Source of the DNA: a virus
Reading direction: 5' to 3' (one strand)
Length of the DNA stretch: 24,897 nt
UHGV virus genome: UHGV-0147584
Part shown: one piece after another, positions 1 through 24,897 of the stretch
Layout: every line of letters begins with the position of its first letter
Numbering within the stretch: the first letter of the stretch is position 1
The notes under the pieces: generated by a model
Databases searched by the model: none
Told to the model about the DNA's origin: nothing
What the model saw: only the letters and a program-made list of their open reading frames with translations
Made by a program: the position numbers and the translations under genes

Positions 1-16
1 ATGGCAGAATTATTTA

Positions 17-60
17 GATAAAAATAATCCCGCCTAATTACAAAGTATTAAGCCGGATTT
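17..60 (-). terminator. possible weak intrinsic terminator downstream of the J-like fibre gene
   Basis: Imperfect hairpin (aatcc/ggatt arms, 26-59) followed on the minus strand by AUUUUUAUC; lies just 3-prime of the J-like stop at 78-80. Confidence 0.3.
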
Positions 61-77
61 ATTATTAAAATTAAATT

Positions 78-3000
78 TTAAGAAACAGGAATACCAGTAG
101 TGGCTTTTTTAGTTACCATTACCGTTAAATCACTGATCCATGTGCTAGGCGTCCAGTTATTGATTGCGCTTGATTGCACTTCAAAGGTCAAGGTCACAGC
201 ACCCTTACCCGCTGGCATATCAATAACACCTGAGTAAAGACCAGTATTACCGCCATACGCCCTATTATACAACTCTGACCCATTCTTACGAACAATAAGG
301 CGACAGGTGTCGTAAAACGTATTATTGTTCGACCCTTCACGCGCTCGCAATCCACCAAAACTAACAGCCGGAATAACGATTTGACGATCGAACTTGTGAT
401 CATCTTCAACGCGAACAGTGACCGTACCCTGTGGATAACCAGCATAACCATTATCAACGTTAACATCACGATGCGGGAACTTACGTCCAATCACCTTAAC
501 GAAATCACCCTTAACCTGAGTAGCTTCAAGCATACCCTTAATAACACAGCTAGAGTTAATCGTGACGTTGTTCAGAGTACCAGAATCGGCAGTGATATTA
601 CCTTTAACGGTTGCATTCATGAACGTAGCGGACCCGTTCTTGTTGATATGCCATCCGGTCGATCCGTTCCAGTTGGAAGACTGGATATAGTTACCGATTT
701 TAGCGTTATCAATTGCACCGTTTACGATCTTCGCGTTAGTGATTGCCCCGTCCTGAATCTTCGCGCTGTTAATTGCAGCATTGCCGATTTTAGCCGTGGT
801 AATCGCCGCATCATTAATCTGGGCTGTACCAATTGCAGCATTACGAATCATCGCATTATCGAGATAAACCTTGTTACCTTCGATACCAAACGGGCATACT
901 TCCGATCCGTTCTGTGGAGCTACCGCGATTTTATCAGCATTAAAGATGATTCTCGTCGGTTGCGCCGGATCGTTGGTTGCGCTCATGTGAATACCAGCCA
1001 CGCGACCATCTGCATTAACTGCCAGATTATATTTGCTGTTAATGGTTCCTTTCAAAGCATCGATTTTTACATCTGCTTCCTGATTCACGCCAGCAATCTT
1101 GCCATCCATTTCTACCCGAACTTGATCAATCTTGCTTGCGCTTGCTGCCTCACTGGTAGCAATTGCTTGTTTCAGGGTAGTAGCAGATGCGCTGACTTCG
1201 GATTTAATATCGCCTTTCAGTTCAGCTTTAACCTGATCAATCTTAGTGGAGCTAGCTTGCTCGCTGGTAGCAATCAGACTCTTTAAGGTATTGGCTGAGG
1301 CTTGGACCGTCTGCCCTGTTTCGGTAGTGATTTGCTTATGCATTGCATCAATTTTAGCATCGGCATTAGCGCCAGCTTGAGCAATAGCATCCGCGATAGT
1401 TTCATCTAAGCGGTCTTGTAAACCAATCAGGTCTTCCAGTGCTTCTTTGTCCTGATCGTCCCAGCTAATGGTAGATTTCATTTGCATGAAATACGGTTCA
1501 GACCAAACAGCATCATCCATACCGAAAATATCGTAGTGAGCACCACGGATATAATAATCACCGTCTGCCAAATCAAAGGAAGTATGGCTAACACTATTCG
1601 TGCTTACCGCCCTTGCATCGGAGAAAGTGTTATCGGTTGCATACTGGATGATTGACCCTGCATAGTCATGTTCTACGTCATCCGCCCAGCTAACAAACGC
1701 AGTATTAAAGCCACCACGCGCACTAAAACCTTTCATTGGCTTATGTTGTGGGTTGATAGCCACTAAACGCGCTGGGGCGCTCTCTGAGTTGTTATAGCCC
1801 TTAGCCGATACTTCTACCGTCAGTTGACGCGAAAGGCCGTTAAACTGGTTCATGTCAAGCGTATAAGTCCATGATTCAGGATCGCGGGTACGGTACTGAA
1901 TAGACTTACCAGCCTTGTTAGTCACCTTGATAATGTATGCTTCAAACAGGTCACTAAACTTGTTAGTTTCACCGTTGATCTCAACATCTAATTGTTGCTG
2001 GTTTTCCCATTCGATAATCAGATCATTACCTTCGAAAGTTCCTGGCGTGCTACCCTGATTTTTGATTCGAATAACCGGAGTCGGCAATTCATAGGTAACG
2101 GTAGGATTCTGGTTAACCAGTTCTACCCAATCGGATCGCGCGATGATACCGAAAGCACAAACTCGGTAATCGTAGGAACGATCTTTTGCCAGTGCATTGA
2201 CACTGAAAATTTGCTGTGAAGTCTGTCCCAGCTTAATCCAGTTAGGCGATCCGCTTACACGGTAATCAATCTGGAAACCATAACGGTTAAAATCTTCCGG
2301 TGCATCCCATGTCAAAGTAACGTTTTTACCGTAAATCGTCTCACCAGTTGCCTTAATCCTGAAATTAGTAGGCTTCTGTACTGTCATTGAATCCGGTAAA
2401 CCACTTGGTCGGTTATCTGGGTTAGCCGCATAGTTCAGGTCAGTATAAACCTGAGAATTATATTCTGTGGCGGTGATAGTCATCATCCCAGCAATACCAG
2501 AATCAATCGAGCGATCAATTGCAGTAATACGCCATAAGGAATTATTCAGCTTCAATTCATCATAGGTTACGCTGATAACGTCCCAAACTTCGGCAGTGAA
2601 TGCGTCAGTAGTCATAAAGCTGATAACCTGAGTGATACGAGATTTATTTCGCTCAATGCTCGCGAGTTTATCAATCTGATCTTTAGACTTAACAAAACGA
2701 TATTCTACATCCTTAGCAATAATTCGACCATCTGCGCGAACAGTAGCATCGTTTTCAGCATCAGCCGGATAACGTAGCATTTGCTCTGAATAGTCAATTG
2801 ATGGTTCTTGATACATCGCGTTAATGGTATTGAAATAACCGTTAGTGCCACCTGTTTTCAGTGATACTTTCCCCATCATAATATTGTCTTCATTGAATGT
2901 ATGCTTAACAATATCAGGAGCATCCAGTTTCAGCGTAATACGTCCAAAGGATTCGAACATCACCCCGCCGAAAGTCTGCATAAGATTAGTCAAGTTCTCT

Positions 3001-3854
3001 TTAAAGCTGGCGTTCGGATCACATGCACCGTTTGAATGTAGATCCATCTGGCGTACTTGTTTACGTACTTTCAGGAATGAATCAACGTTGATGTTTTCAA
3101 TTGGTACGGATAAGCCATATTTTTCATTTGTTAGGTAGTGGAAAATCTGATCCACGCCGTTAGTGCTAGCCTCAATAGCATTGGTTTCAAGGTTACGAAT
3201 CTTTAACCCGCAAACGTCTACTGCTACCTGGCTATTTGGCTGGAGAATATCAACCCCAGCAGCAAGAGATTTGTCATCACGACGTAACACAATACACATG
3301 GTCGCAATGCCGTTACCCTTGAAAGCGTCGGTCCAGTCTGAGCCTAAATGACGTTTTGCCAGCGACAAAGCGGTGTTAGGATTCTTGCCCGTGCGGAACT
3401 CGACTTCTAATACTTTACGATATTCTTCTTTAATGTTGCCCTTATCGAGAATACCATCACGGATCGTCATGTTCTTACCAACAAGAACATTTTTGTTATC
3501 GATAAACAGTGCTTTGTAATGGTCGATTTCACCCTCGGCTACAGAGAAGATTTGCACTAGCTTATTGTTTTCTTGCTTAGAAACTGCTTTGTAAACACAG
3601 TTTGTGCCAGTGCGGGTAGTACCGAAAACGACTGGTATCACCGCTTTCGGATCGTTTGATGTTCCTAGTGTCACCGCATTATCTGGGCTTTGTACTTTAG
3701 GTGTTTTTGGTGCGCCTACAGTGGAAGCGATCAAGGTCATTGCACCAGCAGCCATACCGATAGCGACTGCGGTCATAACAGAAAATGTTGCAGCAGCAGC
3801 CATCCCAGCAGACGCACCAGCAATAACCGCGCCTACTAATATTTCAAATCCCAT
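78..3854 (-). CDS. central tail fibre / host specificity protein (lambda gpJ-like)
   Basis: 1258-aa ORF. The C-terminal ~150 aa carry motifs I recognise from the lambda gpJ receptor-binding end (DDHxFDRQIV, VDMPAG.G.V.LTF, VMV.KK). Start ATG overlaps the upstream stop (TAATG). Stop TAA. Confidence 0.85.
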   Translation of the reverse strand: MGFEILVGAVIAGASAGMAAAATFSVMTAVAIGMAAGAMTLIASTVGAPKTPKVQSPDNAVTLGTSNDPKAVIPVVFGTTRTGTNCVYKAVSKQENNKLVQIFSVAEGEIDHYKALFIDNKNVLVGKNMTIRDGILDKGNIKEEYRKVLEVEFRTGKNPNTALSLAKRHLGSDWTDAFKGNGIATMCIVLRRDDKSLAAGVDILQPNSQVAVDVCGLKIRNLETNAIEASTNGVDQIFHYLTNEKYGLSVPIENINVDSFLKVRKQVRQMDLHSNGACDPNASFKENLTNLMQTFGGVMFESFGRITLKLDAPDIVKHTFNEDNIMMGKVSLKTGGTNGYFNTINAMYQEPSIDYSEQMLRYPADAENDATVRADGRIIAKDVEYRFVKSKDQIDKLASIERNKSRITQVISFMTTDAFTAEVWDVISVTYDELKLNNSLWRITAIDRSIDSGIAGMMTITATEYNSQVYTDLNYAANPDNRPSGLPDSMTVQKPTNFRIKATGETIYGKNVTLTWDAPEDFNRYGFQIDYRVSGSPNWIKLGQTSQQIFSVNALAKDRSYDYRVCAFGIIARSDWVELVNQNPTVTYELPTPVIRIKNQGSTPGTFEGNDLIIEWENQQQLDVEINGETNKFSDLFEAYIIKVTNKAGKSIQYRTRDPESWTYTLDMNQFNGLSRQLTVEVSAKGYNNSESAPARLVAINPQHKPMKGFSARGGFNTAFVSWADDVEHDYAGSIIQYATDNTFSDARAVSTNSVSHTSFDLADGDYYIRGAHYDIFGMDDAVWSEPYFMQMKSTISWDDQDKEALEDLIGLQDRLDETIADAIAQAGANADAKIDAMHKQITTETGQTVQASANTLKSLIATSEQASSTKIDQVKAELKGDIKSEVSASATTLKQAIATSEAASASKIDQVRVEMDGKIAGVNQEADVKIDALKGTINSKYNLAVNADGRVAGIHMSATNDPAQPTRIIFNADKIAVAPQNGSEVCPFGIEGNKVYLDNAMIRNAAIGTAQINDAAITTAKIGNAAINSAKIQDGAITNAKIVNGAIDNAKIGNYIQSSNWNGSTGWHINKNGSATFMNATVKGNITADSGTLNNVTINSSCVIKGMLEATQVKGDFVKVIGRKFPHRDVNVDNGYAGYPQGTVTVRVEDDHKFDRQIVIPAVSFGGLRAREGSNNNTFYDTCRLIVRKNGSELYNRAYGGNTGLYSGVIDMPAGKGAVTLTFEVQSSAINNWTPSTWISDLTVMVTKKATTGIPVS
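690..865 (-). repeat. about six tandem 30-bp coding repeats inside the J-like gene
   Basis: Visible 30-nt periodicity (e.g. gtcctgaatcttcgcgctgttaattgcagc / atcattaatctgggctgtaccaattgcagc) encoding a 10-aa repeat NAAINSAKIQ / DGAITNAKIV / NGAIDNAKIG. Confidence 0.7.
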
Positions 3855-4273
3855 TATTCACCCCCGAATCTATAAACTTGTTCATAGTCAATGTCTGAAA
3901 CAGGAATGGTCATCCAGATACCATCTTCTTCAACGAGGCCATAACCGGAATAATGAGGAACTACGGAATAATAATTACGGTTTCCTAATTTGTGGGCTGT
4001 GACCAGTAAGTCGCCGTCCTGTAAATCATCAGTGACTAATTTGAAATGTTTCTTAATTGGTTGAAGGATATTTGAATACCCGCTTAATTCTTTGCAGATT
4101 TTCAAACCTTCTTCTTTAGTTGAATATTTTTTATAAAGAGAATTATATAGGTCAGTACCAGCGAGAATATCGATGATCTTACATGCAATGAGATTGCAAT
4201 CATTCTCGCCTTGAACGAACTCCTGACCTATTAAAGAATTGATGTAATCGGTGATAAGCCTAGTTTTTAGCAT
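3854..4273 (-). CDS. tail-tip protein, NlpC/P60-like (lambda gpK position)
   Basis: ORF-track frame 3854..4429, but its 5-prime part overlaps the upstream gene. An internal ATG at 4271-4273 is preceded by GGAGGT at good spacing. A Cys-containing motif ENDCNLIACKII resembles the NlpC/P60 catalytic region. Stop TAA. Confidence 0.55.
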   Translation of the reverse strand: MLKTRLITDYINSLIGQEFVQGENDCNLIACKIIDILAGTDLYNSLYKKYSTKEEGLKICKELSGYSNILQPIKKHFKLVTDDLQDGDLLVTAHKLGNRNYYSVVPHYSGYGLVEEDGIWMTIPVSDIDYEQVYRFGGE

Positions 4274-4319
4274 GTTGAATACCTCCATGCTGTTATTTAC
4301 TAGGCTTAGGGAGAAGGGA

Positions 4320-4973
4320 TTATTTCTTCGATGAATGCCACTTGCTTTCGCTATTCCACTTCCCGGCACGGGAGAAGAATAGATCGTTCTCGTTTCCAAC
4401 ATAGGATCGGTGGATACCATCGGAGGCATGACTACGGGCGTTTTTATCTAGAACTTCCCAGATACTATTAAGCTGAAATTCTGATTCGTTTTTACACTCA
4501 TCATCTTCATGTTCGATGTTAATCCCGATGGAATCGACTACCCCACGGAAAACAGGGTAAGTGGTTTCAACCTTGCCCGTGTTGGGATTCAGGAAAACCA
4601 TCTCGATTTTCACATCAGATTTATCGAATTGCTTGTTACGAATGAGAGTAATGTATTCTTCGCGAACGTTAGAAACAGTTACGTTGATCCCGTTGTTGTT
4701 GATCTCCTTCTCTTCGGTATTCGATGAGATTTGAAGAAAGTCACCCGTTGCGAGATATGTAAAACCGTTATAGTCCAAATCGAAATACCCATCTGTAAGC
4801 CGTAGAACGTCCCCTGACGCGGTAATCACTTCGATAATGTGAAACATCGATCCAGTGGAAAAAAGTTGCGGTAGAGTCAATCTAGACACATTCTGACCTG
4901 TCTGGTCGTTGTATACCTCGATGAAGTCCAGATTAGTGCATAGTTTGCTGAATGATTCCTGAATAGTTGCCAT
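4320..4973 (-). CDS. minor tail protein (lambda gpL position)
   Basis: 217-aa ORF between the M-like and K-like genes; start ATG overlaps the upstream stop (TAATG). Assignment is by position and size only. Confidence 0.5.
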   Translation of the reverse strand: MATIQESFSKLCTNLDFIEVYNDQTGQNVSRLTLPQLFSTGSMFHIIEVITASGDVLRLTDGYFDLDYNGFTYLATGDFLQISSNTEEKEINNNGINVTVSNVREEYITLIRNKQFDKSDVKIEMVFLNPNTGKVETTYPVFRGVVDSIGINIEHEDDECKNESEFQLNSIWEVLDKNARSHASDGIHRSYVGNENDLFFSRAGKWNSESKWHSSKK

Positions 4974-5533
4974 TATACATTCTCCACTAATTCAAATTTC
5001 ATCTTGCCAATCTGGGCGATCTTCCAATCGATATTTTCAGTTTTGAGAACAAATTCACCTTCTACGTTTTGATACTTGATCACCTCACCCGCCAGGACGT
5101 TCTGACGCAAGTTAGGGAAGAGTTTCATTTCACCACCTGATTTCACGTCTTCGGTGATCGTGTAGATTTTCTTGTGGTTCTCAAACTGGATGATAGTTCC
5201 CGCTTTCAGTGTTCCGGTGAAGTTGGAGAGTCTTACCTTACGCCCACCGCGAGCAGTACCAGCAGCAGCCGTAACCATCTGGCGTACATCACCTGTATAT
5301 TTTGAAAAGTAAGACAGTGGCACACTAAAAGGACGACCAAAAAGGTGACGTGCTACAAATTCTTTTACTTCGTTAATATCCTGAGCCATGAAATTAGCTG
5401 TAAATTCTGCTTCATAAAAATGAATGCCAGTAAAGCGACGCTGGAACTTACCAGAAATAGATTGCGCCTTAAAGAAAGGCTGTTTTGATTTAAGAGTAAA
5501 ATCTGTGATTTTAATATTCTTGGATTTGAACAT
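4973..5533 (-). CDS. minor tail / distal tail protein (gpM position)
   Basis: ORF frame is open to 5569 (GTG). The ATG at 5531-5533 is the only candidate with an SD-like GGGGG 8 nt upstream; alternative starts are ATG 5546-5548 or GTG 5567-5569. Stop TAA. Confidence 0.5.
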   Translation of the reverse strand: MFKSKNIKITDFTLKSKQPFFKAQSISGKFQRRFTGIHFYEAEFTANFMAQDINEVKEFVARHLFGRPFSVPLSYFSKYTGDVRQMVTAAAGTARGGRKVRLSNFTGTLKAGTIIQFENHKKIYTITEDVKSGGEMKLFPNLRQNVLAGEVIKYQNVEGEFVLKTENIDWKIAQIGKMKFELVENV

Positions 5534-5536
5534 AGA

Positions 5537-5582
5537 AAAAGCCCCCATAGTTTTATGATTATTTATCACTATGAGGGCTTTT
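5537..5582 (-). promoter_or_regulatory. long intercistronic hairpin between tape measure and the next gene
   Basis: Arms aaaagcccccatag (5537-5550) and ctatgagggctttt (5569-5582), 13 of 14 bp paired, 18-nt loop. Begins 3 nt after the TMP stop; one arm contains the GGGGG SD candidate of the downstream gene. Confidence 0.55.
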
Positions 5583-5584
5583 AA

Positions 5585-7939
5585 TTACATCTTACGGCGC
5601 TGTGCGTCTTCTACCGCCTGAGCAACTAACTTAGCATGACGTTTGATAGCATCCATAACCATCTTGTCTGAGCTATTAACGTTGCCGTTAATGTTCAAAG
5701 GCGCATTAACTTCAATCGGCTGAGAGTTACCACCGCCTGATTTTTGAGCAGATAAGAAGTCTTTCAAATCACCGTTAGTACGCTGATCAACTACTCGTTC
5801 ACCCTTATCAAGCAACCATGTACCCTCACGAGGGATATTATCGATACCATCATGAGCCATACCGCTAACGTTAGTCGATTTGATGTTTGCGATGTTCCCC
5901 ATGTTCTGAGAAACAGCCAATGCAGCAGCCGCGATTTTTTGACCTGTGGTTACGTTGGTCGGATCGTTCCATGCATCGGTAGCAGCCGTCCACATGTTCA
6001 CCGTCGCTTGTCCAATGGAGAATGCCTTATGAGCATTGAAAGCCATCTGCATAGCCTTTGTGTTTTCCTGCCCGAAGAGAGTCATTGCAGCAGCAAAACC
6101 GCCGTACATATCATCGGCTATTGACTGACGAGCATCAGCGTATTTCTTCTCAATTGCAGCCATCCGTTTTTGATGGTTTTCATTGAGTTTTTCTAATGCT
6201 TCCATCCGTTTAGCCGGAACGGTGATCCCATCAATCTTGAGTTTATCGGTTTTATAATCTTGTTCGGCTTCCGATTTCTCTTTATCGATTGCATTAAATT
6301 TAGCAAACGGATTATTTGAGTCTTGATAATCAAATCCACTGGTTAATTGATTGGATTTAAAACCATCCATTCCCTGTAAATGACTATCAATCTGAGAATA
6401 GTTTTGCTCGGTATCATTCACACGACGCATATATTCTTCGTAGGAGATAGCTTTACCATCAAGTAACCGTTTATGGCTTTCTAGCTCGTTGTCCCTGATT
6501 TGTTGCAAAACTGTTAAGGCATTCAGAGCATCAATCGGATCAGCACCCAACATCATTTTATAGATGTTTTCTGCGTTCTGATCTAACAGTTGCTGACGTT
6601 TAGCGGCTGCGTCTTGCTGAGAGATTAAGCCCATATCTAAAGCAGTGTCTAAATCTTTCAAGCTGGCTTCTAACTGCTTGTTTTGAGAAGCAATAGACGC
6701 GGCTGTCTGTCCTTGCAATTTAACATCAAGAGCATTCAGTCGCTTGATTGCATCCTCGCGTGCTTTCTGTGCTTTTTCTGCGGCTTCCTTAGCCTTTTTA
6801 GCTGCCTCTTCCGCTTTCTTCTTGGCTTCTTCTTGTTCTTTTTTCGATGGTCCGGTGACGCCTCCACCTTGACCCGTTGGGGTAAATCCGGTATCCGATT
6901 TATTTCCAGTGATAGTAATTACCGGATCACCGTTTTTATCACGGGTAACGCCTTCACTATCCACCCAACGATCAGGATAATTTGGTTTATTGTTGAAGCT
7001 GGCTTGTCCACCCGCTAGACCAGTAGAACTATAACCATGCTTGTTAATAAAACCACCGTTAGCCATAGCCATATTCTGGCGAGCTTTTTCAAACCTTTCA
7101 TTAAAAGTCTTTAATGCGTTGAATAAAGCGGTCTTTTCCCAATCTTTATCAAACCAGTTGTAAAGATTATTCATCCCTTCAACAACTGGATTTAGTGCAT
7201 TTGCAGCCATACCCTTTAAGTTATCGGTAAGGGTATCCATATTTTTAGAGAATTTATTATATTCTTCGGCTGTGTCATTGGTGATTTTAACAGTTTGCTG
7301 ATTAATGGCGTTTACAGCTTCCTGATAAGATCCGTATTTCTGCAATTCATCAGCCATATGACTTGAATCACTGGCTAACGATTCCATCATAAACTTAACA
7401 TCAGCGATAGACGCACCAGCCTTGCGCATATCATAGAAGACCTTGATCGCCGCTTTCATCCCGCCTTGTGGATCGTTCATAAACTCGGCATAATCTTTAA
7501 TCTTCAAACCTACACTTTCTAGGTCGTCTTCAATACCGCCACCGTTACGCCATGCATCAGCCAGCTTATCTAAGGTGTCTTTGTTAATATCACCAAATTT
7601 CTCAACGGTTAAGCCAGTACCGGAGAATTGCTTCTCTAATTTCTGGAGTGTTTCGACGGTTAAACCAGTTGCTTTTGAAACTTCGCTGTATTCCTTTACA
7701 TAATCACCGATGGCATTTGCAGCAGAAATAGCGCCAGCAGCCAAACCAACAAAACCACCAGCAGCCAAAGCAAGCGATCCACCAGTTCCGCGAAGGGTTC
7801 CACTTAAACTAGATAAACCACCAGACAAATCAAGATTCATTGCCCTTTCTGAAAGGTTATCAAGCATCTCTATCGCCTGATTGGTACTTCTCCTTAGACC
7901 GTCATTATCTCCTTCTATTGTTACTATATGTCTTGTCAT
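5585..7939 (-). CDS. tail tape measure protein
   Basis: 784-aa ORF directly downstream of the G/GT chaperone pair. Coiled-coil-like Ala/Lys/Glu-rich stretches (KKEQEEAKKKAEEAAKKAKEAAEKAQKARE) and Gly-rich N-terminal hydrophobic segments. Stop TAA. Confidence 0.8.
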   Translation of the reverse strand: MTRHIVTIEGDNDGLRRSTNQAIEMLDNLSERAMNLDLSGGLSSLSGTLRGTGGSLALAAGGFVGLAAGAISAANAIGDYVKEYSEVSKATGLTVETLQKLEKQFSGTGLTVEKFGDINKDTLDKLADAWRNGGGIEDDLESVGLKIKDYAEFMNDPQGGMKAAIKVFYDMRKAGASIADVKFMMESLASDSSHMADELQKYGSYQEAVNAINQQTVKITNDTAEEYNKFSKNMDTLTDNLKGMAANALNPVVEGMNNLYNWFDKDWEKTALFNALKTFNERFEKARQNMAMANGGFINKHGYSSTGLAGGQASFNNKPNYPDRWVDSEGVTRDKNGDPVITITGNKSDTGFTPTGQGGGVTGPSKKEQEEAKKKAEEAAKKAKEAAEKAQKAREDAIKRLNALDVKLQGQTAASIASQNKQLEASLKDLDTALDMGLISQQDAAAKRQQLLDQNAENIYKMMLGADPIDALNALTVLQQIRDNELESHKRLLDGKAISYEEYMRRVNDTEQNYSQIDSHLQGMDGFKSNQLTSGFDYQDSNNPFAKFNAIDKEKSEAEQDYKTDKLKIDGITVPAKRMEALEKLNENHQKRMAAIEKKYADARQSIADDMYGGFAAAMTLFGQENTKAMQMAFNAHKAFSIGQATVNMWTAATDAWNDPTNVTTGQKIAAAALAVSQNMGNIANIKSTNVSGMAHDGIDNIPREGTWLLDKGERVVDQRTNGDLKDFLSAQKSGGGNSQPIEVNAPLNINGNVNSSDKMVMDAIKRHAKLVAQAVEDAQRRKM

Positions 7940-7942
7940 AAA

Positions 7943-8317
7943 TTACCCCAATTGTCCGCTCTTGAGCTTTTGTAATAATGAAGCGTCGAAAAAACTATCA
8001 ACCAAAGCAGCGTTACGTTCTTCCTCTTTCTTACGAGCAATTTCTTTTATTTCTTCTTGCGTTTTAAATTGCTTGTCGTCCTTAATCATTCGGAATTGGT
8101 TAACATTGATTTTATTCAACCATTCACGAGTCATGTTAGGAGATGTAACGTGCATGTAATACATCGACTGTGCATGTCGCGCATCTTGAAACAGGGGGCT
8201 TTGTGGTTCAAGATATGTATCGAATATATGCAACGCCCAAAATAGCGTAATTGGCATATTATCCATCTCATCTTTACTCAAGCCCCGACGCATCATTTGC
8301 CGAAAATAAAAATTCAA
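7943..8317 (-). CDS. T-like portion of the tail assembly chaperone GT fusion (reached by -1 frameshift from G)
   Basis: This frame has no ATG start (ORF track begins at TTG) and is open upstream to 8341, overlapping the 3-prime end of the G-like ORF in the -1 frame; immediately precedes the tape measure gene. Confidence 0.6.
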   Translation of the reverse strand: MNFYFRQMMRRGLSKDEMDNMPITLFWALHIFDTYLEPQSPLFQDARHAQSMYYMHVTSPNMTREWLNKINVNQFRMIKDDKQFKTQEEIKEIARKKEEERNAALVDSFFDASLLQKLKSGQLG

Positions 8318-8325
8318 GAGCGGGT

Positions 8326-8634
8326 TTACTTTACCTCGTTTTCAATTACCGCCGCATCTTTCATCAATGATGCTTGAGCAACTAAGCCGATTAATTCGCT
8401 GCGGACGCTAGTATACAATGCCTTAACTTGTTCAATAGATTCAAATACTGGCTTACCGTCTTCATCTTCAATACAACGAAGAATAGAGCGTTCATCACGG
8501 TCTTTTTTATCGGTATTGAAAACATGTTCATTAAATTCTTGTACCGACATAGGGCGAGCATAGAACGTAAATCCGCCGAGGGTTAAAGATTCACGTTTCG
8601 GAGAAAGAGCTTTTAACATTTCATTCAGATTCAT
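8326..8634 (-). CDS. tail assembly chaperone (lambda gpG-like)
   Basis: 102-aa acidic protein directly upstream of the T-like frame and tape measure; classic G-T-TMP arrangement. Stop TAA. Confidence 0.65.
   Translation of the reverse strand: MNLNEMLKALSPKRESLTLGGFTFYARPMSVQEFNEHVFNTDKKDRDERSILRCIEDEDGKPVFESIEQVKALYTSVRSELIGLVAQASLMKDAAVIENEVK
8329..8335 (-). other. candidate -1 slippery heptamer GGUAAAG for G to GT frameshifting
   Basis: mRNA reads G GUA AAG UAA at the last two codons of G. The -1 frame (GGU AAA GUA...) is the open T frame. Lambda uses G GGA AAG at the equivalent place (recalled). Confidence 0.45.
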
Positions 8635-8676
8635 TCTTGTTTCCTCTTAAGTTAATTAGATATGTTTATTTAGAAT

Positions 8677-9183
8677 TTAAGAGATTTTCAAAGTCTGCTT
8701 AGTGCCAGTCTTCTTAATGTTATTGAGGAAAGCTGCCGGAGGATTGCTTAACCAATAGTAATGAAAACCACTTTGCATACTGTTATAAGGAACAGTGACA
8801 GCAGCACCACCCAAATTAACGGTTATATTCCCCGCTCTACCGTTCTGGAGATATACAGCCATAGTAGGAGTACCACCATTGAATTGACCAACGATAACGC
8901 CAATCAGACGGCCTACGCCCACGTTTTCGGGGTTCTCCATAGTTCCTTTACTGCGCATATCAGTTACAGGATAGTTTGAAGCAGTTACACCCCAATTATT
9001 ACCCAATGACGTAGACCACGCAGCAGTAGCTACAACCGTATCCATACCACGACCAGCCATTGCCGACATATTACGCGGAGCCGGAACTTTTAAAGCTGTT
9101 AATGCTTCTTTCATCCATCGCTTACCCGTCACTGATACAGCCGATGACCCGATCCAGCCGGGAACTTTAACGACATTTGCCAT
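8677..9183 (-). CDS. hypothetical virion-associated protein (Gly/Ala/Thr-rich)
   Basis: 168-aa ORF, ATG 9181-9183 preceded by GGAG; sits between a terminator and the G chaperone gene. No family recognised. Confidence 0.45.
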   Translation of the reverse strand: MANVVKVPGWIGSSAVSVTGKRWMKEALTALKVPAPRNMSAMAGRGMDTVVATAAWSTSLGNNWGVTASNYPVTDMRSKGTMENPENVGVGRLIGVIVGQFNGGTPTMAVYLQNGRAGNITVNLGGAAVTVPYNSMQSGFHYYWLSNPPAAFLNNIKKTGTKQTLKIS

Positions 9184-9198
9184 TTTGATTACTCCAAT

Positions 9199-9226
9199 AA
9201 AAAAGCCCCACCATTAAGGCAGGGCT
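9199..9226 (-). terminator. intrinsic terminator after the 158-aa gene and its extension
   Basis: Minus-strand RNA: GC-rich hairpin GCCCUGCC..GGUGGGGC followed by UUUUUU. Nearly identical to the terminator at 15123-15150. Confidence 0.7.
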
Positions 9227-9231
9227 TATAA

Positions 9232-9357
9232 TTAATCTTTAGCCTTGCGGCTTCGTTTAGCTGTGGCTTTCGCCGTAACTTCTTCTACTTCTGGAATCAC
9301 TACCGCTTCATGTTCCGGCTGTGGTTCAGGTTCCGGTAAAGGAAGTTCTTCGTTAGT
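9232..9357 (-). other. in-frame 41-codon extension behind the UGA stop of the 158-aa gene (candidate readthrough segment)
   Basis: Hand translation from 9357 down, in frame with the upstream ORF: TNEELPLPEPEPQPEHEAVVIPEVEEVTAKATAKRSRKAKD, then TAA at 9232-9234. Confidence 0.5.
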
Positions 9358-9834
9358 TCATCCGGCAGTGTTGAAGATTTCCTGTTTCAGCGGAGCACCA
9401 TCAACAGCAAAGGTAAATTCTTTAGTTACCACTTCTTCATCGCCACCGTTCATAGCAACTTTAGAAATAAAGCCGTTGAAAGCGGTGCGAATACCAGTCT
9501 GTTTTGCTGCGTCAACATAGTATTCAATTTTAATCTGAATACGGGTTCCATCTTCGGCAGCCTTAATAAGACGCTCATGCACGGTATCCCCGGGAATATA
9601 ATTAACGGTCAGAGTCAGATCAGGAACGTTCAGTTTACCTACCAGCTTGCGGTTATACTGAGAAGAGAAGGATTTAACTTCTACAGTACCGCGCTCGATA
9701 CCAGTTTCAGGGAAACCAGCACACTCTTTAATTTCTTCATAGCTTTCATGATCGAGAGCGGTGTTAGTGGTATCGGCGTGATAGAACATACTTACCAGAC
9801 CACCAGTAAAAATATCTTTGAATTGTTGAGACAT
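9358..9834 (-). CDS. putative tail tube-fold protein (candidate major tail protein)
   Basis: 158-aa ORF with SD AAGGGG. A segment (GKLNVPDLTLTVNYIPGD...LIKAAEDGT...IEY) is paralogous to the 277-aa protein at 13552-14385. Ends in TGA followed by an in-frame extension and terminator. Confidence 0.5.
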   Translation of the reverse strand: MSQQFKDIFTGGLVSMFYHADTTNTALDHESYEEIKECAGFPETGIERGTVEVKSFSSQYNRKLVGKLNVPDLTLTVNYIPGDTVHERLIKAAEDGTRIQIKIEYYVDAAKQTGIRTAFNGFISKVAMNGGDEEVVTKEFTFAVDGAPLKQEIFNTAG

Positions 9835-9864
9835 ATAATTACCCCTTAATTAAATTTGTTATAA

Positions 9865-9883
9865 CGGGGGAACTAGTCCCCCG
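9865..9883 (-). promoter_or_regulatory. GC hairpin between the fibre gene and the 158-aa gene
   Basis: cgggggA-acuag-Uccccg, 7-bp stem; on the minus strand it follows the fibre stop and precedes the SD of the next gene. Possible weak terminator or mRNA-stability element. Confidence 0.5.
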
Positions 9884-9890
9884 ACTTTTA

Positions 9891-12800
9891 TTATTTAGTT
9901 GCTTTCAGTTCGGCAATCTCTTTATGTAATGCTTCGATCTGCGCTTTATATTTGGCGTCCATTTCCTGCATAGCTTTGATGATTAAAGCATTGACAGCAG
10001 AGTTAGAAATAGTCTTGATTGCTTCTGGATGTTCTGGATCTTCGGTAGATTGAATACCTACTGCTTCCGGCAATACTTTTTCCAGATCCTGAGCAATAAT
10101 ACCTACTTCGCGTTTAATTACCGTGTCATCAGAAAGAGATTTAACTTTATCGTAGGTGTATACTTTCAGGGAGTTTACTTTCTCTAATGCACCGTCCTGT
10201 AATTCTTCCTTGTTAATTTTCAGACGAGAGTCAGAGCGAATGTAAACATCGTTAAAGCTACCGTTACGACCTGCCGTCATGTCACCGGATGCGTTAAAGT
10301 CAAAGACGGCATCATGAACATGGAGACGAACAAGAGCGTTACCGATAGTACCGCTAGGAACGTGTACACCCATTGCGGCGATATGATATTTACCTTGATG
10401 GGTTGCTTTCCAGATGTTATGAGCGGAATCGGTTGATTGCTGGCAGTCGACCTGAATACCGGAAGCACGATCACGCCAGCTAGCCCAACTACCACCAGCA
10501 ACGCTACCACGAATAAGACCATTACCGCCACCGGATACAGTGCCCGTTTCAAGGTGAATCATCTTACCGCCGAATTTCCAGACTTCGGCTTGTTTCTCAC
10601 CGCGCATACGCATAACACCAGCATCATCGCAGTACAACAGACCCAACTCTAAGCCGTTTGGATCTCTAAACCATAAATGCTTGTTACCAGTGCGCTTAAA
10701 CTCAATATCAGCACCATTCAGGGTGATATTGCCTCCAGTGTGGATTGCTTTAGGCTTAACAGTACCGTTAATAGCAAACTCGATTAATTCAGTACCAGGA
10801 CCGCCAGCACGTTGGGTATACCAGTGCCAACCGCTTTCATCAGCACATTCAAACACTTGTTTACGAGCATCAGCGCCCCATGCACGAATATTAAACGTAG
10901 AAGTTGCAGTACCTTTACCCCAGCGAATTTGTCCAGCAGCTTCTAAATCACCGAAGAATTTAGTTTTAATCGCACCAGTTGCTAAAGTACGTTCAGTGGT
11001 GAAGTGTGCACCTTTGCTATCGTCAAGCTGTAAGATATTATCACGAGCGTTATTGCTATCGCCCCAATGGTTAAACCGGAAGTAGTCGCGAGAATTTAAT
11101 CGACCAGCATCAAAGGTTAACATTCCTTTACCGACGTAAATATCACCAGCAAATCGAGCAGCACGGCTATCTCGTTCGAGAACTAATGCACCCTCGTTAC
11201 CATCACCACCTAAAGTAACTTTACCAGTCGTCAAATCGTAAATGAATGGTCGGTTGCCGTTCCAGCCACCAAATTTATCATTTTCGGCAGTTGAAAGAAG
11301 ATAAACTTTACCACCATCATTACGCCAGAATGCACCGTAGTTACCGTAAATCATACGGAATGCATCACTGTTAGCAGCTACATATTGTCCGTTTGAGTAA
11401 ACAATTTTTGTTTTACCAGTGGATAATGAAACTTGACCGTTCTCATCCAGTCTTACAGAGTTATTACCTTCCGTTAATTCATTTACTAACTGTACAGTGT
11501 TAGTAGTACCATCACCATAACCTAGATAACCCTGACGACGATTAGCACCAGAACGATAATCAAAGAATTCGATATAGTTACTTTGCCCGTCGCGGCGTTC
11601 CATTCTAATAGCGTTATTACCCTTAACAAAAAGGCGGTTTACAGTAACACCATTAAAATCAATTTTTAATTGATCCGCTGTATCAGTAACACCAGTAGCT
11701 AAACGATAGACACTACCTTCAACAACTTCATGCCAAATTGTTTCGGCTGATTTGCTACGGAATTTACGAAGATATTTTTTATTTGTATCAGTTGAGTTAT
11801 TCAGACTGATAATATCATATGTTCCTTGACCGTTATTATCGAACATCAACGTTCCGGCTTTGTTTTCGGTGTTGAACATCGTAATAACACGAGCATCAGT
11901 AACACCAACAGAAGGTTTAACGAGAGTTAATTCAGGAACATCATGTACTGTTAACGAAACATCACTAGTTTTACCATATTCGACAATAACGTTATCGGTA
12001 TAACGACCGTAGTTTACGTAAATGTCGTAGTTATCACCGGAAGTATTAACCGCAAATACTTGATGGACATTCAAAGAATTTCGACGATAAGCAGCAATAC
12101 TAACGCCTTTCGGGTTATTGTTACCGGAACGGATAACAATTTCTACAAAATCAACCTGATCATAGGAGTTAACGTTATAGCCGTTACCACCGAAGATACG
12201 AAGCATTACCATTCGACCATTCTGTGGGATCGTGGCGGTTGCAATCTTGAAGTATCCACGAGAAGCATCACCAGACGGAACAGACATTTTCACGTTCTTG
12301 ATGAACATCTGGTCAACTGCGGCCTTGCTATACACACCCAATTCATCAGGAGTCGGCTTATCACCTTCATGGTACATGCGATAGCTGAATCTCTTGTTAC
12401 CGTCCTTATCAAAGCCATAGGTTTTAACCTGAGATGAGCTAGACCCATAATGGAACTCAAAGCCGCGACCGTGTGCTTTACCGCCAGAATGAGGAATGTT
12501 AAGGATTAAGTTACCCCAGCCTTCGGCATTGTTCGGACGAAACGCACCAAAATAATCAAGGTTACGAGCACCAGCATCATCAAAATAGTTAGCGGTCTTG
12601 CTTAACAGATAGCCATGATGATAAGTGTTGGTATTCTTCTTGATGTAAAGAGCATCGTTGCTACCTTCAATACCATCAATTCGACGGTTAGCGGCTGCAA
12701 TCGCTGCATCTGCATCGGTCTTGTTTTTGTCTACCTTCGCGTTAATGGCGGTATGATTGCTATTAACAGTGTTGGTTAAGTTGGTGATCTTCGTATCAGC

Positions 12801-13478
12801 GTCTTTCTTGTTATTCGCTACCGTAGTTTCAATGGCTGATTTGTTAGCCGCAACGGTACTCGTTAAGCTGGAGATCTTAGAATCAGCATCAGACTTGTTA
12901 GCTGTAACGGTTTTGGTCATATTGCTAACATTGGTGTTGGTGGCATCAACACGGCTATTGATCGCGGTGTTATTGTCATTAACCGTAGTGGTTAAAGCTG
13001 AGATTTTATTGTCCGCGTCTCGTTTGTTATTCGCTACGGTAGTTTCAATAGCTGATTTGTTTGCCGCAACAGTGTTAGTTAAAGTGGTATGTTTGCTGTC
13101 AGCGTCGGTTTTATTTGCCGTAACTGTCTGGGTTAAGTTACTAACATTGGTGTTAGTAGCATCAATGCGCTTATTGGTTGCTGTATCTTTCGTGTTAATA
13201 GTGTTATTCAGTTCAGATTTAGCGGTAGCCAGAGCGTTAGCAGCTTCGGTTTTATTTGCCGCAATAACACGATCCGTGTTGGTTTTGTTTGTGTCTACTT
13301 TAGTGTTAAGTTCAGCGTGTTTTTCTGGGGAAACGCTGATTTGAACTACTGCGTTATTTTTGTCTTTCGTGTAAATTACGTGGTCGGCAAGGTTAATAGC
13401 TACCTCACCCTGTGCCAGTTGTTCCGGCGTTGGCTTTTTACCAGCCGTCTGTGTGCGTTTAAATTGGATTGATTGCAT
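9891..13478 (-). CDS. side / L-shaped tail fibre with C-terminal intramolecular chaperone (peptidase S74-like) domain
   Basis: 1195-aa ORF. Conserved fibre N-terminus (MQSIQFKRTQTAGKKPTPEQLAQGEVAINLADHVIYTKD), tandem shaft repeats, and a C-terminal ~114 aa beginning RSDSRLK that resembles the autocleaving chaperone of phage T5 pb1 / K1F endosialidase. Stop TAA. Confidence 0.8.
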   Translation of the reverse strand: MQSIQFKRTQTAGKKPTPEQLAQGEVAINLADHVIYTKDKNNAVVQISVSPEKHAELNTKVDTNKTNTDRVIAANKTEAANALATAKSELNNTINTKDTATNKRIDATNTNVSNLTQTVTANKTDADSKHTTLTNTVAANKSAIETTVANNKRDADNKISALTTTVNDNNTAINSRVDATNTNVSNMTKTVTANKSDADSKISSLTSTVAANKSAIETTVANNKKDADTKITNLTNTVNSNHTAINAKVDKNKTDADAAIAAANRRIDGIEGSNDALYIKKNTNTYHHGYLLSKTANYFDDAGARNLDYFGAFRPNNAEGWGNLILNIPHSGGKAHGRGFEFHYGSSSSQVKTYGFDKDGNKRFSYRMYHEGDKPTPDELGVYSKAAVDQMFIKNVKMSVPSGDASRGYFKIATATIPQNGRMVMLRIFGGNGYNVNSYDQVDFVEIVIRSGNNNPKGVSIAAYRRNSLNVHQVFAVNTSGDNYDIYVNYGRYTDNVIVEYGKTSDVSLTVHDVPELTLVKPSVGVTDARVITMFNTENKAGTLMFDNNGQGTYDIISLNNSTDTNKKYLRKFRSKSAETIWHEVVEGSVYRLATGVTDTADQLKIDFNGVTVNRLFVKGNNAIRMERRDGQSNYIEFFDYRSGANRRQGYLGYGDGTTNTVQLVNELTEGNNSVRLDENGQVSLSTGKTKIVYSNGQYVAANSDAFRMIYGNYGAFWRNDGGKVYLLSTAENDKFGGWNGNRPFIYDLTTGKVTLGGDGNEGALVLERDSRAARFAGDIYVGKGMLTFDAGRLNSRDYFRFNHWGDSNNARDNILQLDDSKGAHFTTERTLATGAIKTKFFGDLEAAGQIRWGKGTATSTFNIRAWGADARKQVFECADESGWHWYTQRAGGPGTELIEFAINGTVKPKAIHTGGNITLNGADIEFKRTGNKHLWFRDPNGLELGLLYCDDAGVMRMRGEKQAEVWKFGGKMIHLETGTVSGGGNGLIRGSVAGGSWASWRDRASGIQVDCQQSTDSAHNIWKATHQGKYHIAAMGVHVPSGTIGNALVRLHVHDAVFDFNASGDMTAGRNGSFNDVYIRSDSRLKINKEELQDGALEKVNSLKVYTYDKVKSLSDDTVIKREVGIIAQDLEKVLPEAVGIQSTEDPEHPEAIKTISNSAVNALIIKAMQEMDAKYKAQIEALHKEIAELKATK
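12735..13170 (-). repeat. two tandem ~216-bp (72-aa) repeats in the fibre shaft
   Basis: Protein repeat RIDATNTNVSNLTQTVTANKTDADSKHTTLTNTVAANKSAIETTVANNKRDADNKISALTTTV versus RVDATNTNVSNMTKTVTANKSDADSKISSLTSTVAANKSAIETTVANNKKDADTKITNLTNTV; DNA copies are near-identical over long stretches. Confidence 0.8.
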
Positions 13479-13506
13479 CTAATCACCTCACATAAAACAG
13501 GAATAA

Positions 13507-13524
13507 GGGAGGCGTTAACCTCCC
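13507..13524 (-). terminator. hairpin with U-rich tail between the 277-aa gene and the fibre gene
   Basis: GGGAGG-uuaacg-CCUCCC followed on the minus strand by UUAUUCCUGUUUUAUG, then the fibre SD GAGGTGA. Confidence 0.5.
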
Positions 13525-13551
13525 CGCGTCATGTTTTATTTAGAGAAGTGA

Positions 13552-14385
13552 TCAGTATTCCCCGAAGTCGATTCGGTCTGTCTTAGCAACCGCATTAATT
13601 TCGGCTGGCGTAGGCTTCTCATTTGTTGTATAGACTTTAATCCATTCAGATTTTCCGTTGTCCTGAATATTTCGTACCCGCAAACGTGGAGCACCGGAAG
13701 TATTACAAGTTAATTGCCATGCGCCATGCTCATTAGCTTGAAGATGAATTAACGATGTATCAGCACCATAAGGATTAGTGCTAGCCGTTCCTTTGTAGGT
13801 TACGAAGCGGTTTCCTGTCAGAGATTCACTATCAATAGGACCACTGAAAGGATTTACACCAGCGCCCAGACCAAAATCACCCTGACGTAAGATACGGCCT
13901 TCGGTAGCAATACCCCTTGCAAGAATCCCGCCATCTGGTTCTAGTTTGAATTCCATAGTTACAGCTTTGTTATCACCACCACGAGTTTTATGGCTAGTGA
14001 CATAAGCATCATAGATGACATAGTAACCAGTGTTAGCAGCACTATAGCCAGAGTTAACGACATAGAACATTCTAAAGCGTAAAGGTGTTTTATCCTCTAC
14101 GGCTTTCATCAACATTGCTTGGTGTTCATCGTCAAGAACACGGTTTACTGTGAGCGTAGTCGGTTCAAGTTTGCGATAGCCAGCCAGCTTACCAGTCGCA
14201 TCATGATCATACTCTTCGTAAGTCTCGATCTCGGTTGATTCTGTTAGCGTAGGAAAGGCTGCGATGTTCTCCATACCACTAAAGCTAGGATCGAAAAAGT
14301 CGACCTGATTGTCTAGCTGGTTAGAGATCGACACTTCAACATGCGATCCCGTAAAAATATCTAAGTTATCATGCGTAATATTCAT
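13552..14385 (-). CDS. tube-fold tail protein (candidate major tail protein, lambda gpV position)
   Basis: 277-aa ORF with SD AAGGGGTAAT. About 34% identity over an ungapped 41-residue stretch with the 158-aa protein (TLTVN..D....L.KA.ED.T......Y). Ends TGA, then 3 sense codons and TAA. Confidence 0.5.
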   Translation of the reverse strand: MNITHDNLDIFTGSHVEVSISNQLDNQVDFFDPSFSGMENIAAFPTLTESTEIETYEEYDHDATGKLAGYRKLEPTTLTVNRVLDDEHQAMLMKAVEDKTPLRFRMFYVVNSGYSAANTGYYVIYDAYVTSHKTRGGDNKAVTMEFKLEPDGGILARGIATEGRILRQGDFGLGAGVNPFSGPIDSESLTGNRFVTYKGTASTNPYGADTSLIHLQANEHGAWQLTCNTSGAPRLRVRNIQDNGKSEWIKVYTTNEKPTPAEINAVAKTDRIDFGEY

Positions 14386-14394
14386 TATTACCCC

Positions 14395-14796
14395 TTAAAA
14401 ACGCGCTAGATAAGAAAATTTAAGGCTAAGTGTCCCAACGATACCCCCATCACTAGAATCATCGTCATAATCGGTATTAGAAGCGACTGGAGTTATATCT
14501 GAAATGGAGAAGCCCAAATCTTTAAAACGTGGGTTATCTGGCTGAATCTGGATTATCTGGCAAATACCCTCATGAATTTTGGTTTCATGAATCTGAGAAT
14601 ATAATTGCATTTCGATAACGCATTCAGCTTGCATTGCATTACCACCACGGACCCTAGTGTAAGTCTCATTCATTCCGGTAATCCAACACACCACGTCATC
14701 GCTAAAACCAGTTTGAGTTTGTTCTACGTTTAAAGCCAGACCTAGATCTTGTTCGATAATATCCTGTAAAGCACGTTTAATCTTAAGACGTGGCAT
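14395..14796 (-). CDS. neck / tail-completion protein (hypothetical)
   Basis: ORF frame extends to 14823, but the ATG at 14794-14796 lies 4 nt after the upstream stop (coupled start). Position corresponds to lambda Z/U. Confidence 0.45.
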   Translation of the reverse strand: MPRLKIKRALQDIIEQDLGLALNVEQTQTGFSDDVVCWITGMNETYTRVRGGNAMQAECVIEMQLYSQIHETKIHEGICQIIQIQPDNPRFKDLGFSISDITPVASNTDYDDDSSDGGIVGTLSLKFSYLARF

Positions 14797-14800
14797 ATTA

Positions 14801-15091
14801 TTAACGGTAGCGAGCATGAGCACCCCCTGCTAAAGTGATAAAGCAATCACTGGTATTGTCACCATTGCGCTTAATGTATTGAACTTTGAAACGCTGATTT
14901 TCTACAATGACAATATCACCTTGCTTTAAATCTCCCTCACGACAGAATAAGAATTCTGATTCTGTCCATACCCCTTGCTCGTCGGTAGTGGTAATTTCAT
15001 GGTAAGCACGAATTGATTTACCACCTTCCACGACAAAAACAGGAGCACTTCGGAACATTCTTGATAATTGTGATTCGGTTAATTTGAACAT
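14801..15091 (-). CDS. head-tail joining / head completion protein (hypothetical)
   Basis: 96-aa ORF immediately after the capsid gene terminator, SD AAGGGGG; size and position match the FII-like head completion slot. Confidence 0.45.
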   Translation of the reverse strand: MFKLTESQLSRMFRSAPVFVVEGGKSIRAYHEITTTDEQGVWTESEFLFCREGDLKQGDIVIVENQRFKVQYIKRNGDNTSDCFITLAGGAHARYR

Positions 15092-15122
15092 AGTTACCCC
15101 CTTTTATGGAGTATTTACATAC

Positions 15123-15150
15123 AAAAAAGCCCCACCGTTAGGCAGGGCTA
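15123..15150 (-). terminator. intrinsic terminator after the capsid gene and its extension
   Basis: Minus-strand RNA: AGCCCUGCCUAACGGUGGGGC hairpin followed by UUUUUUGUAUGU. Confidence 0.7.
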
Positions 15151-15154
15151 ATTA

Positions 15155-15241
15155 TTATTTTGCTTTCGGTGGACGTCCCACCTTTTTAGCTGTGGCTTTC
15201 GCCGTAACTACCGGAATTTCTTCCGGCAATTCTTCGTTATT
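15155..15241 (-). other. in-frame 28-codon extension behind the UGA stop of the capsid gene (candidate readthrough segment)
   Basis: Hand translation from 15241 down, same frame as the capsid ORF: NNEELPEEIPVVTAKATAKKVGRPPKAK, then TAA at 15155-15157. Confidence 0.5.
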
Positions 15242-17242
15242 TCATTCAGCGGAGATGTGAAGAACTTTCAGAGCTTCCGGCTGTGCTACAACGTAGTCCA
15301 AATCTACAAAGATACGAGGCACTACCGCACCACGATCCCTATATGTAGTTAGATCCATGTCGAGTTCCAGACCTCCCCACTCACCGATAGTAATACCGGA
15401 GAAGTCACCCAGAACGATGTGGTCTGCCGGGATAACGCCAGAAGTAACTACTTCGTAACCAGCCAGTTTGCCGTTTTCGATGATATAACCGGAAACGCCG
15501 TTATCTTTCAGGGTAGATTCCAGTTCAGCAGCAGTTGCACCGCTCATCGCAAACTTGATCGCCTGAGCAGGAACGCCAGCGTCGGTCAGTGCTGCAATTT
15601 CTTTCAGGAAGTCTTTGTAAGAGAAAGCAGCTTTCTTGGTAACGCGGCTAGCGTCTACCAGTTGCTTAACCAGACCAGCCGGACCACGGTCGTTAGCTTT
15701 ATCAGACAGAATCAGTTGTTCCAGTTTGATGCGAACAGCTTTGTTAATGTGATCAGTGATCAGGGAAGCGATGCCGGGTACGGTTTTCAGCGACTGACGG
15801 CTGATCGGGTTGCCACCAGCAAAAGTTTTCGGAGACAGTTTCACGTTCGCAAATTCAGCTTTGCTTTCCGGTGCAGCACCGTTTTCATCAACGAAGCCGA
15901 AAGCGTCAACGCTGGATTTAGTCATTTTTGGAATAGCGGTCGGGGAGTTCAAGCCACTGTAAACAGTCACACCCAGACGACCCAGAACAGATTCCGGCAT
16001 CAGCATTTCGATGTAGGATTCAGTCATCAGTTTTTCGTCAGTGATAGCGGTCAGGTCGGCTTTGGTGTTACCAGCAGAAGCAGCACGCATAGCAGCAGCC
16101 GGAACGAATACAGAGCCACCGCGAGCAGCACGACCACGCTGCATTGCAGCACCAGCAGCCATAGCGGAATATTCAGCTTCGTTAGCACCCAGAGCAGCAC
16201 CATCTACCAGAGAGCGAATTACGTTGTTCAGGTCAAAAGTTTTTTCCATTTTAGAGTCCTTAATTTGTTCGTTATTACGTTGAGCATTGACGAGATTATT
16301 TAGTGCCTTAGTGCGGAATGCTTCCGGCGTCATGTCTTTAATTGCCAATGCGCGTTTCAATTCTTCGTCGTCAATATTTAGTTCCCGCGCGATTGCTCGG
16401 ATTTCTTCTTCGTCTTCTTCGGAACGTTCAGCCACTTCTTCGGTTTTTTCTTCTTCAACCGGAGCGGCTTCACGTTCTTCTTTTACTTCTTCTTCCCGAA
16501 CAGTTGAACTATCATCATCAACACTTTCAGGATGTTTAGCGTCTTTTCCGTCTTCGAGATTTTCATCTTCTTTATTCTCTTCAACTTGGCGCTCTTGAGT
16601 TTCTTCAACTTTCGGTTCTTTATTTTCTTCTACCGGAGTTTCTTCAACCTGAGCGGGTTCTTGTTCTTCTTTGATTTCTTCGATTTGTTCTTTAGTCATA
16701 TCGCGTTTAGCCCCCAAATTAACTGTGATAGTATTTAGAGAGCGATTTAAACCGACCGAATCATCGGCAGGGACCGTGACCCACGAAATTTCGTGAGGAA
16801 TCCATTTAGAAACAATGAGTTGCGATTTAGCGTAGTCGATGTGATATTCTTTAATGTCATAACCGACAGAAATTTTTTCCATCGTACCTTCAATGACTTT
16901 ATTACGAATATCATTAGCCAAAGTCCCATGCTTAGAGAATTTAACCAGAGCACGGCCTACGTTATCCGCATCGATTCGAGCGTTACAAACGACACCAATG
17001 TGATTATCGAAATTATGATTGAACAGCAACGGAGCGTTATTATTCAGACGAGACAGATCAACCGCTTCCGGTGTATGTACCAGAATTTCATCTAATACCA
17101 CCATTTCTTGATTTTGCTCATCCCAAAATTGGCGCTGATAAGGCTGTGTACTTGAGAAAGCAATTTCAAACTCGTATTGATCGTTATGCCCTTCGTTAAT
17201 AACTCCACCGTAACCGTTAAGATCGCGGCGAAATTTAAGCAT
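15242..17242 (-). CDS. prohead protease - acidic scaffold - major capsid protein (HK97 fold) encoded as one ORF
   Basis: 666 aa. N-terminal ~180 aa carry HK97-family prohead protease signatures (LLFNHNFDNHIG; KISVGY...HEISWVTVPADDSVG). Residues ~180-330 are an extremely acidic low-complexity linker. The C-terminal ~330 aa look like an HK97-fold capsid protein. SD AAGGTGA. Stop TGA. Confidence 0.75.
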   Translation of the reverse strand: MLKFRRDLNGYGGVINEGHNDQYEFEIAFSSTQPYQRQFWDEQNQEMVVLDEILVHTPEAVDLSRLNNNAPLLFNHNFDNHIGVVCNARIDADNVGRALVKFSKHGTLANDIRNKVIEGTMEKISVGYDIKEYHIDYAKSQLIVSKWIPHEISWVTVPADDSVGLNRSLNTITVNLGAKRDMTKEQIEEIKEEQEPAQVEETPVEENKEPKVEETQERQVEENKEDENLEDGKDAKHPESVDDDSSTVREEEVKEEREAAPVEEEKTEEVAERSEEDEEEIRAIARELNIDDEELKRALAIKDMTPEAFRTKALNNLVNAQRNNEQIKDSKMEKTFDLNNVIRSLVDGAALGANEAEYSAMAAGAAMQRGRAARGGSVFVPAAAMRAASAGNTKADLTAITDEKLMTESYIEMLMPESVLGRLGVTVYSGLNSPTAIPKMTKSSVDAFGFVDENGAAPESKAEFANVKLSPKTFAGGNPISRQSLKTVPGIASLITDHINKAVRIKLEQLILSDKANDRGPAGLVKQLVDASRVTKKAAFSYKDFLKEIAALTDAGVPAQAIKFAMSGATAAELESTLKDNGVSGYIIENGKLAGYEVVTSGVIPADHIVLGDFSGITIGEWGGLELDMDLTTYRDRGAVVPRIFVDLDYVVAQPEALKVLHISAE

Positions 17243-17262
17243 TTAATCACCTTTAATTAATT

Positions 17263-17279
17263 GGGGGCATTGCGCCCCC
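17263..17279 (-). promoter_or_regulatory. GC hairpin between portal stop and capsid-gene SD
   Basis: GGGGGC-auugc-GCCCCC, 6-bp all-GC stem, located between the portal stop (17288-17290) and the capsid SD. Confidence 0.5.
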
Positions 17280-17287
17280 GTTGGTTA

Positions 17288-18799
17288 TTAGGGATCGGTT
17301 TGAGAAGGGTTATCCTTGCTCTCACCATCAACGATAATATTTAGTGCGCTCTTTTCGGCTTGAATCTCTGAGAATACTTTTTCAGGATCATCACCACGTT
17401 CAAGAATAACAGCAGTACGTGATTTAAGACCATTTTGAATTAAAGCAATCTCGGCGTTTACGTCTTTAATAGGATCGACGGATTCAAAACGCGGACGAAT
17501 AATAGTAGTGTTATCGATAATATGAGGAATTGCAGTAATACGAATCGGAACAATACCACGCGCGGAATAATGGCGTAGATATGCTTCGAAAATTGGCAAT
17601 ACCACTGTTTCAATTAATTTGTTTTGCAGTGCTTTAATGCGGTTACGCTGAGTTAATTCACCAAAACGTGCGGCTGAGTAGTTGATCTGTGAACAATCTC
17701 CTGTTAAGCCCTGTTTGAACACGCCTAAGCCCATTGATACGCTAGTGAACATCGCATCATTGAAGCTGTTAAAGTCATCGCCATTTTGCGATGATTGAAT
17801 GCTCTTGATTGTTGCCCCTTCCGGCAATTCCTGAATAGTACCCGGTGCAAAGTCCTGTACTACTTCCGGCGCTTGATATTGTTCATCCTCTTCACCAGTA
17901 TCAAAATCGTCACCAGAATCTTTAGGACGTTCGATAAAGCCCATAGAACTAGCCGCAATACGTTTCTGGACGATCGCGGTTTCGCGGAACGCTTCTTGAT
18001 GCGCAATATCCTTAATCACTGGCAGGAAGTCAGTCACACCACGTAAACTTTCCGCGCACAGTGGCTGGTAGTAGTGGCACACCTGAGAAGCATCTACGCG
18101 ATAATTTTCGCCAGTGTAGGTCTGAGTCAGTAGATTGATTTTTCTAAACCAGTATGCTACAGGGCGCATTGTGTCTACGTCATACTCAATCCCCTGATAG
18201 ATCGCACGTTCTTTGCTTATTTCACGACTAAGCGACCAGTCGCACCTATCAGCAGACAGAATAGAAACTTGTAACTCATTGTTCTCTTTGGTTAAAACGA
18301 TGAAGCATTCTCCACCCTGAACACGTTCAGATTCTGCCATTGCCAGCATTTCACGGAAGTTAAAGCGACCGTTGCGAGAGAAGCGTTTAGCACTCTGCGC
18401 CCACTTCCAGAAAGCATTCTCGATCTGCTTATTCAGTGCGGTGTCAAGTTTGCCATTTGATTTAACGATTGATGGTTTCGGATCAAGCCCCGTACCAACA
18501 ACTTGGTCAACGATATACTGCTTGTATCGCTTACCTACAGCATTGTTTATAGCCAGAGTACGACCCTGATCATAAAGGCGCTTACCGTTCGATTTGAGAG
18601 CCTTATTGAAGGTTCCTGTAATGGTGTCTTGTTGAAGCTGTCCATCAATGCGATCACCGACTAAGCCCAAAGAACGCTTAGACAAATCTTTCTGGAATTT
18701 TTCTACTTGTTTGTCGATAAAGATTTTTTGTTGTTGCTGGCGGTGATTAGTTTTAACTGGAGTTTCTACCGCCTTTTTGCGTCGAAAAAGATTAAACAT
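17288..18799 (-). CDS. portal protein (lambda gpB-like position)
   Basis: 503-aa ORF between the gpW-position gene and the capsid gene; SD AAGGGGTAAATC; size and position typical of a portal. Stop TAA. Confidence 0.8.
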   Translation of the reverse strand: MFNLFRRKKAVETPVKTNHRQQQQKIFIDKQVEKFQKDLSKRSLGLVGDRIDGQLQQDTITGTFNKALKSNGKRLYDQGRTLAINNAVGKRYKQYIVDQVVGTGLDPKPSIVKSNGKLDTALNKQIENAFWKWAQSAKRFSRNGRFNFREMLAMAESERVQGGECFIVLTKENNELQVSILSADRCDWSLSREISKERAIYQGIEYDVDTMRPVAYWFRKINLLTQTYTGENYRVDASQVCHYYQPLCAESLRGVTDFLPVIKDIAHQEAFRETAIVQKRIAASSMGFIERPKDSGDDFDTGEEDEQYQAPEVVQDFAPGTIQELPEGATIKSIQSSQNGDDFNSFNDAMFTSVSMGLGVFKQGLTGDCSQINYSAARFGELTQRNRIKALQNKLIETVVLPIFEAYLRHYSARGIVPIRITAIPHIIDNTTIIRPRFESVDPIKDVNAEIALIQNGLKSRTAVILERGDDPEKVFSEIQAEKSALNIIVDGESKDNPSQTDP

Positions 18800-18809
18800 G
18801 ATTTACCCC

Positions 18810-19307
18810 TTATCGCGTAAGACGTAATTTGATATTTTTAATAGGGCTAATTCCCTGTTTACGTCGTTCGGCTTGAATTACTTTAGATAACTGACGTTCA
18901 TAATCGACTTTTAGAGTCTGGAGAACACCCAATGACTCATAGGCGAAAGTATTCCCTTTCACGGTCATTGCAGATAATGCGGCTTCGTCCCCAGATAAAC
19001 GGGCGAAAATAACTTGCTCGATTAAGGCGATAGTTTCCCGCAGATACTGTTTTTTGGATTGTTTGGCAAAGACTGGTAAAACAGTTAATTCCTGCATTGA
19101 TACCAGTTCTTCATCAAAAGTTATTACGATGGTATATTTACCCTCGGCAAAATCTAAGGTTTTAATCTCGTGATTAGCCGGAGAATCATCAACCTGATAA
19201 ATGATACCTTTATTATTATTTCCTACCTGAATTGTTACACCCTCTTCATTCGCCAGCGTGATTTTTTCGCCTTTACGAATTACTAAGGGAATTAGTTCTA
19301 AACTCAT
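18810..19307 (-). CDS. hypothetical protein at the lambda gpW position (possible head-tail joining function)
   Basis: 165-aa ORF between terminase and portal, SD AAGGGGTAATT. Only weak resemblance of its C-terminus to gpW-like proteins. Confidence 0.4.
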   Translation of the reverse strand: MSLELIPLVIRKGEKITLANEEGVTIQVGNNNKGIIYQVDDSPANHEIKTLDFAEGKYTIVITFDEELVSMQELTVLPVFAKQSKKQYLRETIALIEQVIFARLSGDEAALSAMTVKGNTFAYESLGVLQTLKVDYERQLSKVIQAERRKQGISPIKNIKLRLTR

Positions 19308-19355
19308 AATTACCCCTTATTTAATTGTTATTGGATTAACAATATTTAGGAGTAA

Positions 19356-19374
19356 GCCGCCCCGAAGGACGGCG
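19356..19374 (-). promoter_or_regulatory. UUCG-tetraloop hairpin between terminase stop and the next gene
   Basis: Minus-strand RNA GCCGUCC-UUCG-GGGCGGC (7 bp including one G-U). No U-run follows, so more likely a stability or processing element than a terminator. Confidence 0.5.
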
Positions 19375-19379
19375 AGTTA

Positions 19380-21284
19380 TTAGAACGATGTTACCCAGCT
19401 ACGGCCTCTATTTGGGCGTCTGGCGATGTTTTTACGTTGTGGTCGTGTGATTGGCTTATTTTCTTCGATTTGCTCGTCAGATTGCGATTTAGGAGCTTTT
19501 ACGGGTTCTTCGACAACACGGTTTAAGCTGTCTTTCATTGCGATGAGTTTATCCCATGACATTTTTGAAAGGACGTAGCGAGAAGCCGCTGTAGCATACA
19601 CGGCGCAGTCGAGCGCCTCGTTCCTAACGCCTGGGTTCTTTACCCATCTCACGCCAGTAGTAGTACGCTTGACAGATTCACTTAAAAGCTGATCGAGATA
19701 ATCATCAGGAACGGTGTCTGATATTTCTAAGCCAATATGAGGATTATCTTTCAGGTTCCTAGCCAACATTTCACGAAATGCAGTTTTACCCACATTAACA
19801 CCCAACATAAGCAATTCATGACCACCTGTGCGGGTAGGTTTAACCGGAATGATCGGAGCGTTACCAGCAGAACTACCTTTGATAGCGTGTAAGTTCTTCC
19901 ACTTGCCGCAAATACGGTATCCAGCTTGAGTGAATCGACCGTTCGATGTATCAAGGAAGCTGGCGAGCATAGGAACACGATCACCCGATACAGTAGTAAA
20001 TCTGGTTTTATGGAAGTTGATTAATCTATCCCATACAGGGGATTCATATCGTTCACAGTTATGATCGTAAAAGCTGCGGTGATCCAGAATATAAATCTTA
20101 TCCTTTGCCACGCCCATGATTGTAGTTTCTGCGCGATCTAATTGCTGGTCAGTACCCGCACACAAGAAAATCACGTCATCAGGGATATTCTCGATAGAAA
20201 CATCTGTTTTGAGTTGTTCCAGTTCATTTGCTTCTACTGCCGTGTCCTGATCGTCGTATACCTTGCCTAACACGGTGTTATAAAATGATTGTAAATCAAA
20301 GGATTGCCACGCATGACTAAAATCAACCACACAAGCGCGGATCGTGCTGAAAGGTGAATACAGACGGCTGATCCAGAATCCTGCTACTTCACTTTCACGG
20401 GTTGCTCTCCACTCGCCTTGTGCTACTGCCCTGATTCGTTCCCCTTCGGTCCATGCGTTCTTACAGTGGGGGCAAATATAACGAGCGGTATCAGGATCGG
20501 GTAAGTTCTTACCATCGATGTTACGCCATTCAAACTGTACGTTTTCCCACTCGATCACCTGGTGTCTACCGCAATGAGGACACGGAACAAAAAACATACG
20601 CATATCACTTGATAACCATTGCTGGTTAATGCTTCCGAGCTTACTGGTCGGGGTACTGGATACGACTAATCGGCCTTCATCGCCAAAGGTAGTTAAACGG
20701 TTAGCAGCCAGTGCCACCGGATCACCTTCTTCTGAGGCTGTAGCAGCATCGATTTCGTCAAGCAATCCAACCTTTGCGGTCTTACCGCGTAGGGTTGATG
20801 GACTAGTAAGCGATACCATATAAAGGAAGTGGTTTGATTTGAGCTGGAGCTGATTGTTGTTATTAACAGAATTGCGATCATTCTTGTCTGTAACCACGTC
20901 TTTTAATGCATCACATGCTTCGATAGACGGTCGGATCTTACCCGCGAGATATTGAGACATTTCTTTAGCGGTTGATTGTCCGATAATCATATTGCATGGA
21001 TCGTTAGCCATCTGGTTAAACAGGATGCCGTTCAAGATGGTAGTCTTTCCGATCTGCGCACTGGTCATCAGAACATACTTTTTCTTGTTCTCAAGGAAAG
21101 GAGCATCAATCATACCTTTCTGGAATGACAGCAATTTAACTTTATCCCCAGCTTGAGGACCATCTACCAGCACCATATTCGCTTCGCACCATTCAGAAGG
21201 AAGGAGCTTAGGCGGTGGCGTAATATATTTGGCTGCATTTTTGAGAATCTTTTTTAATTTGGCCTTATTTGAAATCAGTTTCAT
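19380..21284 (-). CDS. terminase large subunit, lambda gpA family
   Basis: 634-aa ORF. Walker A-like TSAQIGKTT, paired CPHCG...CPHC motifs, [11 protein letters not shown] and [11 protein letters not shown] segments closely resembling lambda gpA as recalled. SD GAGGGT. Stop TAA. Confidence 0.9.
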
Positions 21285-21369
21285 GTAATTACCCTCATTA
21301 CGAAATATGAAGGTATTTATTAAATTGTTGATATTTTGATAAATACGGGTATTAATTAAAGGGGGTTGT
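21285..21369. promoter_or_regulatory. divergent promoter region between terminase and the plus-strand HTH gene
   Basis: 85-bp AT-rich spacer with direct TTGATA repeats, near-palindrome AATACGGGTATT, and TATTAAT upstream of the plus-strand SD AAAGGGGG. No strong consensus promoter toward terminase. Confidence 0.4.
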
Positions 21370-21972
21370 ATGCTAATTAATCAACAACAAAGAGATGAAT
21401 TAGAATTAGCCTTGTCTTGTACCGATCATGAATATCGTTTGCCAGTTAAGCATAAGCATTTAAAAACCGACTACACTACATCTGGCTTTAGTCGTGAGGA
21501 AGCGAAAGAGATTTTAATAGAGTTTTACCGCGATAATGGTTATACAGACGTTCACAACTTCTTTAAGAAGCATAGAACATCACATACAGAGTTTCGGAGA
21601 GTCCGAGATTGGTTTGATTTTGATATCAAGCGTTATTATCGAGTGGATGACGGTCCTATCTATCGGTTGCAGTGGACACCGATCAGGGAAGTGTTGAAAC
21701 AGAAGAGATTGAATCACGCCATTACACGCTATCGTAACGAGGCTTTCAAGAAAGGCTATGGTGATACAAGGGAACTATTCGTTGAACTCGCTAACGTGAA
21801 ATATAGCCACTATTACAACGATCCTACAGGGTTCTTCGAAGTGCTTCGCAAGGTTGATATTAGTCGGGGTACATATTATTCACGGCTGAGGAAGTACGGG
21901 ATTAAGGTAGAGTTCTTTATGTCGGTTGACGACTCACCCATGTTCAAGATAAAATCTAAGTCCTCTAAATAA
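21370..21972 (+). CDS. hypothetical DNA-binding protein with C-terminal HTH-like motif
   Basis: 200-aa ORF with SD AAAGGGGG. C-terminal [20 protein letters not shown] looks like a helix-turn-helix; paralogous to the following small gene. Stop TAA. Confidence 0.5.
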
Positions 21973-22007
21973 TATTGAGAAATCACTATTGTTTGGAGGA
22001 AACTACT

Positions 22008-22235
22008 ATGACTACTAAAGCTACTCGCGGTCGCCCTGCCCGTTTTAACGCTGAACAGATGGCTGATATTGCCTACGCTTACTATACAGCGGATCGTGGT
22101 AAGGAAGCGAAAGAACAGATTCTTAGTGAACATGGGATCTCAATCGCCCAATTCTATAAGAATATGAAGAAGTTAGACATTAAATTCTATGTTCAGATCG
22201 GTGATGGTCAGATCGTAGAAGCAACAGGTTTTTGA
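22008..22235 (+). CDS. small DNA-binding protein (RGRP motif plus HTH-like C-terminus)
   Basis: ATG 22008 is preceded by GGAGGA at 7 nt (the ORF track begins at an upstream TTG). Sequence MTTKATRGRPARF...HGISIAQFYKNMKKLDIKF. Stop TGA. Confidence 0.5.
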   Translation: MTTKATRGRPARFNAEQMADIAYAYYTADRGKEAKEQILSEHGISIAQFYKNMKKLDIKFYVQIGDGQIVEATGF

Positions 22236-22250
22236 GTTTTGATTCTCTTT

Positions 22251-22280
22251 GCCACTCTTCGGAGTGGCTTTTTTGTATGT
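22251..22280 (+). terminator. intrinsic terminator (plus strand)
   Basis: GCCACUC-uucg-GAGUGGC followed by UUUUUUGUAUGU, 15 nt after the stop of the small plus-strand gene. Confidence 0.75.
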
Positions 22281-22395
22281 AAAACAATCGGCGCAAAACT
22301 GCGCTCATTTCTAAGTTGAGTCCAAATCTGGACTGATCTATAGATGCATCCAAATCTGGAGGGATGCGCTTAAAGTTCAGCGCATCTACAGATAC

Positions 22396-22420
22396 AAAAA
22401 AGCCCCTGAAATTCAGGGGC
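22396..22420 (-). terminator. intrinsic terminator (minus strand) after the Rha-like gene
   Basis: Minus-strand RNA GCCCCUGAA-u-UUCAGGGGC followed by UUUUUUGUAUCU. Confidence 0.7.
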
Positions 22421-22428
22421 AAAAATTA

Positions 22429-23256
22429 TTACAGTCCGAAGACTTCCAGAGAGCCAGCATTCTGACGAATCAGCAAAGCAGTGTTATTAATGATTGCTCG
22501 TGAGTTGTTCGGCTGTGGCAATTTCAAAGTTGCGGCCTTTTCTTCTTCAAGCAATCCGAGTTTTACGAGATGCGGGATAGCATCAGCAGTGAACTCGATC
22601 TGACCGTGTGCCGACATACGAGCGAACATATAGCCAGGAGGAAGCAGATCATAGCCTTTAGGCTTACCAGAAGCATCCAGACGACGCTCAAGAACACCAG
22701 CAGCACATAAACCTTTCAGAATCATTTGTACCGTCGTAGAGCCTCGTTTTTCGCCTAATAAGCGGCTAAGACTGTGTGTGTCGATAGCTTTACGAACATG
22801 CAATTCAACCAGTTGTTTCTTTTCTTGAATCAGTTGTTCGTTTGCGGCTTCCAATTCCATTGCCTCACGAATCCAGTCGAGCTTAGTCATGTTTGCGTAA
22901 GGGTTGATTTGCTGAGAACGCAGTTTTTCATTTTCTTCTTTCAGTCGCTTCCATTCCTGAATAACAACCATTCGACGCTTAACATCGTAACCAGTGACAA
23001 GAGTCAGCGTCATTTCTTCGTCTAAGTGATATTCGGTTTGTTCACGTCCACACTGATCAAGATAGGTGCGCTCAAAACTGAGCACATCTAATTCCAGAGC
23101 ATCGAGCATGGATTTAATATCACGTTTAACGTTTTTGTGTTCTTTTCCGGTAAATTCAGCGATCTGACGAGAAGACATGGTCAGCGGTTTGGTGTTATCA
23201 ACAACCAGAGACACGGAAGCAGTTTTAGCAGTATTCATAACGGTAACAGTATTCAT
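22429..23256 (-). CDS. phage regulatory protein Rha / antirepressor
   Basis: N-terminal SSRQIAEFTGKEHKNVKRDIKSML...TLVTGYDVKRRMVVIQEWKRL matches the Rha-family signature as recalled; coiled-coil middle and a C-terminal domain of unknown function. SD AAGGGGAA. Stop TAA. Confidence 0.75.
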   Translation of the reverse strand: MNTVTVMNTAKTASVSLVVDNTKPLTMSSRQIAEFTGKEHKNVKRDIKSMLDALELDVLSFERTYLDQCGREQTEYHLDEEMTLTLVTGYDVKRRMVVIQEWKRLKEENEKLRSQQINPYANMTKLDWIREAMELEAANEQLIQEKKQLVELHVRKAIDTHSLSRLLGEKRGSTTVQMILKGLCAAGVLERRLDASGKPKGYDLLPPGYMFARMSAHGQIEFTADAIPHLVKLGLLEEEKAATLKLPQPNNSRAIINNTALLIRQNAGSLEVFGL

Positions 23257-23299
23257 AGTATTAATTCCCCTTAAACGGTTTAATGATTTGGTCCTCCTA

Positions 23300-23321
23300 G
23301 TTCCGGCAGCATCACCGGAAC
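23300..23321. promoter_or_regulatory. intergenic hairpin between the 110-aa gene and the Rha gene
   Basis: GTTCCGG-cagcatca-CCGGAAC, 7-bp stem. A T-rich run follows on the plus strand only, so orientation and role are ambiguous. Confidence 0.4.
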
Positions 23322-23345
23322 AATTTTATTTATAATAGAAATTTA

Positions 23346-23678
23346 TTACCAATCGATTTCTACTTGGTCTTCTTCATAATAAGGAATCGCATATTCATAA
23401 CGCCAGTTTTCGATGATTTCACGTTCTTCATTAGTAAGAAGGTGATTGCTAACTGGAGTCGCATTGTGATTACCAGCTTCGAATTGTTCGCGAACTTCCA
23501 GCATTGCATGAATACCAGTTAAGGACATCAGATCAAACGGAACATGCATACTACGGGAGATTGTTTCACGGGATACGCCCCAATCATTTTCTACATGGCT
23601 AGGGCTTACAGAAACGGTTTTGCCGGAGATTTTAACAGTCCAGTCATACAGGGATTTAGTGATGGTAAATTCTTTCAT
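23346..23678 (-). CDS. hypothetical protein
   Basis: 110-aa ORF, ATG preceded by AGAGGA; no family recognised. Confidence 0.5.
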   Translation of the reverse strand: MKEFTITKSLYDWTVKISGKTVSVSPSHVENDWGVSRETISRSMHVPFDLMSLTGIHAMLEVREQFEAGNHNATPVSNHLLTNEEREIIENWRYEYAIPYYEEDQVEIDW

Positions 23679-23798
23679 GTTACATCCTCTTTACAAATCT
23701 AGGTCAAATAGGTTCAAAATTGTCAAGTGCAATAATCATAAAAAAGTCAGAAAATTTTGTCAACACCCCTTGACAAGACGCCAAAGGGTTGACCTAAC
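23679..23798. promoter_or_regulatory. promoter/operator region with repeated TTGACA-like hexamers and a 20-bp palindrome
   Basis: TTGTCAA at 23720-23726 and 23757-23763, TTGACAA at 23770-23776, TTGACC at 23789-23794. TTGTCAAcaccccTTGACAA is a perfect 7-bp inverted repeat with 6-bp spacer. Lies between the 150-aa and 110-aa genes. Confidence 0.5.
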
Positions 23799-24251
23799 TT
23801 ACAGCATATCTAAGCCTTCATCGTAACCGTAGAAGCCATTCTGAGAAGAGAAACAGATTGGCGCGTAGTCGTCGTCATCTTCGTCTTGTTCATCTCGTTC
23901 TGGGGCTTCCTGAGCGGGTTGTTTACCATAATCAGCCATAATCTGGTCAAGATCGGCGATCCCATAGTAAGAGCCTAAATCAACGTCATATTCACGAACA
24001 TCAAACGGCAGGTCATCACGAACAATAATTGCCGGAATGTTGTTGTATTGTTCACGACCTTCATCAGTAAAGCAGTCTACGATCACCGTAGGGCGACCAT
24101 TACGTTTAAGAGCATAGAAAGCAGTTGAGAAATTGGAGTCTTCGGAATGACGAATGATGTTATAACCACGATTAGCGAAAACATGCATCATAGCCAGATT
24201 ATCATCATGGTTCAGACCCAGAAGAATGAAAGGAGTTTTAGTATTGATCAT
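23799..24251 (-). CDS. hypothetical protein with strongly acidic C-terminal tail
   Basis: 150-aa ORF, SD AGAGGA. Alternating hydrophobic strands (FILLGL, YNIIRH, TVIVDCF, AIIVRD) suggest an alpha/beta fold; C-terminal ERDEQDEDDDDY. No family recognised. Confidence 0.5.
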   Translation of the reverse strand: MINTKTPFILLGLNHDDNLAMMHVFANRGYNIIRHSEDSNFSTAFYALKRNGRPTVIVDCFTDEGREQYNNIPAIIVRDDLPFDVREYDVDLGSYYGIADLDQIMADYGKQPAQEAPERDEQDEDDDDYAPICFSSQNGFYGYDEGLDML

Positions 24252-24502
24252 AGTGGAAATCCTCTAAAAAAGTGAATCAAAGTAAGTTCACTATTATTTA
24301 TAACGAGAAATTTTTGTCTAATTTGAAAGGAATTGGTATTCAGTCGGCTTCGCCTCCTTCATAGATTTTGATTAAATCATCATCAAAACGAAGAAGTATC
24401 TTTAGAATATAAGAATCTTTCTTTTGGAGAAATAATAATCAGGAAGCAATTTAGCAACCGAAGGTTGCAATCCCGAAGGGATACCAATACCTTTCATGAT
24501 CA

Positions 24503-24750
24503 TTAAAGTGATCTAGAATCATCTAGTAACCAGTTAACTACTATTATCTTCAAAGTGATTATTACTATCTTTCTAGAATCAGTTAGTAACTAATTTAAAA
24601 TCCCTTTCAAGAAAATCCTTTCAGAAGTGATTCTCGATGCCACGCAGTGGCGTCGCAGACGTTTGAGAGTGAGCGAAGCGAGCGAGCAAACTAGTTAATT
24701 CCTTCTAAGACCATCTAGTATCATCTAGTTTAAATTAGTGTTACTAGAAG
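24503..24750. repeat. iteron-like direct and inverted repeats built on CTAG cores in noncoding DNA
   Basis: aaagtgatctagaatcatctagtaac (24505-24530), aaagtgatt...tctagaatcagttagtaac (24552-24590), atctagtatcatctagtt..gttactag (24713-24746), plus palindromes GTTAAC and AACTAGTT. No ORF in the track covers this region. Confidence 0.6.
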
Positions 24751-24897
24751 TAATTGGTTAGCGCTTCGCGCAGTCGGGCTACGCCCTCCTAATATCTTTT
24801 TGGTTATTTGTTGTTTTTGGTTTTACACATGAGCGTAGCGAATGTGTTATATAATATCTATGCACGCCCGATCCCCCGTTTTTGCCCCTCACTAAGT

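Follow-up and report, generated by a model that had tools for sequence, protein, structure and literature searches.

The stretch of DNA analysed here (the window, 24,897 nucleotides of the UHGV virus genome UHGV-0147584) raises the question of why its major capsid gene should end at TGA with an open frame running on beyond the stop codon, and whether leaky UGA is used on purpose there for low-level C-terminal extension of abundant structural proteins, as a first-pass annotation of the sequence had proposed.

Stop codon usage in the window and in related prophages

The first-pass tally of stop codons among the called genes of the window (18 TAA, 4 TGA and no TAG) was reproduced exactly, with TGA ending the 158-aa tail tube gene (9358..9834, minus strand), a 277-aa tail protein paralogue (13552..14385, minus strand), the capsid gene (15242..17242, minus strand) and a small 86-aa gene (21975..22235, plus strand). 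Escherichia coli itself ends approximately 64, 29 and 7% of its genes with TAA, TGA and TAG respectively, and the window does not differ from this background (chi-square p=0.17; probability of 18 or more TAA stops, 0.06), so what had been described as a strong skew to UAA is ordinary stop usage for E. coli. Nor is TGA reserved for, or concentrated on, abundant structural genes. When the stop count that had been called for was made across 45 related prophage loci, it gave 490 TAA, 152 TGA and 5 TAG stops, and five other genes (the 124-aa, 277-aa, 275-aa, 1195-aa and 110-aa genes) were found to alternate between TAA and TGA. What does set some of the TGA stops apart is the following base, which was A after 66/66 stops of capsid and tube genes bearing an extension compared to 0/86 of the other TGA stops, counts that come from related loci and are not phylogenetically independent.

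For two of the four, the TGA is an ordinary stop that lies outside the proposed readthrough feature described below, and the idea that UGA is used deliberately did not hold. The 277-aa paralogue, whose N-terminal half matches PHROG 158, ends in TGA, three codons and then TAA, as had been annotated, but in relatives its stop is TAA in 20 cases, TGA in 20 and TAG in 2, with the next stop 0-8 codons away and no conserved ORF 3' of the gene. The 86-aa plus-strand gene, for whose product no Pfam or PHROG match was found, ends in TGA in 31/31 loci, followed by G or T; no conserved ORF was found 3' of it, the downstream in-frame stretch varying among relatives in both length and content and crossing a terminator.

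In-frame extensions behind the capsid and tail tube genes

The 666-aa major capsid precursor (15242..17242, minus strand) comprises a prohead protease, an acidic scaffold-like linker and an HK97-type capsid domain (Pfam Peptidase_S78 and Phage_capsid), and matches PHROG 617, major head protein (E 2.6e-91). Its TGA (15244..15242) is followed by A and then by a frame 0 extension of 28 codons, NNEELPEEIPVVTAKATAKKVGRPPKAK (15158..15241), which ends at tandem TAA TAA stops (15157..15152); 2 nt beyond these lies an intrinsic terminator (15123..15149, minus strand) of the form AGCCCTGCC-TAAC-GGTGGGGCT with a T run. TGA-A with an in-frame downstream ORF was found at the end of the capsid gene in 50/50 family loci, a count which overstates the number of independent observations because the loci are related, but which takes in a further capsid lineage with just 39% identity in the C-terminal domain. 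These loci yielded 26 unique extension DNAs of 87-141 nt, all multiples of three, in every one of which frame 0 is open, frames 1 and 2 are closed and the homologous TAA is kept. That TAA sits 2-5 nt 5' of the terminator across loci, the terminator itself being nearly invariant in 45 of them.

The 158-aa protein (9358..9834, minus strand) matches PHROG 158, major tail protein (E 9.5e-21), with weak Pfam Phage_TTP_11/12 matches just under the cut-offs, and its gene lies directly upstream of, and adjoins, those for a tail assembly chaperone and then the tape measure; judged by sequence match and gene order, which both fit, it is a lambda-like major tail (tube) protein. Its TGA (9360..9358) is again followed by A and by a frame 0 extension, here of 41 codons, TNEELPLPEPEPQPEHEAVVIPEVEEVTAKATAKRSRKAKD (9235..9357), with a TAA at 9234..9232, a second TAA at 9228..9226 and a terminator near-identical to the post-capsid one at 9199..9226 (minus strand). 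The tube TGA-A and a cassette homologous to that of the capsid gene were found in 21 loci (21/21 of those bearing the extension), giving 13 unique variants whose lengths (114-129 nt) all divide by three and in which frame 0 alone is open. In a further 18 loci a diverged tube allele ends at TAA-T directly before the terminator and has no extension; TGA and the extension thus go together, which argues for readthrough.

The capsid and tube extension ORFs are homologous, with an identical 24-nt stretch in common, and the claim that both genes carry conserved in-frame extensions was borne out. In all 39 unique extension DNAs (26 capsid and 13 tube) frame 0 is open while frames 1 and 2 both contain stops, a pattern that does not fit a -1 or +1 frameshift in the window or the family, and the probability under neutrality that no stop would have arisen over at least 100 substitutions is 0.012. 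At least 7 indel events within the extensions were all multiples of three, compared to 0/4 in the adjoining non-coding stretch (Fisher p=0.003). The cassette motif was found 56 times in IMG/VR, only after a capsid or tube C-terminus, and for 56/56 of these copies TGAA is the nearest in-frame stop on the upstream side; no extension fused via a sense codon was found in the top 120 protein clusters, and none is annotated as such among 5.8 billion proteins.

Constraint on the amino acids of the extension is weak, pN/pS being 0.74 for the capsid extension compared to 0.25 for the body of the gene, and 0.46 compared to 0.15 for the tube, and substitution patterns alone are no proof of coding. The extensions have nevertheless diverged less (pS 0.17-0.21, pN 0.10-0.13) than their neighbouring genes have at synonymous sites (pS 0.29-0.31). 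It is the composition and the basic tip that are conserved and the sequence only weakly so. In some respects the tail does look like protein: LP and IP are common to the capsid and tube extensions and are kept through synonymous changes, the proline codons of the Pro-Glu repeat in the tube extension vary synonymously (CCG, CCT, CCA), and the non-homologous tail variants are all basic (VGRPPKAK, QRKTKE, ERKTKAK, RSRKAKD, RGRKAKN and RGRKPKE). The one Pfam match, to AT_hook, fell below threshold (E 0.04-0.09), and a C-terminal Ig-like domain (BIG2, I-set or FN3, of approximately 80-100 aa) is absent from these extensions of 27-44 aa.

A single in-frame stop of conserved identity and context, with an ORF kept open behind it, is the arrangement that programmed readthrough would be expected to leave. 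The sequence anatomy and its conservation, which are wholly comparative evidence, suggest that the capsid gene and, in this allele group, the tube gene probably undergo programmed leaky termination at UGA-A to give minor extended isoforms. It is for these two genes that the proposed deliberate use of a leaky UGA found support, in the invariant TGA-A, the maintained ORF, the in-frame indels and the loss of TGA and extension together.

RNA structure downstream of the UGA and other explanations of the extension

An 11 bp hairpin with a GAAA loop lies within the capsid extension (15206..15231, minus strand), starting 10 nt past the UGA. The hairpin region has a minimum free energy z score of -5.9 compared to shuffled sequences (-2.7 to -5.9 across capsid copies), while structure in the tube copies is weak (-0.8 to -3.0). 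In 36/39 unique variants the variable region is closed by a stem that starts at this spacing of 10 nt and is built from differing sequences, but as 14-38% of shuffles also give such a closing stem we consider this structural evidence to be moderate. A mini hairpin, GGC-GAAA-GCC (15194..15203, minus strand; TAKAT codons), lies within the conserved 24-nt core and reads GGCGAAAGCC in 63/66 copies. The only variants keep the pairing: GGAGAAATCC, seen in one capsid and one tube copy, is changed on both sides, and GGTGAAAGCC retains pairing through G.U. Such compensatory change indicates that part of the conservation of this region is driven not by protein but by constraint on the RNA, and the stem-loop 10 nt past the UGA is, from its sequence, a possible stimulator of readthrough.

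The same structures could belong to an untranslated 3' RNA module acting in stability, termination control or processing, in which the open frame would be incidental and the TGA no more than a stop codon. We consider this unlikely, although the significant structure of the capsid-copy RNA, the weak constraint on the peptide and the presence of the same module and terminator behind two different abundant-protein genes would all suit it, as would the compensatory double change in GGC-GAAA-GCC, which costs two amino acid changes. An RNA module gives no reason for indels in multiples of three, for frame 0 alone being open in 39/39 variants, for 3-periodic Pro-Glu codon repeats with synonymous variation or for tandem stops in frame; it leaves unexplained the constant TGA-A where TAA dominates elsewhere, and an Rfam search returned no family match. 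It also leaves unexplained the tails of sister capsid lineages, which have a similar Ala/Lys/Pro/Glu composition and are in some cases fused in frame and in others placed in the -1 frame behind a slippery heptamer, ending just 5' of the terminator. The heptamer with its open -1 frame reads A_AAA_AAG in L086 and A_AAA_AAA in L087, a sister lineage which, from its sequence, looks like the -1 frameshift type.

That some sister capsids carry the tail constitutively in frame would also be expected if the extension were a decaying remnant, left to drift after a fixed nonsense mutation had cut off a longer ancestral C-terminus, and the near-neutral pN/pS of the capsid extension (0.74) and the partly degraded look of the element in some hosts, with IS insertions, point the same way. 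We think such decay improbable, as the same arrangement stands behind two genes, the stop is never TAA or TAG and is always followed by A, no frameshift or in-frame stop has entered the 39 unique variants although these have taken at least 100 substitutions and 7 or more indels, and the extensions have diverged less than neighbouring genes have at synonymous sites.

Passage of the UGA by another kind of recoding seems very improbable. E. coli has the machinery for selenocysteine, and the hairpin lies approximately 10 nt past the UGA, close to the spacing of a bacterial SECIS, in which a conserved hairpin bound by SelB, defined by its loop and by a bulged U, follows the UGA after some 11 nt. 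The loops here differ between variants (a GAAA tetraloop or a multi-branched long form), presumably lack the SelB-binding features and do not make a SECIS, and there was no Rfam match. A stop hop of peptidyl-tRNA(Glu) from GAA to a GAA four codons on might be suggested by the capsid copies, in most of which GAA or GAG is the last sense codon before the UGA and a conserved GAA lies 12 nt downstream, but the capsid copies ending in GAC and all of the tube copies (GGA, GCT, GGT, TCT) have no matching landing codon, and stop hopping is known from synthetic constructs with no known natural case (PMC5009743). Reassignment of TGA, or a phage suppressor tRNA reading it, which would make every capsid and tube protein long, is extremely unlikely, the first-pass annotation having also judged code reassignment unlikely, because other family genes end at TGA, some interchangeably with TAA, without a conserved downstream ORF, the E. 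coli host uses the standard code, the annotation of the element (L001) has no tRNA, and the one tRNA called in the window by ARAGORN (a 91-nt tRNA-Gln(TTG), antisense inside a coding gene) is no suppressor and is probably false.

Predicted readthrough and its relation to known recoding

Under programmed readthrough, most ribosomes would be released at the UGA by RF2 to give protein of normal length, and a minority would decode it with a near-cognate tRNA, most likely Trp-tRNA(CCA), and would go on in frame for 28 codons (capsid) or 41 (tube) to the TAA before the terminator, possibly at a rate increased by the stem-loop starting 10 nt past the UGA. The predicted junction peptides, with Trp at the UGA, are VLHISAE-W-NNEELPEEIPVVTAK for the capsid and ...EIFNTAG-W-TNEELPLPEPEPQPEHEAVVIPEVEEVTAK for the tube. 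The tail of the minor isoform would be flexible, with an acidic proline-rich spacer, a conserved V(T/K)AKAT(A/V)K core and a short basic, AT-hook-like tip. Judging from other capsid proteins of HK97 fold and from lambda-like tube proteins, it should lie on the outer surface of the head and tail, where, as a low-confidence guess, it may stick weakly, by its charge, to DNA or to anionic polymers.

Of the three stop codons UGA leaks most in E. coli, and genes expressed at a high level as a rule do without it (PMC4989110); one would thus not expect to find it fixed in a capsid gene. In a K-12 reporter, UGA readthrough was 2-4% (PMC10570021). In E. coli whose RF2 is the non-K-12 variant, UGAA is reported to be a stop that "signals rapid termination", and no readthrough product of nudL or pheL could be detected (PMC5373646). 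The natural hosts of this prophage probably carry the non-K-12 variant, and basal leakage may therefore be very low in them unless the context stimulates it. Like nudL and pheL, the present genes would yield extended proteins through near-cognate decoding of UGA in E. coli, but those products look like by-products of the weak K-12 RF2, gone with the RF2 of other strains (PMC5373646), whereas the ORF behind the UGA is here conserved and kept open, a point in favour of use over error.

A close likeness in arrangement is to phage Qbeta (Allolevivirus), whose coat gene ends in a leaky UGA that host tRNA-Trp reads at a few percent in E. coli, and a minor extended coat protein, A1, is built into the virion; here the minor C-terminally extended form is predicted from sequence. 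Qbeta has an ssRNA genome and a coat of unrelated fold, in contrast to a tailed dsDNA prophage with an HK97-type capsid, and the Qbeta extension is a folded domain of approximately 195 aa needed for infectivity rather than a low-complexity tail of 27-44 aa; here, moreover, the same cassette also lies behind the tail tube gene. To our knowledge no 3' stem-loop has been established as a stimulator of readthrough on bacterial ribosomes. The order of UGA, short spacer and extended stem-loop enclosing a variable region resembles that of alphaviruses and others, in which a 3' stem-loop approximately 8-10 nt downstream stimulates readthrough (PMC3159437), but those cases are eukaryotic and the structural evidence here is only moderate. 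Frameshift-derived C-terminal extensions are known from T7/T3 (10A/10B), the Listeria phages A118, A500 and PSA (cps and tsh) and Lactobacillus phage A2 (PMC5009743). There, as predicted here, recoding right where the gene ends lengthens a fixed minor share of the major capsid protein, and the Listeria phages extend their major tail protein as well (PMC5009743). Those extensions come from shifts of frame (-1 or +1) at slippery or proline codons, and in many of them an Ig-like domain is added. The present ones lie in frame 0 behind a UGA and are far too short for such a domain.

We see an even chance that this E. coli prophage family carries a modular cassette (UGA-A, 10-nt spacer, stem-loop, acidic-to-basic tail ORF, tandem stops and terminator) which has moved between the capsid and tube genes and places the same kind of surface tail on a fixed minority of the subunits of both, related lineages arriving at an equivalent tail through a -1 frameshift or a direct fusion. 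No earlier report of such a UGA-extended capsid or tube protein in a tailed DNA phage was found in the literature. If true, this would be, as far as we have found, the first case of a tailed dsDNA phage using programmed stop codon readthrough in its structural genes, and it might also provide a bacterial case of readthrough stimulated by RNA structure.

The prophage element and its stop codons

Almost every gene in the window lies on the minus strand and forms part of a phage morphogenesis module, which in order of transcription runs from the terminase through a 165-aa connector-like gene, the portal, a 666-aa protease-scaffold-capsid fusion, two small head-completion genes, a 277-aa tail-protein paralogue, a 1195-aa gp37-like fibre, the 158-aa major tail (tube) protein, a gp38-like adhesin, a tail assembly chaperone pair and a 784-aa tape-measure protein to the distal tail and tip proteins. 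A prophage-like element with 90-93% DNA identity to the window is present in 55 of 5,426 complete E. coli genomes. In strain 14EC007 (NZ_CP024131, locus L001) it adjoins ghrA, a truncated ycdX and a tRNA-Ser gene, the annotated element of about 28 kb (L001 681..28580) lying between an IS1 copy and the truncated ycdX. Integrase, lysis and replication genes are absent from its annotation, and it may be a defective prophage or another kind of particle-producing element; its genes for the tail tip (DUF2163, DUF6950, tail tip domain) are similar to those found in tails of the gene-transfer-agent type. The sole megablast match of the region in the phage collection was the tail-fibre gene, to RB49-like gp37, and the element is absent from deposited phage genomes.

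The gp37-like long tail fibre gene, with around 80% nucleotide identity to RB49-like T-even phages, and the gp38-like adhesin gene lie on either side of the tube gene (8677..13478, minus strand). This fibre region is strongly mosaic among related loci (L002-L005, L011-L013), whose variants include S74 peptidase or pyocin-knob fibres, a head-spike fibre domain, GIY-YIG and NUMOD3 homing-endonuclease genes, and IS2 and IS5 insertions. The chaperone pair (7943..8634, minus strand), annotated in RefSeq as two separate hypothetical proteins, has the look of a -1 frameshift of the lambda G/GT type: the last codons of the 102-aa gene are ...GUA AAG UAA, and a -1-frame ORF of 124 aa, open from a little way upstream (KRGKVNPLL...), would be joined to it by slippage at A_AAG beside the stop.

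A recount of stop codons in the window gave exactly the 18 TAA, 4 TGA and 0 TAG of the first-pass annotation, whose details of each TGA gene were also correct. The strong skew to TAA that it described is ordinary for the host (chi-square p=0.17 against approximate E. coli usage of 64% TAA, 29% TGA and 7% TAG). Highly expressed genes are known to prefer UAA and to avoid UGA (PMC4989110). The stop of each gene was followed through 45 related loci (13 RefSeq genomes, 31 IMG/VR contigs and the window), giving totals of 490 TAA, 152 TGA and 5 TAG. The proposal that TGA is reserved for a few genes did not survive this comparison: TGA is, in part, common and spread among genes, because stops switch between TAA and TGA in the 124-aa gene (TAA 21, TGA 17), the 277-aa gene (TAA 20, TGA 20, TAG 2), the 275-aa gene (TAA 19, TGA 12), the fibre gene and a 110-aa gene. 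A genome-wide TAA skew with TGA held in reserve is ordinary, in part wrong, and of no significance.

Two of the four TGA stops are ordinary. That of the 277-aa gene (13552..14385, minus strand) is unconserved, with the next in-frame stop 0-8 codons on. The small plus-strand gene (21975..22235) ends in TGA in 31 of 31 loci and has no maintained ORF after it among relatives, since the sequence 3' of the gene varies in length and content and passes through a terminator. PHROG 158, the family of the 158-aa tube protein, is also matched by the first 154 aa of the 277-aa protein, which gives the element two tube-like paralogues; the longer has a constitutive extra domain, its C-terminal ~120 aa being without assignment, and the shorter a candidate readthrough tail.

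Open frames after the capsid and tube genes

The capsid gene (15242..17242, minus strand) stops at TGA-A in all family loci examined, namely the 45 of the first set and 5 further distinct loci, 4 of which belong to a lineage with a C-terminal domain only 39% identical. In every one an in-frame ORF of 27-44 codons follows, always ending at the same homologous TAA (usually TAA TAA), 2-5 nt upstream of an intrinsic terminator that hardly varies. This extension exists in 26 unique DNA versions of seven length classes (87-141 nt), all multiples of three, whereas the few indels just 3' of it, in the terminator loop and spacer, are of 1-2 nt. After the tube gene (9358..9834, minus strand) a homologous cassette is found in 21 loci, as 13 unique versions of 114-129 nt, while a diverged tube allele (18 loci, 58-72% amino-acid identity) has TAA-T directly before the terminator and no extension. 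In 39 of 39 unique capsid and tube versions frame 0 is open and frames 1 and 2 are closed, and under neutrality the probability that at least 100 substitutions would create no in-frame stop is ~0.012. For the two genes together, 7 of 7 indels in the extension keep the frame compared to 0 of 4 in the adjacent non-coding stretch (Fisher p=0.003). An A follows the TGA at 66 of 66 extension stops compared to 0 of 86 other TGA stops. The 24-nt core of the cassette has 56 copies in IMG/VR, found only in the prophage family of the window and always 3' of a capsid or tube C-terminus, with TGAA as the first upstream in-frame stop. A sequencing artefact was rejected, as over 50 independent assemblies show the arrangement.

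From the terminator through the spacer to the ribosome-binding site of the next gene (15092..15151 in the window and its counterpart in 45 loci) the sequence is almost invariant, yet no stretch of the region varies more than the extension immediately before it, which looks like a local diversity hot-spot produced by recombination or diversifying selection.

Several features point to a coding function. The Pro-Glu repeat of the tube extension is encoded with differing proline codons, NEELP and IP are preserved across synonymous differences between the capsid and tube copies of the window, and the tails end in sequences that differ but stay basic (KKVGRPPKAK, KKQRKTKE, KKERKTKAK, KRSRKAKD, KRGRKAKN, KRGRKPKE), the first with a sub-threshold AT-hook match. 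The clear purifying selection expected was not seen in codon-position variability or in pN/pS, which for the extension was 0.74 (capsid) and 0.46 (tube) compared to 0.25 and 0.15 for the gene bodies; thus the apparent targets of selection are openness, composition and the core motif, not exact sequence, a pattern that might be expected of a disordered linker.

The extension is unannotated in all records examined. No protein cluster searched contained it fused via a sense codon, and its only match in a search of 5.8 billion proteins was a spurious 33-aa ORF call in the same frame with a TTG start. Extension peptides gave no tblastn match in 50,697 phage records; scans of representative genomes (GTDB) found no relatives with the tube protein and, with the capsid alignment, only two uninformative ones (28% identity).

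Probable readthrough and its alternatives

These patterns make the major capsid and tail-tube genes well-supported candidates for programmed UGA readthrough, and we consider translation and use of the extension fairly likely. In the most economical model RF2 and near-cognate Trp-tRNA would compete at UGA-A. The predicted junction peptides of readthrough are VLHISAE[W/C]NNEELPEEIPVVTAK (capsid) and ...EIFNTAG[W/C]TNEELPLPEPEPQPEHEAVVIPEVEEVTAK (tube). In 1981 Engelberg-Kulka reportedly connected suppression of UGA by normal tRNA-Trp with an A next to the codon at its 3' side. Reporters in E. coli K-12 give 2-4% UGA readthrough (PMC10570021). The strongest counter-argument is efficient termination by the non-K-12 RF2 variant, for which UGAA "signals rapid termination" and spontaneous readthrough products were undetectable (PMC5373646). 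Local context or structure may nevertheless raise readthrough, or very low levels may suffice: 0.3% would give about one tailed subunit per capsid if there are ~415 subunits (T=7 being assumed for the element).

RNA of the capsid copies folds far better than shuffled sequence (z -2.7 to -5.9). In the minimum-energy fold of 36 of the 39 unique versions a stem begins exactly 10 nt past the UGA, its 3' end being the GUU codon just before the conserved core, and its pairs differ by variant (AAUUGCCGGAA/UUCCGGUAGUU, AACC.UCUG/CAGA.GGUU, AACUUC/GAAGUU, AACAGCC/GGUUGUU). The stem still closes in 14-38% of cases when the interior is shuffled, because its first three pairs are fixed, and the evidence for it is therefore moderate overall and weak for the tube copy. 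The core itself contains a GGC-GAAA-GCC hairpin whose pairing is preserved in all variants, including a two-sided change (GGA...TCC) at the cost of two amino-acid changes. Stem-loops 3' of the stop stimulate readthrough in some eukaryotic viruses and the same role is conceivable here, such that the stem-loop may stimulate readthrough; the structure could instead serve RNA stability or termination. Searches of Rfam at gathering and permissive thresholds gave no family match, just terminator-driven noise.

Selenocysteine insertion was rejected, as the extension hairpins have no constant SECIS-like loop and no Rfam match, as were a suppressor tRNA, the tRNA-Gln(TTG) called by ARAGORN not being a suppressor, and code reassignment. 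This 91-nt call (14540..14630, plus strand) is antisense within a 142-aa gene and is probably a false positive.

If readthrough occurs, the tail would sit on the outer surface of the particle, given T7 10B display, the exterior C-terminus of HK97-fold shells and lambda-like tube proteins; our guess at its function is weak electrostatic binding to anionic polymers or DNA. A ribosome halted at the TAA of the extension would sit over the terminator's 5' arm, and readthrough could thus couple to transcription of downstream genes.

Tails in sister capsid lineages and their implications

Capsids of the sister lineages are 40-48% identical and their genes end in TAA, with two forms of 3' end after a conserved ...DDRLFL(H/Y)EK. 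The first is a short in-frame Ala/Lys/Glu/Pro tail running to the stop (for example GTPAEVKAALKASA, GTPAEAPAEAKAGK and GEAEAGETRKAK), a fused tail of similar kind being present in related loci L081-L083, L085 and L094. The second is an early stop with a -1-frame ORF that continues almost up to the terminator, coding for a similar, Ala/Lys/Pro-rich tail, as in L086, L087, L084, L080 and L014 (Escherichia phage DCP80), with the tails ending ...TDTGAQAAPVRKPRALKVTK in L086, ...TGEQASPAKVKKPRALKVK in L084 and ...KAKAKAETAE in L087. Classic heptamers lie at the EKK codons, the shift point, in L086 (A_AAA_AAG) and L087 (A_AAA_AAA), and the -1-frame ORF probably represents an unannotated addition to the capsid protein made by -1 frameshifting. 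The DCP80 record, classified as a 141-kb T-even-like phage (Straboviridae), opens with the terminase-portal-protease/capsid-tail module of the siphovirus-like family of the window (PQ671644.1, 1..13786), and may be a chimeric assembly.

The tails encoded in-frame or in the -1 frame suggest that the wider capsid family repeatedly provides all or some capsid subunits with a C-terminal tail, its lineages using different decoding routes, echoing known frameshift-derived extensions (PMC5009743), and the sister lineage lends independent support to the predicted extension being protein.

Programmed readthrough is viewed as rare in bacteria (PMC5373646), and the recoding described at the 3' ends of capsid and tail genes in phages is almost exclusively frameshifting; the searchable literature, without most subscription journals, yielded no earlier report of UGA readthrough in the capsid or tube genes of dsDNA phages. 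The candidate belongs with recoding-derived minor structural isoforms, already known as a class. If true, annotation by PGAP and RefSeq overlooks part of the virion in hundreds of E. coli genomes, and the element would provide a bacterial readthrough signal that is natural and simple to engineer. What the +4 A, the 10-nt spacer and the stem-loop each contribute would be testable in it, which matters because wild-type RF2 terminates well at UGAA. It would also extend the Qbeta principle to tailed phages, and the family would offer a three-way natural comparison of one tail made via readthrough, -1 frameshift or constitutive fusion, bearing on why phages want just a fraction of their subunits decorated.

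Follow-up and report, generated by a model that had tools for sequence, protein, structure and literature searches.

The gene at 78..3854, on the minus strand of the window (the whole 24,897-nt stretch of the virus genome UHGV-0147584), most probably encodes a megatron-like mosaic of known modules with a gpI-like N-terminus, the trimer of which makes up the tail-tip hub and central fibre of an E. coli siphovirus prophage; we put the probability of this reading at roughly 0.8. The deduced protein has 1258 aa (the coordinates include the stop codon), and its domains would be arranged in the order gpI-like module (aa 1–96), hub, three FN3 domains, helical stalk, repeat-lengthened fibre segment and receptor-binding domain. 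The element is a prophage present in 57 of the 5426 complete E. coli genomes, and the same CDS boundaries were called by PGAP in E. coli ETEC4090, where the product is named 'phage tail tip protein'. The fusion of a plug/membrane module to a tail-tip protein has precedents in other phage tails. All features described below lie on the minus strand.

The upstream gene and the J-like gene overlap at TAATG, which holds the stop codon of the first and the ATG of the second, and a Shine-Dalgarno-like sequence, GGGGGTGA (3858..3865), lies ahead of this ATG; among the in-frame starts in the first 120 codons, this ATG alone has such a site. As four further in-frame ATG codons lie within the hydrophobic segment at the N-terminus (codons 18, 27, 34 and 39), the start might have been miscalled, with the protein beginning downstream of a segment that is untranslated or an artefact, a possibility that the original prediction had itself raised. 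The Shine-Dalgarno-like site and the translational coupling to the upstream gene both favour the first ATG, as do the retention of the segment at the protein level in homologues of 45–50% identity and in 133 of the 150 best distant matches, the identical start chosen by PGAP, and the first 100 codons of the ETEC4090 copy, in which 15 codon differences are synonymous and 7 non-synonymous. A miscalled start is therefore close to refuted, and we consider it extremely improbable.

[quoted passage not shown] The sequence quoted in the original prediction for the first ~45 residues was exact: they include 14 Ala, 6 Gly and a single charged residue (E4), and aa 1–47 contain 13 small-xxx-small motifs. 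All Kyte-Doolittle 19-aa windows above 1.6 fall inside residues 1–48, with none elsewhere in the protein. The segment is kept in all 8 close homologues, and a sensitive search recovered the same N-terminal layout in 524 protein clusters (50% identity), mostly of long J-like proteins. The description of this N-terminus as unusual thus did not hold, since the layout is common to these clusters and to the solved megatron proteins of RcGTA and R4C (PMC7296036, PMC10276861); it looks odd solely because lambda has a split I/J arrangement. In the AF2 monomer, aa 1–62 have a pLDDT below 50 and no confident structure, as expected for aa 1–47 if this segment depends on a trimer or a membrane for its fold. 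A long N-terminal hydrophobic stretch would be flagged by any transmembrane predictor, and it could be taken for a Sec signal peptide or an inner-membrane anchor acting in the producing cell, e.g. in membrane-located assembly or superinfection exclusion. We regard this as highly improbable, because the segment lacks a basic n-region (E4 being its sole charge), a lipobox and a signal-peptidase motif, its 45 aa are twice the length of a signal peptide, and homologous segments have been resolved inside assembled tail tips (PMC11101478, PMC7296036).

Similarity to lambda gpI extends through the following region (aa 48–96; 3567..3713), which consists of a plug-like linker, APKTPKVQSPDN, and beta-strands, VIPVVFGTTRTG..., and is homologous to gpI 156–212. 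In pairwise comparison, residues 46–96 aligned with gpI 156–212 by BLASTP (8e-6) and by hhalign (probability 93.7%, E 1.9e-7; also 95.1%, E 2.9e-8). Positions 7–96 of a profile built from 33 such N-termini matched i) lambda gpI 112–212 (PDB), with both hydrophobic helices included (E 2.7e-5), ii) residues 2–138 of RcGTA g15 (6tba_8A; E 1.7e-4), iii) the gpI-like protein of F2 pyocin (E 3e-4) and iv) through its strand motif, T5 pb3 262–313 (E 6e-8). This homology is moderate, with E-values of 1e-4 to 1e-8 over 35–100 columns that lie partly on a compositionally biased segment. The features of the C-terminal half of gpI that are matched here are the two hydrophobic helices, the plug and its beta-strand motif LPVLYGEMRVG, and residues 71–96 were modelled by AF2 as strands packed on the hub (pLDDT about 89–90).

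The suggestion that a gpI-like module is fused to this protein was therefore borne out for aa ~7–96, which share homology with gpI over its C-terminal half, but not for the ubiquitin-like N-domain of gpI, which is missing. The gpI-family HMM matched through its positions 125–220 only, and Pfam PF06805 (Lambda_tail_I), which represents the ubiquitin-like domain and detects lambda gpI itself at 1.1e-28, had no match there at any E up to 10 when the N-terminus was searched. The absence of a separate I-like gene was also confirmed: the upstream 139-aa gene ends on the J start codon, and among 215 six-frame ORFs of the window the gpI-family HMM matched only the J ORF (aa 12–103). Taken together, these data support the N-terminal hydrophobic segment being a fused gpI-like, predicted membrane-interacting module. 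The boundary between the lambda I and J genes maps to about aa 96/97 of the J-like protein; profile positions 95–121 align with lambda J 20–50, although very weakly (3.6 bits). In the searchable literature we did not find gpI explicitly linked by sequence to the iris domain of the megatrons.

The genes upstream encode further tail proteins. Directly upstream, in the position of lambda K and RcGTA g14, is a 139-aa DUF6950 protein (3854..4273) with a papain-like NlpC/P60 fold and a predicted catalytic Cys at a helix N-terminus; unlike lambda gpK, it has no MPN/JAB half. It is preceded by a 217-aa hub protein (4320..4973), the counterpart of lambda L and RcGTA g13, which carries the phiJL001 gp84 N-terminal attachment domain (Pfam PF09931, 8.8e-6; phrog_2048 'tail protein', 1.6e-27), by a distal tail protein, DTP (4973..5569; phrog_1302 'distal tail protein', 3.1e-16), and by a tape measure protein (5585..7939; phrog_13674 'tape measure', 9.2e-71). 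The order DTP, phiJL001 gp84-type hub, small NlpC/P60 peptidase and large tip protein is that of RcGTA g12–g15, and lambda likewise has an NlpC/P60 gene directly upstream of its tip genes, with hub and DTP genes before it.

In fold, the body of the protein resembles the hub proteins of T5 (pb3) and lambda (gpJ). Its hub domains (aa 97–485; 2400..3566) have the baseplate-hub/J fold, as judged by Foldseek with an AF2 model of aa 1–830 (pLDDT 80.9), for which the best fold matches were T5 and DT57C pb3 (1e-34 and 5e-35; PDB 7ZHJ, 8HQZ), with lambda gpJ at 6e-25. Pfam Phage-tail_3 matched weakly at 285–447 (19.6 bits, below the 23-bit cut-off). The hub fold, that of T5 pb3 and of lambda gpJ HDII–HDIV, is followed by FN3 domains; the three FN3-like beta-sandwich domains (aa 486–795; 1470..2399) were delimited from AF2 secondary structure (pLDDT 85–93) and gave many FN3-tandem Foldseek matches, their Pfam fn3 match being weak. 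An alpha-helical stalk (aa 796–931; 1062..1469), with AF2 helices from aa 800, contains a 37-aa imperfect duplication (period-37 identity 0.46). This ~850-residue body upstream of the fibre has no sequence similarity to lambda J, except that residues 226–256 align collinearly with J 265–295 by hhalign.

Resemblance to the megatron proteins (RcGTA g15, PDB 6TBA and 6TEH; roseophage R4C) lies in the iris/penetration domain, a hydrophobic stretch of ~45 residues that is joined to a hub protein. The RcGTA and R4C proteins, from alphaproteobacterial rather than enterobacterial hosts, have adhesin-like, peripheral and fibre-binding domains and appear to differ in this from the protein described here, with its FN3 domains, stalk and lambda-type fibre and receptor-binding domain; when aa 1–830 were searched with Foldseek, the top 50 hits included no RcGTA chain. 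T5 pb3 shares a conserved strand pair, IPVVYG...EGEID (262–313), directly after the element that first closes the tube as a plug and later becomes anchored in the outer membrane. In T5, however, a beta-hairpin serves as the plug, and it lies within one large hub protein that includes HDI, whereas the equivalent element here is N-terminal and helical-hydrophobic and HDI is on the separate 217-aa hub protein; T5 also has a separate receptor-binding protein, pb5.

Toward the C-terminus, the protein becomes lambda-like. The central straight fibre segment (Phage_Tail_Tip, aa 932–1004; 843..1061), common to lambda J, was detected by Pfam PF09327 (4.6e-18; 65.8 bits against a cut-off of 22, residues 932–1016), and its residues 949–1004 aligned with lambda J 872–931 by BLASTP. 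It is followed by a 53-aa block of five 10-aa repeats, [AG]AIxxA[KQ]I(x)2 (aa 1005–1057; 684..842), which forms a gap in the BLASTP alignment and is thus an insertion relative to lambda J. The motif [AG]AIxxA[KQ]I starts at residues 1006, 1016, 1026, 1036 and 1046, and the period-10 identity of 0.58 was reached in 0 of 10,000 shuffles. With a degenerate copy at ~997 (aa 997–1006), the count agrees with the roughly six copies noted previously ahead of the receptor-binding domain. Relatives have 3–5 copies, and in DCP80 the same repeats are combined with a different receptor-binding domain.

The gpJ-type receptor-binding domain occupies aa 1067–1258 (81..656) and was recognized by Pfam PF12421 (Ig_GpJ_C, 1.8e-33; 115.9 bits against a cut-off of 26.2), with residues 1124–1258 covering profile positions 3–135 of 135. 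Pairwise alignment with lambda J by BLASTP gave 1e-35 over residues 949–1257 (32% identity, 42% within the domain), and phmmer against PDB gave 1.5e-34 for lambda gpJ. The C-terminal likeness to lambda gpJ that had been noticed by eye is therefore well above chance, but it extends over ~190 aa rather than ~150. NCBIfam NF049904 (lambda_TipJ) scored 204.5 bits against a cut-off of 1950 and matched only residues 1068–1257; on the basis of sequence, the whole J-like protein is not a lambda J orthologue.

Since the C-terminus is a gpJ-type domain, the prediction of an outer-membrane protein as receptor stands; known receptors of such domains are LamB, OmpC or OmpF (PMC11338833, PMC10999833). LamB itself, named in the original prediction as the porin recognised by lambda gpJ, seems rather unlikely, although the domain has the same fold and belongs to the same family as that of lambda J. 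The closest receptor-binding domains are those of A8 gpJ (chimera, PDB 9WCA; 5.6e-54 by phmmer) and of J of the Stx and VT1-Sakai lambdoid prophages (52–54% identity, E about 1e-54 to 1e-57); apart from this domain, the proteins that carry them are ordinary J proteins of the lambda type and are accompanied by a separate gpI. A8 gpJ, which uses OmpC as demonstrated experimentally (PMC11338833), is nearer than lambda J (180 bits and 53% identity versus 120 bits and 42%), and segments that diverge or have indels relative to lambda partly match A8, e.g. NNWTP. Judging from these alignments, the porin receptor is more probably OmpC-like than LamB, but 53% identity is too low to transfer specificity. 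With a T-even-type side fibre and a gp38-like adhesin also encoded in the window, host range is not necessarily set solely or mainly by the receptor-binding domain.

By homology, the three N-terminal modules of the trimer inside the tip cone of the virion would close the channel and hold the C-terminus of the tape measure protein, which rests on the plug in lambda and T5 (PMC10721106, PMC10038345). Binding of the receptor-binding domain to a trimeric porin, more probably OmpC-like than LamB, would generate a signal that twists the fibre, frees the FN3 strings and lets the hub domains swing open. The opening would then be the exit for the tape measure protein, perhaps for the NlpC/P60 peptidase, and finally for the DNA. 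In lambda (PDB 8IYK, 8K35, 8XCG), residues 101–223 of gpI lie in the tip lumen as H1/H2, plug and beta-strands augmenting the gpJ sheets; gpI supports the gpH C-terminus, and its helices vanish from the open state (PMC11101478, PMC10721106, PMC12617516). Megatron residues 1–46 form an iris-like gate predicted to line a pore (PMC7296036, PMC10276861), and in T5 the plug changes its fold and becomes anchored in a nanodisc (PMC10038345). Membrane insertion of gpI or megatron helices is a hypothesis in all the cited papers and has never been directly observed, lambda included.

The hydrophobic N-terminus may instead be an internal plug or assembly element serving the tape measure protein only, which would not insert into the membrane, the tape measure alone making the outer-membrane channel. 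Only the luminal plug position has actually been observed in lambda, RcGTA and R4C (PMC10721106, PMC7296036, PMC10276861), the Ur-lambda study credits the trans-envelope channel mainly to gpH* (PMC12617516), and the T5 authors doubt the generality of a pore-lining helix among siphophages (PMC10038345). A purely internal role fits less well with the extreme hydrophobicity of the segment, which at ~45 aa could provide two membrane spans and is rich in small-xxx-small motifs, and with the retention of this hydrophobicity across hundreds of divergent clusters whose sequences are otherwise poorly conserved. Moreover, the lambda helices leave the open tip toward the membrane (PMC11101478) and their equivalent in T5 can be seen anchored in a nanodisc (PMC10038345). 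We consider the plug without insertion a possible but less favoured explanation than a module that also interacts with the membrane.

For phage engineering, a natural junction is seen at about aa 1090–1100, after the 10-aa repeats, where receptor-binding domains have been swapped between unrelated tail bodies; the receptor assignment is relevant to host-range prediction, the domain looking OmpC-like rather than LamB-like. The absence of an I gene from a lambda-like tail cluster does not mean absence of its function, because the N-terminus of the J-like protein can be the plug/membrane module; as Pfam Lambda_tail_I covers only the ubiquitin-like half of gpI, this module stays unannotated. Whereas lambda gpI is a separate protein, the I-like module is here fused in frame to the hub, and we tentatively propose that this prophage family represents a natural single-chain I–J protein with a lambda-type receptor-binding domain and E. 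coli K-12-compatible biology, lambda I and J having been one ancestral hub gene that was split inside a beta-hairpin. If this is true, the single-chain I–J protein would offer a tractable direct test of helix insertion into the outer membrane during DNA ejection, because its hydrophobic helices are covalently tethered to the hub. Lambda gpI and the gpI-like proteins of F-pyocins are brought into one sequence family with the iris domains of the megatrons and with the part of T5 pb3 that follows its plug, which supports a common gate-and-anchor step in siphophage DNA delivery.

The J-like tip protein is encoded by a single ORF at 78–3854 on the minus strand (1258 aa), and both these coordinates and the N-terminal peptide quoted in the original prediction proved exact. 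The ATG of the tip gene shares bases with the stop codon (TAATG) that ends the upstream gene and has GGGGGTGA in front of it, while the hydrophobic segment that it opens holds four more in-frame ATGs, none with a Shine-Dalgarno-like site. In E. coli ETEC4090, PGAP (NCBI) calls identical boundaries, with the product named 'phage tail tip protein'. A miscalled start, with the true codon lying downstream of the hydrophobic segment, was ruled out, since all eight close homologues, the most divergent at 45% identity, keep this segment. A terminator scan 3' of the gene (window 1–400) found none.

The only hydrophobic stretch of the tip protein is aa 1–47, with all 19-aa Kyte-Doolittle windows above 1.6 falling within aa 1–48; it contains 13 small-xxx-small motifs and one charged residue. 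A signal peptide or membrane anchor was considered as its role and rejected. BLASTP aligned aa 48–92 with lambda gpI 156–208 (E 8e-6), and profile-profile comparison of the N-terminus with lambda gpI gave a probability of 93.7% (E 1.9e-7), or 95.1% (E 2.9e-8) with a 94-sequence profile, in which 62–96 matched gpI 178–212. When a 33-sequence profile of such N-termini was searched against all PDB sequences, four matches were informative: T5 pb3 (residues 262–313 on profile positions 71–122, E 6e-8), lambda gpI (residues 112–212 on positions 7–96, E 2.7e-5, taking in both hydrophobic helices), RcGTA g15 (residues 2–138 on positions 2–121, E 1.7e-4) and the F2 pyocin gpI-like protein (residues 103–191 on positions 11–88, E 3e-4). 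The earlier suggestion of a fused gpI-like, membrane-interacting N-terminus is largely right, and we put the probability that the N-terminal module (aa 1–96) is structurally gpI-like at roughly 80%.

Pfam, NCBIfam and PHROGs returned nothing meaningful for the N-terminal 120 aa. Since the Pfam family Lambda_tail_I spans gpI residues 14–97 only, i.e. the ubiquitin-like domain, the missing Pfam match is not evidence against gpI homology; that domain is absent from the tip protein and from all ORFs of the window. In the AF2 model, aa 1–62 are unstructured (pLDDT about 25) and aa 71–96 form confident strands belonging to the hub (pLDDT about 90), the same hub-strand role that the lambda gpI strands take in trans (PMC10721106). 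Lambda J 20–50 fell on profile positions 95–121 in a filter-free hmmsearch, and therefore the lambda I/J boundary may correspond to about aa 96/97 of the tip protein, although this weak match (3.6 bits) is suggestive only; the J N-terminus went unmatched when the 94-sequence N-terminal profile was compared with lambda J by hhalign.

The N-terminus had been called unusual, which it is not. A word-indexed homologue search with aa 1–500 retrieved only the 8 close relatives and the wider family required exhaustive HMMER, by which the N-terminal profile matched 524 clusters at E up to 1e-3 (among 1.84 billion cluster representatives). Among the best 150 of these 524 matches, 94 reach a length of 600 aa or more, a hydrophobic window of at least 1.6 occurs inside the first 100 aa in 133, and 120 contain the strand motif P[VILA][VILA][YF]G (median position 76). 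The fused arrangement of the tip protein is also present in two solved structures, RcGTA g15 and the 'megatron' of roseophage R4C. One match of the profile search, P0241 (352 aa, probably truncated), seems to carry an additional N-terminal domain of about 90 aa, followed by the hydrophobic segment, the plug and the start of a J-like body (Pfam FNIII-A_GpJ at 260–313). On inspection of its sequence, the extra domain is possibly ubiquitin-like, and P0241 may be a complete I-J fusion that includes this part of gpI, but Pfam Lambda_tail_I did not match it.

The AF2 model of aa 1–830 (mean pLDDT 80.9) contains three FN3-type domains, and its structure matches were led by the hub proteins of the DT57C and T5 baseplates (E 5e-35 and 1e-34, respectively), with JBD30, lambda gpJ (6e-25), Chi and T1 next. 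Within the helical stalk (window 1062–1469, minus strand), aa ~855–928 form an imperfect tandem duplication of 37 aa (TLKSLIATSEQASSTKIDQVKAELKGDI... / TLKQAIATSEAASASKIDQVRVEMDGKI...), its identity at period 37 being 0.46. Beyond the stalk lies a lambda-like straight-fibre segment (Pfam Phage_Tail_Tip, aa 932–1016), and between this and the receptor-binding domain is a 53-aa block which lambda J does not have. The block is built from five clean 10-aa units ([AG]AIxxA[KQ]I) at aa 1006, 1016, 1026, 1036 and 1046, with a degenerate unit directly N-terminal at about aa 997, in agreement with the approximately six repeats predicted; none of 10000 shuffles reached its period-10 identity of 0.58. 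Relatives contain 3 to 5 units; in the J homologue of Escherichia phage DCP80, which shares the hydrophobic N-terminus, the same five units lead into a C-terminal domain that is unrelated. The repeats thus behave as a spacer for fibre length, with the junction directly C-terminal to them acting as an exchange point for receptor-binding domains.

Judged by sequence similarity, aa 1067–1258 are a gpJ-type receptor-binding domain: the C-terminus matches Pfam Ig_GpJ_C (1.8e-33) and lambda gpJ chains in the PDB (1.5e-34), and the predicted alignment with the lambda J C-terminus is significant (BLASTP 1e-35 over aa 949–1257). The best solved match of the domain is A8 gpJ (PDB 9wca; 5.6e-54), with 53% identity versus 42% for lambda. 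A8 gpJ is an engineered lambda J whose C-terminus derives from a natural E. coli phage variant; its receptor is OmpC, not LamB (PMC11338833). Among natural domains, the closest (52–54% identity) belong to J proteins of Stx-converting and VT1-Sakai prophages. With a gpJ-type domain whose best solved match is the OmpC-using A8 gpJ and not lambda gpJ, the proposed outer-membrane porin receptor is reasonable, whereas LamB in particular is unsupported; OmpC would be the better candidate, although with an identity of 53% this is no more than a guess.

The element is a prophage, and closely related DNA was found in 57 of 5426 complete E. coli genomes, chromosomal in every case; megablast of window 1–6000 against the phage collection gave no match. 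The window is the structural module of a siphovirus-type prophage with all genes on the minus strand, in the order terminase, portal, protease-capsid fusion, tube protein, T-even-type side fibre, second tube-like gene, gp38-like adhesin, chaperones, tape measure protein, distal tail protein (DTP), hub, DUF6950 protein and tip gene. The 139-aa DUF6950 protein (3854–4273, minus strand) showed no similarity to lambda K by BLASTP and none in a PDB sequence search, its NlpC/P60 nature being visible only from the predicted fold. The order DTP, hub (phiJL001 gp84-type), NlpC/P60 and tip protein is that of RcGTA g12–g15, and also that of lambda M-L-K-(I)-J once I is joined to J. Among sequenced phages, the protein closest to the tip protein comes from DCP80 (38% identity, with 94% of the length covered), and proteins of large Vibrio siphophages come next. 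GenBank places DCP80 (PQ671644.1) in Straboviridae/Tevenvirinae/Gaprivervirus; this taxonomy looks wrong for a phage with a tape measure and a J-like cluster of siphovirus type, in which nearly all genes are labelled 'hypothetical'.

Several other genes of the prophage are worth recording. A 666-aa ORF (15242–17242, minus strand) fuses the prohead protease (Peptidase_S78, aa 40–162) to the major capsid protein (Phage_capsid, aa 408–662). A 1195-aa T-even-type long tail fibre (9891–13478, minus strand; phrog_1699, 1e-141), with Gp34_trimer and a Peptidase_S74 intramolecular chaperone domain, lies in this siphovirus-type tail module, and a separate gp38-like adhesin is encoded at 8677–9183 (minus strand; Gp38_N, 4e-15); besides the J-type tip, side fibres that use a separate receptor are thus likely in this prophage. 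The fibre gene is flanked by two paralogous tail-tube-like genes (13552–14385 and 9358–9834, both minus strand; 277 and 158 aa, 29% identity, E 3e-14), the second sitting between the adhesin gene and its fibre gene. A temperate lifestyle would fit the Rha/Ant-type regulatory protein (22429–23256, minus strand; Phage_pRha, 8.8e-14), whose gene precedes the terminase region. In the related prophage of ETEC4090 (1157–2836 and 2989–3342 of that locus), the tip gene is followed on its 3' side by small hypothetical genes, a gene for a metallohydrolase of the D-Ala-D-Ala carboxypeptidase family (the probable endolysin) and one for a large 'recombinase family protein' of the serine type that is probably the integrase; these genes, with the putative integrase, mark the end of the prophage.

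In lambda, gpI 101–223 lies in the tip lumen as a channel plug and props the gpH C-terminus, and after LamB binding the open tip lacks the gpI helices, for which a move into the outer membrane has been proposed (PMC11101478, PMC12617516). The T5 plug, located directly upstream of the same conserved strand pair and with its hairpin tip at residues 233–236, refolds and anchors in a nanodisc (PMC10038345). Our analysis shows homology and architecture, and the functional steps are taken from lambda, T5 and RcGTA/R4C; on this basis we propose that aa 1–96 would act as gate and anchor, triggered by porin binding relayed through the fibre. By the same analogy, actual membrane insertion of the module may or may not occur, with the odds about even. 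The tip protein of this E. coli prophage is a mosaic of a megatron-style hub and a lambda-type fibre tip, a kind of protein already known. It exposes an annotation blind spot, connects gpI with the megatron iris domain at the sequence level and, with its N-terminal module tethered to the hub, offers a system for an open mechanistic question.

What the first reader, a model, noticed from the sequence alone, without database searches (positions are those of the whole stretch)
8318..8345. Candidate lambda-type -1 frameshift site joining the G and T tail chaperone frames
The T-like frame has no ATG and is open in the -1 frame across the last 5 codons of G. The G ORF ends with G GUA AAG UAA; a -1 slip on the A AAG lysine codon enters the T frame. 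Lambda uses G GGA AAG at the equivalent position. The P-site codon here (GUA) re-pairs poorly, so efficiency may be low or the site may be non-canonical.
Basis: partly seen in the sequence, partly recalled or inferred. Interest (0 to 1): 0.5.

Follow-up and report, generated by a model that had tools for sequence, protein, structure and literature searches.

The report
Tail chaperone G-T frameshift site
An E. coli prophage most likely makes its second tail-assembly chaperone by letting a few ribosomes slip back one base on A-AAG at the end of gene G; the trick is well known in phages, but here the slip site is minimal and no database annotates it.

Summary
On the minus strand, a 102-codon tail-assembly-chaperone gene (G, 8634..8326) ends GAG GUA AAG UAA. 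The -1 frame opens 13 nt before that stop and runs 132 codons to 3 nt before the tape-measure gene.

- All 45 distinct G-T sequences from relatives, plus one distant phage record (30-100% G identity overall), keep T in the -1 frame.
- Each has exactly one in-frame A_AAG in the short stretch where a shift can work.
- The codon before it drifts: G_GUA_AAG, A_GUA_AAG, G_GAA_AAG and A_GAA_AAG, but also the canonical A_AAA_AAG and U_UUA_AAG.
- The TTG is CUG or UUA (synonymous Leu) in relatives. The first ATG is not conserved and has no visible Shine-Dalgarno sequence.
- T-frame coding constraint starts right at the slip site.

No conserved downstream RNA structure or upstream Shine-Dalgarno-like element was found. 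In half the lineages, including this one, a stop codon follows AAG directly.

The predicted product is a 230-aa, 26.9 kDa GT fusion. Public annotation calls G "cytochrome" or hypothetical and starts T at an internal ATG.

Verdict: an ordinary lambda-type G/GT frameshift with a minimal NNA_AAG slip site, a new member of a known kind. Efficiency is unknown.

The parts
8326..8634 (-). Gene G: 102-aa tail assembly chaperone (zero frame), stop included
8329..8335 (-). Heptamer G_GUA_AAG, the proposed -1 slip site (non-canonical: GUA does not re-pair well as GGU)
   Evidence: Sequence. The same position in relatives holds G_GUA_AAG, A_GUA_AAG, G_GAA_AAG, A_GAA_AAG, A_AAA_AAG and U_UUA_AAG.
8329..8332 (-). 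A_AAG core: tRNA-Lys slips from AAG to AAA. This is the only invariant element.
   Evidence: It is the only in-frame A_AAG in G. The Lys codon is AAG and the preceding base is A in 15 of 15 lineage representatives. A control conserved Lys (K13) is AAA 9: AAG 3 with mixed preceding bases.
8326..8328 (-). UAA stop of G, directly 3' of the slip codon (a possible 'shifty stop' pause)
   Evidence: The stop is adjacent in 7 of 14 lineage representatives, one codon later in 4, and 4-11 codons later in 3.
8342..8344 (-). UGA in the -1 frame: upstream limit of the 13-nt stretch in which a productive shift can occur
7943..8329 (-). T segment read after the shift (128 codons VNPLLNFYFRQMMRRGL... plus stop). 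The GT fusion is 230 aa, 26.9 kDa.
   Evidence: The T frame is conserved at the amino-acid level from the slip site. The share of synonymous codon differences is 36% before the first ATG and 42% after it, against 4-16% in the other two frames.
8315..8317 (-). TTG, nominal start of the mechanically listed T ORF; not a conserved start
   Evidence: It is CUG in the ~92% identical clade and UUA in L061, both Leu in the T frame. The nearest GAGG lies 16 nt upstream.
8291..8296 (-). ATG ATG (codons +12 and +13), the start used by gene callers for 'T'. It has no visible Shine-Dalgarno sequence and is absent in several relatives.
   Evidence: In L073, L075 and L080 the first possible start is at codon +28 to +30, inside the conserved domain.
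5585..7939 (-). Tape measure protein gene, immediately after T
   Evidence: PHROG 13674 E 9e-71
9358..9834 (-). Major tail (tube) protein gene upstream of G, with a gp38-like adhesin gene (9183..8677) in between
   Evidence: PHROG 158 E 9.5e-21, Pfam Phage_TTP_11

Best explanation
This is the programmed -1 ribosomal frameshift site of the prophage's tail-assembly-chaperone gene pair.

Most ribosomes translate G (102 aa) and terminate at UAA. A minority slip back one base while tRNA-Lys decodes AAG at ...GUA_AAG_UAA and re-pair with the overlapping AAA. They then read GUA AAC CCG... in the T frame, making a 230-aa G-T fusion (…ENEVK-VNPLLNFYFR…).

By analogy with lambda, the G part of both proteins would coat the tape-measure protein, and the rare T extension would recruit the tube protein.

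The essential cis element is the tetranucleotide A_AAG. The preceding NNA codon is free to drift. No RNA structure or internal Shine-Dalgarno sequence appears to be required. The stop codon next to the slip site may provide the pause.

- Shown: the anatomy, the conservation and the chaperone fold of G.
- Inferred: that slippage occurs, its exact kinetic mode (A-site, tandem or P-site) and its efficiency.
For: - **Gene order.** tube - (gp38-like adhesin) - G - T - tape measure; T ends 3 nt before the tape-measure ATG.
- **Frame and motif.** All 45 distinct G-T sequences from viral and genome contigs keep T in the -1 frame and have exactly one in-frame A_AAG in the permissive stretch. A natural 3-nt insertion (GGTAAAG TAG TAA) preserves the frame relation.
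- **Canonical sites at the same place.** A_AAA_AAG in L032 and L070; U_UUA_AAG in phage record PQ671644.
- **Codon choice.** The slip Lys is AAG, preceded by A, in 15 of 15 lineages. AAG is only 29% of Lys codons in these genes, and control K13 is AAA 9: AAG 3.
- **No conserved start.** TTG becomes CUG or UUA, synonymous in the T frame. ATG is absent before codon +28 in three lineages.
- **Coding signature.** In the T frame it begins at the slip site.
- **Literature.** A_AAG is the most shift-prone tetramer in E. coli (PMC4066793). NNA_AAG sites are used by IS1222 and occur in Bacillus cdd (PMC5009743). Lambda G/GT works at a 30:1 ratio (PMC5009743).
Against: - There is no experimental evidence for a GT product.
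- The heptamer is not X_XXY_YYZ. GUA to GGU leaves a mismatch at the middle position.
- In reporter assays, tetramers without a stimulator were barely above background: 0.147% against 0.112% (PMC4066793).
- No stimulator was found here. Folding z-scores were +0.5 and +0.9, the consensus fold was -0.69 kcal/mol, there was no conserved Shine-Dalgarno-like element, and there was no Rfam hit.
- No naturally fused GT homologue was found.
- The T part matches no annotated family for the window protein.
Confidence: 0.85

Rival explanations
1. T is an independent gene, started at the internal ATG ATG (8296-8291) or the TTG (8317-8315) as gene callers annotate it. No GT fusion is made.
For: Public gene calls start T homologues at internal ATGs, giving 98-118 aa proteins. 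TTG exists in the window, L063 and L066.
Against: - No visible Shine-Dalgarno sequence precedes either start.
- TTG is CUG or UUA in relatives.
- The first possible start is at codon +28 to +30, inside the conserved domain, in L073, L075 and L080.
- T-frame coding constraint and amino-acid conservation extend upstream to the slip site.
- The -1 relation and A_AAG are invariant in 45 of 45 sequences, which independent initiation would not require.
Confidence: 0.06
2. The shift is -1 and joins G to T, but it happens as P-site slippage. Peptidyl-tRNA-Lys on AAG slips to AAA while the slowly decoded UAA waits in the empty A site (a 'shifty stop'). It is not A-site or tandem slippage. The protein product is identical.
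For: UAA or UAG directly follows AAG in the window and in 7 of 14 lineage representatives. There is no other stimulator. The 'shifty stop' concept is cited in PMC5009743. The poor P-site re-pairing of GUA makes tandem slippage unattractive.
Against: Seven lineage representatives have one or more sense codons between AAG and the stop: GAA AAG AAC UAA, AAG UCC..., AAG GAA.... An adjacent stop therefore cannot be the general requirement of the family.
Confidence: 0.3
3. The shift occurs elsewhere in the 13-nt stretch, on U_GAA_AAC (tRNA-Asn slipping from AAC to AAA at 8341-8338).
For: A_AAC is in frame within the permissive stretch of the window.
Against: It is not conserved: L061 and L066 have GAA UCG there, and other clades differ. 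A_AA.C is not among the tetramers reported at least four-fold above background in E. coli (PMC4066793).
Confidence: 0.02
4. Transcriptional slippage by RNA polymerase produces a -1 mRNA, rather than ribosomal slippage.
For: Relatives L032 and L070 have a run of seven A (GAAAAAAAG).
Against: The window and most relatives have only three or four A in a row. By established knowledge that is too short for polymerase stuttering.
Confidence: 0.01

Closest known systems
Phage lambda G / G-T tail assembly chaperones (-1 frameshift at G_GGA_AAG)
   Same: - Two overlapping ORFs just upstream of the tape-measure gene.
- The downstream ORF is in the -1 frame with no start of its own.
- The slip uses the same A-site codon (A_AAG).
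- No strong RNA stimulator.
- A fusion of similar size.
- The lambda heptamer was verified, and its role and 30:1 ratio come from PMC5009743.
   Different: - No detectable sequence similarity to lambda G or T.
- The P-site codon is GUA instead of GGA, so tandem re-pairing is poor.
- The stop is adjacent to the slip codon rather than six codons downstream.
- A gp38-like adhesin gene lies between the tube gene and G.
HK97 tail assembly chaperone (PDB 2OB9)
   Different: Only 19% identity. The HK97 slip site was not examined here.
NNA_AAG 'hexanucleotide' / Z_ZZN tetranucleotide -1 sites (IS3, IS1222 G_CGA_AAG, Bacillus cdd A_CGA_AAG)
   Same: Single tRNA-Lys slippage from AAG to AAA, with a preceding codon that cannot re-pair well. 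Efficiency depends on the NNA codon (PMC5009743). A_AA.G is the best tetramer in E. coli (PMC4066793).
   Different: In the IS3 reporter system, substantial frameshifting on tetramers needed a downstream pseudoknot. None was detected here. The gene context is a phage tail chaperone rather than a transposase.
E. coli dnaX (A_AAA_AAG with upstream Shine-Dalgarno-like element and downstream stem-loop)
   Same: The same A-site slip codon. Relatives L032 and L070 carry the identical heptamer A_AAA_AAG.
   Different: No conserved Shine-Dalgarno-like element at about 10 nt upstream and no stem-loop. The efficiency is presumably far lower.

Membership tests
Tail assembly chaperone G/GT programmed -1 frameshift (lambda type) | Two overlapping ORFs between the major tail protein gene and the tape-measure gene | tested here: met
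   Order is tube 9834..9358, G 8634..8326, T frame 8341..7943, tape measure 7939..5585. A gp38-like adhesin gene sits between tube and G.
Tail assembly chaperone G/GT programmed -1 frameshift (lambda type) | Second ORF in the -1 frame, without a conserved start codon or ribosome-binding site | tested here: met
   -1 relation in 45 of 45 distinct relatives. TTG and ATG are not conserved and have no visible Shine-Dalgarno sequence.
Tail assembly chaperone G/GT programmed -1 frameshift (lambda type) | Canonical slippery heptamer X_XXY_YYZ in the overlap | tested here: not met
   The window has G_GUA_AAG. Canonical A_AAA_AAG and U_UUA_AAG occur at the same position in relatives. The A_AAG half is always present.
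Tail assembly chaperone G/GT programmed -1 frameshift (lambda type) | Upstream protein has the tail-assembly-chaperone fold or family signature | tested here: met
Tail assembly chaperone G/GT programmed -1 frameshift (lambda type) | A G-T fusion protein is made at a low, fixed ratio and is needed for tail assembly | not testable with these tools
   Needs western blot, mass spectrometry or genetics. The predicted fusion is 230 aa, 26.9 kDa.
NNA_AAG / Z_ZZN single-tRNA -1 slip sites in bacteria with one tRNA-Lys | In-frame A_AAG with the -1 frame open across it | tested here: met
   8332-8329. The -1 frame is open from 8341.
NNA_AAG / Z_ZZN single-tRNA -1 slip sites in bacteria with one tRNA-Lys | Host decodes AAA and AAG with a single tRNA-Lys (modified U34) | not tested
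   The host is E. coli: the segment matches 56 E. coli chromosomes. The single tRNA-Lys of E. coli is stated in PMC5009743.
NNA_AAG / Z_ZZN single-tRNA -1 slip sites in bacteria with one tRNA-Lys | Downstream stimulatory stem-loop or pseudoknot (as in IS3) | tested here: not met
   Fold z-scores +0.49 and +0.87. Consensus fold -0.69 kcal/mol. Per-lineage z from -1.65 to +1.65. No Rfam match.
dnaX-type frameshift cassette | Shine-Dalgarno-like element about 10 nt upstream of the heptamer | tested here: not met
   The window's GAGGU abuts the site (offset -3/-4) and is not conserved. An AAGGU about 9 nt upstream is the best anti-SD match only in L061 (also present in L063); other lineages have weak or no matches.

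The most novel reading that the evidence does not exclude
This prophage family may run its G:GT ratio on a stimulator-free 'shifty stop'. A bare NNA_AAG next to, or one codon from, the G stop codon would be the whole signal. Frameshift efficiency, and so tail assembly, would then be set by termination kinetics and by the wobble properties of the P-site tRNA (GUA, GAA, AAA or UUA), not by any RNA structure. The family's natural series of P-site variants at one homologous position would be a ready-made test set for how much P-site re-pairing matters in bacterial -1 frameshifting.
Probability: 0.25. Interest if true: 0.45.

Novelty: new member of a known kind. Interest (0 to 1): 0.28.

Why it matters
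It corrects the annotation of a prophage family widespread in E. coli, Salmonella, Proteus and Edwardsiella. G is labelled "cytochrome", T is truncated at an internal ATG, and no join is annotated.

It adds a clear case in which a tail-chaperone frameshift rests on the minimal A_AAG motif rather than a full heptamer. Heptamer-based predictors would miss such a site.

The relatives offer a natural allelic series at one homologous position: U_UUA_AAG, A_AAA_AAG, G_GAA_AAG, G_GUA_AAG, A_GUA_AAG and A_GAA_AAG, with the stop adjacent or distant. This series could be used to measure how P-site re-pairing and a neighbouring stop contribute to -1 frameshifting. None of this changes the general picture of G/GT frameshifting.

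Tried and rejected
- **Phage records by DNA.** Megablast of the G-T region against phage records found nothing. Only the gp37-like fibre gene of the window matches known phages.
- **Phage records by protein.** A tblastn search with G found a single distant record. It turned out to be informative.
- **Fused GT homologues.** The 230-aa fusion as query returned no hits at all, although G alone finds 33. I treat this as a search limitation, not as evidence. The T-only search found only separately called 75-118 aa proteins.
- **Lambda similarity.** BLASTP of G and T against lambda G and T found no similarity.
- **Downstream RNA stimulator.** I used single-sequence folds, a consensus fold, per-lineage folds with shuffles and Rfam. 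Nothing was found. By eye, a 4-bp CCCG/CGGG pairing about 35 nt apart appears in some relatives, but it changes register, lies in Gly/Arg codons and was not picked by any fold, so I rejected it.
- **Upstream Shine-Dalgarno-like stimulator.** Not conserved.
- **T domain structure.** The model has pLDDT 59, too poor for a fold search, so none was run.
- **T family search.** Only 3 of 27 members hit PHROG 337 'tail protein' weakly.
- **Local conservation plot.** The plot around the site was uninformative, because the selection pattern forced the core to be identical.
- **Primary paper.** Licznar et al. 2003 on NNA_AAG is not held. Assigning GUA to the shift-favouring codon class therefore rests on my own knowledge.

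Full report
**What is in the sequence**

All relevant genes lie on the minus strand. Read 5' to 3', the order is:
- a major tail (tube) protein gene, 9834..9358;
- a gp38-like adhesin gene, 9183..8677;
- a 102-codon ORF, here called G, 8634..8326;
- a long ORF in the -1 frame, here called T;
- the tape-measure gene, 7939..5585 (PHROG 13674, E 9e-71).

G ends AUU GAA AAC GAG GUA AAG UAA, with AAG at 8331-8329 and UAA at 8328-8326. The -1 frame has a UGA at 8344-8342. It is then open from 8341 for 132 codons to a stop at 7945-7943, 3 nt before the tape-measure ATG.

One detail is not: the T frame does contain ATG ATG at 8296-8291, twelve codons downstream of the slip site.

**Identity of the element**

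- The window has no close match among 50,697 phage records, apart from its gp37-like fibre gene.
- The G-T-tape-measure segment matches 56 complete E. coli chromosomes at 80-97% identity. This is a prophage.
- Upstream genes in the window encode terminase, portal and a major head protein.
- G hits PHROG 344 'tail assembly chaperone' (E 1.8e-7).
- G hits Pfam Phage_TAC_13 below its cut-off (22.4 against 28.8 bits). 26 of 30 family members match at E<=0.01.
- G and T show no BLASTP similarity to lambda G and T. The resemblance to lambda is one of fold, position and logic, not of sequence.

**Comparative test of the frameshift**

I collected relatives from viral contigs, species-representative genomes and one phage record. 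They span 30-100% G identity.

- *Frame and motif.* Every one of 45 distinct intact G-T sequences keeps a ~130-codon ORF in the -1 frame. Only L013 is shorter, at 96 codons. Each has exactly one in-frame A_AAG inside the short permissive stretch, between the -1-frame upstream stop and the G stop.
- *Drift of the preceding codon.* The observed sites are G_GUA_AAG (this window and its clade, L061, L063, L066), A_GUA_AAG (L069, L079), G_GAA_AAG (L033, L073-L077), A_GAA_AAG (L080) and the canonical A_AAA_AAG (L032, L070). In the most distant relative, PQ671644, the site is the canonical U_UUA_AAG.
- *Codon choice.* In 15 of 15 lineage representatives the lysine codon is AAG and the preceding base is A. 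AAG is only 29% of Lys codons in these genes, and A is 25% of third positions. A control conserved lysine (K13) is AAA 9: AAG 3 with mixed preceding bases.
- *Background rate.* In-frame A_AAG occurs at 0.34% of codon pairs in these genes. Base frequencies alone would predict 0.52%.
- *A natural indel.* A 3-nt insertion at the junction (GGTAAAG TAG TAA; L017/L050) keeps the frame relation.

**Independent initiation of T is unlikely**

- The TTG at 8317-8315 is CUG in the ~92% identical clade and UUA in L061. Both are synonymous leucine codons in the T frame.
- ATG +12/+13 has no visible Shine-Dalgarno sequence.
- In L073, L075 and L080 the first possible start is at codon +28 to +30, inside the conserved F-x-Y-R-x-[MIL]-[ML]-R-[RK]-G-L...EPQ[SG]P domain.
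- Between the slip site and the first ATG, 36% of differing codons are synonymous in the T frame, against 16% and 4% in the other two frames. Downstream in T the values are 42%, 15% and 8%.

Translation therefore passes through this stretch in the T frame. The only conserved way in is from G.

**Mechanism**

The invariant element is the tetranucleotide A_AAG.

- A review states that Z_ZZN is the minimal -1 motif. It also states that A_AAG sites work through E. coli's single tRNA-Lys, that G_CGA_AAG is used by IS1222, and that efficiency on NNA_AAG depends on the wobble flexibility of the tRNA reading the NNA codon (PMC5009743).
- In E. coli reporters A_AA.G was by far the best tetramer, up to 5.6% with the IS3 pseudoknot. 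Without a stimulator the tetramers were barely above background, 0.147% against 0.112% (PMC4066793).
- I found no stimulator here. Single folds were no better than shuffles (z +0.49 and +0.87). The consensus fold was -0.69 kcal/mol. Per-lineage z-scores scattered around zero, there was no conserved Shine-Dalgarno-like element, and there was no Rfam match.
- The one recurrent neighbour is the G stop codon. It is adjacent to AAG in the window and in half of the lineage representatives, one codon later in four, and 4-11 codons later in three.

My best reading is single-tRNA-Lys slippage on A_AAG, with or without partial P-site re-pairing. In this window it may be helped by the pause at UAA. The alternative modes (A-site, tandem or P-site) all give the same protein.

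From my own knowledge, unverified here because Licznar et al. 2003 is not held: GUA is read by a cmo5U34 tRNA-Val and would belong to the shift-favouring class. GAA to GGA can re-pair through G:U.

Efficiency cannot be predicted. It may be below lambda's ~3%, the 30:1 ratio given in PMC5009743.

**Product and annotation**

- Public databases name G homologues 'cytochrome' or hypothetical.
- They start T at internal ATGs: +12 in most calls and +25 in a RefSeq example. None annotates a join, and no fused homologue was seen.

**Verdict**

It is an ordinary lambda-type G/GT frameshift in a previously uncharacterised enterobacterial prophage family. It is notable only because the slip site is reduced to NNA_AAG and because the relatives form a natural series of P-site variants. 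I file it as a new member of a known kind, of modest interest.

Noticed in passing
window 9891-13478 (-) and 8677-9183 (-): A gp37-like distal long-tail-fibre gene, ~80% nucleotide identity to RB49/Krischvirus-type T4-like myophages, and a gp38-like adhesin gene (Pfam Gp38_N 4e-15) sit inside a siphovirus-type tail module. This looks like a horizontally acquired host-range cassette in an unusual place, with the adhesin between the tube gene and G.
   Followed up: partly
window 13552-14385 (-) and 9358-9834 (-): Two paralogous major-tail-protein-like genes (both PHROG 158; 277 aa and 158 aa) flank the gp37-like fibre gene. Which one forms the tube, and whether the fibre insertion duplicated it, is open.
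   Followed up: no
homologues of window 8326-8634 in public databases: NCBI names many G homologues 'cytochrome'. The fold and family hits say tail assembly chaperone, so this looks like a propagated misannotation.
   Followed up: yes
L017 / L050 (IMGVR_UViG_2778260996_000020), junction: A 3-nt insertion gives GGTAAAG TAG TAA. G then ends at UAG followed by UAA, T gains one Val, and the frame relation is kept.
   Followed up: yes
L013 (IMGVR_UViG_3300045988_095018): The T-frame ORF is only 96 codons, against about 130 in all other relatives. This is probably a premature stop or a sequencing error.
   Followed up: no
L029 / L065 (IMGVR_UViG_2925919700_000005) and L078: G is interrupted after residue ~79 by unrelated sequence in L029/L065. 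In L078 it is truncated at 84 codons with no T frame. These look like disrupted or decaying prophage copies.
   Followed up: partly
L083 = PQ671644.1 11277-16546 (Escherichia phage DCP80): A record filed under Straboviridae/Gaprivervirus (141 kb) carries a siphovirus-style G/T pair. It has a canonical U_UUA_AAG heptamer and a long downstream ORF, all annotated as hypothetical. The classification or the assembly of this record may deserve a check.
   Followed up: partly
window 8334-8338 (-): A strong Shine-Dalgarno-like GAGGU (-7.2 kcal/mol against the anti-SD) abuts the slip codon in the window, its close clade (L031) and L063, but not in other relatives. At such short spacing it is not expected to help a -1 shift. 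Its effect is unknown.
   Followed up: partly

Follow-up and report, generated by a model that had tools for sequence, protein, structure and literature searches.

The window (the whole stretch of virus DNA that was analysed, 24,897 nt long) carries a tail tube gene that ends in UGA and is followed by an in-frame open extension, a UAA and a strong intrinsic terminator. The features are as follows.

9361..9834, minus strand: major tail tube gene, 158 aa, last codon GGA, with a lambda gpV-like N-domain fold
9358..9360, minus strand: putative leaky UGA of the tube gene; the next nucleotide is A in 19/19 distinct tube contexts
9235..9357, minus strand: tube extension of 41 in-frame codons (TNEELPLPEPEPQPEHEAVVIPEVEEVTAKATAKRSRKAKD), open in all relatives
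9277..9347, minus strand: stem-loop domain of the tube module, starting at UGA + 10 nt, with the closing helix AACUUC (9347-9342) x GAAGUU (9282-9277)
9256..9279, minus strand: tube copy of a 24-nt identical block, coding VTAKATAK, with a GGCGAAAGCC GNRA mini-hairpin at 9274-9265
9241..9252, minus strand: second small hairpin, AGCC-GCAA-GGCU, in the basic-tail codons; predicted in 15/15 tube modules
9232..9234, minus strand: UAA closing the tube extension, 4 nt ahead of the terminator stem
9196..9227, minus strand: intrinsic terminator after the tube module, with a 10-bp stem and a U-tract (hairpin 9227-9203)

The UGA, the 41 open in-frame codons and the UAA that the original prediction had described behind this gene are exact in both coordinates and sequence. 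The 'tube-fold' label attached to the gene is also right, since an AF2 model of the 158-aa protein matches the lambda tube protein V in Foldseek (E ~1e-6, probability 1.0); the best matches of the model were the YDC107 tail core and the lambda gpV tube (E 7e-7 to 3e-6, probability 1.0), and matches to the Pfam tube families Phage_TTP_11/12 fell slightly short of the cut-offs. Gene order in relatives places the tube gene beside the chaperone and tape-measure genes, on their upstream side. Modelled fold and gene position together indicate that the 158-aa gene encodes a lambda-type siphovirus tail tube protein. The extension runs from an acidic Pro/Glu-rich spacer through VTAKATAK to a basic tip, RSRKAKD, and is predicted to be disordered, with an AF2 pLDDT <50 throughout. 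Among relatives the tube module measures 36, 39, 40 or 41 codons.

A homologous module had been claimed for the capsid gene as well, with a near-identical terminator behind both modules, and both are present:

15245..17242, minus strand: fused S78 prohead protease, acidic scaffold-like region and HK97-type major capsid, 666 aa
15242..15244, minus strand: putative leaky UGA of the capsid gene; the next nucleotide is A in 35/35 distinct contexts
15158..15241, minus strand: capsid extension of 28 in-frame codons, the short class (NNEELPEEIPVVTAKATAKKVGRPPKAK)
15206..15231, minus strand: 11-bp hairpin with a GAAA loop, starting at UGA + 10 nt
15185..15208, minus strand: capsid copy of the 24-nt block, an exact duplicate, with the mini-hairpin at 15203-15194
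15152..15157, minus strand: tandem UAA UAA closing the capsid extension (TAA TAA in sequence)
15122..15149, minus strand: intrinsic terminator after the capsid module (also delimited as 15149-15128), near-identical to that of the tube module

The 666-aa protein passes the Pfam cut-offs of both PF05065 (Phage_capsid, 93.9 bits) and PF04586 (Peptidase_S78, 39.1 bits); it joins an S78 prohead protease and a major capsid protein of HK97 fold in one chain. Besides the 28-codon class, relatives carry capsid modules of 33 and 42-45 codons.

The two modules share islands that are kept at the nucleotide level, synonymous sites included, namely the stop context, a 24-mer and the terminator. Immediately from the UGA both genes match TGA-AMT-AAC-GWA-GAA. 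The 24-mer GTTACGGCGAAAGCCACAGCTAAA, claimed to be identical in DNA in the two modules, is an exact duplicate that occurs exactly twice in the 24,897-nt window (9256-9279 and 15185-15208), with 0 copies expected from shuffled sequence. Variants of this block are non-synonymous in five of six cases and most of its synonymous sites are fixed, a pattern better accounted for by gene conversion or by constraint on the RNA or DNA than by selection on the peptide. Linkers that cannot be aligned as DNA are still acidic and Pro-rich, and distant tube proteins have constitutive tails (...NVIPEAVAAKEK and ...PIVIPEAAK) that resemble the VVIPEVEEVTAKATAK part of the extension. The extensions (28-45 residues) matched no Pfam family. 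With Trp at the UGA, the predicted junctions would read ...NTAG-W-TNEELPLPEPEPQPEHEAVVIPEVEEVTAK and ...HISAE-W-NNEELPEEIPVVTAK.

Conservation was followed across about 75 related prophage or metagenome loci. The UGA is followed by A at all 54 distinct module-bearing gene ends (35 capsid and 19 tube contexts) and at 21 further instances supplied by metagenomes, counts that are not independent events since the relatives are close and the cassette perhaps originated only twice. All eight third-codon positions neighbouring the two UGAs vary, the four that flank the tube UGA doing so among the 19 distinct tube contexts. In the window, TAA closes 18 of 21 genes and TGA-A is found solely in the capsid and tube genes. 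Among homologues that lack the cassette, 53 of the 57 contexts for the tube and 69 of the 81 for the capsid end in TAA or TAA-TAA straight before a different terminator. This holds, for instance, for the tube genes in two of the related loci (L044 and L045) and for tube and capsid genes alike in Salmonella and Hafnia relatives, and some E. coli relatives have kept the capsid cassette with the tube cassette absent. The UGA thus appears to be conserved against replacement by stronger stops wherever the cassette is carried. The pattern that the original prediction had set against itself was an extension lost or out of frame with the terminator retained; the opposite was seen, in that every relative retaining the terminator cassette also has the extension, in frame behind TGA-A (35 capsid contexts, 19 tube contexts and the 21 metagenomic instances).

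Frame 0 holds no stop in any of the 27 distinct extensions first collected, whereas frames +1 and +2 hold 1-6 stops each, and the +1 and -1 frames of the extension close after a few codons. Metagenomes added the classes of 33 and 40 codons, so that module lengths overall are 28, 33, 36 and 39-45 codons. Between the two stops, indels are all multiples of three (6 and 15 nt, and in the capsid module 48, 3, 6 and 3 nt, in a DNA-only alignment), unlike those in the terminator loop, which measure 1-2 nt. The sequence downstream of the UGA seems, on this comparison, to be kept open in phase with the upstream gene. It should be noted that the neutral expectation of frame-0 stops is about 1.6 for the tube set and about 2.6 for the capsid set, so that their absence alone has P ~0.2 and ~0.08, respectively. 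A run of 41 open codons is unremarkable on its own; it is the comparative signal that exceeds chance.

Substitution patterns differ between the two genes. Frame 0 of the tube extension has a pN/pS of 0.42, versus 0.82 and 1.12 in the other frames, and the tube gene itself shows a parallel frame pattern over its final 57 nt; in the capsid extension, values of 0.73, 0.75 and 0.68 do not separate the three frames. Selection at the protein level thus receives modest support for the tube extension and none from substitution patterns for the capsid extension.

The GGCGAAAGCC mini-hairpin (GGC-GAAA-GCC) in the 24-nt block had been pointed out before; it is present, but belongs to a conserved RNA architecture that extends well beyond it. 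Each of the three module classes has a helix that starts at exactly UGA + 10 nt and closes shortly before this hairpin. In 15 distinct tube modules analysed with RNAalifold, the TFEEQ variant has A-U in place of U-A at two pairs of the closing helix, both double changes being compensatory, the pairs of the mini-hairpin are invariant save for one C-G to U-G change, and the closing pair of the second small hairpin varies between G-U and A-U. In the capsid hairpin one pair has changed from U-A to C-G in a compensatory manner and two pairs carry one-sided changes, pairing being always preserved. Two of the three classes, tube and short capsid, thus show compensatory double changes, and those that keep the helix alter encoded residues (L to S, V to I). 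The apical structures are entirely different in each class: a GAAA tetraloop, a three-way junction or a long irregular stem. At +10 nt the helix probably lies too far off to sit at the ribosome mRNA entrance while the A site holds the UGA, which makes a stimulatory role uncertain. To the best of our knowledge, no comparable RNA stimulator has been established for bacterial near-cognate readthrough.

Taken together, these observations make it likely that the shared element is a portable 3' cassette from which programmed UGA readthrough yields minor, C-terminally extended capsid and tube subunits in an E. coli prophage. The claim of a UGA-readthrough module shared by two unrelated virion genes, with which the original prediction began, is supported by the in-frame TGA-A extension in all cassette-bearing relatives. 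The proposed cassette would comprise, in order, UGA-A, a 10-nt conserved spacer, a structured RNA domain, the GNRA mini-hairpin, the basic-tail codons, the UAA and the intrinsic terminator, placed at the 3' ends of what would be the two most abundantly made virion genes. RF2 would terminate most ribosomes at the UGA, and a minority, probably a few per cent, would insert near-cognate Trp-tRNA. In natural E. coli isolates readthrough of UGA may be weak; the RF2 variant typical of them is more active than that of K-12. A 3' A reportedly favours UGA suppression by tRNA-Trp (work attributed to Engelberg-Kulka in 1981). Readthrough of UGA by Trp-tRNA in competition with RF2 has been described in E. 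coli (PMC10570021). Ribosomes that read through would add 28-45 codons and end at the UAA adjoining the terminator, producing minor capsid and tube forms with a flexible, acidic Pro/Glu-rich spacer, VTAKATAK and a Lys/Arg-rich tip.

Such subunits, if incorporated, would carry their tails at low occupancy on the exterior of head and tail. Outward display would be expected since the C-termini of HK97-fold capsids point outward (as in T7 10B) and the tube domain is of the lambda type, with the gpV Ig-like site. A surface-exposed basic tail is plausible by analogy, the external Ig-like domain of gpV starting at the same place as the tube extension, and is in keeping with the predicted disorder. 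The tails would most likely serve as weak electrostatic adhesion or docking elements. That the cassette is self-contained and mobile, was grafted by recombination onto capsid and tube genes and so fixes a low dose of a cationic tail on head and tail surfaces is possible, if somewhat doubtful. In more distant relatives, -1 frameshifting may take the place of readthrough in supplying a comparable basic capsid tail; relatives with A_AAG, a 6-nt spacer and a hairpin are candidates for this.

Much of the nucleotide conservation would also suit a duplicated structured 3' UTR with its terminator, acting in mRNA stability or processing, as a 3'-UTR-derived small RNA or as a protein-binding site, in which the open frame is incidental and not meaningfully translated. 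The stop context, 24-mer and terminator are conserved as nucleotides down to synonymous positions, there are several conserved hairpins whose compensatory changes alter amino acids, the capsid extension is without frame-specific purifying selection, and the cassette moves as one with its own terminator. We nevertheless regard this as unlikely. It leaves unexplained why TGA-A stands at 54/54 module-bearing ends against TAA in cassette-less relatives and in most genes of the window, why at least six indels between the stops are all multiples of three when those of the terminator loop are not, why in every variant the one frame without a stop is frame 0, and why unalignable linkers share an amino-acid character; nor did any Rfam family match, with E values up to 1. 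An RNA structure acting alone would leave the frame unconstrained, whereas frame, stop identity and indel length appear to be constrained here as well. Readthrough could, alternatively, be real and serve a regulatory purpose with the peptide as a by-product, ribosomes at the UAA masking the 5' arm of the terminator or shielding the RNA from Rho or RNases and thereby setting downstream transcription. This we regard as distinctly unlikely. Given readthrough of a few per cent, no more than a few per cent of transcripts would be rescued, and weakening the terminator would serve equally well. In its favour, the extension stop adjoins the terminator stem (at 4 nt in the tube module and 2-5 nt in the capsid module), and peptide constraint is weak, yet frame and length flexibility are preserved. 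The same stop-beside-terminator geometry is found in cassette-less relatives, which also accords with a regulatory purpose; the design of acidic spacer and basic tip, kept in four otherwise unalignable variants, and the likeness to constitutive C-terminal tails of relatives are left unexplained by it.

Dedicated decoding of the UGA, whether as selenocysteine through a SECIS-like hairpin, by a phage suppressor tRNA or by ribosome hopping or frameshifting, is very improbable. A stem-loop at UGA + 10 nt does resemble the spacing of the E. coli SECIS minihelix, which is roughly 11 nt. SelB, however, would be expected to bind a conserved hairpin apex at a fixed distance, and the apices differ completely among the three classes, with no common SelB-type loop and no Rfam match. 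ARAGORN gave no suppressor tRNA for the window or for 22 related loci; its sole calls were 91-nt antisense artefacts within a gene. No frameshift is needed since the extension lies in frame 0, and the last sense codon before the UGA varies (GGA, GCT, TCT, GGT; GAA, GAG, GAC, GAT), so that a conserved take-off and landing pair is lacking. Since the flanking codons are not conserved, hopping, frameshifting and an overlapping ATG mini-ORF (ATGAAnTAA) could all be dropped. That the extension is a separate small gene with its own internal start is scarcely credible: in-frame GTG or TTG codons do occur in some variants, but no start codon or Shine-Dalgarno sequence is common to the classes and conservation starts right at the UGA.

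Programmed readthrough, the reading preferred here, has a counterpart in the A1 protein of Qβ, which arises by about 5% readthrough of a UGA; there, too, a virion subunit gene closes with a leaky UGA, and a structural protein with a longer C-terminus is made in small amounts in E. coli (PMC7026636). Qβ, however, has an ssRNA genome, its coat fold is unrelated, and its folded extension of about 200 aa is required for infectivity, whereas the cassette belongs to a tailed dsDNA prophage, would add a predicted disordered tail of 28-45 aa and is present on two genes. In the Listeria phages PSA, A118 and A500, the major capsid (Cps) and major tail (Tsh) genes are recoded at their 3' ends to give longer minor forms (PMC5009743). 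The capsid and tail genes of one phage are thus both recoded, a likeness that for the cassette is one of gene anatomy, as is the expectation of a longer minor form. Frameshifting by +1 or -1, at CCC_UGA or with pseudoknots, is the route taken in the Listeria phages; the extension of the cassette appears in frame 0 directly behind the stop, rather than in a -1 or +1 frame reached at a slippery site, and would therefore need readthrough. The two extensions of the cassette, moreover, are homologous and have a common terminator, unlike those of the Listeria phages.

T7 and T3 10A/10B and SPP1 gp17.1/gp17.1* also place a minor extended HK97-fold capsid protein (10B) or siphovirus tube protein on the virion, the SPP1 gp17.1* form being present at 3:1 with an extension that is dispensable. 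These forms arise by frameshifting, and in T3 and SPP1 the added part folds as an Ig-like or FN3 domain, in contrast to the short, low-complexity and predicted disordered extension of the cassette. Ig-like decoration domains are described in a review as being appended to the C-termini of various virion proteins, as mobile by recombination and as sometimes reached by recoding. The cassette is without the Ig fold and has its own recoding signal and terminator; a folded beta-sandwich domain is not indicated, given the lack of a Pfam match and the low pLDDT of the AF2 model. In eukaryotic RNA viruses, readthrough is reportedly stimulated by RNA structure, such as extended 3' stem-loops or the MuLV pseudoknot (works cited in PMC7026636). 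A leaky UGA, a short spacer and a conserved RNA structure are common to these and to the cassette, but the viral elements work on eukaryotic ribosomes.

The prophage family is an uncharacterised one of E. coli. Both modules are carried by, for example, the lysogens E. coli 14EC029, MEI003 and 14EC007, and public assemblies of the species contain 100 or more modules. Neither region had a megablast match among GenBank phages, and the nearest phage record, DCP80, has a tube protein that is 43% identical and is without the module. A tblastn search of the extension peptides against phages gave no match, for which low-complexity filtering is probably responsible. A 198-aa database protein (P0001) that resembles a fusion of tube and extension with Trp at the stop was rejected as an artefact of gene calling under genetic code 4, since its DNA has TGA. 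A profile search of genome contigs with a whole-capsid alignment was likewise set aside: it locked onto protease motifs and returned mostly relatives of 21-45% identity that are uninformative on the module. Of the 83 matches to a 19-mer in metagenomes, about 60 were unrelated, having arisen by chance or in another context.

In the literature covered, which left most subscription journals outside, there was no report of UGA readthrough for capsid or tube genes of dsDNA phages, and stop-codon readthrough as a form of recoding in tailed DNA phages seems to be previously undescribed. If the readthrough is real, it would join frameshifting as a route by which tailed phages make minor virion proteins through recoding, standard annotation would be overlooking such products, and the cassette would offer a compact, natural and portable test case for UGA leakiness in bacteria, including the contribution of a downstream helix, and possibly a means of low-copy peptide display on the heads and tails of E. 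coli phages. Should the mobile-cassette reading be true, programmed stop-codon readthrough would have its first described case in a tailed dsDNA phage, and near-cognate readthrough assisted by RNA structure possibly its first in bacteria. NCBI PGAP leaves the extensions unannotated, with gaps of 175 and 194 nt behind the two genes. About 1% of complete E. coli genomes have the module, so that lysogens are obtainable for testing.

The window covers late genes for virion structure from a siphovirus-type prophage, nearly all on the minus strand (large terminase, lambda-family portal, head-completion genes, long tail fibre, chaperones, tape-measure gene and tip protein). Its capsid and tube genes, the two virion genes made most abundantly, end as follows:

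17242..15245, minus strand: S78 protease, scaffold-like region and HK97 capsid protein, fused
end of the capsid gene, minus strand: GAA UGA, 28 in-frame codons NNEELPEEIPVVTAKATAKKVGRPPKAK, UAA UAA, then a terminator
9834..9361, minus strand: tube gene, 158 aa, ending GGA UGA
9360-9358, minus strand: stop UGA of the tube gene
to UAA at 9234-9232, minus strand: tube extension of 41 in-frame codons, TNEELPLPEPEPQPEHEAVVIPEVEEVTAKATAKRSRKAKD
9227-9203, minus strand: strong intrinsic terminator of the tube module, starting four bases past UAA

The original prediction had placed a UGA and an in-frame 41-codon extension at the end of the 158-aa gene, and these coordinates are exact. Its further observations on the two modules were confirmed: the 24-mer GTTACGGCGAAAGCCACAGCTAAA occurs exactly twice in the window, once per module, where chance would give none, and the terminators of the capsid and tube modules are near-identical. 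The tube fold assigned to the 158-aa protein was also borne out: a structure search with its AlphaFold model hits the tube domain of lambda gpV along with further tube structures from siphoviruses (E about 1e-6), and the product is a genuine tube protein.

UAA ends 18 of the 21 genes in the window, many as tandem UAAUAA, and UGA ends three, among which solely those of the tube and capsid genes are followed by A. The comparison drew on about 75 loci of this prophage family, found among prophages in IMG/VR, complete genomes of E. coli and contigs from metagenomes. Every module-bearing gene end reads TGA-A (35 distinct contexts for capsid, 19 for tube, and 21 more metagenomic instances, counts that are not independent since the relatives are close to one another), and over the four codons preceding the stop, each of the eight third-codon positions is variable in these sequences. 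Conversion of UGA to UAA needs one G-to-A change, which would be neutral were a mere stop sufficient. Among module-less homologues, UAA or UAAUAA stands directly before a different terminator in 53 of the 57 contexts for tube and 69 of the 81 for capsid. Because module-bearing ends are all TGA-A and module-less ends mostly UAA, the UGA and the extension are acquired and retained as a pair. Alignment with relatives had been proposed as a check, with a terminator kept after loss of the extension as the outcome that would count against readthrough; the terminator of module-less genes is instead a different one. Some E. coli prophages keep the capsid module and carry a different tube allele without it. 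Of 5426 complete E. coli genomes, 54 carry the module, none in more than two copies and without exception in this prophage family; the extension regions of both genes carry no annotation from NCBI's PGAP pipeline.

The extensions vary in length (28, 33, 42, 43, 44 or 45 codons in the capsid gene; 36, 39, 40 or 41 in the tube gene). When aligned as DNA only, with no protein guidance, gaps between the two stops are all multiples of three (6 and 15 nt for tube; 48, 3, 6 and 3 nt for capsid), and those in the terminator loop a few bases downstream, an internal control, are 1 or 2 nt. A 41-codon open stretch is unremarkable taken alone; frame 0 is stop-free in every variant, with few frame-0 stops (about 1.6 and 2.6) expected under neutrality, and the other two frames contain 1-6 stops each. 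The linkers of the four main variants are unalignable as DNA, yet each codes for an acidic, proline-rich spacer that runs into V[T/K]AKAT[A/V]K and then a Lys/Arg-rich end. Among the three frames of the tube extension, frame 0 has the lowest pN/pS (0.42, versus 0.82 and 1.12), and the last 57 nt of the tube gene behave alike; no frame-specific selection was seen by pN/pS in the capsid extension. Distant tube proteins (Edwardsiella; an IMG/VR contig) have constitutive C-terminal tails, ...NVIPEAVAAKEK and ...PIVIPEAAK, that resemble the VVIPEVEEVTAKATAK part of the tube extension. A public metagenome protein of 198 aa (P0001, on ENA contig k141_243218, locus L050) joins tube and extension, Trp taking the place of the stop; its DNA reads TGA, and the fusion is evidently an artefact of gene calling under code 4 on a short contig.

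Three nucleotide islands are common to both copies of the cassette (TGA-AMT-AAC-GWA-GAA, the 24-mer and the terminator), with divergent sequence between them. A helix begins 10 nt past the UGA, at the same position in each of three module classes, and closes directly before the GGCGAAAGCC mini-hairpin (GNRA-loop); its interior is an 11-bp GAAA hairpin in the short capsid class, three-way in the long capsid class and a long irregular stem in the tube class. Compensatory double changes have turned two U-A pairs into A-U in the tube class (TFEEQ variant) and, in the short capsid class, occur at one pair (U-A to C-G) of the post-UGA hairpin and a second in the downstream GGUGGG/CCACC stem; none was found in the helix of the long capsid class. 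These helix changes alter encoded residues. Five of the six observed 24-mer variants are non-synonymous, one of which preserves the hairpin as a G-U pair. Because of the compensatory changes and the pattern of 24-mer variants, the cassette is, as read from sequence, also under RNA-level constraint. The RNA structure could stimulate readthrough, and could equally shield RNA seldom covered by ribosomes from Rho and nucleases. The conserved mini-hairpin at window 9265-9274 and 15194-15203 (minus strand) contains GCGAAAGC, which as d(GCGAAAGC) forms a mini-hairpin of unusual stability in DNA.

A purely non-coding structured 3' UTR would account for the RNA conservation but is unlikely, leaving unexplained the invariant UGA-A, the indels of multiples of three only and the open frame 0, the features that support the predicted sharing of a UGA-readthrough module by two unrelated virion genes. 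A regulatory purpose, in which a readthrough ribosome reaches a stop adjoining the terminator, is permitted by the geometry, as the extension stop abuts the terminator; it leaves the conserved tail design unexplained, however, and is unlikely. Dedicated decoding of the UGA is also unlikely, and with the extension in frame 0, frameshifting is unnecessary. No suppressor tRNA was found in the window or in 22 related loci, the module classes have no SECIS-like apex in common and no Rfam match, and no conserved take-off codon precedes the UGA among distinct contexts. A 91-nt 'tRNA-Gln(ttg)' called by ARAGORN at window 14540-14630 (plus strand), antisense to a 142-aa gene, is almost certainly a false positive, since at the same site in relatives the call is missing or changed to tRNA-Glu(ttc).

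The comparison with relatives supports the shared readthrough module, which is the probable reading. Under it, most ribosomes would terminate at the UGA and a minority would insert Trp via near-cognate tRNA-Trp, in competition with RF2, and run on to UAA. In E. coli, UGA readthrough by tRNA-Trp competes with RF2 (PMC10570021), and Qβ A1 results from UGA readthrough of about 5% (PMC7026636). The products would be minor capsid and tube subunits bearing a disordered tail, the extension having an AlphaFold pLDDT below 50. By structure match, the tube extension starts where the external Ig-like domain of lambda gpV is attached, and the C-terminus of the HK97-fold capsid protein is external in T7 10B; on both counts the tails would be expected on the exterior of the virion. 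Our best guess is that they would serve in weak electrostatic adhesion or docking.

Nearest to this case are minor virion proteins produced by recoding (T7/T3 10B, SPP1 gp17.1* and those of Listeria phages PSA, A118 and A500), the Listeria phages being nearest in that capsid and tail genes are both recoded (PMC5009743, PMC8718954). Whereas those phages use frameshifting, mostly adding folded Ig-like domains, the extension here is in frame 0 behind a stop, short and predicted to be disordered, and the same cassette, its own terminator included, is on both genes. No report of UGA readthrough in tailed-phage capsid or tube genes was found in the literature searched.

Several distant relatives are without the readthrough cassette (Edwardsiella, Proteus, phage DCP80 and some IMG/VR contigs; L051:1700-1900, L052:3480-3680, L001:3480-3680, also L168 and L169) and have A_AAG (or A_AAA_AAA) two codons upstream of the capsid stop. 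Exactly at this stop, after a 6-nt spacer, a hairpin begins in Edwardsiella and Proteus, and in the distant relatives the -1 frame is open across the stop and has a basic tail at its end (VSVKSGRKPKTDN, VSVKKAKKAKAE, APVKKSKSASG, RKAKAKAKAKAETAE). The arrangement resembles -1 frameshifting of the dnaX/T7-10B kind to an analogous basic tail, but the A-rich pre-terminator sequence would code for Lys whatever the frame. Hafnia-type relatives are polymorphic for sense or stop at the capsid C-terminus (L048:3990-4020 versus L164/L165): some read ...GV-GAA-AKSKA-stop, a constitutive basic tail, and others ...GV-TAA-AKSKD-stop, with the same tail in frame past UAA. Constitutive Ala/Lys-rich capsid tails occur in many other relatives (EASKAK, AEAKAAKQ, AGETRKAK). 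The DCP80 record (L001, PQ671644.1, Escherichia phage; 141 kb in GenBank, classed Straboviridae/Gaprivervirus, every CDS hypothetical) holds a lambda-like portal, capsid-fusion and tube module kin to this prophage family, and may be chimeric or misclassified.

Gene order in the window is unusual: a 1195-aa fibre (9894-13478, minus strand), in which a trimerisation domain of T4 gp34 type and an S74 intramolecular chaperone are recognised, separates the head-completion genes from the tube gene. Two direct-repeat pairs in the fibre gene (130 and 86 nt, 73-76% identical, spaced 216 nt; 12742-13184, plus-strand coordinates) indicate an internal 72-codon duplication. A 168-aa protein with a T4 gp38 N-terminal adhesin domain (8680-9183, minus strand) lies between the tube and chaperone genes, and fibre genes at these positions are freely swapped among relatives. 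Two ORFs of 102 and 124 aa (7943-8634, minus strand) separate the tube region from the tape-measure gene, which is where lambda has its G/GT chaperone pair. Directly upstream of the long fibre gene, a 277-aa protein (13555-14385, minus strand) is paralogous over its N-terminal 160 residues to the tube protein (29% identity, E of 3e-14) and has an additional C-terminal domain of about 118 aa; it may form a ring on which the fibre docks, or be another tube-like protein. Its gene ends in UGA-U, the only UGA stop in the window besides those of the tube and capsid genes, followed by 3 open codons.

Follow-up and report, generated by a model that had tools for sequence, protein, structure and literature searches.

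A probable T-even-type side fibre with a short gp38-like adhesin and a putative tube-fold anchor on the lambda-like tail of a temperate siphovirus

The DNA analyzed here, referred to below as the window, is a stretch of 24,897 nucleotides from the virus genome UHGV-0147584 and is a member of a mosaic E. coli prophage family that occurs in 55 out of 5426 complete genomes. We consider it probable, at about 60%, that the lambda-like siphovirus tail carries a side fibre of three proteins, which are encoded at one locus in the window and are homologous to the distal half-fibre of the T-even phages. The three proteins are a fibre of 1195 amino acids (aa), a tail tube paralogue of 277 aa that is probably its anchor and a gp38-type adhesin of 168 aa. 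The fibre and the adhesin are of known kinds, and the anchor seems to be a variant that has not been described. This reading would provide a testable account of how a myovirus module for receptor binding, complete with joint, fibre, chaperone and adhesin, is re-used on a non-contractile tail. All coordinates given below are window positions, and all of the features are on the minus strand.

The product of the fibre gene (9891-13478, ATG start) is homologous over its full length to T-even gp37, which is the distal subunit of the long tail fibre in RB49-like myoviruses, and has a repeat shaft inserted into it. The best families are all of the gp37 type, and the match to phrog_1699, 'long tail fiber protein distal subunit', has an E value of 1e-141. 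Residues 290-1192 are 81% identical over 904 aa to gp37 of the Krischvirus PHB13 and 72% identical to RB49 gp37, and at the nucleotide level the gene is about 80% identical to the gp37 gene between 9960 and 12560. The gp37 alignment defines a body and tip at aa 290-1081 (10236-12611); these include a Gp34_trimer-like domain at aa 671-747 (11238-11468; Pfam Gp34_trimer, E 1.5e-25), and a PDB sequence search also matches the fibre to the T4 gp34 structure 4uxe (E 9e-16). The conserved fibre N-terminus recognized in the earlier note is of the gp37 type as well. Residues 3-48 correspond to the N-terminal part of phrog_1699, which is the family of gp37-type distal long tail fibres (E 5e-21), and the N-terminal joint domain (aa 1-51, MQSIQFKRT...GEVAINLADHVIYTKD; 13326-13478) is 43-50% identical to the gp37 N-termini of RB49, PHB13 and PEi20. 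In T4, the N-terminal region of gp37 is bound by trimeric gp36 (PMC3004832).

The C-terminal 114 or so residues had been taken for an S74 chaperone, and the profile search agrees: Pfam Peptidase_S74 (PF13884) matches aa 1082-1140 with an E value of 9e-14 and 51.9 bits, the gathering cut-off being 22 bits. The SDxRxK motif is intact, with S1082 and K1087 forming the Ser-Lys dyad, and its S-D-x-x-x-K core is kept in the aligned relatives and in RB49, PEi20 (where it reads SDITLK) and P13374. The chaperone also aligns with the chaperone part of S16 gp37 (PDB 6f45_A, E 0.005). From the motif, self-cleavage is predicted between R1081 and S1082, at the junction ...NDVYIR/SDSRLK, and the part released would be the intramolecular chaperone of 114 residues, aa 1082-1195 (9894-10235). 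Taken alone, the fibre with its chaperone is a host-range device of an ordinary kind.

The same domain had led to the fibre being labeled T5-type. This label does not hold, because the whole chain is homologous to gp37 (72-81%), whereas T5-like fibres share the chaperone alone. With a 169-aa tip-plus-chaperone query, the matches to T5-like phages begin at residue 1, 18 or 35, are confined to the last 150 aa or so of the fibre and have 31-40% identity; PDB sequence searches gave no match to the solved C-terminal region of T5 pb1. A fibre of the pb1 type would be L-shaped, would bind polysaccharide through its own distal domain after cleavage and would sit on a T5-like collar without a separate adhesin. 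The S74 domain and its relatives in T5-like phages would fit such a fibre, and so would the distal 250 aa, which are the variable part of the family, as is expected of a receptor-binding region, and the presence of a tube paralogue, which can be compared with T5 p140 (PMC10038345). We nevertheless consider it unlikely. Apart from the gp37 identity along the whole protein and the missing pb1 match, in the gene listing of the tail module, which has the tube paralogue, no extra collar-sized, p132-like gene was seen; a Gp38_N protein encoded two genes away co-occurs with the type-A fibre; and RB49, which has the closest characterized gp37, uses gp38 as its receptor-binding protein (PMC9569957). 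What the locus does have in common with T5 pb1/p132/p140 is a siphovirus side fibre with an S74 domain at its C-terminus, a receptor-binding protein that belongs to a distinct central fibre and, if our proposal is correct, a duplicated tube protein in the anchoring. It differs in that the sequence likeness stops at the chaperone, the tube paralogue itself would carry the fibre joint and a separate tip adhesin is predicted.

This predicted adhesin is encoded at 8677-9183, a gene that was overlooked in the earlier note. The 168-aa protein matches Pfam Gp38_N (PF21721; E 4e-15, 55.9 bits, the cut-off being 25) as well as phrog_1121, 'tail fiber adhesin' (E 1e-35), and PGAP names a homologue 'receptor recognizing protein Gp38'. 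Its N-terminal attachment domain (aa 1-48, 9040-9183) shares 55% identity with the Krischvirus FL37 gp38 adhesin over aa 9-48, and the profile of the adhesin family matches residues 1-46 of S16 gp38 (6f45_D, E 5e-11). The two chains of 6f45 matched by the fibre end and by the adhesin profile are partners in that structure. All 19 of the type-A relatives whose DNA extends that far have the adhesin gene, at 90-98% identity, and none of the six type-B relatives has it. Stx phage P13374 and the T4-like PEi20 also have an S74 fibre with a short gp38-like protein after it. In the window the tube gene and a terminator-like hairpin, which is nearly identical to the hairpin after the capsid gene, lie between the adhesin and fibre genes; in FL37 the gp38 gene is about 55 kb from gp37, and so adjacency of the two is not required.

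RB49 gp37 has a self-cleaving C-terminal chaperone, and once this is removed, one gp38 monomer attaches and recognizes the receptor; in RB49, T2 and S16, the nearest relatives known, it is gp38, not the fibre, that forms the receptor-binding tip after chaperone removal (PMC9569957). The last 17 aa of the fibre body here, GD[FM][TSQ]A[GS]RNG[SN]FNDVYIR, are nearly invariant in the 16 type-A fibres compared, and they are kept even where the preceding tip differs completely. There is a small chance that the gp38-like protein is instead an assembly factor, as is T4 gp38, or is attached elsewhere, and that receptor binding is done by the tip of the fibre itself. For example, the polyglycine sandwich of characterized gp38 adhesins (PF05268) was not found in the 168-aa protein, and its C-domain (aa 49-168, 8680-9039), which is modelled as beta-rich and matched no solved structure, hardly varies in the family, whereas identity among relatives is 47-90% in the distal 250 aa of the fibre. 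Some relatives are named 'distal long tail fiber assembly catalyst' in databases, and the gene is downstream of the terminator-like hairpin. However, T4-type gp38 chaperones are a different family. The matching region is precisely the attachment domain with which S16 gp38 binds the gp37 tip, the 17-residue end of the mature fibre is conserved as expected of a docking site and, in unrelated phages too, an S74 fibre is followed by a short gp38 protein. A nearly invariant adhesin C-domain next to a variable fibre tip is the opposite of the T-even pattern.

The fibre gene lies between two tube-fold genes, as had been stated before. The 158-aa product of one (9358-9834, between the fibre and adhesin genes) is the major tail tube protein; it matches phrog_158 with an E value of 9.5e-21 and Pfam Phage_TTP_11 with 27.8 bits, just below the cut-off of 28.4. 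The other encodes the 277-aa putative anchor (tube277, 13552-14385), a tail tube paralogue with a fibre-stub domain, which matches phrog_158, 'major tail protein', over aa 10-154 (E 1.8e-9), is 29% identical to the 158-aa protein (E 3e-14) and matched no Pfam family. Its N-terminal domain (aa 1-161, 13903-14385) has the tail tube fold: the pLDDT of the AF2 model is high over aa 13-161, and the best Foldseek match in the PDB is lambda gpV (8k36_A, E 4e-7), along with other siphophage tube proteins. Since this tube-fold neighbour is probably the anchor of the fibre, the location of the fibre gene would not be an arbitrary insertion between tube genes.

The C-terminal domain of the anchor (aa 162-277, 13555-13902) appears from its homologues to be a bona fide tail-fibre knob module, although its AF2 monomer model is of low confidence. 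A phmmer search of 1.8e9 representative proteins gave 87 matches, 22 of them below 1e-10, and about 18 have the domain at residues 155-275 or so of proteins with total lengths of 278-1209 aa. Fifteen of the 17 sequences read start tube-like and end in [VILF]D[FLAE]G... (the exceptions are P0156 and P0177). In homologues of the anchor, the stretch of fibre that separates the tube domain from the shared end motif ranges from 0 to about 950 aa. The joint motif itself, IDFGEY (13555-13572), is conserved as IDFGE[YF] in 17 anchor homologues, in which D273 and G275 are invariant. Homologues occur in E. coli, Salmonella, Shigella, Providencia, Edwardsiella and Proteus and, where named, are called 'hypothetical protein' or 'Phage tail protein'; our reading would assign a role, as tube-fold fibre anchors, to this widespread unannotated family of Enterobacterales prophage proteins. 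The similarity to gp36 is weak. The last 72 aa of the anchor are 31% identical to the extreme C-terminus of RB49 gp36 (E 7e-5), with the common ending ...KPTPA..AV....IDFG[ET][YF], in which the KPTPxxIGA motif is common to many fibres; the match to phrog_16472 is also weak (E 0.02).

The position of the anchor ring along the tail is a separate matter. It is possible, at somewhat less than even odds, that the composition of the fibre is as proposed and that the 277-aa paralogue is a tail terminator or neck ring, which would make the fibres head-proximal collar fibres rather than tip-adjacent ones. The anchor gene occupies the usual terminator slot: only a 96-aa gene (weakly like lambda gpW) and a 142-aa gene lie between it and the capsid gene, no other terminator candidate was found and the gene order is the same in distant relatives. 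However, in both sequence and fold its product matches major tube proteins best, and the side fibres of T5 and Ur-lambda are mounted beside the distal tail protein (PMC10038345, PMC12617516). In addition, a rough estimate from residue counts gives a fibre of about 90 nm and a tail of at least 120 nm, so that with fibres mounted at the neck, the tip adhesin would stop short of the tail tip.

From the homologies, motifs and gene order observed above, and from their conservation, we infer the cleavage, both attachments, their stoichiometry and the place of the anchor ring on the tail, as follows. The 277-aa tube paralogue probably assembles into a ring within the tail tube or on it, and its fibre-stub domain would end in a gp36-like joint (...IDFGEY). 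The gp37-type N-terminus of the fibre (IQFKR...GExAINL) would plug into this joint, as T4 gp37 does into gp36, and beyond it would come the repeat shaft and then the gp37-like body. The S74 domain would aid trimer folding and then cut itself off through its dyad, and its removal would expose the near-invariant fibre end ...GRNGSFNDVYIR. One copy of the gp38-like protein would dock on this end by its Gp38_N domain, with the beta-rich domain facing the cell surface. The side fibre would presumably provide fast, reversible adsorption, after which the J-like tip would engage its own receptor. A hexameric tube ring and trimeric fibres need to be reconciled, for example by two fibres per ring.

We also propose, with close to but not quite an even chance of being right, that a tube paralogue with a gp36-type joint is a third, undescribed way of mounting siphovirus side fibres, next to the Stf collar and p132/p140, and that the joint is a universal plug and socket with a C-terminal ...[ILVM]DFG[TE][FY] and an N-terminal ..IQFKR..GE.xINL.D... 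A ...DFG.. C-terminus followed by a gene that starts ..[FI][KR]F[KR]R.. is found in RB49, PHB13, FL37, PEi20, DCP80 and a metagenome contig, as well as in the prophage family of the window, and twice in succession in a Proteus prophage. In the latter, the segment equivalent to the shaft is a separate 198-aa protein that has its own joint motifs at both ends. The segment boundary is thus a gene boundary in the Proteus prophage and internal to the reading frame here, which is consistent with segment swapping. With a universal joint, complete fibre segments could be strung together and exchanged between temperate siphoviruses and T-even myoviruses. If the joint is as modular as these comparisons suggest, host ranges might be engineered by exchanging segments of temperate phages for those of virulent ones and the reverse, and knowledge of T-even gp37/gp38 would help to predict receptors for prophages.

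Compared with fibres of the RB49/T2/T6/S16 type, the locus has the same whole-length gp37 homology, N-terminal joint, S74 domain with its cleavage motif, mature C-terminus, Gp38_N protein and gp36-like end on the upstream protein. It differs in belonging to a temperate siphovirus that has no gp34, gp35 or baseplate; the window encodes no free trimeric gp36, gp35 or gp34, and the gp36-like C-terminal end is found only fused to the tail tube paralogue. Another difference is the 238-aa repeat shaft after the gp37 N-terminus. The adhesin, unlike the gp38 of these phages, is a nearly invariant 168-aa short form that has neither the polyglycine sandwich nor hypervariable loops. The Stx phages P13374, 75/02 Stx and phi191 have the closest full-length phage homologue of this adhesin (45% identity), also directly after an S74 fibre with the ...NGSFNDV.IRSD motif, but their fibres, on a short podovirus tail, have a collagen-repeat shaft and otherwise no relationship to gp37. 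A classical case of T-even/temperate phage fibre exchange is Stf/Tfa of Ur-lambda, which likewise combines a J central fibre with side fibres on a lambda-like tail; the proximal shaft of these side fibres is a coiled coil, and their distal part is a relative of T4 gp37. Stf anchors itself by its own N-terminal collar domain, 12 copies of which surround the gpV/gpM junction (PMC12617516). It uses the separate chaperone Tfa, whereas here the chaperone is intramolecular and anchoring is assigned to a separate tube paralogue; Pfam and PHROG gave no matches to a Stf-type N-terminal domain or to Tfa (Caudo_TAP) in the fibre or its neighbours.

Three other claims of the earlier note stand. The proposed lambda-J-type central fibre, or tip attachment protein (1258 aa, 78-3854), is encoded 6 kb downstream of the fibre gene, and its domains (Ig_GpJ_C, PF12421, E 1.8e-33; Phage_Tail_Tip, PF09327, E 4.6e-18; PF13550 at 19.6 bits is under its cut-off of 23) suggest, together with the S74 fibre, that the particle carries both adhesins. 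The repeat shaft (aa 52-289, 12612-13325), which is missing from Krischvirus gp37, does contain two tandem 72-aa repeats, at aa 104-175 (12954-13169) and aa 176-247 (12738-12953). They are identical at 56 of 72 aa and 154 of 216 nucleotides; an offset of 72 is by far the strongest match when the fibre is compared with itself, and Tandem Repeats Finder called no repeats at the DNA level. Finally, the identity to relatives is 49-87% in the shaft, 53-83% in the body and 47-90% in the tip, and the three assort independently, which supports the suggestion that the locus is a recombining host-range cassette.

The window is filled by a siphovirus structural module in which every gene is on the minus strand. 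In order, the genes encode the large terminase (19380-21284), the portal (17288-18799), a protease-capsid fusion (15242-17242), two small connector proteins, a 277-aa tube-fold protein (13552-14385), the 1195-aa fibre (9891-13478), a 158-aa tube protein (9358-9834), a 168-aa protein with a Gp38_N domain (8677-9183), tail assembly chaperones, the tape measure, the distal tail protein, two tip proteins and a 1258-aa J-like protein (78-3854) with the lambda J C-terminal receptor-binding domain. The fibre therefore lies between two tube-fold genes, and a lambda-J-type gene is present elsewhere in the module, both as described in the earlier note.

The fibre is related to gene 37 of T-even phages. 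Positions 9960-12560 are about 80% identical in DNA to gene 37 of the RB49-like T-even myoviruses (Krischvirus), and a megablast search with the rest of the window found no match among phage records. At the protein level, fibre residues 290-1192 are 81% identical to residues 71-970 of PHB13 gp37 and 72% identical to RB49 gp37, and residues 1-51 align with the gp37 N-terminus at 43% identity. As both the body and the N-terminus align, the fibre is homologous to gp37 over its full length, with an additional repeat shaft of 238 aa inserted behind the gp37-type N-terminal domain. The two tandem 72-aa repeats reported in this shaft (residues 104-175 and 176-247) have 56 of 72 residues in common; Tandem Repeats Finder reported no repeat in the DNA, where the copies are only 71% identical. 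A Gp34_trimer-like domain at residues 671-747 and PDB matches to T4 gp34 agree with the known resemblance of gp34 and gp37.

The C-terminal domain of about 114 aa is S74-like, as had been proposed. Peptidase_S74 matches residues 1082-1140 (E 9e-14), the predicted cleavage site reads NDVYIR|SDSRLK with an intact Ser-Lys dyad (S1082/K1087), and cleavage at S1082 would release 114 residues. The designation of the fibre as T5-type stands only for this shared chaperone: T5-like phages match the fibre in the chaperone only (31-40% identity), T2 gp37 matches at 38%, and a PDB sequence search with the fibre matched an S16 gp37 fragment and found no match to the solved T5 pb1 fragment. The rest of the fibre is gp37-type.

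The 277-aa tube-fold protein is a putative partner at the base of the fibre, a role that the earlier note had overlooked. It is paralogous to the 158-aa tube protein (29% identity, E 3e-14); its N-domain is modelled as a tube fold, for which lambda gpV is the best match, and the C-terminal 115 aa form a genuine tail-fibre module. When this domain was scored against 1.8 billion representative proteins, 87 matched, 22 of them below 1e-10, and the matches include internal modules of large fibres. In about 18 matches, with total lengths of 278-1209 aa, the domain is at residues ~155-275, and 15 of the 17 sequences read combine a tube-like start with a [VILF]D[FLAE]G... end (the exceptions are P0156 and P0177). 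The AF2 monomer model of the C-domain was too poor for use. Over its last 72 residues, the 277-aa protein aligns with the very C-terminal end of RB49 gp36 (E 7e-5); the two proteins end in ...KVYTTNEKPTPAEINAVAKTDRIDFGEY and ...QLYHEGNKPTPADVGAVPLNAVIDFGTF, respectively, and PEi20 gp36 ends in IIDFGEF. In T4, the N-terminal region of gp37 is bound by trimeric gp36 (PMC3004832).

This arrangement recurs as a pair, in which one protein has a ...DFG.. C-terminus and the next gene starts with ..[FI][KR]F[KR]R...GE.xIN... The pair is found in RB49, PHB13, FL37, PEi20, phage DCP80, a metagenomic contig and the prophage family to which the window belongs. A Proteus mirabilis prophage has it twice in succession: the anchor ends in ...EEIDFGEF and is followed by a 198-aa shaft protein starting with MKSIQFKR..., which in turn ends in ...MDFGTF and is followed by a gp37-like fibre starting with MAELARIQFKR.... 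The fibre ORF in the window corresponds to these shaft and gp37-like fibre genes fused. From homology and synteny, we infer a conserved plug-and-socket joint in which the 277-aa protein would be the anchor of the fibre.

The window belongs to an Escherichia coli prophage family that is carried by 30 IMG/VR loci. Of 5426 complete E. coli genomes, 55 have it, and in each case it is chromosomal. Strains with a member of the family include CE0007a (NZ_CP119011, 4.30-4.33 Mb) and ETEC4090; in CE0007a, a recombinase family gene is about 2.5 kb past the J-like gene. The order anchor-fibre-tube-(adhesin) is kept across the family, the adhesin being the 168-aa protein. Arbitrary insertion of the fibre gene between two copies of a tube gene was rejected as an explanation, because the anchor-fibre-tube order is conserved across genera.

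The fibres themselves are strongly mosaic. Their identity to the window is 49-87% in the shaft, 53-83% in the body and 47-90% in the distal 250 aa, and these parts assort independently; the repeat copy number also varies, with two full 72-aa repeats in only about half of the fibres. Both observations support the earlier suggestion of a recombination-prone cassette. What the earlier note observed was borne out, and its interpretation is supported in part. Six loci (L025, L026, L029, L031 (about 14350-15390), L028 and L030) have a second cassette, type B, in which the fibre is about 40% and the tube protein about 59% identical to those of the window (type A) and the adhesin gene is absent. The type B fibre retains the Gp34_trimer and S74 domains. 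Four of the six have three small ORFs (98-111, 101 and 100 aa) between the fibre and tube genes, which have no informative family match.

The adhesin, a predicted partner at the fibre tip that the earlier note does not mention, is encoded two genes downstream of the fibre. It has a Gp38_N attachment domain (E 4e-15) and also matches phrog_1121, 'tail fiber adhesin'. A PDB search with the single sequence gave no match; only the family profile reached S16 gp38, matching residues 1-46 in the solved gp37-gp38 complex (6f45_D, E 5e-11). At its N-terminus, the protein shares 55% identity with the gp38 adhesin (261 aa) of Krischvirus FL37. RB49 gp37 has a self-cleaving C-terminal chaperone, and once this is gone, one gp38 monomer per fibre attaches and recognises the receptor (PMC9569957). 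In FL37, gene 37 and the gp38 gene are about 55 kb apart (PMC12032242), and so the one intervening gene here should not hinder pairing. No gp38-like gene was found at 100-148 kb in RB49, and a 79-aa ORF behind gp37 in RB49 and FL37, considered as a mini-gp38, was rejected as unrelated. Short gp38 proteins of 156-183 aa with PF21721 only follow S74-ending fibres in the T4-like PEi20 and in short-tailed Stx phages; among phage proteins, the one from Stx phages is closest to the adhesin over the full length (45% identity). A scan of genome contigs with the adhesin gave no confirmed relative. The C-domain model is beta-rich and confident (pLDDT ~90), and fold searches with it gave no meaningful match to solved structures. 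Unlike the characterised gp38 adhesins, this protein has no polyglycine sandwich.

Whereas gp38 is hypervariable in T-even phages, here the reverse is seen: among loci L004-L027, the C-domain of the adhesin (8680-9039), presumed to bind the receptor, is almost invariant, with variation mainly in the attachment domain, and it is the distal part of the fibre (250 aa, 10236-10990) that recombines freely. The 17 residues ahead of the cleavage site are near-invariant in the 16 type A fibres compared, even behind unrelated tips, as would be expected of a docking site. The distal knobs of the fibre may contribute to binding, or else vary neutrally. Variants of the adhesin N-terminus showed no covariation with those of the fibre tip.

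In the best-supported model, a ring of the tube paralogue would display gp36-like joints, into which the fibre trimer would plug via its gp37-type N-terminus. The S74 domain would help folding and then, by the predicted cleavage, remove itself; the gp38-like protein would cap the new C-terminus and bind a conserved surface receptor, and the J-like tip would engage its own receptor afterwards. A ring of six anchor subunits would point to two trimeric fibres. With only two small genes between it and the capsid gene, the anchor occupies the slot usual for a tail terminator. A rough estimate gives a fibre of ~90 nm and a tail of at least 120 nm, and T5 and Ur-lambda are precedents for side fibres mounted beside the distal tail protein (PMC10038345, PMC12617516); these considerations favour such a position for the anchor ring.

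Neither the fibre with its chaperone nor the gp38-type partner is of a new kind; PGAP already has names for the homologues, 'tail fiber domain-containing protein' and 'receptor recognizing protein Gp38'. That T-even and temperate phages exchange parts of their fibres is a classical finding. No description of a tube paralogue with a gp36-type joint as a side-fibre anchor was found in the literature searched. Such an anchor would differ from those of T5, where a p132 collar surrounds the p140 tube paralogue, and Ur-lambda, which uses an N-terminal collar domain of Stf.

Near-identical terminator-like hairpins (AGCCCTGCC...GGTGGGGCTTTTTT) are present on the minus strand at 15128-15149, directly behind the capsid gene, and at 9203-9227, behind the 158-aa tube gene. 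They are consistent with attenuators behind the two most abundant virion proteins; judging from their placement, the abundant tube subunit would be the 158-aa protein, with the 277-aa protein as a minor component. Upstream of the start codons of the capsid, fibre and tube genes are GC-rich hairpins that lack a T-tract. In the tube-adhesin gap (9232-9360, minus strand), the tube TGA is followed by 41 in-frame stop-free codons (TNEELPLPEPEPQPEHEAVVIPEVEEVTAKATAKRSRKAKD) and then TAA. All 18 type A relatives (11 distinct sequences) have TGA as the tube stop and an extension open for 36, 39 or 41 codons, so the length of every indel is divisible by three; its variable sites are distributed 4/5/9 by codon position, and both other frames are closed. 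Type B relatives have TAA and no extension. This pattern makes the tube gene a candidate for programmed UGA read-through, which would yield a minor, C-terminally extended tube protein.

The closest large terminase is 44-45% identical by tblastn and is encoded by Escherichia phage DCP80 (PQ671644, L002). This closest phage record is a 141-kb genome classed as Straboviridae/Gaprivervirus that nonetheless has this lambda-like terminase-portal-capsid-anchor-fibre-tube-J module. An endonuclease VII gene is about 0.5 kb past its J-like gene, and another is just upstream of the terminase in a 246-kb metagenome contig (L063). Both may be siphoviruses with large genomes, or else the records may be mis-assembled or misclassified. 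Within the window, the ORFs listed at 3854-4429 (DUF6950) and 4320-4973 overlap by 110 nt; the true start of the DUF6950 gene is probably further downstream, because RefSeq annotates a shorter gene in a relative. The ORFs of the two tail assembly chaperones (8326-8634 and 7943-8317) lie where a G/GT frameshift pair would be expected.

Follow-up and report, generated by a model that had tools for sequence, protein, structure and literature searches.

The 277-aa protein encoded at positions 13552 to 14385, hereafter TubeA, is probably a side-fibre anchor that sits as a ring in line with the tail tube: it is a paralogue of the tube protein and carries a gp36-type joint, most likely for the gp37-type fibre encoded downstream of it, and the 158-aa protein TubeB is very probably the major tube protein. 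The window, by which we mean the whole stretch of DNA that was analyzed (24 897 nt of the virus genome UHGV-0147584), corresponds to the late operon of a temperate lambda/HK97-like siphovirus, a prophage with E. coli as host.

Layout of the late operon

The genes and segments that bear on TubeA are as follows.

14395..14823, minus strand: tail terminator, 140–142 aa, predicted gpU fold (AlphaFold2 and Foldseek)
13552..14385, minus strand: open reading frame of TubeA, 277 aa, proposed side-fibre anchor and chimera of tube domain and fibre connector
13915..14385, minus strand: predicted N-terminal tail-tube-fold domain of TubeA, aa 1–157 (AlphaFold2, Foldseek, phmmer relatives)
13555..13914, minus strand: C-terminal fibre-type domain of TubeA, aa 158–277 (BLASTP to RB49 gp36, PHROG)
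13555–13767, minus strand: gp36-type joint, TubeA residues 207–277, with the end IDFGEY
13506..13525, minus strand: weaker terminator-like hairpin 3΄ of TubeA
9891..13478, minus strand: side fibre of gp37 type, 1195 aa (similarity to Krischvirus, RB49 and T4 gp37; Pfam)
13326–13478, minus strand: gp37-type N-terminal joint, fibre residues 1–51
Fibre residues ~52–289: repeat or coiled-coil insert
9894–12611, minus strand: fibre residues 290–1195, RB49 gp37-like, with a C-terminal S74 chaperone domain
9358..9834, minus strand: TubeB, 158 aa, inferred major tail tube protein (PHROG 158, Pfam, CAI, relatives)
9232..9357, minus strand: putative read-through tail, 41 in-frame codons between the TGA of TubeB and a TAA
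9203..9227, minus strand: strong intrinsic-terminator-like hairpin 3΄ of the TubeB extension
8677..9183, minus strand: gp38-like adhesin, 168 aa, between TubeB and the tail assembly chaperone gene (Pfam, PHROG)
8326..8634, minus strand: tail assembly chaperone, TAC (weak Pfam Phage_TAC_13 match and PHROG 344)
5585–7939: tape measure (TMP) gene, 784-aa open reading frame, after the chaperone gene

The gene order is thus terminator, TubeA, fibre and TubeB. The 73-nt intergenic gap between the TubeA and fibre genes holds no unassigned gene, and a strong AAGGGG Shine-Dalgarno sequence precedes both TubeA and TubeB. The gp38-like adhesin matched Pfam Gp38_N (E=4e-15) and PHROG 1121, tail fibre adhesin (E=1e-35). 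Neither a gp34 nor a gp35 homologue was found in the window, no slippery frameshift site was seen in the 95 nt preceding the stop codon of the chaperone gene, and a promoter scan gave fewer matches than in shuffled sequence.

Paralogy of TubeA and TubeB

The first-pass annotation had proposed that the two proteins are tube-fold paralogues, on the basis of an ungapped 41-residue block with about 34% identity. We recovered this block, which starts at TLTVN and has 14 of 41 residues identical (34%), and found the homology to be far wider: BLASTP aligned TubeA 9–159 with TubeB 7–153 at 29% identity (E=3e-14), and a profile–profile comparison of the two families using hhalign gave a probability of 99.1% (E=7.5e-19, 157 columns), so that the similarity reappears with significant scores in pairwise alignment. 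It spans all 157 residues of TubeB. Both proteins matched PHROG 158, ‘major tail protein’ (TubeA, E=1.8e-9; TubeB, E=9.5e-21), an entry that has no curated cut-off. TubeB scored just below the cut-off of Pfam Phage_TTP_11 (27.8 versus 28.4 bits), and neither the whole of TubeA nor its C-terminal domain alone had a meaningful Pfam match. A DIFxG motif near the N-terminus is conserved in the TubeA and TubeB families alike, and the identity between TubeA and TubeB is only 20–29%. In a phylogenetic tree, the TubeA and TubeB clades were each monophyletic with broadly matching sub-groupings, and the tube proteins of single-tube phages fell with TubeB. TubeA appears to be an old paralogue of TubeB. 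As the same annotation had it, the two genes flank the fibre gene, since the gene for the 1195-aa fibre (9891–13478) lies between them, and their stop codons differ as described: the TGA of TubeA is followed by three codons and TAA, and that of TubeB by 41 in-frame codons.

Predicted fold of the N-terminal domain of TubeA

We modeled the N-terminal domain of TubeA using AlphaFold2, which gave pLDDT values of 80–95 in the core. The top Foldseek matches of this model were the tube proteins of lambda (gpV), 80alpha and YDC107, all three at E ~3e-7, and that of monocin, with E values ranging from 3e-7 to 1e-5 overall, and a fold search of BFVD returned generic tube proteins only. Residues 1–157 are accordingly predicted to have a tail-tube fold. 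The tube fold claimed for both proteins is thus borne out by structure prediction for TubeA and by homology alone for TubeB.

A phmmer search with this domain against 1.84 billion representatives found 46 proteins, most of which are fibre proteins of 278–1563 aa that have the tube domain at their N-terminus (residues ~3–156). The rest of the protein matched tail-fibre PHROGs in all nine of the relatives that were scanned. Using tblastn with TubeA-type N-terminal domains against 50 697 phage records, we obtained DCP80 as the sole match; this record looks chimeric and serves here solely as a further copy of the structural module.

A gp36-type joint at the C-terminus of TubeA and its partner fibre

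The C-terminal 120 residues of TubeA, a fibre-type domain, had been missed by the first-pass annotation. BLASTP aligned TubeA 207–277 with residues 426–496 of the gp36 equivalent of RB49 (E=7e-5), and the alignment runs to the last residue; P0078, a longer TubeA orthologue, matched RB49-type gp36 at E=1e-17. Ten weak PHROG matches were obtained for this domain, 8 of which were tail fibre or tail proteins, and in the Hafnia orthologue the C-terminal end matched PHROG 16472 (E=2e-20) and the N-terminal end PHROG 158. A terminal D-F-G motif is invariant in 20 aligned TubeA orthologues, and the C-terminus of T4 gp36 is QDFGYY. Because the BLASTP comparison of the domain with T4 gp36 itself was not significant, the link to gp36 is drawn from RB49-type gp36, the longer orthologues and the terminal motif. 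Comparison of the same domain with the neighbouring fibre was likewise not significant (BLASTP). The gp36 alignment covers only the C-terminal end of TubeA, and the N-terminal 157 residues are the tube domain; TubeA is thus a chimera of a tube domain and a gp36-type connector, rather than a gp36 orthologue. In the AlphaFold2 monomer model the C-terminal domain was of low confidence (pLDDT <50), and a profile search of the PDB with the TubeA family gave only one sub-threshold match, the collar spike of phage XM1 (E=0.72), which we take as a hint only.

The fibre in the window shares 80% nucleotide identity with Krischvirus gp37 and 72% amino-acid identity with RB49 gp37 over 913 aligned positions, and contains the Pfam domains Gp34_trimer and Peptidase_S74. 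Its residues 1–51 are 43% identical to residues 4–54 of RB49 gp37, and its N-terminus matched T4 gp37 (N-terminus IQFKR..GELAINL.D) at E=8e-17. Tandem Repeats Finder found nothing in the N-terminal repeat region.

Co-occurrence of TubeA and gp37-type fibres in related loci

In all 41 related loci with enough flanking sequence, a TubeA gene (277–699 aa) was directly followed by a fibre gene with a gp37-type N-terminus, and seven loci (L051–L057) together with Vibrio phage V6Aob had one TubeB-type gene and neither TubeA nor fibre; as the loci are phylogenetically clustered, this 41-to-8 co-occurrence amounts to a handful of independent lineages. At one locus (L046), inspection by eye showed a chain of three proteins, in which the C-terminal ends ..ISAGKF and ..FDMGTY are each followed by a gp37-type N-terminal end. 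The prophage family is common in E. coli, Salmonella, Hafnia, Proteus, Edwardsiella and Providencia; one carrier of the prophage is E. coli ETEC4090 (NZ_CP122620, 3.14–3.17 Mb). A search of genome contigs with the TubeB profile gave no match.

TubeB as the probable major tube protein

The first-pass annotation had suggested that one of the two proteins is the major tail tube protein, which our results support, and had held that sequence could not decide which one. Synteny, fibre-less relatives, codon adaptation and terminators all favor TubeB. TubeB, and not TubeA, lies upstream of the TAC and TMP genes; in the window, TubeB and TAC are separated by the inserted gp38-like gene, and in Hafnia, DCP80 and L051–L057 the tube and chaperone genes are direct neighbours. 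The sole tube gene of the fibre-less relatives is of the TubeB type, and TubeB is annotated as ‘phage tail tube protein’ in RefSeq.

We computed the codon adaptation index (CAI), an indirect proxy of abundance, with a hand-entered weight table, and obtained 0.52 for TubeB, the highest value among whole structural genes, and 0.29 for TubeA; capsid domains ranged from 0.46 to 0.69, a level that TubeB matches, and other structural genes from 0.20 to 0.41. The TubeB/TubeA values in four loci were 0.52/0.29, 0.51/0.29, 0.46/0.28 and 0.52/0.32. Strong, near-identical terminators were found only 3΄ of the capsid gene (15128–15149) and of TubeB. These expression proxies mark TubeB as abundant and TubeA as minor. 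Because of synteny, fibre-less relatives that have the TubeB type only, codon adaptation and terminators, TubeB is very probably an ordinary major tail tube protein.

The TGA codon of TubeB with its in-frame extension of 36–41 codons occurs in 18 distinct sequence variants from ~29 E. coli-type loci, with indels in frame. TubeB relatives without the extension end in TAA, and in P0081 a Trp takes the place of the stop and the extension is an in-frame part of the protein. Read-through of the TubeB stop would yield a form of 199 residues.

A model of fibre anchoring and its alternatives

We infer ring assembly in line with the tube, the tail position, the copy number, trimerisation and physical binding in the following model. 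The N-terminal tube-fold domains of TubeA would assemble into a hexameric ring, low in copy number and stacked in line with the tube of TubeB; we favor a single ring adjoining the 198-aa distal tail protein, by analogy with T5 p140 and T4 gp54. The C-terminal domain would form trimers and attach to the gp37-type N-terminus of the 1195-aa fibre, whose gene comes directly downstream, and the gp36–gp37 joint would thus be reproduced on a non-contractile tail. With its six TubeA chains, a ring would carry two trimeric stubs and therefore two fibres; a hexameric TubeA ring that feeds trimeric fibres requires a symmetry mismatch. Scaled by the lambda ratio of tape measure length to disc number, the 784-aa tape measure would correspond to about 29 rings; with TubeA in one of these, the model predicts a TubeB:TubeA ratio of roughly 25–30:1 and a TubeA:fibre ratio near 1:1. 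Among the roles previously offered for the second tube-fold protein, that of a tube initiator comes closest to the special ring of this model, but the defining function would instead be fibre anchoring.

The TubeA gene lies upstream of TubeB and adjoins the terminator gene, and on this ground the ring could equally be at the neck end of the tail. TubeA would then still anchor the fibre, but from a head-proximal ring under the terminator, giving neck fibres or whiskers. The order terminator, TubeA, fibre and TubeB fits such a ring, as does the weak profile match of the C-terminal domain, which is to the neck ‘collar spike’ of phage XM1; however, the known rings of tube paralogues (T5 p140, T4 gp54) are distal, and a receptor-binding fibre of the gp37/gp38 type would presumably be most useful near the tip. 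We regard the head-proximal position as unlikely, though it deserves to be kept in mind.

Alternatively, TubeA might be a second tube subunit that co-polymerises with TubeB or occurs in many rings, so that fibre stubs stud the tube at intervals. C-terminal decoration domains are common among tube proteins (e.g. lambda gpV), and the SPP1 tube protein also carries one; the nearest parallels to a tube with many TubeA rings would be SPP1 gp17.1* and the lambda gpV Ig domain. The shared fold and the DIFxG motif of both families also fit this reading. However, it is distinctly improbable: the interfaces of TubeA and TubeB are unlikely to be interchangeable because their identity is only 20–29%, the CAI of TubeA is low in four loci, and the C-terminal domain appears to be a joint for a 1195-aa fibre rather than a globular decoration, with relatives bearing up to ~1400 further fibre residues on the same N-terminal domain.

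A reversal of roles, with TubeA as the major tube protein and TubeB in a minor role, for instance as initiator or adaptor, is highly improbable, even though TubeA, like lambda gpV, combines a tube domain with a C-terminal domain and both genes have the strong AAGGGG Shine-Dalgarno sequence. Only the TubeB type is kept by fibre-less relatives, where its gene directly precedes those of the chaperone and the tape measure, and CAI and terminators favor TubeB as the major subunit; moreover, the length of TubeA is variable (277–699 aa among orthologues, and up to 1563 aa among relatives of the N-terminal domain), and the conserved read-through tail of TubeB is the kind of feature seen in major tube proteins (SPP1 gp17.1*). 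We rejected this assignment on the basis of CAI and of the fibre-less relatives that keep only the TubeB type.

The adjacent 142-aa protein is predicted to have the terminator fold of lambda gpU: its AlphaFold2 model (pLDDT 79) matched lambda gpU, T5 p142, the T1 terminator, the SaPI1 neck protein and the monocin cap in Foldseek (E values of 1e-5 to 1e-3). Tail terminators share a tube-like fold, and the TubeA gene is located just after the head-completion genes, but the suggestion that the second copy may be a tail terminator was rejected as almost certainly wrong, since the gpU/p142 fold and the matches to T1-type terminators belong to this neighbour and the best structural matches of TubeA are tube proteins.

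Implications of the anchor model

Structures that explain how side fibres attach to non-contractile tails exist for few siphoviruses of Gram-negative hosts, for example the collars of T5 and of Ur-lambda Stf. The present locus suggests a third solution, in which a tube-ring paralogue covalently bears a T-even fibre joint, and the model would explain how a receptor-binding fibre of a myovirus is transplanted onto a siphovirus. We consider the chances evenly balanced that proteins with an N-terminal tube domain plus fibre modules (278–1563 aa) are widespread, undescribed side-fibre anchors of siphoviruses, whose dedicated in-line hexameric rings turn the six-fold symmetry of the tube into that of trimeric fibres and whose gp36/gp37-type joint lets temperate siphoviruses capture T4-like distal half-fibres. 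Such capture from lytic T4-like myoviruses would be possible because the ring ends in a universal gp36/gp37-type joint. The fibre in the window, ~80% identical in DNA to RB49 gp37, would be one such case. No earlier description of the tube-domain/fibre fusion or of DCP80 was found in the literature searched, which does not in itself prove novelty.

The model bears on the evolution of host range and on the engineering of fibres onto phage or tailocin scaffolds. In addition, many database entries of the TubeA family labeled ‘hypothetical protein’ might be renamed fibre-anchoring tube-like proteins, and those of the 158-aa family could be annotated as the major tube protein.

Comparison with known systems

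In T5, the tube-protein paralogue p140 forms one ring that anchors the fibre collar, and the authors of that study noted that anchoring must differ elsewhere (PMC10038345). Like p140, which acts together with the p132 collar and the L-shaped fibres pb1, TubeA is an extra paralogue of the major tube protein, and we propose that it forms a fibre-anchoring ring. However, T5 has a separate Ig-like collar protein, p132, between ring and fibre, and p140 has two tube domains per chain, is a trimer and is encoded among the baseplate genes, whereas TubeA has a single tube domain covalently fused to a fibre connector and its gene lies upstream of the major tube gene. In T4, gp54 and gp48 form extra tube-fold rings that separate the major tube from the baseplate hub (cited in PMC10038345); unlike TubeA, they have no fibre-binding module, and their proposed role is to initiate the assembly of tube and sheath.

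The C-terminal end of TubeA is homologous to that of the 496-aa gp36 equivalent of RB49 and shares the terminus ..DFGxY/F with T4 gp36, and a fibre gene with a gp37 N-terminus adjoins the TubeA gene, as in the gp36/gp37 joint of T4-type phages. In contrast, the N-terminal part of T4 gp36, which adjoins gp35 at the hinge, is replaced in TubeA by a tail-tube domain, and the tail of this phage is non-contractile.

Lambda gpV (Ig domain) and SPP1 gp17.1*, in which an FN3 domain is added by frameshifting, likewise have a tube domain and, C-terminal to it, a module that faces outward; the recoding that yields SPP1 gp17.1* has a parallel in the putative TGA read-through tail of TubeB. However, these additions are globular decorations on the major subunit, whereas that of TubeA would be a long-fibre joint on a minor paralogue.

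In Ur-lambda, the collar domains of Stf form a ring of monomeric anchors where tube and tip meet, and join in threes via flexible linkers into trimeric side fibres (PMC12617516). TubeA would provide a similar arrangement. The Stf collar domain, however, is present in 12 copies around the outside of the gpV/gpM junction and does not have a tube fold, whereas TubeA is proposed to lie within the tube stack itself.

Paralogy and genomic setting of TubeA and TubeB

Every gene of the window lies on the minus strand, and together they form a siphovirus late operon. TubeA (277 aa) and TubeB (158 aa) are the two proteins compared here.

Genes of the late operon in order of transcription
Large terminase, gpA type; first; minus
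165-aa protein; after the terminase; minus
Portal, lambda family; after the 165-aa protein; minus
15242-17242; minus; protease-capsid fusion, 666 aa (prohead protease Peptidase_S78, acidic linker, HK97-type capsid domain)
96-aa protein, weak likeness to lambda FII; after the capsid fusion; minus
142-aa protein; between the 96-aa protein and TubeA; minus
13552-14385; minus; TubeA, 277 aa
9891-13478; minus; fibre, 1195 aa
9358-9834; minus; TubeB, 158 aa
8677-9183; minus; gp38-like adhesin (Pfam Gp38_N, E=4e-15), between TubeB and the tail assembly chaperone gene
Tail assembly chaperone; after the adhesin; minus
124-aa protein; between chaperone and tape measure; minus
Tape measure, 784 aa; after the 124-aa protein; minus
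Distal tail protein, weak pb9 B-domain match; after the tape measure; minus
Two small proteins; between distal tail protein and tip protein; minus
gpJ-like tip protein, 1258 aa; last; minus

Related prophages, with ~84-87% DNA identity to this region and a serine recombinase gene close by, were found in 55 of 5426 complete E. coli genomes, in which RefSeq labels TubeB 'phage tail tube protein' and TubeA 'hypothetical protein'. Orthologues of both proteins are present in Salmonella, Shigella, Providencia, Edwardsiella, Proteus and Hafnia.

The first-pass annotation had proposed that the two proteins are tube-fold paralogues sharing an ungapped block of 41 residues. We confirmed this block (14/41 identical) and found that homology spans the whole of TubeB (BLASTP, E=3e-14, 29% identity over 157 columns; hhalign of the two families, probability 99.1%, E=7.5e-19). 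Both proteins matched PHROG 158 'major tail protein'. In an AlphaFold2 model of TubeA, the core of residues 1-157 had pLDDT values of 80-95, and the best PDB matches were the tail tube proteins lambda gpV, 80alpha, YDC107 and monocin (E about 3e-7). The proposal holds because of these structural matches and the significant BLASTP and hhalign scores. An N-terminal DIFxG motif is conserved in both proteins, a pattern compatible with ring-to-ring contacts of one kind in the two.

A role of TubeA as tail terminator, one of the options suggested earlier, was not borne out. The gpU fold belongs to the 142-aa protein directly upstream (pLDDT 79), whose Foldseek matches included lambda gpU, T5 p142, the T1 terminator, the SaPI1 neck, the monocin cap and the pyocin R2 collar (E 1e-5 to 1e-3); therefore, the phage already owns a dedicated terminator.

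Identification of the major tube protein

It had been stated that sequence could not decide which copy is the major subunit. However, five independent lines (synteny, single-tube loci, CAI, terminators and size variation) agree in pointing to TubeB. First, in the Hafnia prophages and in the structural module of the Escherichia phage record DCP80, the TubeB orthologue adjoins the chaperone and tape measure genes, and in the window the gp38-like gene alone separates TubeB from the chaperone gene. Second, seven IMG/VR loci (L051-L057), with the gene order capsid, 94 aa, 149 aa, tube, chaperone, tape measure, encode a tube protein 41-45% identical to TubeB and lack both TubeA and the fibre, thus acting as natural 'knock-outs' of the two; Vibrio phage V6Aob resembles this arrangement. 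The single tube genes of TubeA-less loci clustered with the TubeB clade in a neighbour-joining tree.

Third, CAI, which is a proxy for expression and was computed using the E. coli weights of Sharp and Li, was 0.52 for TubeB and 0.29 for TubeA in the window, and 0.51/0.29 in E. coli ETEC4090, 0.46/0.28 in a Hafnia prophage and 0.52/0.32 in DCP80. Capsid domains ranged from 0.46 to 0.69 and the remaining structural genes from 0.20 to 0.41; within the 666-aa fusion, the capsid half had a value of 0.69 versus 0.35 for the N-terminal half. Fourth, two nearly identical strong terminators (AGCCCTGCCT..GGTGGGGCT followed by a T-run) are present, and no other genes have them:

15128-15149; minus; hairpin and T-run after the capsid gene
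9203-9227; minus; hairpin and T-run after the TubeB extension

The hairpin 3' of TubeA is weaker. The twin hairpins look like a reused attenuator behind the two most highly expressed structural genes. Finally, TubeA orthologues vary from 277 to 699 aa, a spread implausible for a subunit at about 170 copies, which argues against TubeA as the major tube protein.

As previously remarked, TubeA ends in TGA followed closely by TAA, and TubeB alone carries a read-through module. After the TubeB TGA, the reading frame stays open for 36-41 codons (9232-9360, minus strand), encoding a PE-rich linker and a basic tail (..AKATAKRSRKAKD). This extension was found in 18 distinct sequence variants from about 29 E. 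coli-type loci. It invariably follows TGA and contains in-frame indels; relatives without it terminate in TAA. In the metagenomic variant P0081, Trp (TGG) replaces the stop and the extension is fused. This pattern points to programmed UGA read-through that would give a minor, longer tube subunit; this putative form is comparable to SPP1 gp17.1*.

A proposed gp36/gp37-type joint between TubeA and the fibre

The earlier description of TubeA was correct for its tube-fold part and missed residues 158-277, which are fibre-type. These residues are conserved across all orthologues, including a glycine-rich GDFGxGAG segment, GNRF, WQ and an invariant terminal ..DFG... Alone, they gave ten weak PHROG matches, 8 of which were tail fibre or tail proteins. 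Longer orthologues matched PHROG 16472, namely a Hafnia 446-aa protein through its C-terminus (E=2e-20) and P0078 (E=7e-20), and both retained the N-terminal PHROG 158 match. The length of PHROG 16472 is that of a 496-aa 'tail fiber protein' of the T4-like phage RB49, which is the gp36 equivalent because its gene is located between gp35 and gp37. TubeA residues 207-277 aligned with RB49 gp36 residues 426-496 to the final residue (KPTPAEINAVAKTDRIDFGEY versus KPTPADVGAVPLNAVIDFGTF, E=7e-5), and P0078 with residues 229-496 (E=1e-17); T4 gp36 ends in ..VQDFGYY. Judged from these alignments, the C-terminal part of TubeA is fibre-like.

Given the parallel, N-proximal polarity of such fibres, the C-terminal end of gp36 abuts the N-terminal end of gp37. 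The fibre gene downstream of TubeA starts MQSIQFKRTQTAGKKPTPEQLAQGEVAINLADHVIYTKD, and its N-terminus is of the gp37 type (43% identity to RB49 gp37 residues 4-54; E=8e-17 to T4 gp37). Thus, both halves of the T4 joint are reproduced. The T4 distal rod is (gp36)3-(gp37)3: gp36 occupies the part near the hinge and gp37 the remainder (PMC5537660; bioRxiv 10.64898/2026.03.06.709160).

Fibre residues 290-1195 (9894-12611, minus strand) showed 72% protein and about 80% DNA identity to gp37 of Krischvirus (RB49-like phages). Within the 7.4-kb stretch 7900-15300, no DNA-level match to any phage record was found besides this distal, receptor-binding part of the fibre, which reflects a recent horizontal exchange between a virulent Krischvirus-type myovirus and a temperate siphovirus. 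At its C-terminus the fibre carries an S74 intramolecular chaperone domain. RB49 shares this feature, and its record has no gp38 gene behind gp37. In the window the fibre gene and the gp38-like adhesin gene are not adjacent; the adhesin gene is also missing in the Hafnia prophages and the DCP80 module. An insert (residues 52-289, about 12612-13325, minus strand) separates the gp37-type N-terminus from the RB49-like body and holds, by eye, two copies of a roughly 72-aa Thr/Asn/Ala-rich repeat (ATNTNVSNLTQTVTANKTDADSK...), which Tandem Repeats Finder did not report at the DNA level.

Related loci and the wider family

In all 41 related loci with enough upstream flank, which are phylogenetically non-independent, the TubeA orthologue has the C-terminus ..[I/L][D/S][F/A]G.[F/Y/E], and the next gene, 13-83 nt away or slightly overlapping, encodes a fibre with a gp37-type N-terminus. 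At locus L046, a 340-aa TubeA precedes an 847-aa protein that starts like gp37 and ends like gp36 (..TFDMGTY), and then a 470-aa protein with a further gp37-type start; by eye, successive segments are linked by the same joint motifs. In the Salmonella/E. coli-type IMG/VR loci L030-L041, three small ORFs (about 98, 101 and 100 aa) separate the fibre gene from TubeB.

A full phmmer scan of 1.84 billion representative proteins with the TubeA N-domain returned only 46 relatives, most of which are 278-1563 aa in length and carry the tube domain at residues about 3-156. The remainder matched tail-fibre PHROGs in 9/9 relatives scanned; therefore, the TubeA-type tube branch is typically an N-terminal fibre anchor. 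P0144 and P0137 are complete fibres with a terminal S74 chaperone, and the 1204-aa P0124 has a C-terminal joint motif (..VIDAGTF). The TubeA N-domain is 37-38% identical to P0124, versus 27-29% to TubeB of the same genome.

Among 50,697 phage records, the TubeA-type fusion was found in DCP80 only (PQ671644.1; L001/L060). This record, classified as a Tevenvirinae phage, combines a window-related siphovirus structural module (1-22.5 kb) with T4-like replication genes and duplicated rIIA and spackle; it looks chimeric beyond about 23 kb, or mis-assembled.

TubeA and TubeB fall into two distinct clades whose sub-groupings broadly correspond. The duplication is therefore old, and the two genes are inherited together. 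Between lineages, identity was 31-44% for TubeA versus 39-51% for TubeB, and TubeA evolves faster.

Proposed mechanism and comparison with known systems

We propose that TubeA would assemble as a hexameric ring of low copy number, in line with the TubeB tube. Carried on a glycine-rich linker, the C-terminal domains of TubeA would associate in threes to form gp36-like stubs that could dock the gp37-type fibre, with two fibres predicted per ring. We infer the copy number and the position of the ring, for which the distal end is favoured over a neck-proximal alternative. No published description of a tube-domain/fibre fusion was found in the literature searched.

Such a design has two precedents. 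The T5 tube paralogue p140 makes a single ring above the distal tail protein; this ring holds the p132 collar and the fibres, and the authors stated that fibre anchoring must differ in other siphoviruses (PMC10038345). In Ur-lambda, twelve Stf collar domains encircle the gpV/gpM junction and are joined in threes, via roughly 10-residue linkers, into four trimeric fibres (PMC12617516). TubeA is functionally like T5 p140/p132; however, T5 splits ring and connector into separate proteins, whereas TubeA fuses both. The connector is the same as in the T-even gp36/gp37 joint, but the N-terminal region of gp36 is absent from TubeA. TubeA is thus a full member of neither the T5 p140/p132 nor the gp36 family.

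Follow-up and report, generated by a model that had tools for sequence, protein, structure and literature searches.

Comparison of the capsid and tail-tube loci of a tailed E. coli prophage with those of its relatives suggests that both genes, which represent the two most abundant virion components, end at UGA codons programmed for readthrough by a host tRNA, yielding minor, C-terminally extended isoforms of the capsid and tube proteins. We consider this reading likely (probability of approx. 0.72); it is inferred from sequence comparison, and there is no protein-level evidence for it. The initial annotation had proposed programmed readthrough at the capsid gene with a parallel at the tube gene, and this proposal is supported by the relatives, with readthrough itself remaining an inference.

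Anatomy of the capsid and tail-tube loci

The window analyzed here is the whole stretch of 24,897 nucleotides of the virus genome UHGV-0147584; all features of the two loci described below are on its minus strand. The first open reading frame of the capsid readthrough unit is a prohead protease/scaffold/major capsid protein fusion gene (15245..17242; 666 codons), whose product matches Pfam Peptidase_S78 (1.1e-9) and Phage_capsid (1.5e-26), PHROG 617, i.e., major head protein (2.6e-91), and the major capsid protein of PDB 8gta (1e-24). Its last codons are GAA UGA, with the stop at 15242..15244 in the context UGA AAU (i.e., A at position +4). The 28 codons that follow in frame (15158..15241; NNEELPEEIPVVTAKATAKKVGRPPKAK) encode an acidic, proline-rich linker and then a Lys/Arg-rich tip, and are closed by tandem in-frame stops, TAA TAA (15152..15157), which are also found in aligned relatives. 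Directly 3' of these stops lies an intrinsic terminator (15123..15149) with the sequence AGCCCTGCC-TAAC-GGTGGGGCT followed by six T residues, which is nearly invariant among relatives (pi approx. 0-0.02).

The second readthrough unit starts with the major tail (tube) protein gene (9361..9834; 158 codons), the product of which matches PHROG 158, major tail protein (9.5e-21), as well as Pfam TTP_11 and TTP_12 at scores slightly under the cut-off; a homologue is annotated as "phage tail tube protein" by PGAP. This gene ends in GGA UGA (stop at 9358..9360), and its context, UGA ACU, is the hexanucleotide of the Qbeta coat stop. The extension (9235..9357; TNEELPLPEPEPQPEHEAVVIPEVEEVTAKATAKRSRKAKD) comprises 41 in-frame codons closed by TAA, and past it is an intrinsic terminator (9199..9226) that is paralogous to the one at the capsid locus (repeat family D16). 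The capsid and tube extensions carry the same motifs and are followed by similar terminators. The core of this shared module is a 25-nt block, AGTTACGGCGAAAGCCACAGCTAAA, which was found by a repeat search (family D9) with 100% identity at 15185..15209 and 9256..9280 and which encodes V-T-A-K-A-T-A-K; the N-E-E-L-P codons common to both extensions differ synonymously (TTG/CTT and CCG/CCT). The identity of the 25-nt core, which includes synonymous sites, could possibly reflect gene conversion or a function at the nucleotide level rather than selection on the protein.

This anatomy is directly observed. The initial annotation had described it (the GAA UGA end, the 28 codons up to a UAA, the homologous peptide behind the tube gene, the synonymous codon differences, and UAA stops in 18 of 22 genes), and all of these points held: among the 22 open reading frames in the window, 18 end in TAA and four in TGA. 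PGAP and gene callers stop both genes at the UGA. When only the window was considered, an open frame 0 was not beyond chance after either the capsid UGA (P = 0.25; dinucleotide shuffles) or the tube UGA (P = 0.10; dinucleotide shuffles); the open frames are far beyond chance only once relatives are added.

Stop codon, reading frame and substitution patterns among relatives

The comparative set consisted of 54 distinct junction haplotypes, representing both genes, from prophages and metagenomes. All 31 capsid loci with 84-100% amino acid identity showed TGA-A followed by an in-frame extension of 28-45 codons, and all 23 tube loci showed TGA-A followed by 36-41 in-frame codons; metagenomes added 21 further instances of TGA-A with an in-frame extension. 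The stop was TGA in 54/54 haplotypes and never TAA, TAG or a sense codon, and both the A at position +4 and the T at position +6 were likewise present in every haplotype, while the last sense codon before the TGA was one of eight different codons. The hexanucleotide UGAACU was found in 45 of the 54 haplotypes, including the tube gene of the window. The stop and its context are thus fixed in this set.

Frame 0 was free of stops in every variant, whereas frames +1 and +2 always contained one to seven stops each. Moreover, the indels within the extensions (48, 27, 15, 6, 6/3 and 3 nt) were all multiples of three, as compared to indels of only 1-2 nt in the 60-70 nt of non-coding DNA directly downstream (P approx. 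3e-4; Fisher's test on a hand count with at least seven events on each side). The extension module was also found in frame after TGA-A behind a capsid allele of only 39% identity (L109-L112). Maintenance of the frame is therefore demonstrated, and the expectation in the initial annotation that the frame would be conserved in relatives was met, as no segment of any relative carried a frameshifting indel or a stop. A programmed frameshift as the source of the extensions was rejected, as the extension lies in frame 0 and the +1 and -1 frames contain one to seven stops each.

Of 5426 complete E. coli genomes, 55 carried the prophage, and strains available from collections are among the carriers, which include E. 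coli 14EC007 and DEC5A. A megablast search of deposited phages with the capsid region gave no match, the phage collection contained no cultured member of this family, and tblastn against deposited phages found only DCP80 (39% identity) and relatives with less than 30% identity. DCP80, the nearest deposited phage record, does not have the arrangement; its capsid gene ends in TAA, with another in-frame stop two codons on. Among genome contigs, a protein-query scan found no relatives, and an alignment-query scan found two only (28-29% identity), both without the extension. A 15-mer scan of viral contigs gave mostly chance matches; after filtering, each true match fell at either the capsid or the tube locus, and the module was not seen in any other context.

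Substitutions in the extensions are of the coding type. In all four variant classes pN/pS was lowest in frame 0 (0.59, 0.13, 0.39 and 0.28), as compared to values of 0.72-1.77 in the other frames; for the tube extension, pN/pS was 0.39 in frame 0 vs. 1.30 and 0.97 in the other two frames. Pooled over all variants, the capsid extension had a pN/pS of 0.70 and the tube extension one of 0.42. Nucleotide diversity was coding-like in the extensions (pi = 0.05-0.25), while the adjacent terminator and intergenic DNA was nearly invariant. Purifying selection on the extension peptide is only moderate, and the claim of selection at the amino acid level, for which a low dN/dS had been named as a check, held in part: frame 0 has the lowest ratio, but within classes that ratio ranges from 0.13 to 0.59.

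Searches of the extension peptides against PHROG and Pfam profiles gave no match. With 28-45 residues of low complexity, the extensions contain no folded Ig-like or FN3 domain recognizable by profile; decoration domains of these types are folded and comprise approx. 80-100 residues. The GRP motif in the capsid copy of the window (KKVGRPPKAK) occurs in some variants and is absent from most, with QRKTKE, ERKTKAK or RGRKPKE in its place in other capsid variants and RSRKAKD or RGRKAKN in all tube copies. The acidic, proline-rich linker and Lys/Arg-rich tail that had been described at the capsid gene were thus confirmed, while the AT-hook (GRP) was not: its core is not conserved, and only the Lys/Arg-rich character is kept.

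To assess RNA structure downstream of the UGA, we folded the extensions with RNAfold. At the capsid locus of the window, an 11-bp hairpin with a GAAA loop is predicted at 15206..15231, its base 10 nt 3' of the UGA, and represents a candidate readthrough stimulator. The capsid extension folded more stably than shuffled sequences (z = -5.3) and better than 98.7% of its synonymous recodings; for the capsid-locus extensions in general the latter value was 98.7-99.7% (z of -2.6 to -3.1). Tube-locus folds, on the other hand, did not differ significantly from synonymous recodings (z of -0.3 to -2.0), and a comparable hairpin is lacking in the tube copy. With the U of UGA as nt 1, the closing helix begins at nt 13-14 in every variant class, i.e., 10 nt after the UGA; the loops differ (GAAA vs. 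GAUUU), and the GAAA hairpin is confined to one variant class. One capsid variant (L010) shows a G.U to A-U change within the hairpin stem. RNAalifold analysis of 13 long capsid variants detected no compensatory pairs within the class. Overall, RNA structure 10 nt 3' of the capsid UGA probably raises readthrough, although the structure is predicted, its statistical support is limited to the capsid locus and covariation is lacking; to our knowledge, there is no established bacterial precedent for structure-stimulated readthrough. The hairpin had initially been reported as 8 bp (15209-15228) and as lying at a position typical of recoding stimulators; it is real and is extended to 11 bp by RNAfold, although the feature shared by all classes is the position of the closing helix and not this GAAA hairpin.

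Proposed mechanism and alternative explanations

We propose that most ribosomes would terminate at the UGA, in the context UGA-A(C/A)U, through RF2, while a few per cent would insert an amino acid, most likely Trp from the near-cognate host Trp-tRNA, and decode 28-45 more codons up to a strong UAA just ahead of the intrinsic terminator. The products would be sub-stoichiometric isoforms with a flexible, acidic and proline-rich spacer and a Lys/Arg-rich tip (...VTAKATAKK/R..RK.K). With X as the residue at the UGA, the capsid junction would read VLHISAE-X-NNEELPEEIPVVTAK and the tube junction QEIFNTAG-X-TNEELPLPEPEPQPEHEAVVIPEVEEVTAK. No ATG, GTG or TTG start with a Shine-Dalgarno sequence was found at the 5' end of the extension, and since nearby indels keep the frame, ribosomes must enter the extension from upstream. 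The complete related prophage contains no tRNA gene and no suppressor tRNA. The sole ARAGORN call in the window, a tRNA-Gln(ttg), was dismissed as it falls on the antisense strand of a gene.

That readthrough occurs is itself an inference, as are how often it happens, which residue is inserted, whether the isoforms enter virions and what they do there. Basal UGA readthrough by Trp-tRNA in competition with RF2 is 2-4% in E. coli K-12 (PMC10570021), and a 3' A is reported to favor UGA readthrough in E. coli (Engelberg-Kulka 1981). The RF2 of wild E. coli (Ala246) is reported to be more efficient than the K-12 allele (Thr246), and readthrough could therefore be well under 2%. If readthrough were 2-5%, we estimate that roughly 8-20 copies of the extended capsid protein would be present per T=7 head and a few copies of the extended tube protein per tail. 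The tips would most likely be displayed on the outside of the virion, as the tube extension occupies the position at which related major tail proteins have additional C-terminal sequence. Exposed tips could bind polyanionic cell-surface material non-specifically; this inference is the weakest step of the proposal. We also considered that readthrough ribosomes reaching the UAA near the terminator might cause antitermination, and set this idea aside because it would involve no more than a few per cent of the ribosomes and leaves the conservation of the peptide frame unexplained.

The most serious alternative is that the segment is an untranslated 3' UTR, i.e., a cassette of structured RNA and terminator duplicated downstream of the two late genes with the highest expression that contributes to mRNA stability, termination efficiency or processing, with the open frame being incidental. 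The capsid-locus RNA does outfold shuffles and synonymous recodings, the paralogues share conserved nucleotide sequence in the 25-nt core and in the terminator, constraint on the amino acids is moderate, and the open frame is not significant in the window alone. However, an RNA element does not need indels in multiples of three, yet all indels in the extensions are of this kind while those in the neighboring non-coding DNA are 1-2 nt long. This hypothesis also leaves unexplained why frame 0 alone lacks stops in all variants, why no drift from TGA to TAA is seen in 54 haplotypes, and why pN/pS is lowest in frame 0; moreover, the segment is far more variable than the adjoining bona fide non-coding DNA. 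We thus regard a purely untranslated element as unlikely, while noting that a structural role of the RNA can coexist with translation of the extension. It might also be hypothesized that the state is a relic: a nonsense mutation would have shortened a longer ancestral C-terminus, leaving functionless codons to decay behind it. Distant capsid relatives (approx. 41% identity) have short in-frame Ala/Lys/Glu/Pro tails at the C-terminus of the capsid protein, which makes such a tail in the ancestor plausible. Nevertheless, despite pi values of up to 0.25, several indels and mosaic variants, 0/54 haplotypes are frame-broken or carry a stop; the same state is found at two genes and across replacement of the capsid allele, and a relic would permit mutation of TGA to TAA. 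Decay of this type is very improbable.

Translation of the extension without decoding of the UGA, either by termination and reinitiation (yielding a separate small peptide) or by stop-hopping or bypass, has in its favor that the frame and selection data show translation and not the route by which ribosomes enter, and that in-frame TTG, ATT or GTG codons are present inside some variants. There is, however, no conserved start or Shine-Dalgarno sequence, and the candidate starts are class-specific and located downstream of frame-keeping indels. A free peptide could lie in any frame relative to the gene ahead of it; the frame is nevertheless the same at two genes and with the capsid allele of 39% identity; natural in-frame stop-hopping has no known occurrences (PMC5009743). 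Either route consequently appears to have very little chance of being correct. Decoding of the UGA entirely as sense, through reassignment of the code, a suppressor tRNA, or selenocysteine insertion directed by a SECIS-like hairpin, is virtually ruled out. It could be invoked because a gene call with code 4 gave a continuous protein (P0001) with W at the stop, and because the capsid hairpin is at about the spacing of a bacterial SECIS. But P0001, the only full-length protein-database match to the sense-codon fusion, is a code-4 artefact whose DNA reads TGA ACT; the host is E. coli, TGA occurs in the window only at the ends of four open reading frames, and no tRNA was found in the complete related prophage. 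Selenocysteine insertion would require a conserved SelB-binding hairpin, with its loop requirements, directly 3' of the UGA; here, loops and positions of the hairpin vary by class, the tube copy does not have a comparable hairpin, and a search of the window against Rfam at gathering thresholds gave no match.

A bolder form of the readthrough reading is possible, though less likely than not. Here, the UGA-A(C/A)U stop together with the structured RNA for the acidic, proline-rich spacer, the cationic tip and the terminator would represent a portable readthrough cassette that recombines between structural genes and unrelated capsid alleles, and that would furnish head and tail with a few cationic tentacles. 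As UGA leakiness varies with temperature, cAMP and the level of tRNA-Trp, the number of tentacles might depend on host physiology. On this view, sister lineages in the same capsid family would arrive at a comparable Lys-rich tail through ordinary in-frame coding or a -1 shift, so that the stoichiometry of one surface appendage would be tuned by the mode of decoding.

Significance and comparison with known recoding systems

Stop-codon readthrough is a textbook device of Qbeta and of eukaryotic RNA viruses. The synthesis of two proteins at a fixed ratio from one gene of a tailed phage is well documented, only via frameshifting, and a search of the full-text literature found no account of stop-codon readthrough in the capsid or tail proteins of dsDNA phages. 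If programmed readthrough is correct, a tailed coliphage would share the UGAACU context of Qbeta, a single readthrough device could be shared as a module by two genes, and RNA structure 3' of a UGA that does not encode selenocysteine may influence the bacterial ribosome. The bolder reading, if true, would give tailed phages their first example of programmed stop-codon readthrough and bacteria their first structure-stimulated, non-selenocysteine UGA. As gene callers and PGAP end genes at the UGA, such isoforms would be invisible in current annotation; they would have a searchable signature, i.e., TGA-A, a frame-conserved extension, and a strong stop just ahead of a terminator.

The closest parallel is the coat/A1 site of Qbeta (Qubevirus), an ssRNA coliphage, where 3-5% readthrough occurs in the context UAC UGA ACU (PMC13517186) and a near-cognate host tRNA decodes the coat UGA to yield a minor, C-terminally extended capsid subunit (PMC13517186). 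The two systems share the host species, the presence of a UGA at the end of the major capsid protein gene, the UGAACU sequence (identical in 45/54 haplotypes of the prophage family), and decoding at a level of a few per cent by a near-cognate host tRNA, which is inferred for the prophages. However, Qbeta is a small virus with an ssRNA genome and a coat protein whose fold is unrelated, whereas the prophages are dsDNA elements with an HK97-fold capsid. The Qbeta extension is also much longer than the 28-45 residues of the prophage tails, which look disordered; the A1 extension comprises approx. 200 residues, is folded and is needed for infectivity. The prophages, moreover, would use the device twice, in the head and in the tail tube, with a shared peptide module, and there is no sequence homology between the systems.

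Among dsDNA phages, C-terminal extensions made by frameshifting are known for cps and tsh of the Listeria phages PSA, A118 and A500, for 10A/10B of T3 and T7, and for Lactobacillus phage A2 (PMC5009743); gp17.1* of SPP1 is also a frameshift-extended tail protein. As proposed for the prophages, these systems give two products of the major capsid gene at a fixed ratio, with recoding at the extreme 3' end and a C-terminal addition; the Listeria phages do the same with their major tail gene. They shift by +1 or -1 at slippery sites, and the added piece is often a folded Ig-like domain, whereas the prophage extensions are in frame 0, need no slippery site and add a short, low-complexity tail; the -1 and +1 frames of the prophages are closed within a few codons. 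With regard to RNA structure, 3' stem-loops stimulate UGA readthrough in alphaviruses and coltiviruses (Firth et al. 2011, in PMC5009743 and PMC13517186). These are large stem-loops with their base approx. 10-13 nt past the stop, which resembles the prophage helix at nt 13-14; they work with eukaryotic ribosomes and eRF1 and are backed by experiments, whereas the prophage structure is only predicted.

Finally, the prophage tube domain is similar to tube proteins of the lambda gpV type (TTP_11 and TTP_12 near threshold), which have a decoration domain at their C-terminus. The match to PHROG 158 covers profile positions 20-157 of 376, and members of this family reach far past the tube domain; as the match ends at 157 of 376, the extension starts where relatives carry an added C-terminal part. 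In proteins of the lambda gpV type, however, the added domain is encoded in frame, is folded and is present on every subunit, whereas the prophages would place a short tail on a minority of subunits.

The capsid and tube genes and their post-stop extensions

The genes that matter here are all encoded by the minus strand of the window. The prohead-protease/scaffold/major-capsid fusion gene (15245-17242, minus strand; 666 codons), which matches Pfam Peptidase_S78 and Phage_capsid, PHROG 617 and the solved capsid protein 8gta, ends in GAA TGA (minus strand, stop at 15244-15242) and is followed, after 15242, by 28 open codons in the same frame (NNEELPEEIPVVTAKATAKKVGRPPKAK), a tandem TAA TAA and, a few bases further on, an intrinsic terminator. 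The major tail (tube) protein gene (9361-9834, minus strand; 158 codons) was matched to PHROG 158 (E = 9.5e-21), and its product scores slightly below the cut-offs of the lambda-like Pfam TTP models. On the minus strand, this gene ends in GGA TGA and is followed by 41 open codons (TNEELPLPEPEPQPEHEAVVIPEVEEVTAKATAKRSRKAKD), a TAA and a terminator paralogous to that of the capsid gene. Both post-stop segments contain TGAA-TAACGAAGAA, a 25-nt core that is identical in the two copies, and the terminator; the spacers between these three blocks differ in length from one copy to the other.

The initial annotation had proposed, from sequence alone, that programmed UGA readthrough extends the capsid protein; the synonymous codon differences between the two copies, the coordinates and presence of a hairpin after the UGA and the stop usage that it reported (18 TAA among 22 ORFs, with 4 TGA) all held. 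Dinucleotide-preserving shuffling kept frame 0 (the reading frame of the upstream structural gene) open in 25% of trials for the capsid and in 10% for the tube extension; the open frames in the window alone are not beyond chance, and it is the relatives that decide.

Among other tail genes, two small ORFs of 102 and 124 codons (7943-8634, minus strand), located between the Gp38-like gene and a 784-codon probable tape-measure gene, are positioned like the tail assembly chaperone genes G and T. The 124-codon ORF is in the -1 frame relative to the 102-codon ORF and is open back across the end of the latter (GTA AAG TAA), which suggests the usual G/GT -1 frameshift, at A_AAG beside the stop. T4-type long-tail-fibre modules (i.e., Gp34 trimerisation domain, S74 intramolecular chaperone and Gp38 adhesin N-domain) were found at 8677-9183 and 9891-13478 (minus strand), inside a tail gene cluster of the lambda-like siphovirus type; the fibre gene has the head-completion genes on one side and the tube gene on the other.

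Stop, frame and selection among relatives

IMG/VR relatives comprised 31 capsid loci (84-100% amino acid identity) and 23 tube loci (80-98% amino acid identity); L031, a further capsid locus that could not be read in frame, is not among the 31. In all 31 and 23 loci, the TGA has A as its next base and the frame then stays open up to a TAA, for 28-45 codons in capsid loci and 36-41 codons in tube loci, and a metagenome scan added 21 more instances of this arrangement with zero exceptions. When both loci were pooled into 54 distinct junction-plus-extension haplotypes, the stop was TGA, the +4 base A and the +6 base T in all 54 (TGAACT in 45, TGAAAT in 9); the last sense codon before the TGA took 8 forms, and the terminal stop of the extension was TAA in 51 and TGA in 3. 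No variant had a stop in frame 0, while the other frames always contained 1-7. Even a capsid allele 39% identical to that of the window (four contigs, L109-L112) still showed TGA-A and the same post-stop module in frame.

In DNA alignments, indels within the extension (from the TGA to its terminal stop) measured 48, 27, 15, 6, 6/3 and 3 nt, all multiples of three, whereas all indels in the 60-70 nt from the terminal stop to the next gene were of 1 or 2 nt (P ~3e-4, Fisher's exact test on a hand count of at least 7 indel events on each side). For four variant classes, pN/pS in frame 0 was 0.59, 0.13, 0.39 and 0.28, the lowest of the three frames in each class, as compared to 0.72-1.77 in the other two frames; over all variants, pN/pS was 0.70 and 0.42 for the extensions as compared to 0.27 and 0.13 for the 3'-terminal 100 codons of the parent genes. 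Purifying constraint on the extension peptide is thus moderate. Frame conservation in related genomes, a check proposed in the initial annotation, was therefore passed, with no frame-breaking indel or frame-0 stop, and for the low dN/dS that it also named, frame 0 had the lowest ratio, at moderate constraint. Nucleotide diversity was 0.05-0.25 in the extension, like that of the coding flanks, and 0-0.02 in the terminator and intergenic DNA, and the extension is therefore not simply a conserved non-coding element.

The terminator, spacer and ribosome-binding site of the next gene were nearly invariant at both loci (15092-15157 and 9184-9231; pi 0-0.02), while the flanking coding DNA varied at 0.05-0.25. 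These regulatory joints may be under strong constraint or may represent recombination junctions of the mosaic.

More distant capsids, approx. 41% identical, end in TAA (IMG/VR loci L100-L107 and L114, 2501 to about 3600; Escherichia phage DCP80, 7770-7900). Some have a short in-frame Ala/Lys/Glu/Pro tail with the terminator directly after its stop (EKGTPAEAKAAKQ, EKGTPAEAPAEAKAGK, EKGEAEAGETRKAK); in others, the -1 frame stays open past the stop through a spacer of 50-110 nt and encodes a Lys-rich tail whose stop lies just before the terminator (KAKAKAKAKAETAE, NTGEQASPAKVKKPRALKVK and, in DCP80, EALDAAPVKKSKSASG). The stop is preceded, at a distance of a few codons and in register, by A_AAA_AAG in L106 and A_AAA_AAA in L105, and a -1 shift or transcriptional slippage may be a route to a comparable tail; frame 0 is open too in L103 and L106, and two sequences are too few to choose the frame. 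DCP80 (PQ671644.1) is classified as Straboviridae / Gaprivervirus, and its first 20 kb, where almost every gene is annotated as hypothetical, carry genes for a tube homologue, the large subunit of a terminase and a protease-capsid fusion with 39% identity to that of the window; its taxonomy or assembly may be questionable.

Host and inferred translation of the extension

No near match to the region was found among deposited phages. Of 5426 complete E. coli genomes, 55 contain the region (80-99% identity), in every case on the chromosome. In strain 14EC007 it lies within a prophage of approx. 37.6 kb inserted in ycdX, with a large serine recombinase gene, and PGAP annotation ends both genes at TGA and leaves the extensions unannotated. 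The insertion of this related prophage (NZ_CP024131.1, locus 3879-42207) divides ycdX, which codes for a zinc-binding phosphatase; its 559-aa product annotated as "recombinase family protein" is probably a large serine integrase of the prophage. In strain FXCREC043, IS1 interrupts one capsid gene copy.

Several routes into the extension other than readthrough were considered. A natural fusion with a sense codon in place of the stop was sought in 5.8 billion proteins, and the sole match, P0001, was rejected, as its W derives from a gene call under genetic code 4 and the underlying DNA reads TGA ACT. This protein comes from an ENA metagenome contig (L250, 968-1249) in which the public caller translated the tube TGA as Trp; the terminator sequence of this copy differs, and TGA ACT and the in-frame tail are kept. 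Readthrough extensions can thus appear as seeming fusion proteins in metagenome protein sets. Frameshifting is not needed to reach an extension that continues frame 0, and the other frames shut within a few codons. Regarding independent initiation, neither a conserved start codon nor a Shine-Dalgarno sequence was found at the extension start; as indels close to the TGA also preserve the frame, translation must enter from upstream. Code reassignment or a phage suppressor tRNA could be excluded, since no tRNA genes were found in the complete related prophage, the only ARAGORN call in the window is antisense to a gene and the host is E. coli. This call, a 91-nt tRNA-Gln (anticodon ttg; 14540-14630, plus strand) antisense to ORF 14395-14823, is probably a false positive, no tRNA being called in the homologous complete prophage.

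The mechanism left over would be decoding of UGA by a near-cognate tRNA that competes with RF2. In E. coli K-12, Trp-tRNA mediates such UGA readthrough at levels of ~2% (37 C) and 4% (25 C) (PMC10570021). Overall, we regard translation of the extension through some recoding event as highly probable, and UGA readthrough yielding virion isoforms as likely (probability of approx. 0.7).

A GAAA-loop hairpin had been proposed as a readthrough stimulator; it is real (RNAfold extends it to 11 bp, 15231-15206, with z = -5.3 for the whole extension) but confined to the short capsid variant. More general is a closing helix of 4-10 pairs, present in the minimum-energy fold of all 9 representative variants from both loci, with a 5' arm starting at position 13-16 when numbered from the U of UGA (13-14 in 8 of 9) and a 3' arm whose end coincides with, or lies only a few bases from, the GUU codon right before the conserved core. 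This helix is kept although arm sequences and enclosed lengths differ among variant classes. In comparisons with synonymous recodings that keep the peptide, capsid-locus variants folded better than 98.7-99.7% of the recoded sequences (z -2.6 to -3.1), while tube-locus variants did not reach such levels (z -0.3 to -2.0); stems of the long capsid class were invariant, with no compensatory changes. A stimulatory structure at the capsid locus is therefore predicted by modelling and appears probable, but remains unproven overall.

Predicted product and comparison with known systems

The extension consists of an acidic, proline-rich spacer (EELPEEIP, EPSEPSPDLGEE..EEE or PEPEPQPEHE..PEVEE) and a basic tip (VTAKATAKK/R, then an Arg/Lys cluster). 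The AT-hook-like tail initially described is not conserved; the GRP core occurs in some capsid variants only and is absent from all tube copies, and the conserved property is therefore charge. A PHROG search with the extension peptides gave no match. The tube protein aligns to positions 20-157 of the 376-position PHROG 158 profile, and the tube extension thus starts where relatives have an additional C-terminal part. In lambda gpV-type tubes, this additional part is external. By inference only, a few tips per particle would be shown on the exterior of head and tail, where they would contact polyanionic surfaces; such external display with an adhesive role is tentative, and we lean slightly against it.

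In the full-text literature searched, no dsDNA phage was reported to extend a capsid or tail protein by stop-codon readthrough, which is not proof of absence. Long capsid or tail forms derived by frameshifting are found in T3/T7, Lactobacillus phage A2 and Listeria phages PSA, A118 and A500, with both cps and tsh recoded in the three Listeria phages (PMC5009743). These systems work similarly in having two forms of a capsid or tail protein, but the loci described here are not members of the frameshift class, because their extension is in frame 0. Another working parallel is the Qbeta coat stop, which lies in the identical hexanucleotide UGAACU and is read through at 3-5% to give the A1 protein (PMC13517186); coat/A1 shares host, stop and context with these phage loci, but is not homologous to them.

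Follow-up and report, generated by a model that had tools for sequence, protein, structure and literature searches.

A protease-scaffold-capsid polyprotein gene in an Escherichia coli prophage and a candidate stop-codon readthrough cassette shared by its capsid and tail tube genes

In phage HK97 the prohead protease gp4 and the capsid protein gp5 are the products of two separate genes, and gp5 begins with a helical, scaffold-like N-terminal extension, the delta domain, that is removed at maturation. A single polypeptide comprising protease, scaffold and capsid has reportedly been described for Gifsy-2 by Effantin et al. (2010, Virology 402:355), where it is processed to the mature capsid protein; the protease part is said to resemble ClpP and lambda gpC rather than S78, and a gpD-like decoration protein is said to be used. 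In the assemblin-scaffold precursor of herpesviruses (UL26/UL80 type), the capsid protein is encoded by a separate gene. The remaining group of related systems consists of phages with a fused S78 protease and capsid, namely gp6 of R4C (Dinoroseobacter, PDB 8GTA), ORF5 of phiHAP-1 (Halomonas) and the corresponding proteins of VP882 (Vibrio), FoX/Murka (Xanthomonas) and PPpW-3 (Pseudomonas), each a single open reading frame (ORF) of 570-700 residues.

We analyzed a stretch of viral DNA of 24,897 nucleotides (UHGV virus genome UHGV-0147584), referred to here as the window, and focused on a 666-codon ORF that has the same domain order as these fused phage genes, shares their invariant His, Ser and Glu residues and, like them, lies directly after the portal gene. 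R4C provides the best match of its capsid domain in both sequence and structure, and the fused relatives outside the E. coli/Salmonella clade are only 25-43% identical to it. The likeness to HK97 comprises the capsid fold and a protease of the same family whose catalytic His and Ser align with those of gp4; however, protease and capsid are here encoded by one gene, and the protein contains an acidic linker of about 100 residues that has no counterpart in HK97. Separate genes allow the HK97 protease to be packaged sub-stoichiometrically, whereas the fusion places a protease on every subunit. With Gifsy-2 of Salmonella the window shares an identical tripartite concept, the setting in an enterobacterial prophage and lambda-like packaging genes, and in contrast to the herpesvirus precursor the fusion extends through the capsid protein. 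We regard it as very likely that this is a single genuine gene for a head-assembly polyprotein, made up of an S78 protease, an acidic linker, a helical scaffold- or delta-like region and an HK97-fold capsid domain, with a leaky UGA-A at its end.

The fused gene and its genome setting

The ORF runs from ATG to TGA without interruption, with an AAGGTG Shine-Dalgarno sequence 5 nt 5' of the ATG, and occupies a head-module position next to portal and terminase genes:

15242-17242, minus strand: fused gene, 666 codons plus a TGA stop, encoding a 73.3 kDa precursor (ORF list; PHROG matches)
17288-18799: lambda-family portal gene, directly before the fused gene (Pfam/PHROG)
18810-19307: gpW-like gene, upstream in the head module (Pfam/PHROG)
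19380-21284: gpA-type large terminase gene (TerL), upstream in the head module (Pfam/PHROG)

Small head-tail genes, tail genes and a tail fibre gene follow on the 3' side of the fused gene, and no decoration-protein gene was seen in the Pfam and PHROG annotation. The element is an E. coli prophage: its DNA is present in 55 of 5,426 complete E. coli genomes (~1%) at 87-96% identity, in every case on the chromosome, and in strain 14EC007 it adjoins ghrA and ycdX. A protein search of the contigs of species-representative genomes gave no match, because this prophage lineage is absent from that set.

PHROG 617 matches the 666-residue protein over its full length (E 2.6e-91; PHROG search), and there is also a match to PHROG 4523, which is annotated as 'major head and protease protein'. 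Among 1.84 billion cluster representatives searched, 423 matched at E<=1e-30; nearly all of the best 150 of these 423 have lengths of 565-760 residues and align with the query at its N-terminal as well as its C-terminal end; homologues in GenBank carry labels such as 'major capsid protein and peptidase U35' and 'major capsid protein and protease'. The presence of the three modules in one ORF is thus conserved among relatives. In this regard, the initial annotation had contrasted the single frame with the separate or nested genes of lambda, and as a sign of novelty this contrast was overstated, since databases already have a name for this frequent fused architecture (PHROG 617/4523). The protease-scaffold-capsid fusion is a widespread, catalogued arrangement and the window gene a further member of a named class; by itself, therefore, it has little discovery value beyond adding an E. 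coli representative to a large known class of polyproteins. It could nevertheless serve as an E. coli genetic model for the way in which a capsid tolerates one protease per capsid subunit (a 1:1 ratio) together with a long acidic tether.

Domains of the precursor and its predicted maturation

From the N-terminus to the C-terminus, the precursor is divided as follows:

16748-17182, minus strand: prohead serine protease domain, residues 21-165, of HK97 gp4/Peptidase S78 type, with His76, Ser125 and Glu151 invariant
16433-16738, minus strand: disordered, strongly acidic linker, residues 169-270 (AlphaFold2 pLDDT <50; charge)
16073-16432, minus strand: helical scaffold-like (delta-domain-like) region, residues 271-390 (AlphaFold2; conserved motif)
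16025-16072, minus strand: junction, residues 391-406, in which the maturation cut is predicted, tentatively after Lys394 (low-confidence AlphaFold2; R4C alignment)
15245-16024, minus strand: HK97-fold major capsid domain, residues 407-666 (Pfam PF05065; 8GTA; Foldseek)

The HK97-type protease proposed at the N-terminus by the initial annotation was borne out by Pfam profiles, structure prediction and a fold search. Among the peptidase S78/U35 models, Peptidase_S78 (PF04586) matches residues 40-162 with 39.1 bits, above its cut-off of 21. Alignment to HK97 gp4 with hhalign (probability 86%, E 5e-6) places H76 on gp4 H65 and S125 on gp4 S114, which we take to be the catalytic residues of gp4. 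An AlphaFold2 model built on 61 diverse homologues, in which His76, Ser125 and Glu151 are invariant down to 25% identity, shows residues 21-165 as a confident beta-rich domain, and the fold search assigns this domain to the herpesvirus assemblin/T4 gp21 fold. A sequence search of the PDB with the protease profile gave chance matches only and no solved protease; the kinship is visible only at the fold level or through hhalign to HK97 gp4. Judged by its conserved residues and its predicted model, the N-terminal domain is an S78, assemblin-fold serine protease that is presumably catalytically active.

The same structure prediction confirmed the protease and HK97-fold capsid domains and resolved a disordered linker and a helical region between them. 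The strongly acidic segment described initially is real, but spans about 115 residues (181-295; Asp+Glu 42%, net charge -33) rather than ~150, and coincides mostly with the disordered linker. The helical region, which the initial annotation did not describe, contains six confident helices (residues 275-389) and a conserved RG..(I/V)P..A(L/M) motif immediately before the scaffold/capsid junction. The linker was thus correctly recognized, but the scaffold-like part is more probably found in the helices of residues 271-390 than in the disordered acidic stretch; by analogy with the HK97 delta domain, this helical region would act as the scaffold. In one mosaic relative (L008), the protease domain is only ~45% identical to that of the window, while the sequence from residue ~185 onward is ~95% identical. 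The recombination breakpoint falls at the N-terminal edge of the acidic linker, and the L008 gene is still fused and accompanied by a different portal gene, which marks a domain boundary and indicates that the fusion was kept through exchange of the protease module.

The proposal of a capsid domain in the same frame with the HK97 fold, the fold of N-arm, E-loop, P domain and A domain, held up as well. Pfam Phage_capsid (PF05065) matches residues 408-662 with 93.9 bits (cut-off 24.2), AlphaFold2 yields a confident alpha/beta domain from about residue 407 to the C-terminus, and roseophage R4C (PDB 8GTA) is the best match in phmmer (E 3e-24) and Foldseek (E 1e-18, target-normalized TM 0.73), with phiXacJX1, D3, HK97, RcGTA and SaPI1 as further Foldseek matches.

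R4C also provides a guide to the site of maturation cleavage. Its homologous ORF has 629 codons, whereas the chain in the virion structure comprises 268 residues (362-629), a difference in size that fits, indirectly and by analogy, the proteolytic removal of protease and scaffold. The start of this chain coincides with the start of the Pfam capsid domain and aligns to about residue 395 of the window protein (NTK followed by ADLTAIT), within the low-confidence AlphaFold2 junction, although the chain may simply correspond to the portion that was modelled and not to a mapped N-terminus. The R4C paper is silent on cleavage, and a literature search on the fusion and on mapped N-termini of such capsid proteins returned nothing specific. 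The alignment places the putative cut near residue 395, and the predicted mature capsid protein (residues 395-666) would have 28.9 kDa as compared with the 73.3 kDa of the precursor.

By analogy with HK97 and Gifsy-2, we propose that the 73 kDa precursors would form a prohead on the lambda-type portal, their protease and scaffold parts turned to the inside. Assembly would gather the proteases together and so activate them; they would then cleave at about residue 395 and probably break down the N-terminal fragment of 44 kDa, leaving a capsid protein of ~29 kDa that would expand during DNA packaging. The initial annotation had implied autoproteolysis in cis, but our results are equally compatible with cleavage in cis and with trans cleavage once the prohead has assembled, the mode seen in HK97.

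Three other accounts of the gene were weighed against this model. That the single ORF is an artefact, with a sequencing or assembly error masking a stop or frameshift between protease and capsid genes, could be argued from one frameshifted contig (L044) and from RefSeq genomes in which separate 'prohead protease' and 'major capsid protein' pieces are annotated. These split annotations, however, are due to IS1, IS903B or IS3 insertions, and among 53 related loci drawn from E. coli genomes, IMG/VR and metagenomes, 48 carry an intact ORF of 662-670 codons; most of the other five are cut by contig ends or have another start, L044 alone being frameshifted. More than 100 near-identical proteins of 665-669 residues come from independent public assemblies, and hundreds of distant homologues have an equal fused length. 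The uninterrupted 666-residue frame reported initially therefore stands, and a stop hidden by sequencing error is excluded. We also find it improbable that the N-terminal domain is a catalytically dead relic, providing scaffold mass while another protease, or none, matures the capsid. The modest Pfam score of 39 bits and the lack of a solved protease in the PDB profile search would agree with such a relic, but not the invariance of His76, Ser125 and Glu151 across 61 homologues with His and Ser aligned to gp4 H65 and S114, a pN/pS of 0.17, the confidently predicted assemblin fold, or the head module, where Pfam and PHROG annotation reveals no further protease gene. Somewhat less improbable, though still unlikely, is that an internal in-frame start also yields a protease-less scaffold-capsid or capsid-only product, so that not every subunit would carry a protease. 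Lambda, in which Nu3 is nested in C, offers a precedent from general knowledge, and a weak AGGA lies 7 nt upstream of Met332. Yet only 34 of 48 alleles retain Met332; Met182, which lies at the domain border, lacks a Shine-Dalgarno sequence and is missing in L008; no internal start is conserved across the family; and a search for internal starts at the domain borders found no convincing site.

The capsid stop codon and a second cassette behind the tail tube gene

The DNA that follows the capsid and tail tube genes has a common organization:

15242-15244, minus strand: TGA stop followed by A (UGA-AAU in the window; TGA-A in 53/53 loci)
15158-15241, minus strand: in-frame post-stop stretch of 28 codons, NNEELPEEIPVVTAKATAKKVGRPPKAK, a candidate readthrough tail
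15152-15157, minus strand: tandem TAA TAA closing the extension (in 52/52 loci reaching that point)
15122-15149, minus strand: intrinsic terminator, hairpin and T-run, located behind the extension and not directly behind the TGA (terminator scan; -16 kcal/mol, z -3.1)
9358-9834, minus strand: coding sequence of the tail tube gene, ending in TGA
9235-9360, minus strand: paralogous cassette, TGA-ACU plus a 41-codon in-frame tail, TNEELPLPEPEPQPEHEAVVIPEVEEVTAKATAKRSRKAKD, then TAA and the same terminator (conserved in relatives)

Across the stop, with X marking the TGA position, the end of the capsid in the window reads ...VLHISAE-X-NNEELPEEIPVVTAK and that of the tube ...FNTAG-X-TNEELPLPEPEPQPEHEAVVIPEVEEVTAK, and an identical VTAKATAK core occurs in both tails. 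The capsid stop is never TAA or TAG among the 53 loci, while 17 of the 20 genes in the window end in TAA and three in TGA; its context is UGA-ACU at 33 of the 53. Frame 0 after this stop is open in 53/53 loci, in 25 distinct peptide alleles of 28, 42, 43, 44 or 45 codons, and the other two frames contain 1-7 stops; the alleles are related, so that such counts do not represent independent events. At the tube gene, TGAACT and the frame are kept at all 25 related loci, in at least 13 alleles of 36, 39 or 41 codons that differ by indels of 6 and 15 nt only. All indels in the capsid extension are likewise multiples of three, whereas in the same loci the DNA immediately beyond it, namely the terminator loop and the spacer that precedes the following gene, has indels of 1 and 2 nt. 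Pooled over both extensions, 7/7 indels are multiples of three as against 0/6 in the adjacent non-coding DNA (Fisher p=0.0006).

The capsid and tube cassettes share nucleotide homology that includes the TGA and the terminator. This shared ancestry means that the in-frame position is partly inherited, and the two are not independent finds. We rejected a generic repeat or MITE, since the cassette is confined to genomes carrying this prophage, and no Rfam family was found in it. The pN/pS of the extension (0.28-0.89) is not below that of shifted-frame controls (0.52, 1.10); the substitution pattern thus gives no support for coding, and the peptide sequence is weakly constrained. Strong hairpins (z about -5) are present in both extension alleles at differing positions and with differing sequences, and could stimulate readthrough or act at the RNA level.

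In a sister lineage, 59-65% identical to the homologue of relative DCP80, a capsid tail of similar composition is encoded by sense codons (…PAEVKAALKASA, …PAEAPAEAKAGK) directly before TAA and terminator, and several distant homologues end likewise. Their sequences suggest that the ancestral tail was constitutive and that, in the lineage of the window, a leaky stop came to precede it. In DCP80 and another relative, L064, the tail-like sequence is out of frame, which indicates that the tail can be lost or is dispensable.

Readthrough, its alternatives and related capsid extensions

The coat gene of Qβ ends in a leaky stop, UGA-ACU, with 3-5% readthrough in E. coli (PMC13517186). UGAA is a weak binder of RF2 (PMC5373646), and in E. 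coli Trp-tRNA competes with RF2 for UGA, which determines how much readthrough occurs (PMC10570021). Both genes of the prophage thus end in a leaky stop in a permissive context, and we think it likely, on comparative sequence evidence, that their tails are translated by a few percent of ribosomes, most likely by tRNA-Trp if the analogy with Qβ applies. In the capsid, readthrough would add a tail of 28 residues, acidic and then basic, giving a minor species of ~32 kDa. As the tube gene carries the same cassette, both major surfaces of the virion would sparsely display the same peptide. The additional readthrough product of the capsid gene that the initial annotation had invoked is accordingly a candidate supported by strong comparative evidence.

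It is unlikely, though worth serious consideration, that the post-stop stretches are untranslated, being either the relic of a constitutive tail cut by a nonsense mutation or a duplicated, structured 3' UTR/terminator module acting, for instance, in mRNA stability. The sense-codon tail of the sister lineages makes an origin by nonsense mutation plausible, and the homology of the cassettes, including TGA and terminator, is consistent with a 3' module having been copied to the ends of two highly expressed genes; the strong hairpins in both alleles, the uninformative pN/pS and the out-of-frame tails of DCP80 and L064 also agree with untranslated stretches. A neutral relic or an RNA element should, however, gain stops and indels of other lengths than multiples of three, and neither the indel pattern described above nor any of the 25 + 13 alleles, none of which has an in-frame stop, meets this expectation; the stop has never become TAA or TAG in spite of the preference of the window genes for TAA, and the variable sequence and position of the hairpins are unlike one conserved RNA element. 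A far smaller chance is given to the stretch being an independent small gene with its own initiation. In DCP80 the capsid stop is followed, in another frame, by an ORF of 28 codons that has an ATG of its own and ends similarly, and behind the capsid gene of phiHAP-1 lies an unannotated ORF of 73 codons with a ribosome-binding site; but frame 0 of either cassette has no ATG and no start with Shine-Dalgarno sequence common to all alleles, and the conserved unit begins at the TGA itself.

Other recoding routes were rejected. Selenocysteine insertion finds no Rfam match, the hairpins vary in sequence and spacing, and the 11-bp stem with GAAA loop has no SECIS features. The sole ARAGORN call for a phage suppressor tRNA (14540-14630, 91 nt) is a tRNA-Gln, antisense within a coding gene and without Rfam support. 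Frameshifting at the capsid stop would lead into one of two alternative frames, each of which soon reaches a stop, a few codons on.

Functional readthrough is rare in bacteria. Some phages add Ig-like domains to capsid and tail proteins by frameshifting, and to our knowledge it is by frameshifting, not readthrough, that tailed phages extend their structural proteins. Our search of the literature for capsid readthrough in tailed phages found nothing relevant, an absence that is no proof of novelty. That the UGA-A cassette, with its tail of 28-45 codons, TAA and terminator on both capsid and tube genes, represents true readthrough and was also previously undescribed has, as judged from the sequences, slightly better than even chances. 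If so, and within the literature searched, programmed stop-codon readthrough would here be described for the first time in the structural genes of a tailed dsDNA phage. Head and tail would each carry a few copies of one flexible peptide, a new and very compact form of virion decoration that would do, on a minimal scale, what Ig-like domains added by frameshifting do in other phages, at a level dependent on the RF2 and tRNA-Trp physiology of the host. It is this leaky-stop cassette, and not the fusion, that merits experiments.

Taken together, the predicted tails resemble A1 of Qβ and the 10A/10B pair of T7, in which a minor, C-terminally extended capsid species arises by recoding at the end of the coat gene. 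Qβ, which also grows in E. coli, uses for this purpose the same UGA-ACU hexanucleotide that is found at most of the capsid loci and at every tube locus, but it is a single-stranded RNA phage whose extension is a folded unit of 196 residues; in T7, 10B is made by a -1 frameshift. The tail predicted here is, in contrast, short (28-45 residues), of low complexity and common to the capsid and tail tube genes of a double-stranded DNA prophage. The fused S78-capsid relatives that we inspected end in TAA or in a non-leaky arrangement, without the TGA-A cassette. The shared leaky-stop cassette would, in this comparison, add a new variant to the known capsid-extension strategies represented by Qβ A1 and T7 10B.

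Stop cassettes behind the tail tube and capsid genes

The arrangement that follows the fused capsid gene (a TGA stop, an in-frame stretch that is a candidate readthrough tail, and a terminator) has a counterpart behind one of the two tube-like genes of the window:

9358-9834, minus strand: tube-like gene, 158 residues, 'phage tail tube protein'
9235-9360, minus strand: stop cassette after the 9358-9834 coding sequence

Behind the TGA-ACU stop of the tail tube gene come an in-frame tail of 41 codons, TNEELPLPEPEPQPEHEAVVIPEVEEVTAKATAKRSRKAKD, then TAA and the same terminator that stands behind the capsid gene. This second cassette is a paralogue of the capsid cassette, and its frame is kept in 25 of 25 related loci.

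At the RNA level, the post-stop stretch of the capsid gene carries strong hairpins both in the window allele and in the long allele. In the window allele (15158-15241), a stem of 11 bp, closed by a GAAA loop, starts 11 nt after the UGA, and in the long allele, found in L005 and other related loci, an 8-bp G/C stem lies 23 nt after the UGA. Both hairpin regions fold with a z of about -5 versus shuffled sequences. These structures could stimulate readthrough or could protect the 3' end of the mRNA.

In two relatives, a tail-like peptide is encoded just upstream of the terminator, in frame -1 with respect to the capsid gene: …APVKKSKSASG in Escherichia phage DCP80 (about 4939-5025 of locus L011), and …SPAKVKKPRALKVK past the capsid stop in the related locus L064. 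Each of these peptides could be a remnant, a mini-ORF in its own right or the result of frameshifting; a classical slippery site was not found at either. Additionally, phage phiHAP-1 (L012, EU399241) holds an unannotated ORF downstream of the terminator-like hairpin of its capsid gene:

between 3312 (end of the capsid gene) and 3596 (ORF6): ORF, about 73 codons, good ribosome-binding site, MATAKPSSRVAVVSLGGHWQYGEF…

Mosaic and decaying relatives of the fused capsid gene

The prophage of E. coli ETEC1717 (L008, NZ_CP122876) is a mosaic relative, in which the protease domain of the fusion has been swapped for a version about 45% identical, and in which a further gene is inserted between the fused capsid gene and a portal gene different from that of the window:

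L008 852-1874: CapR-domain gene, 340 residues, three CapR homology domains (PF21817)

In other E. coli genomes (NZ_CP195866, NZ_OW848980 and NZ_CP124819; matches H47, H61 and H81), the fused capsid gene is interrupted by IS1, IS903B and IS3 insertions, indicating that many copies of the prophage are decaying. The DCP80 record (PQ671644) is classed as a 141-kb Straboviridae (T4-like) phage, and at 1.7-10 kb (L011 1-7929) it nevertheless contains a lambda-type terminase, a portal and this fused capsid gene, every one annotated as hypothetical; chimeric assembly or unusual mosaicism may explain the record.

Tail genes and fibre module of the window

The following tail genes accompany the tube-like gene at 9358-9834:

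13552-14385, minus strand: tube-like gene, 277 residues, N-terminal half matching PHROG 158 'major tail protein'
9891-13478, minus strand: tail fibre gene, 1195 residues
8677-9183, minus strand: gp38-like adhesin gene, near the tail fibre gene

A 91-nt tRNA-Gln called by ARAGORN at 14540-14630 (plus strand), antisense to the coding gene 14395-14823, is probably a false positive, since Rfam found no tRNA at 14540-14630.

The long tail fibre gene sits between the two tube-like genes, an unusual gene order. Its DNA is about 80% identical to gene 37, the distal long tail fibre gene, of RB49-like T-even phages, and the remaining tail genes of the prophage (DUF2163, DUF6950, tail tip) have an RcGTA/R4C-like look. 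The fibre and gp38-like genes are a fibre module of myovirus type that has been grafted onto a tail of the siphovirus type.
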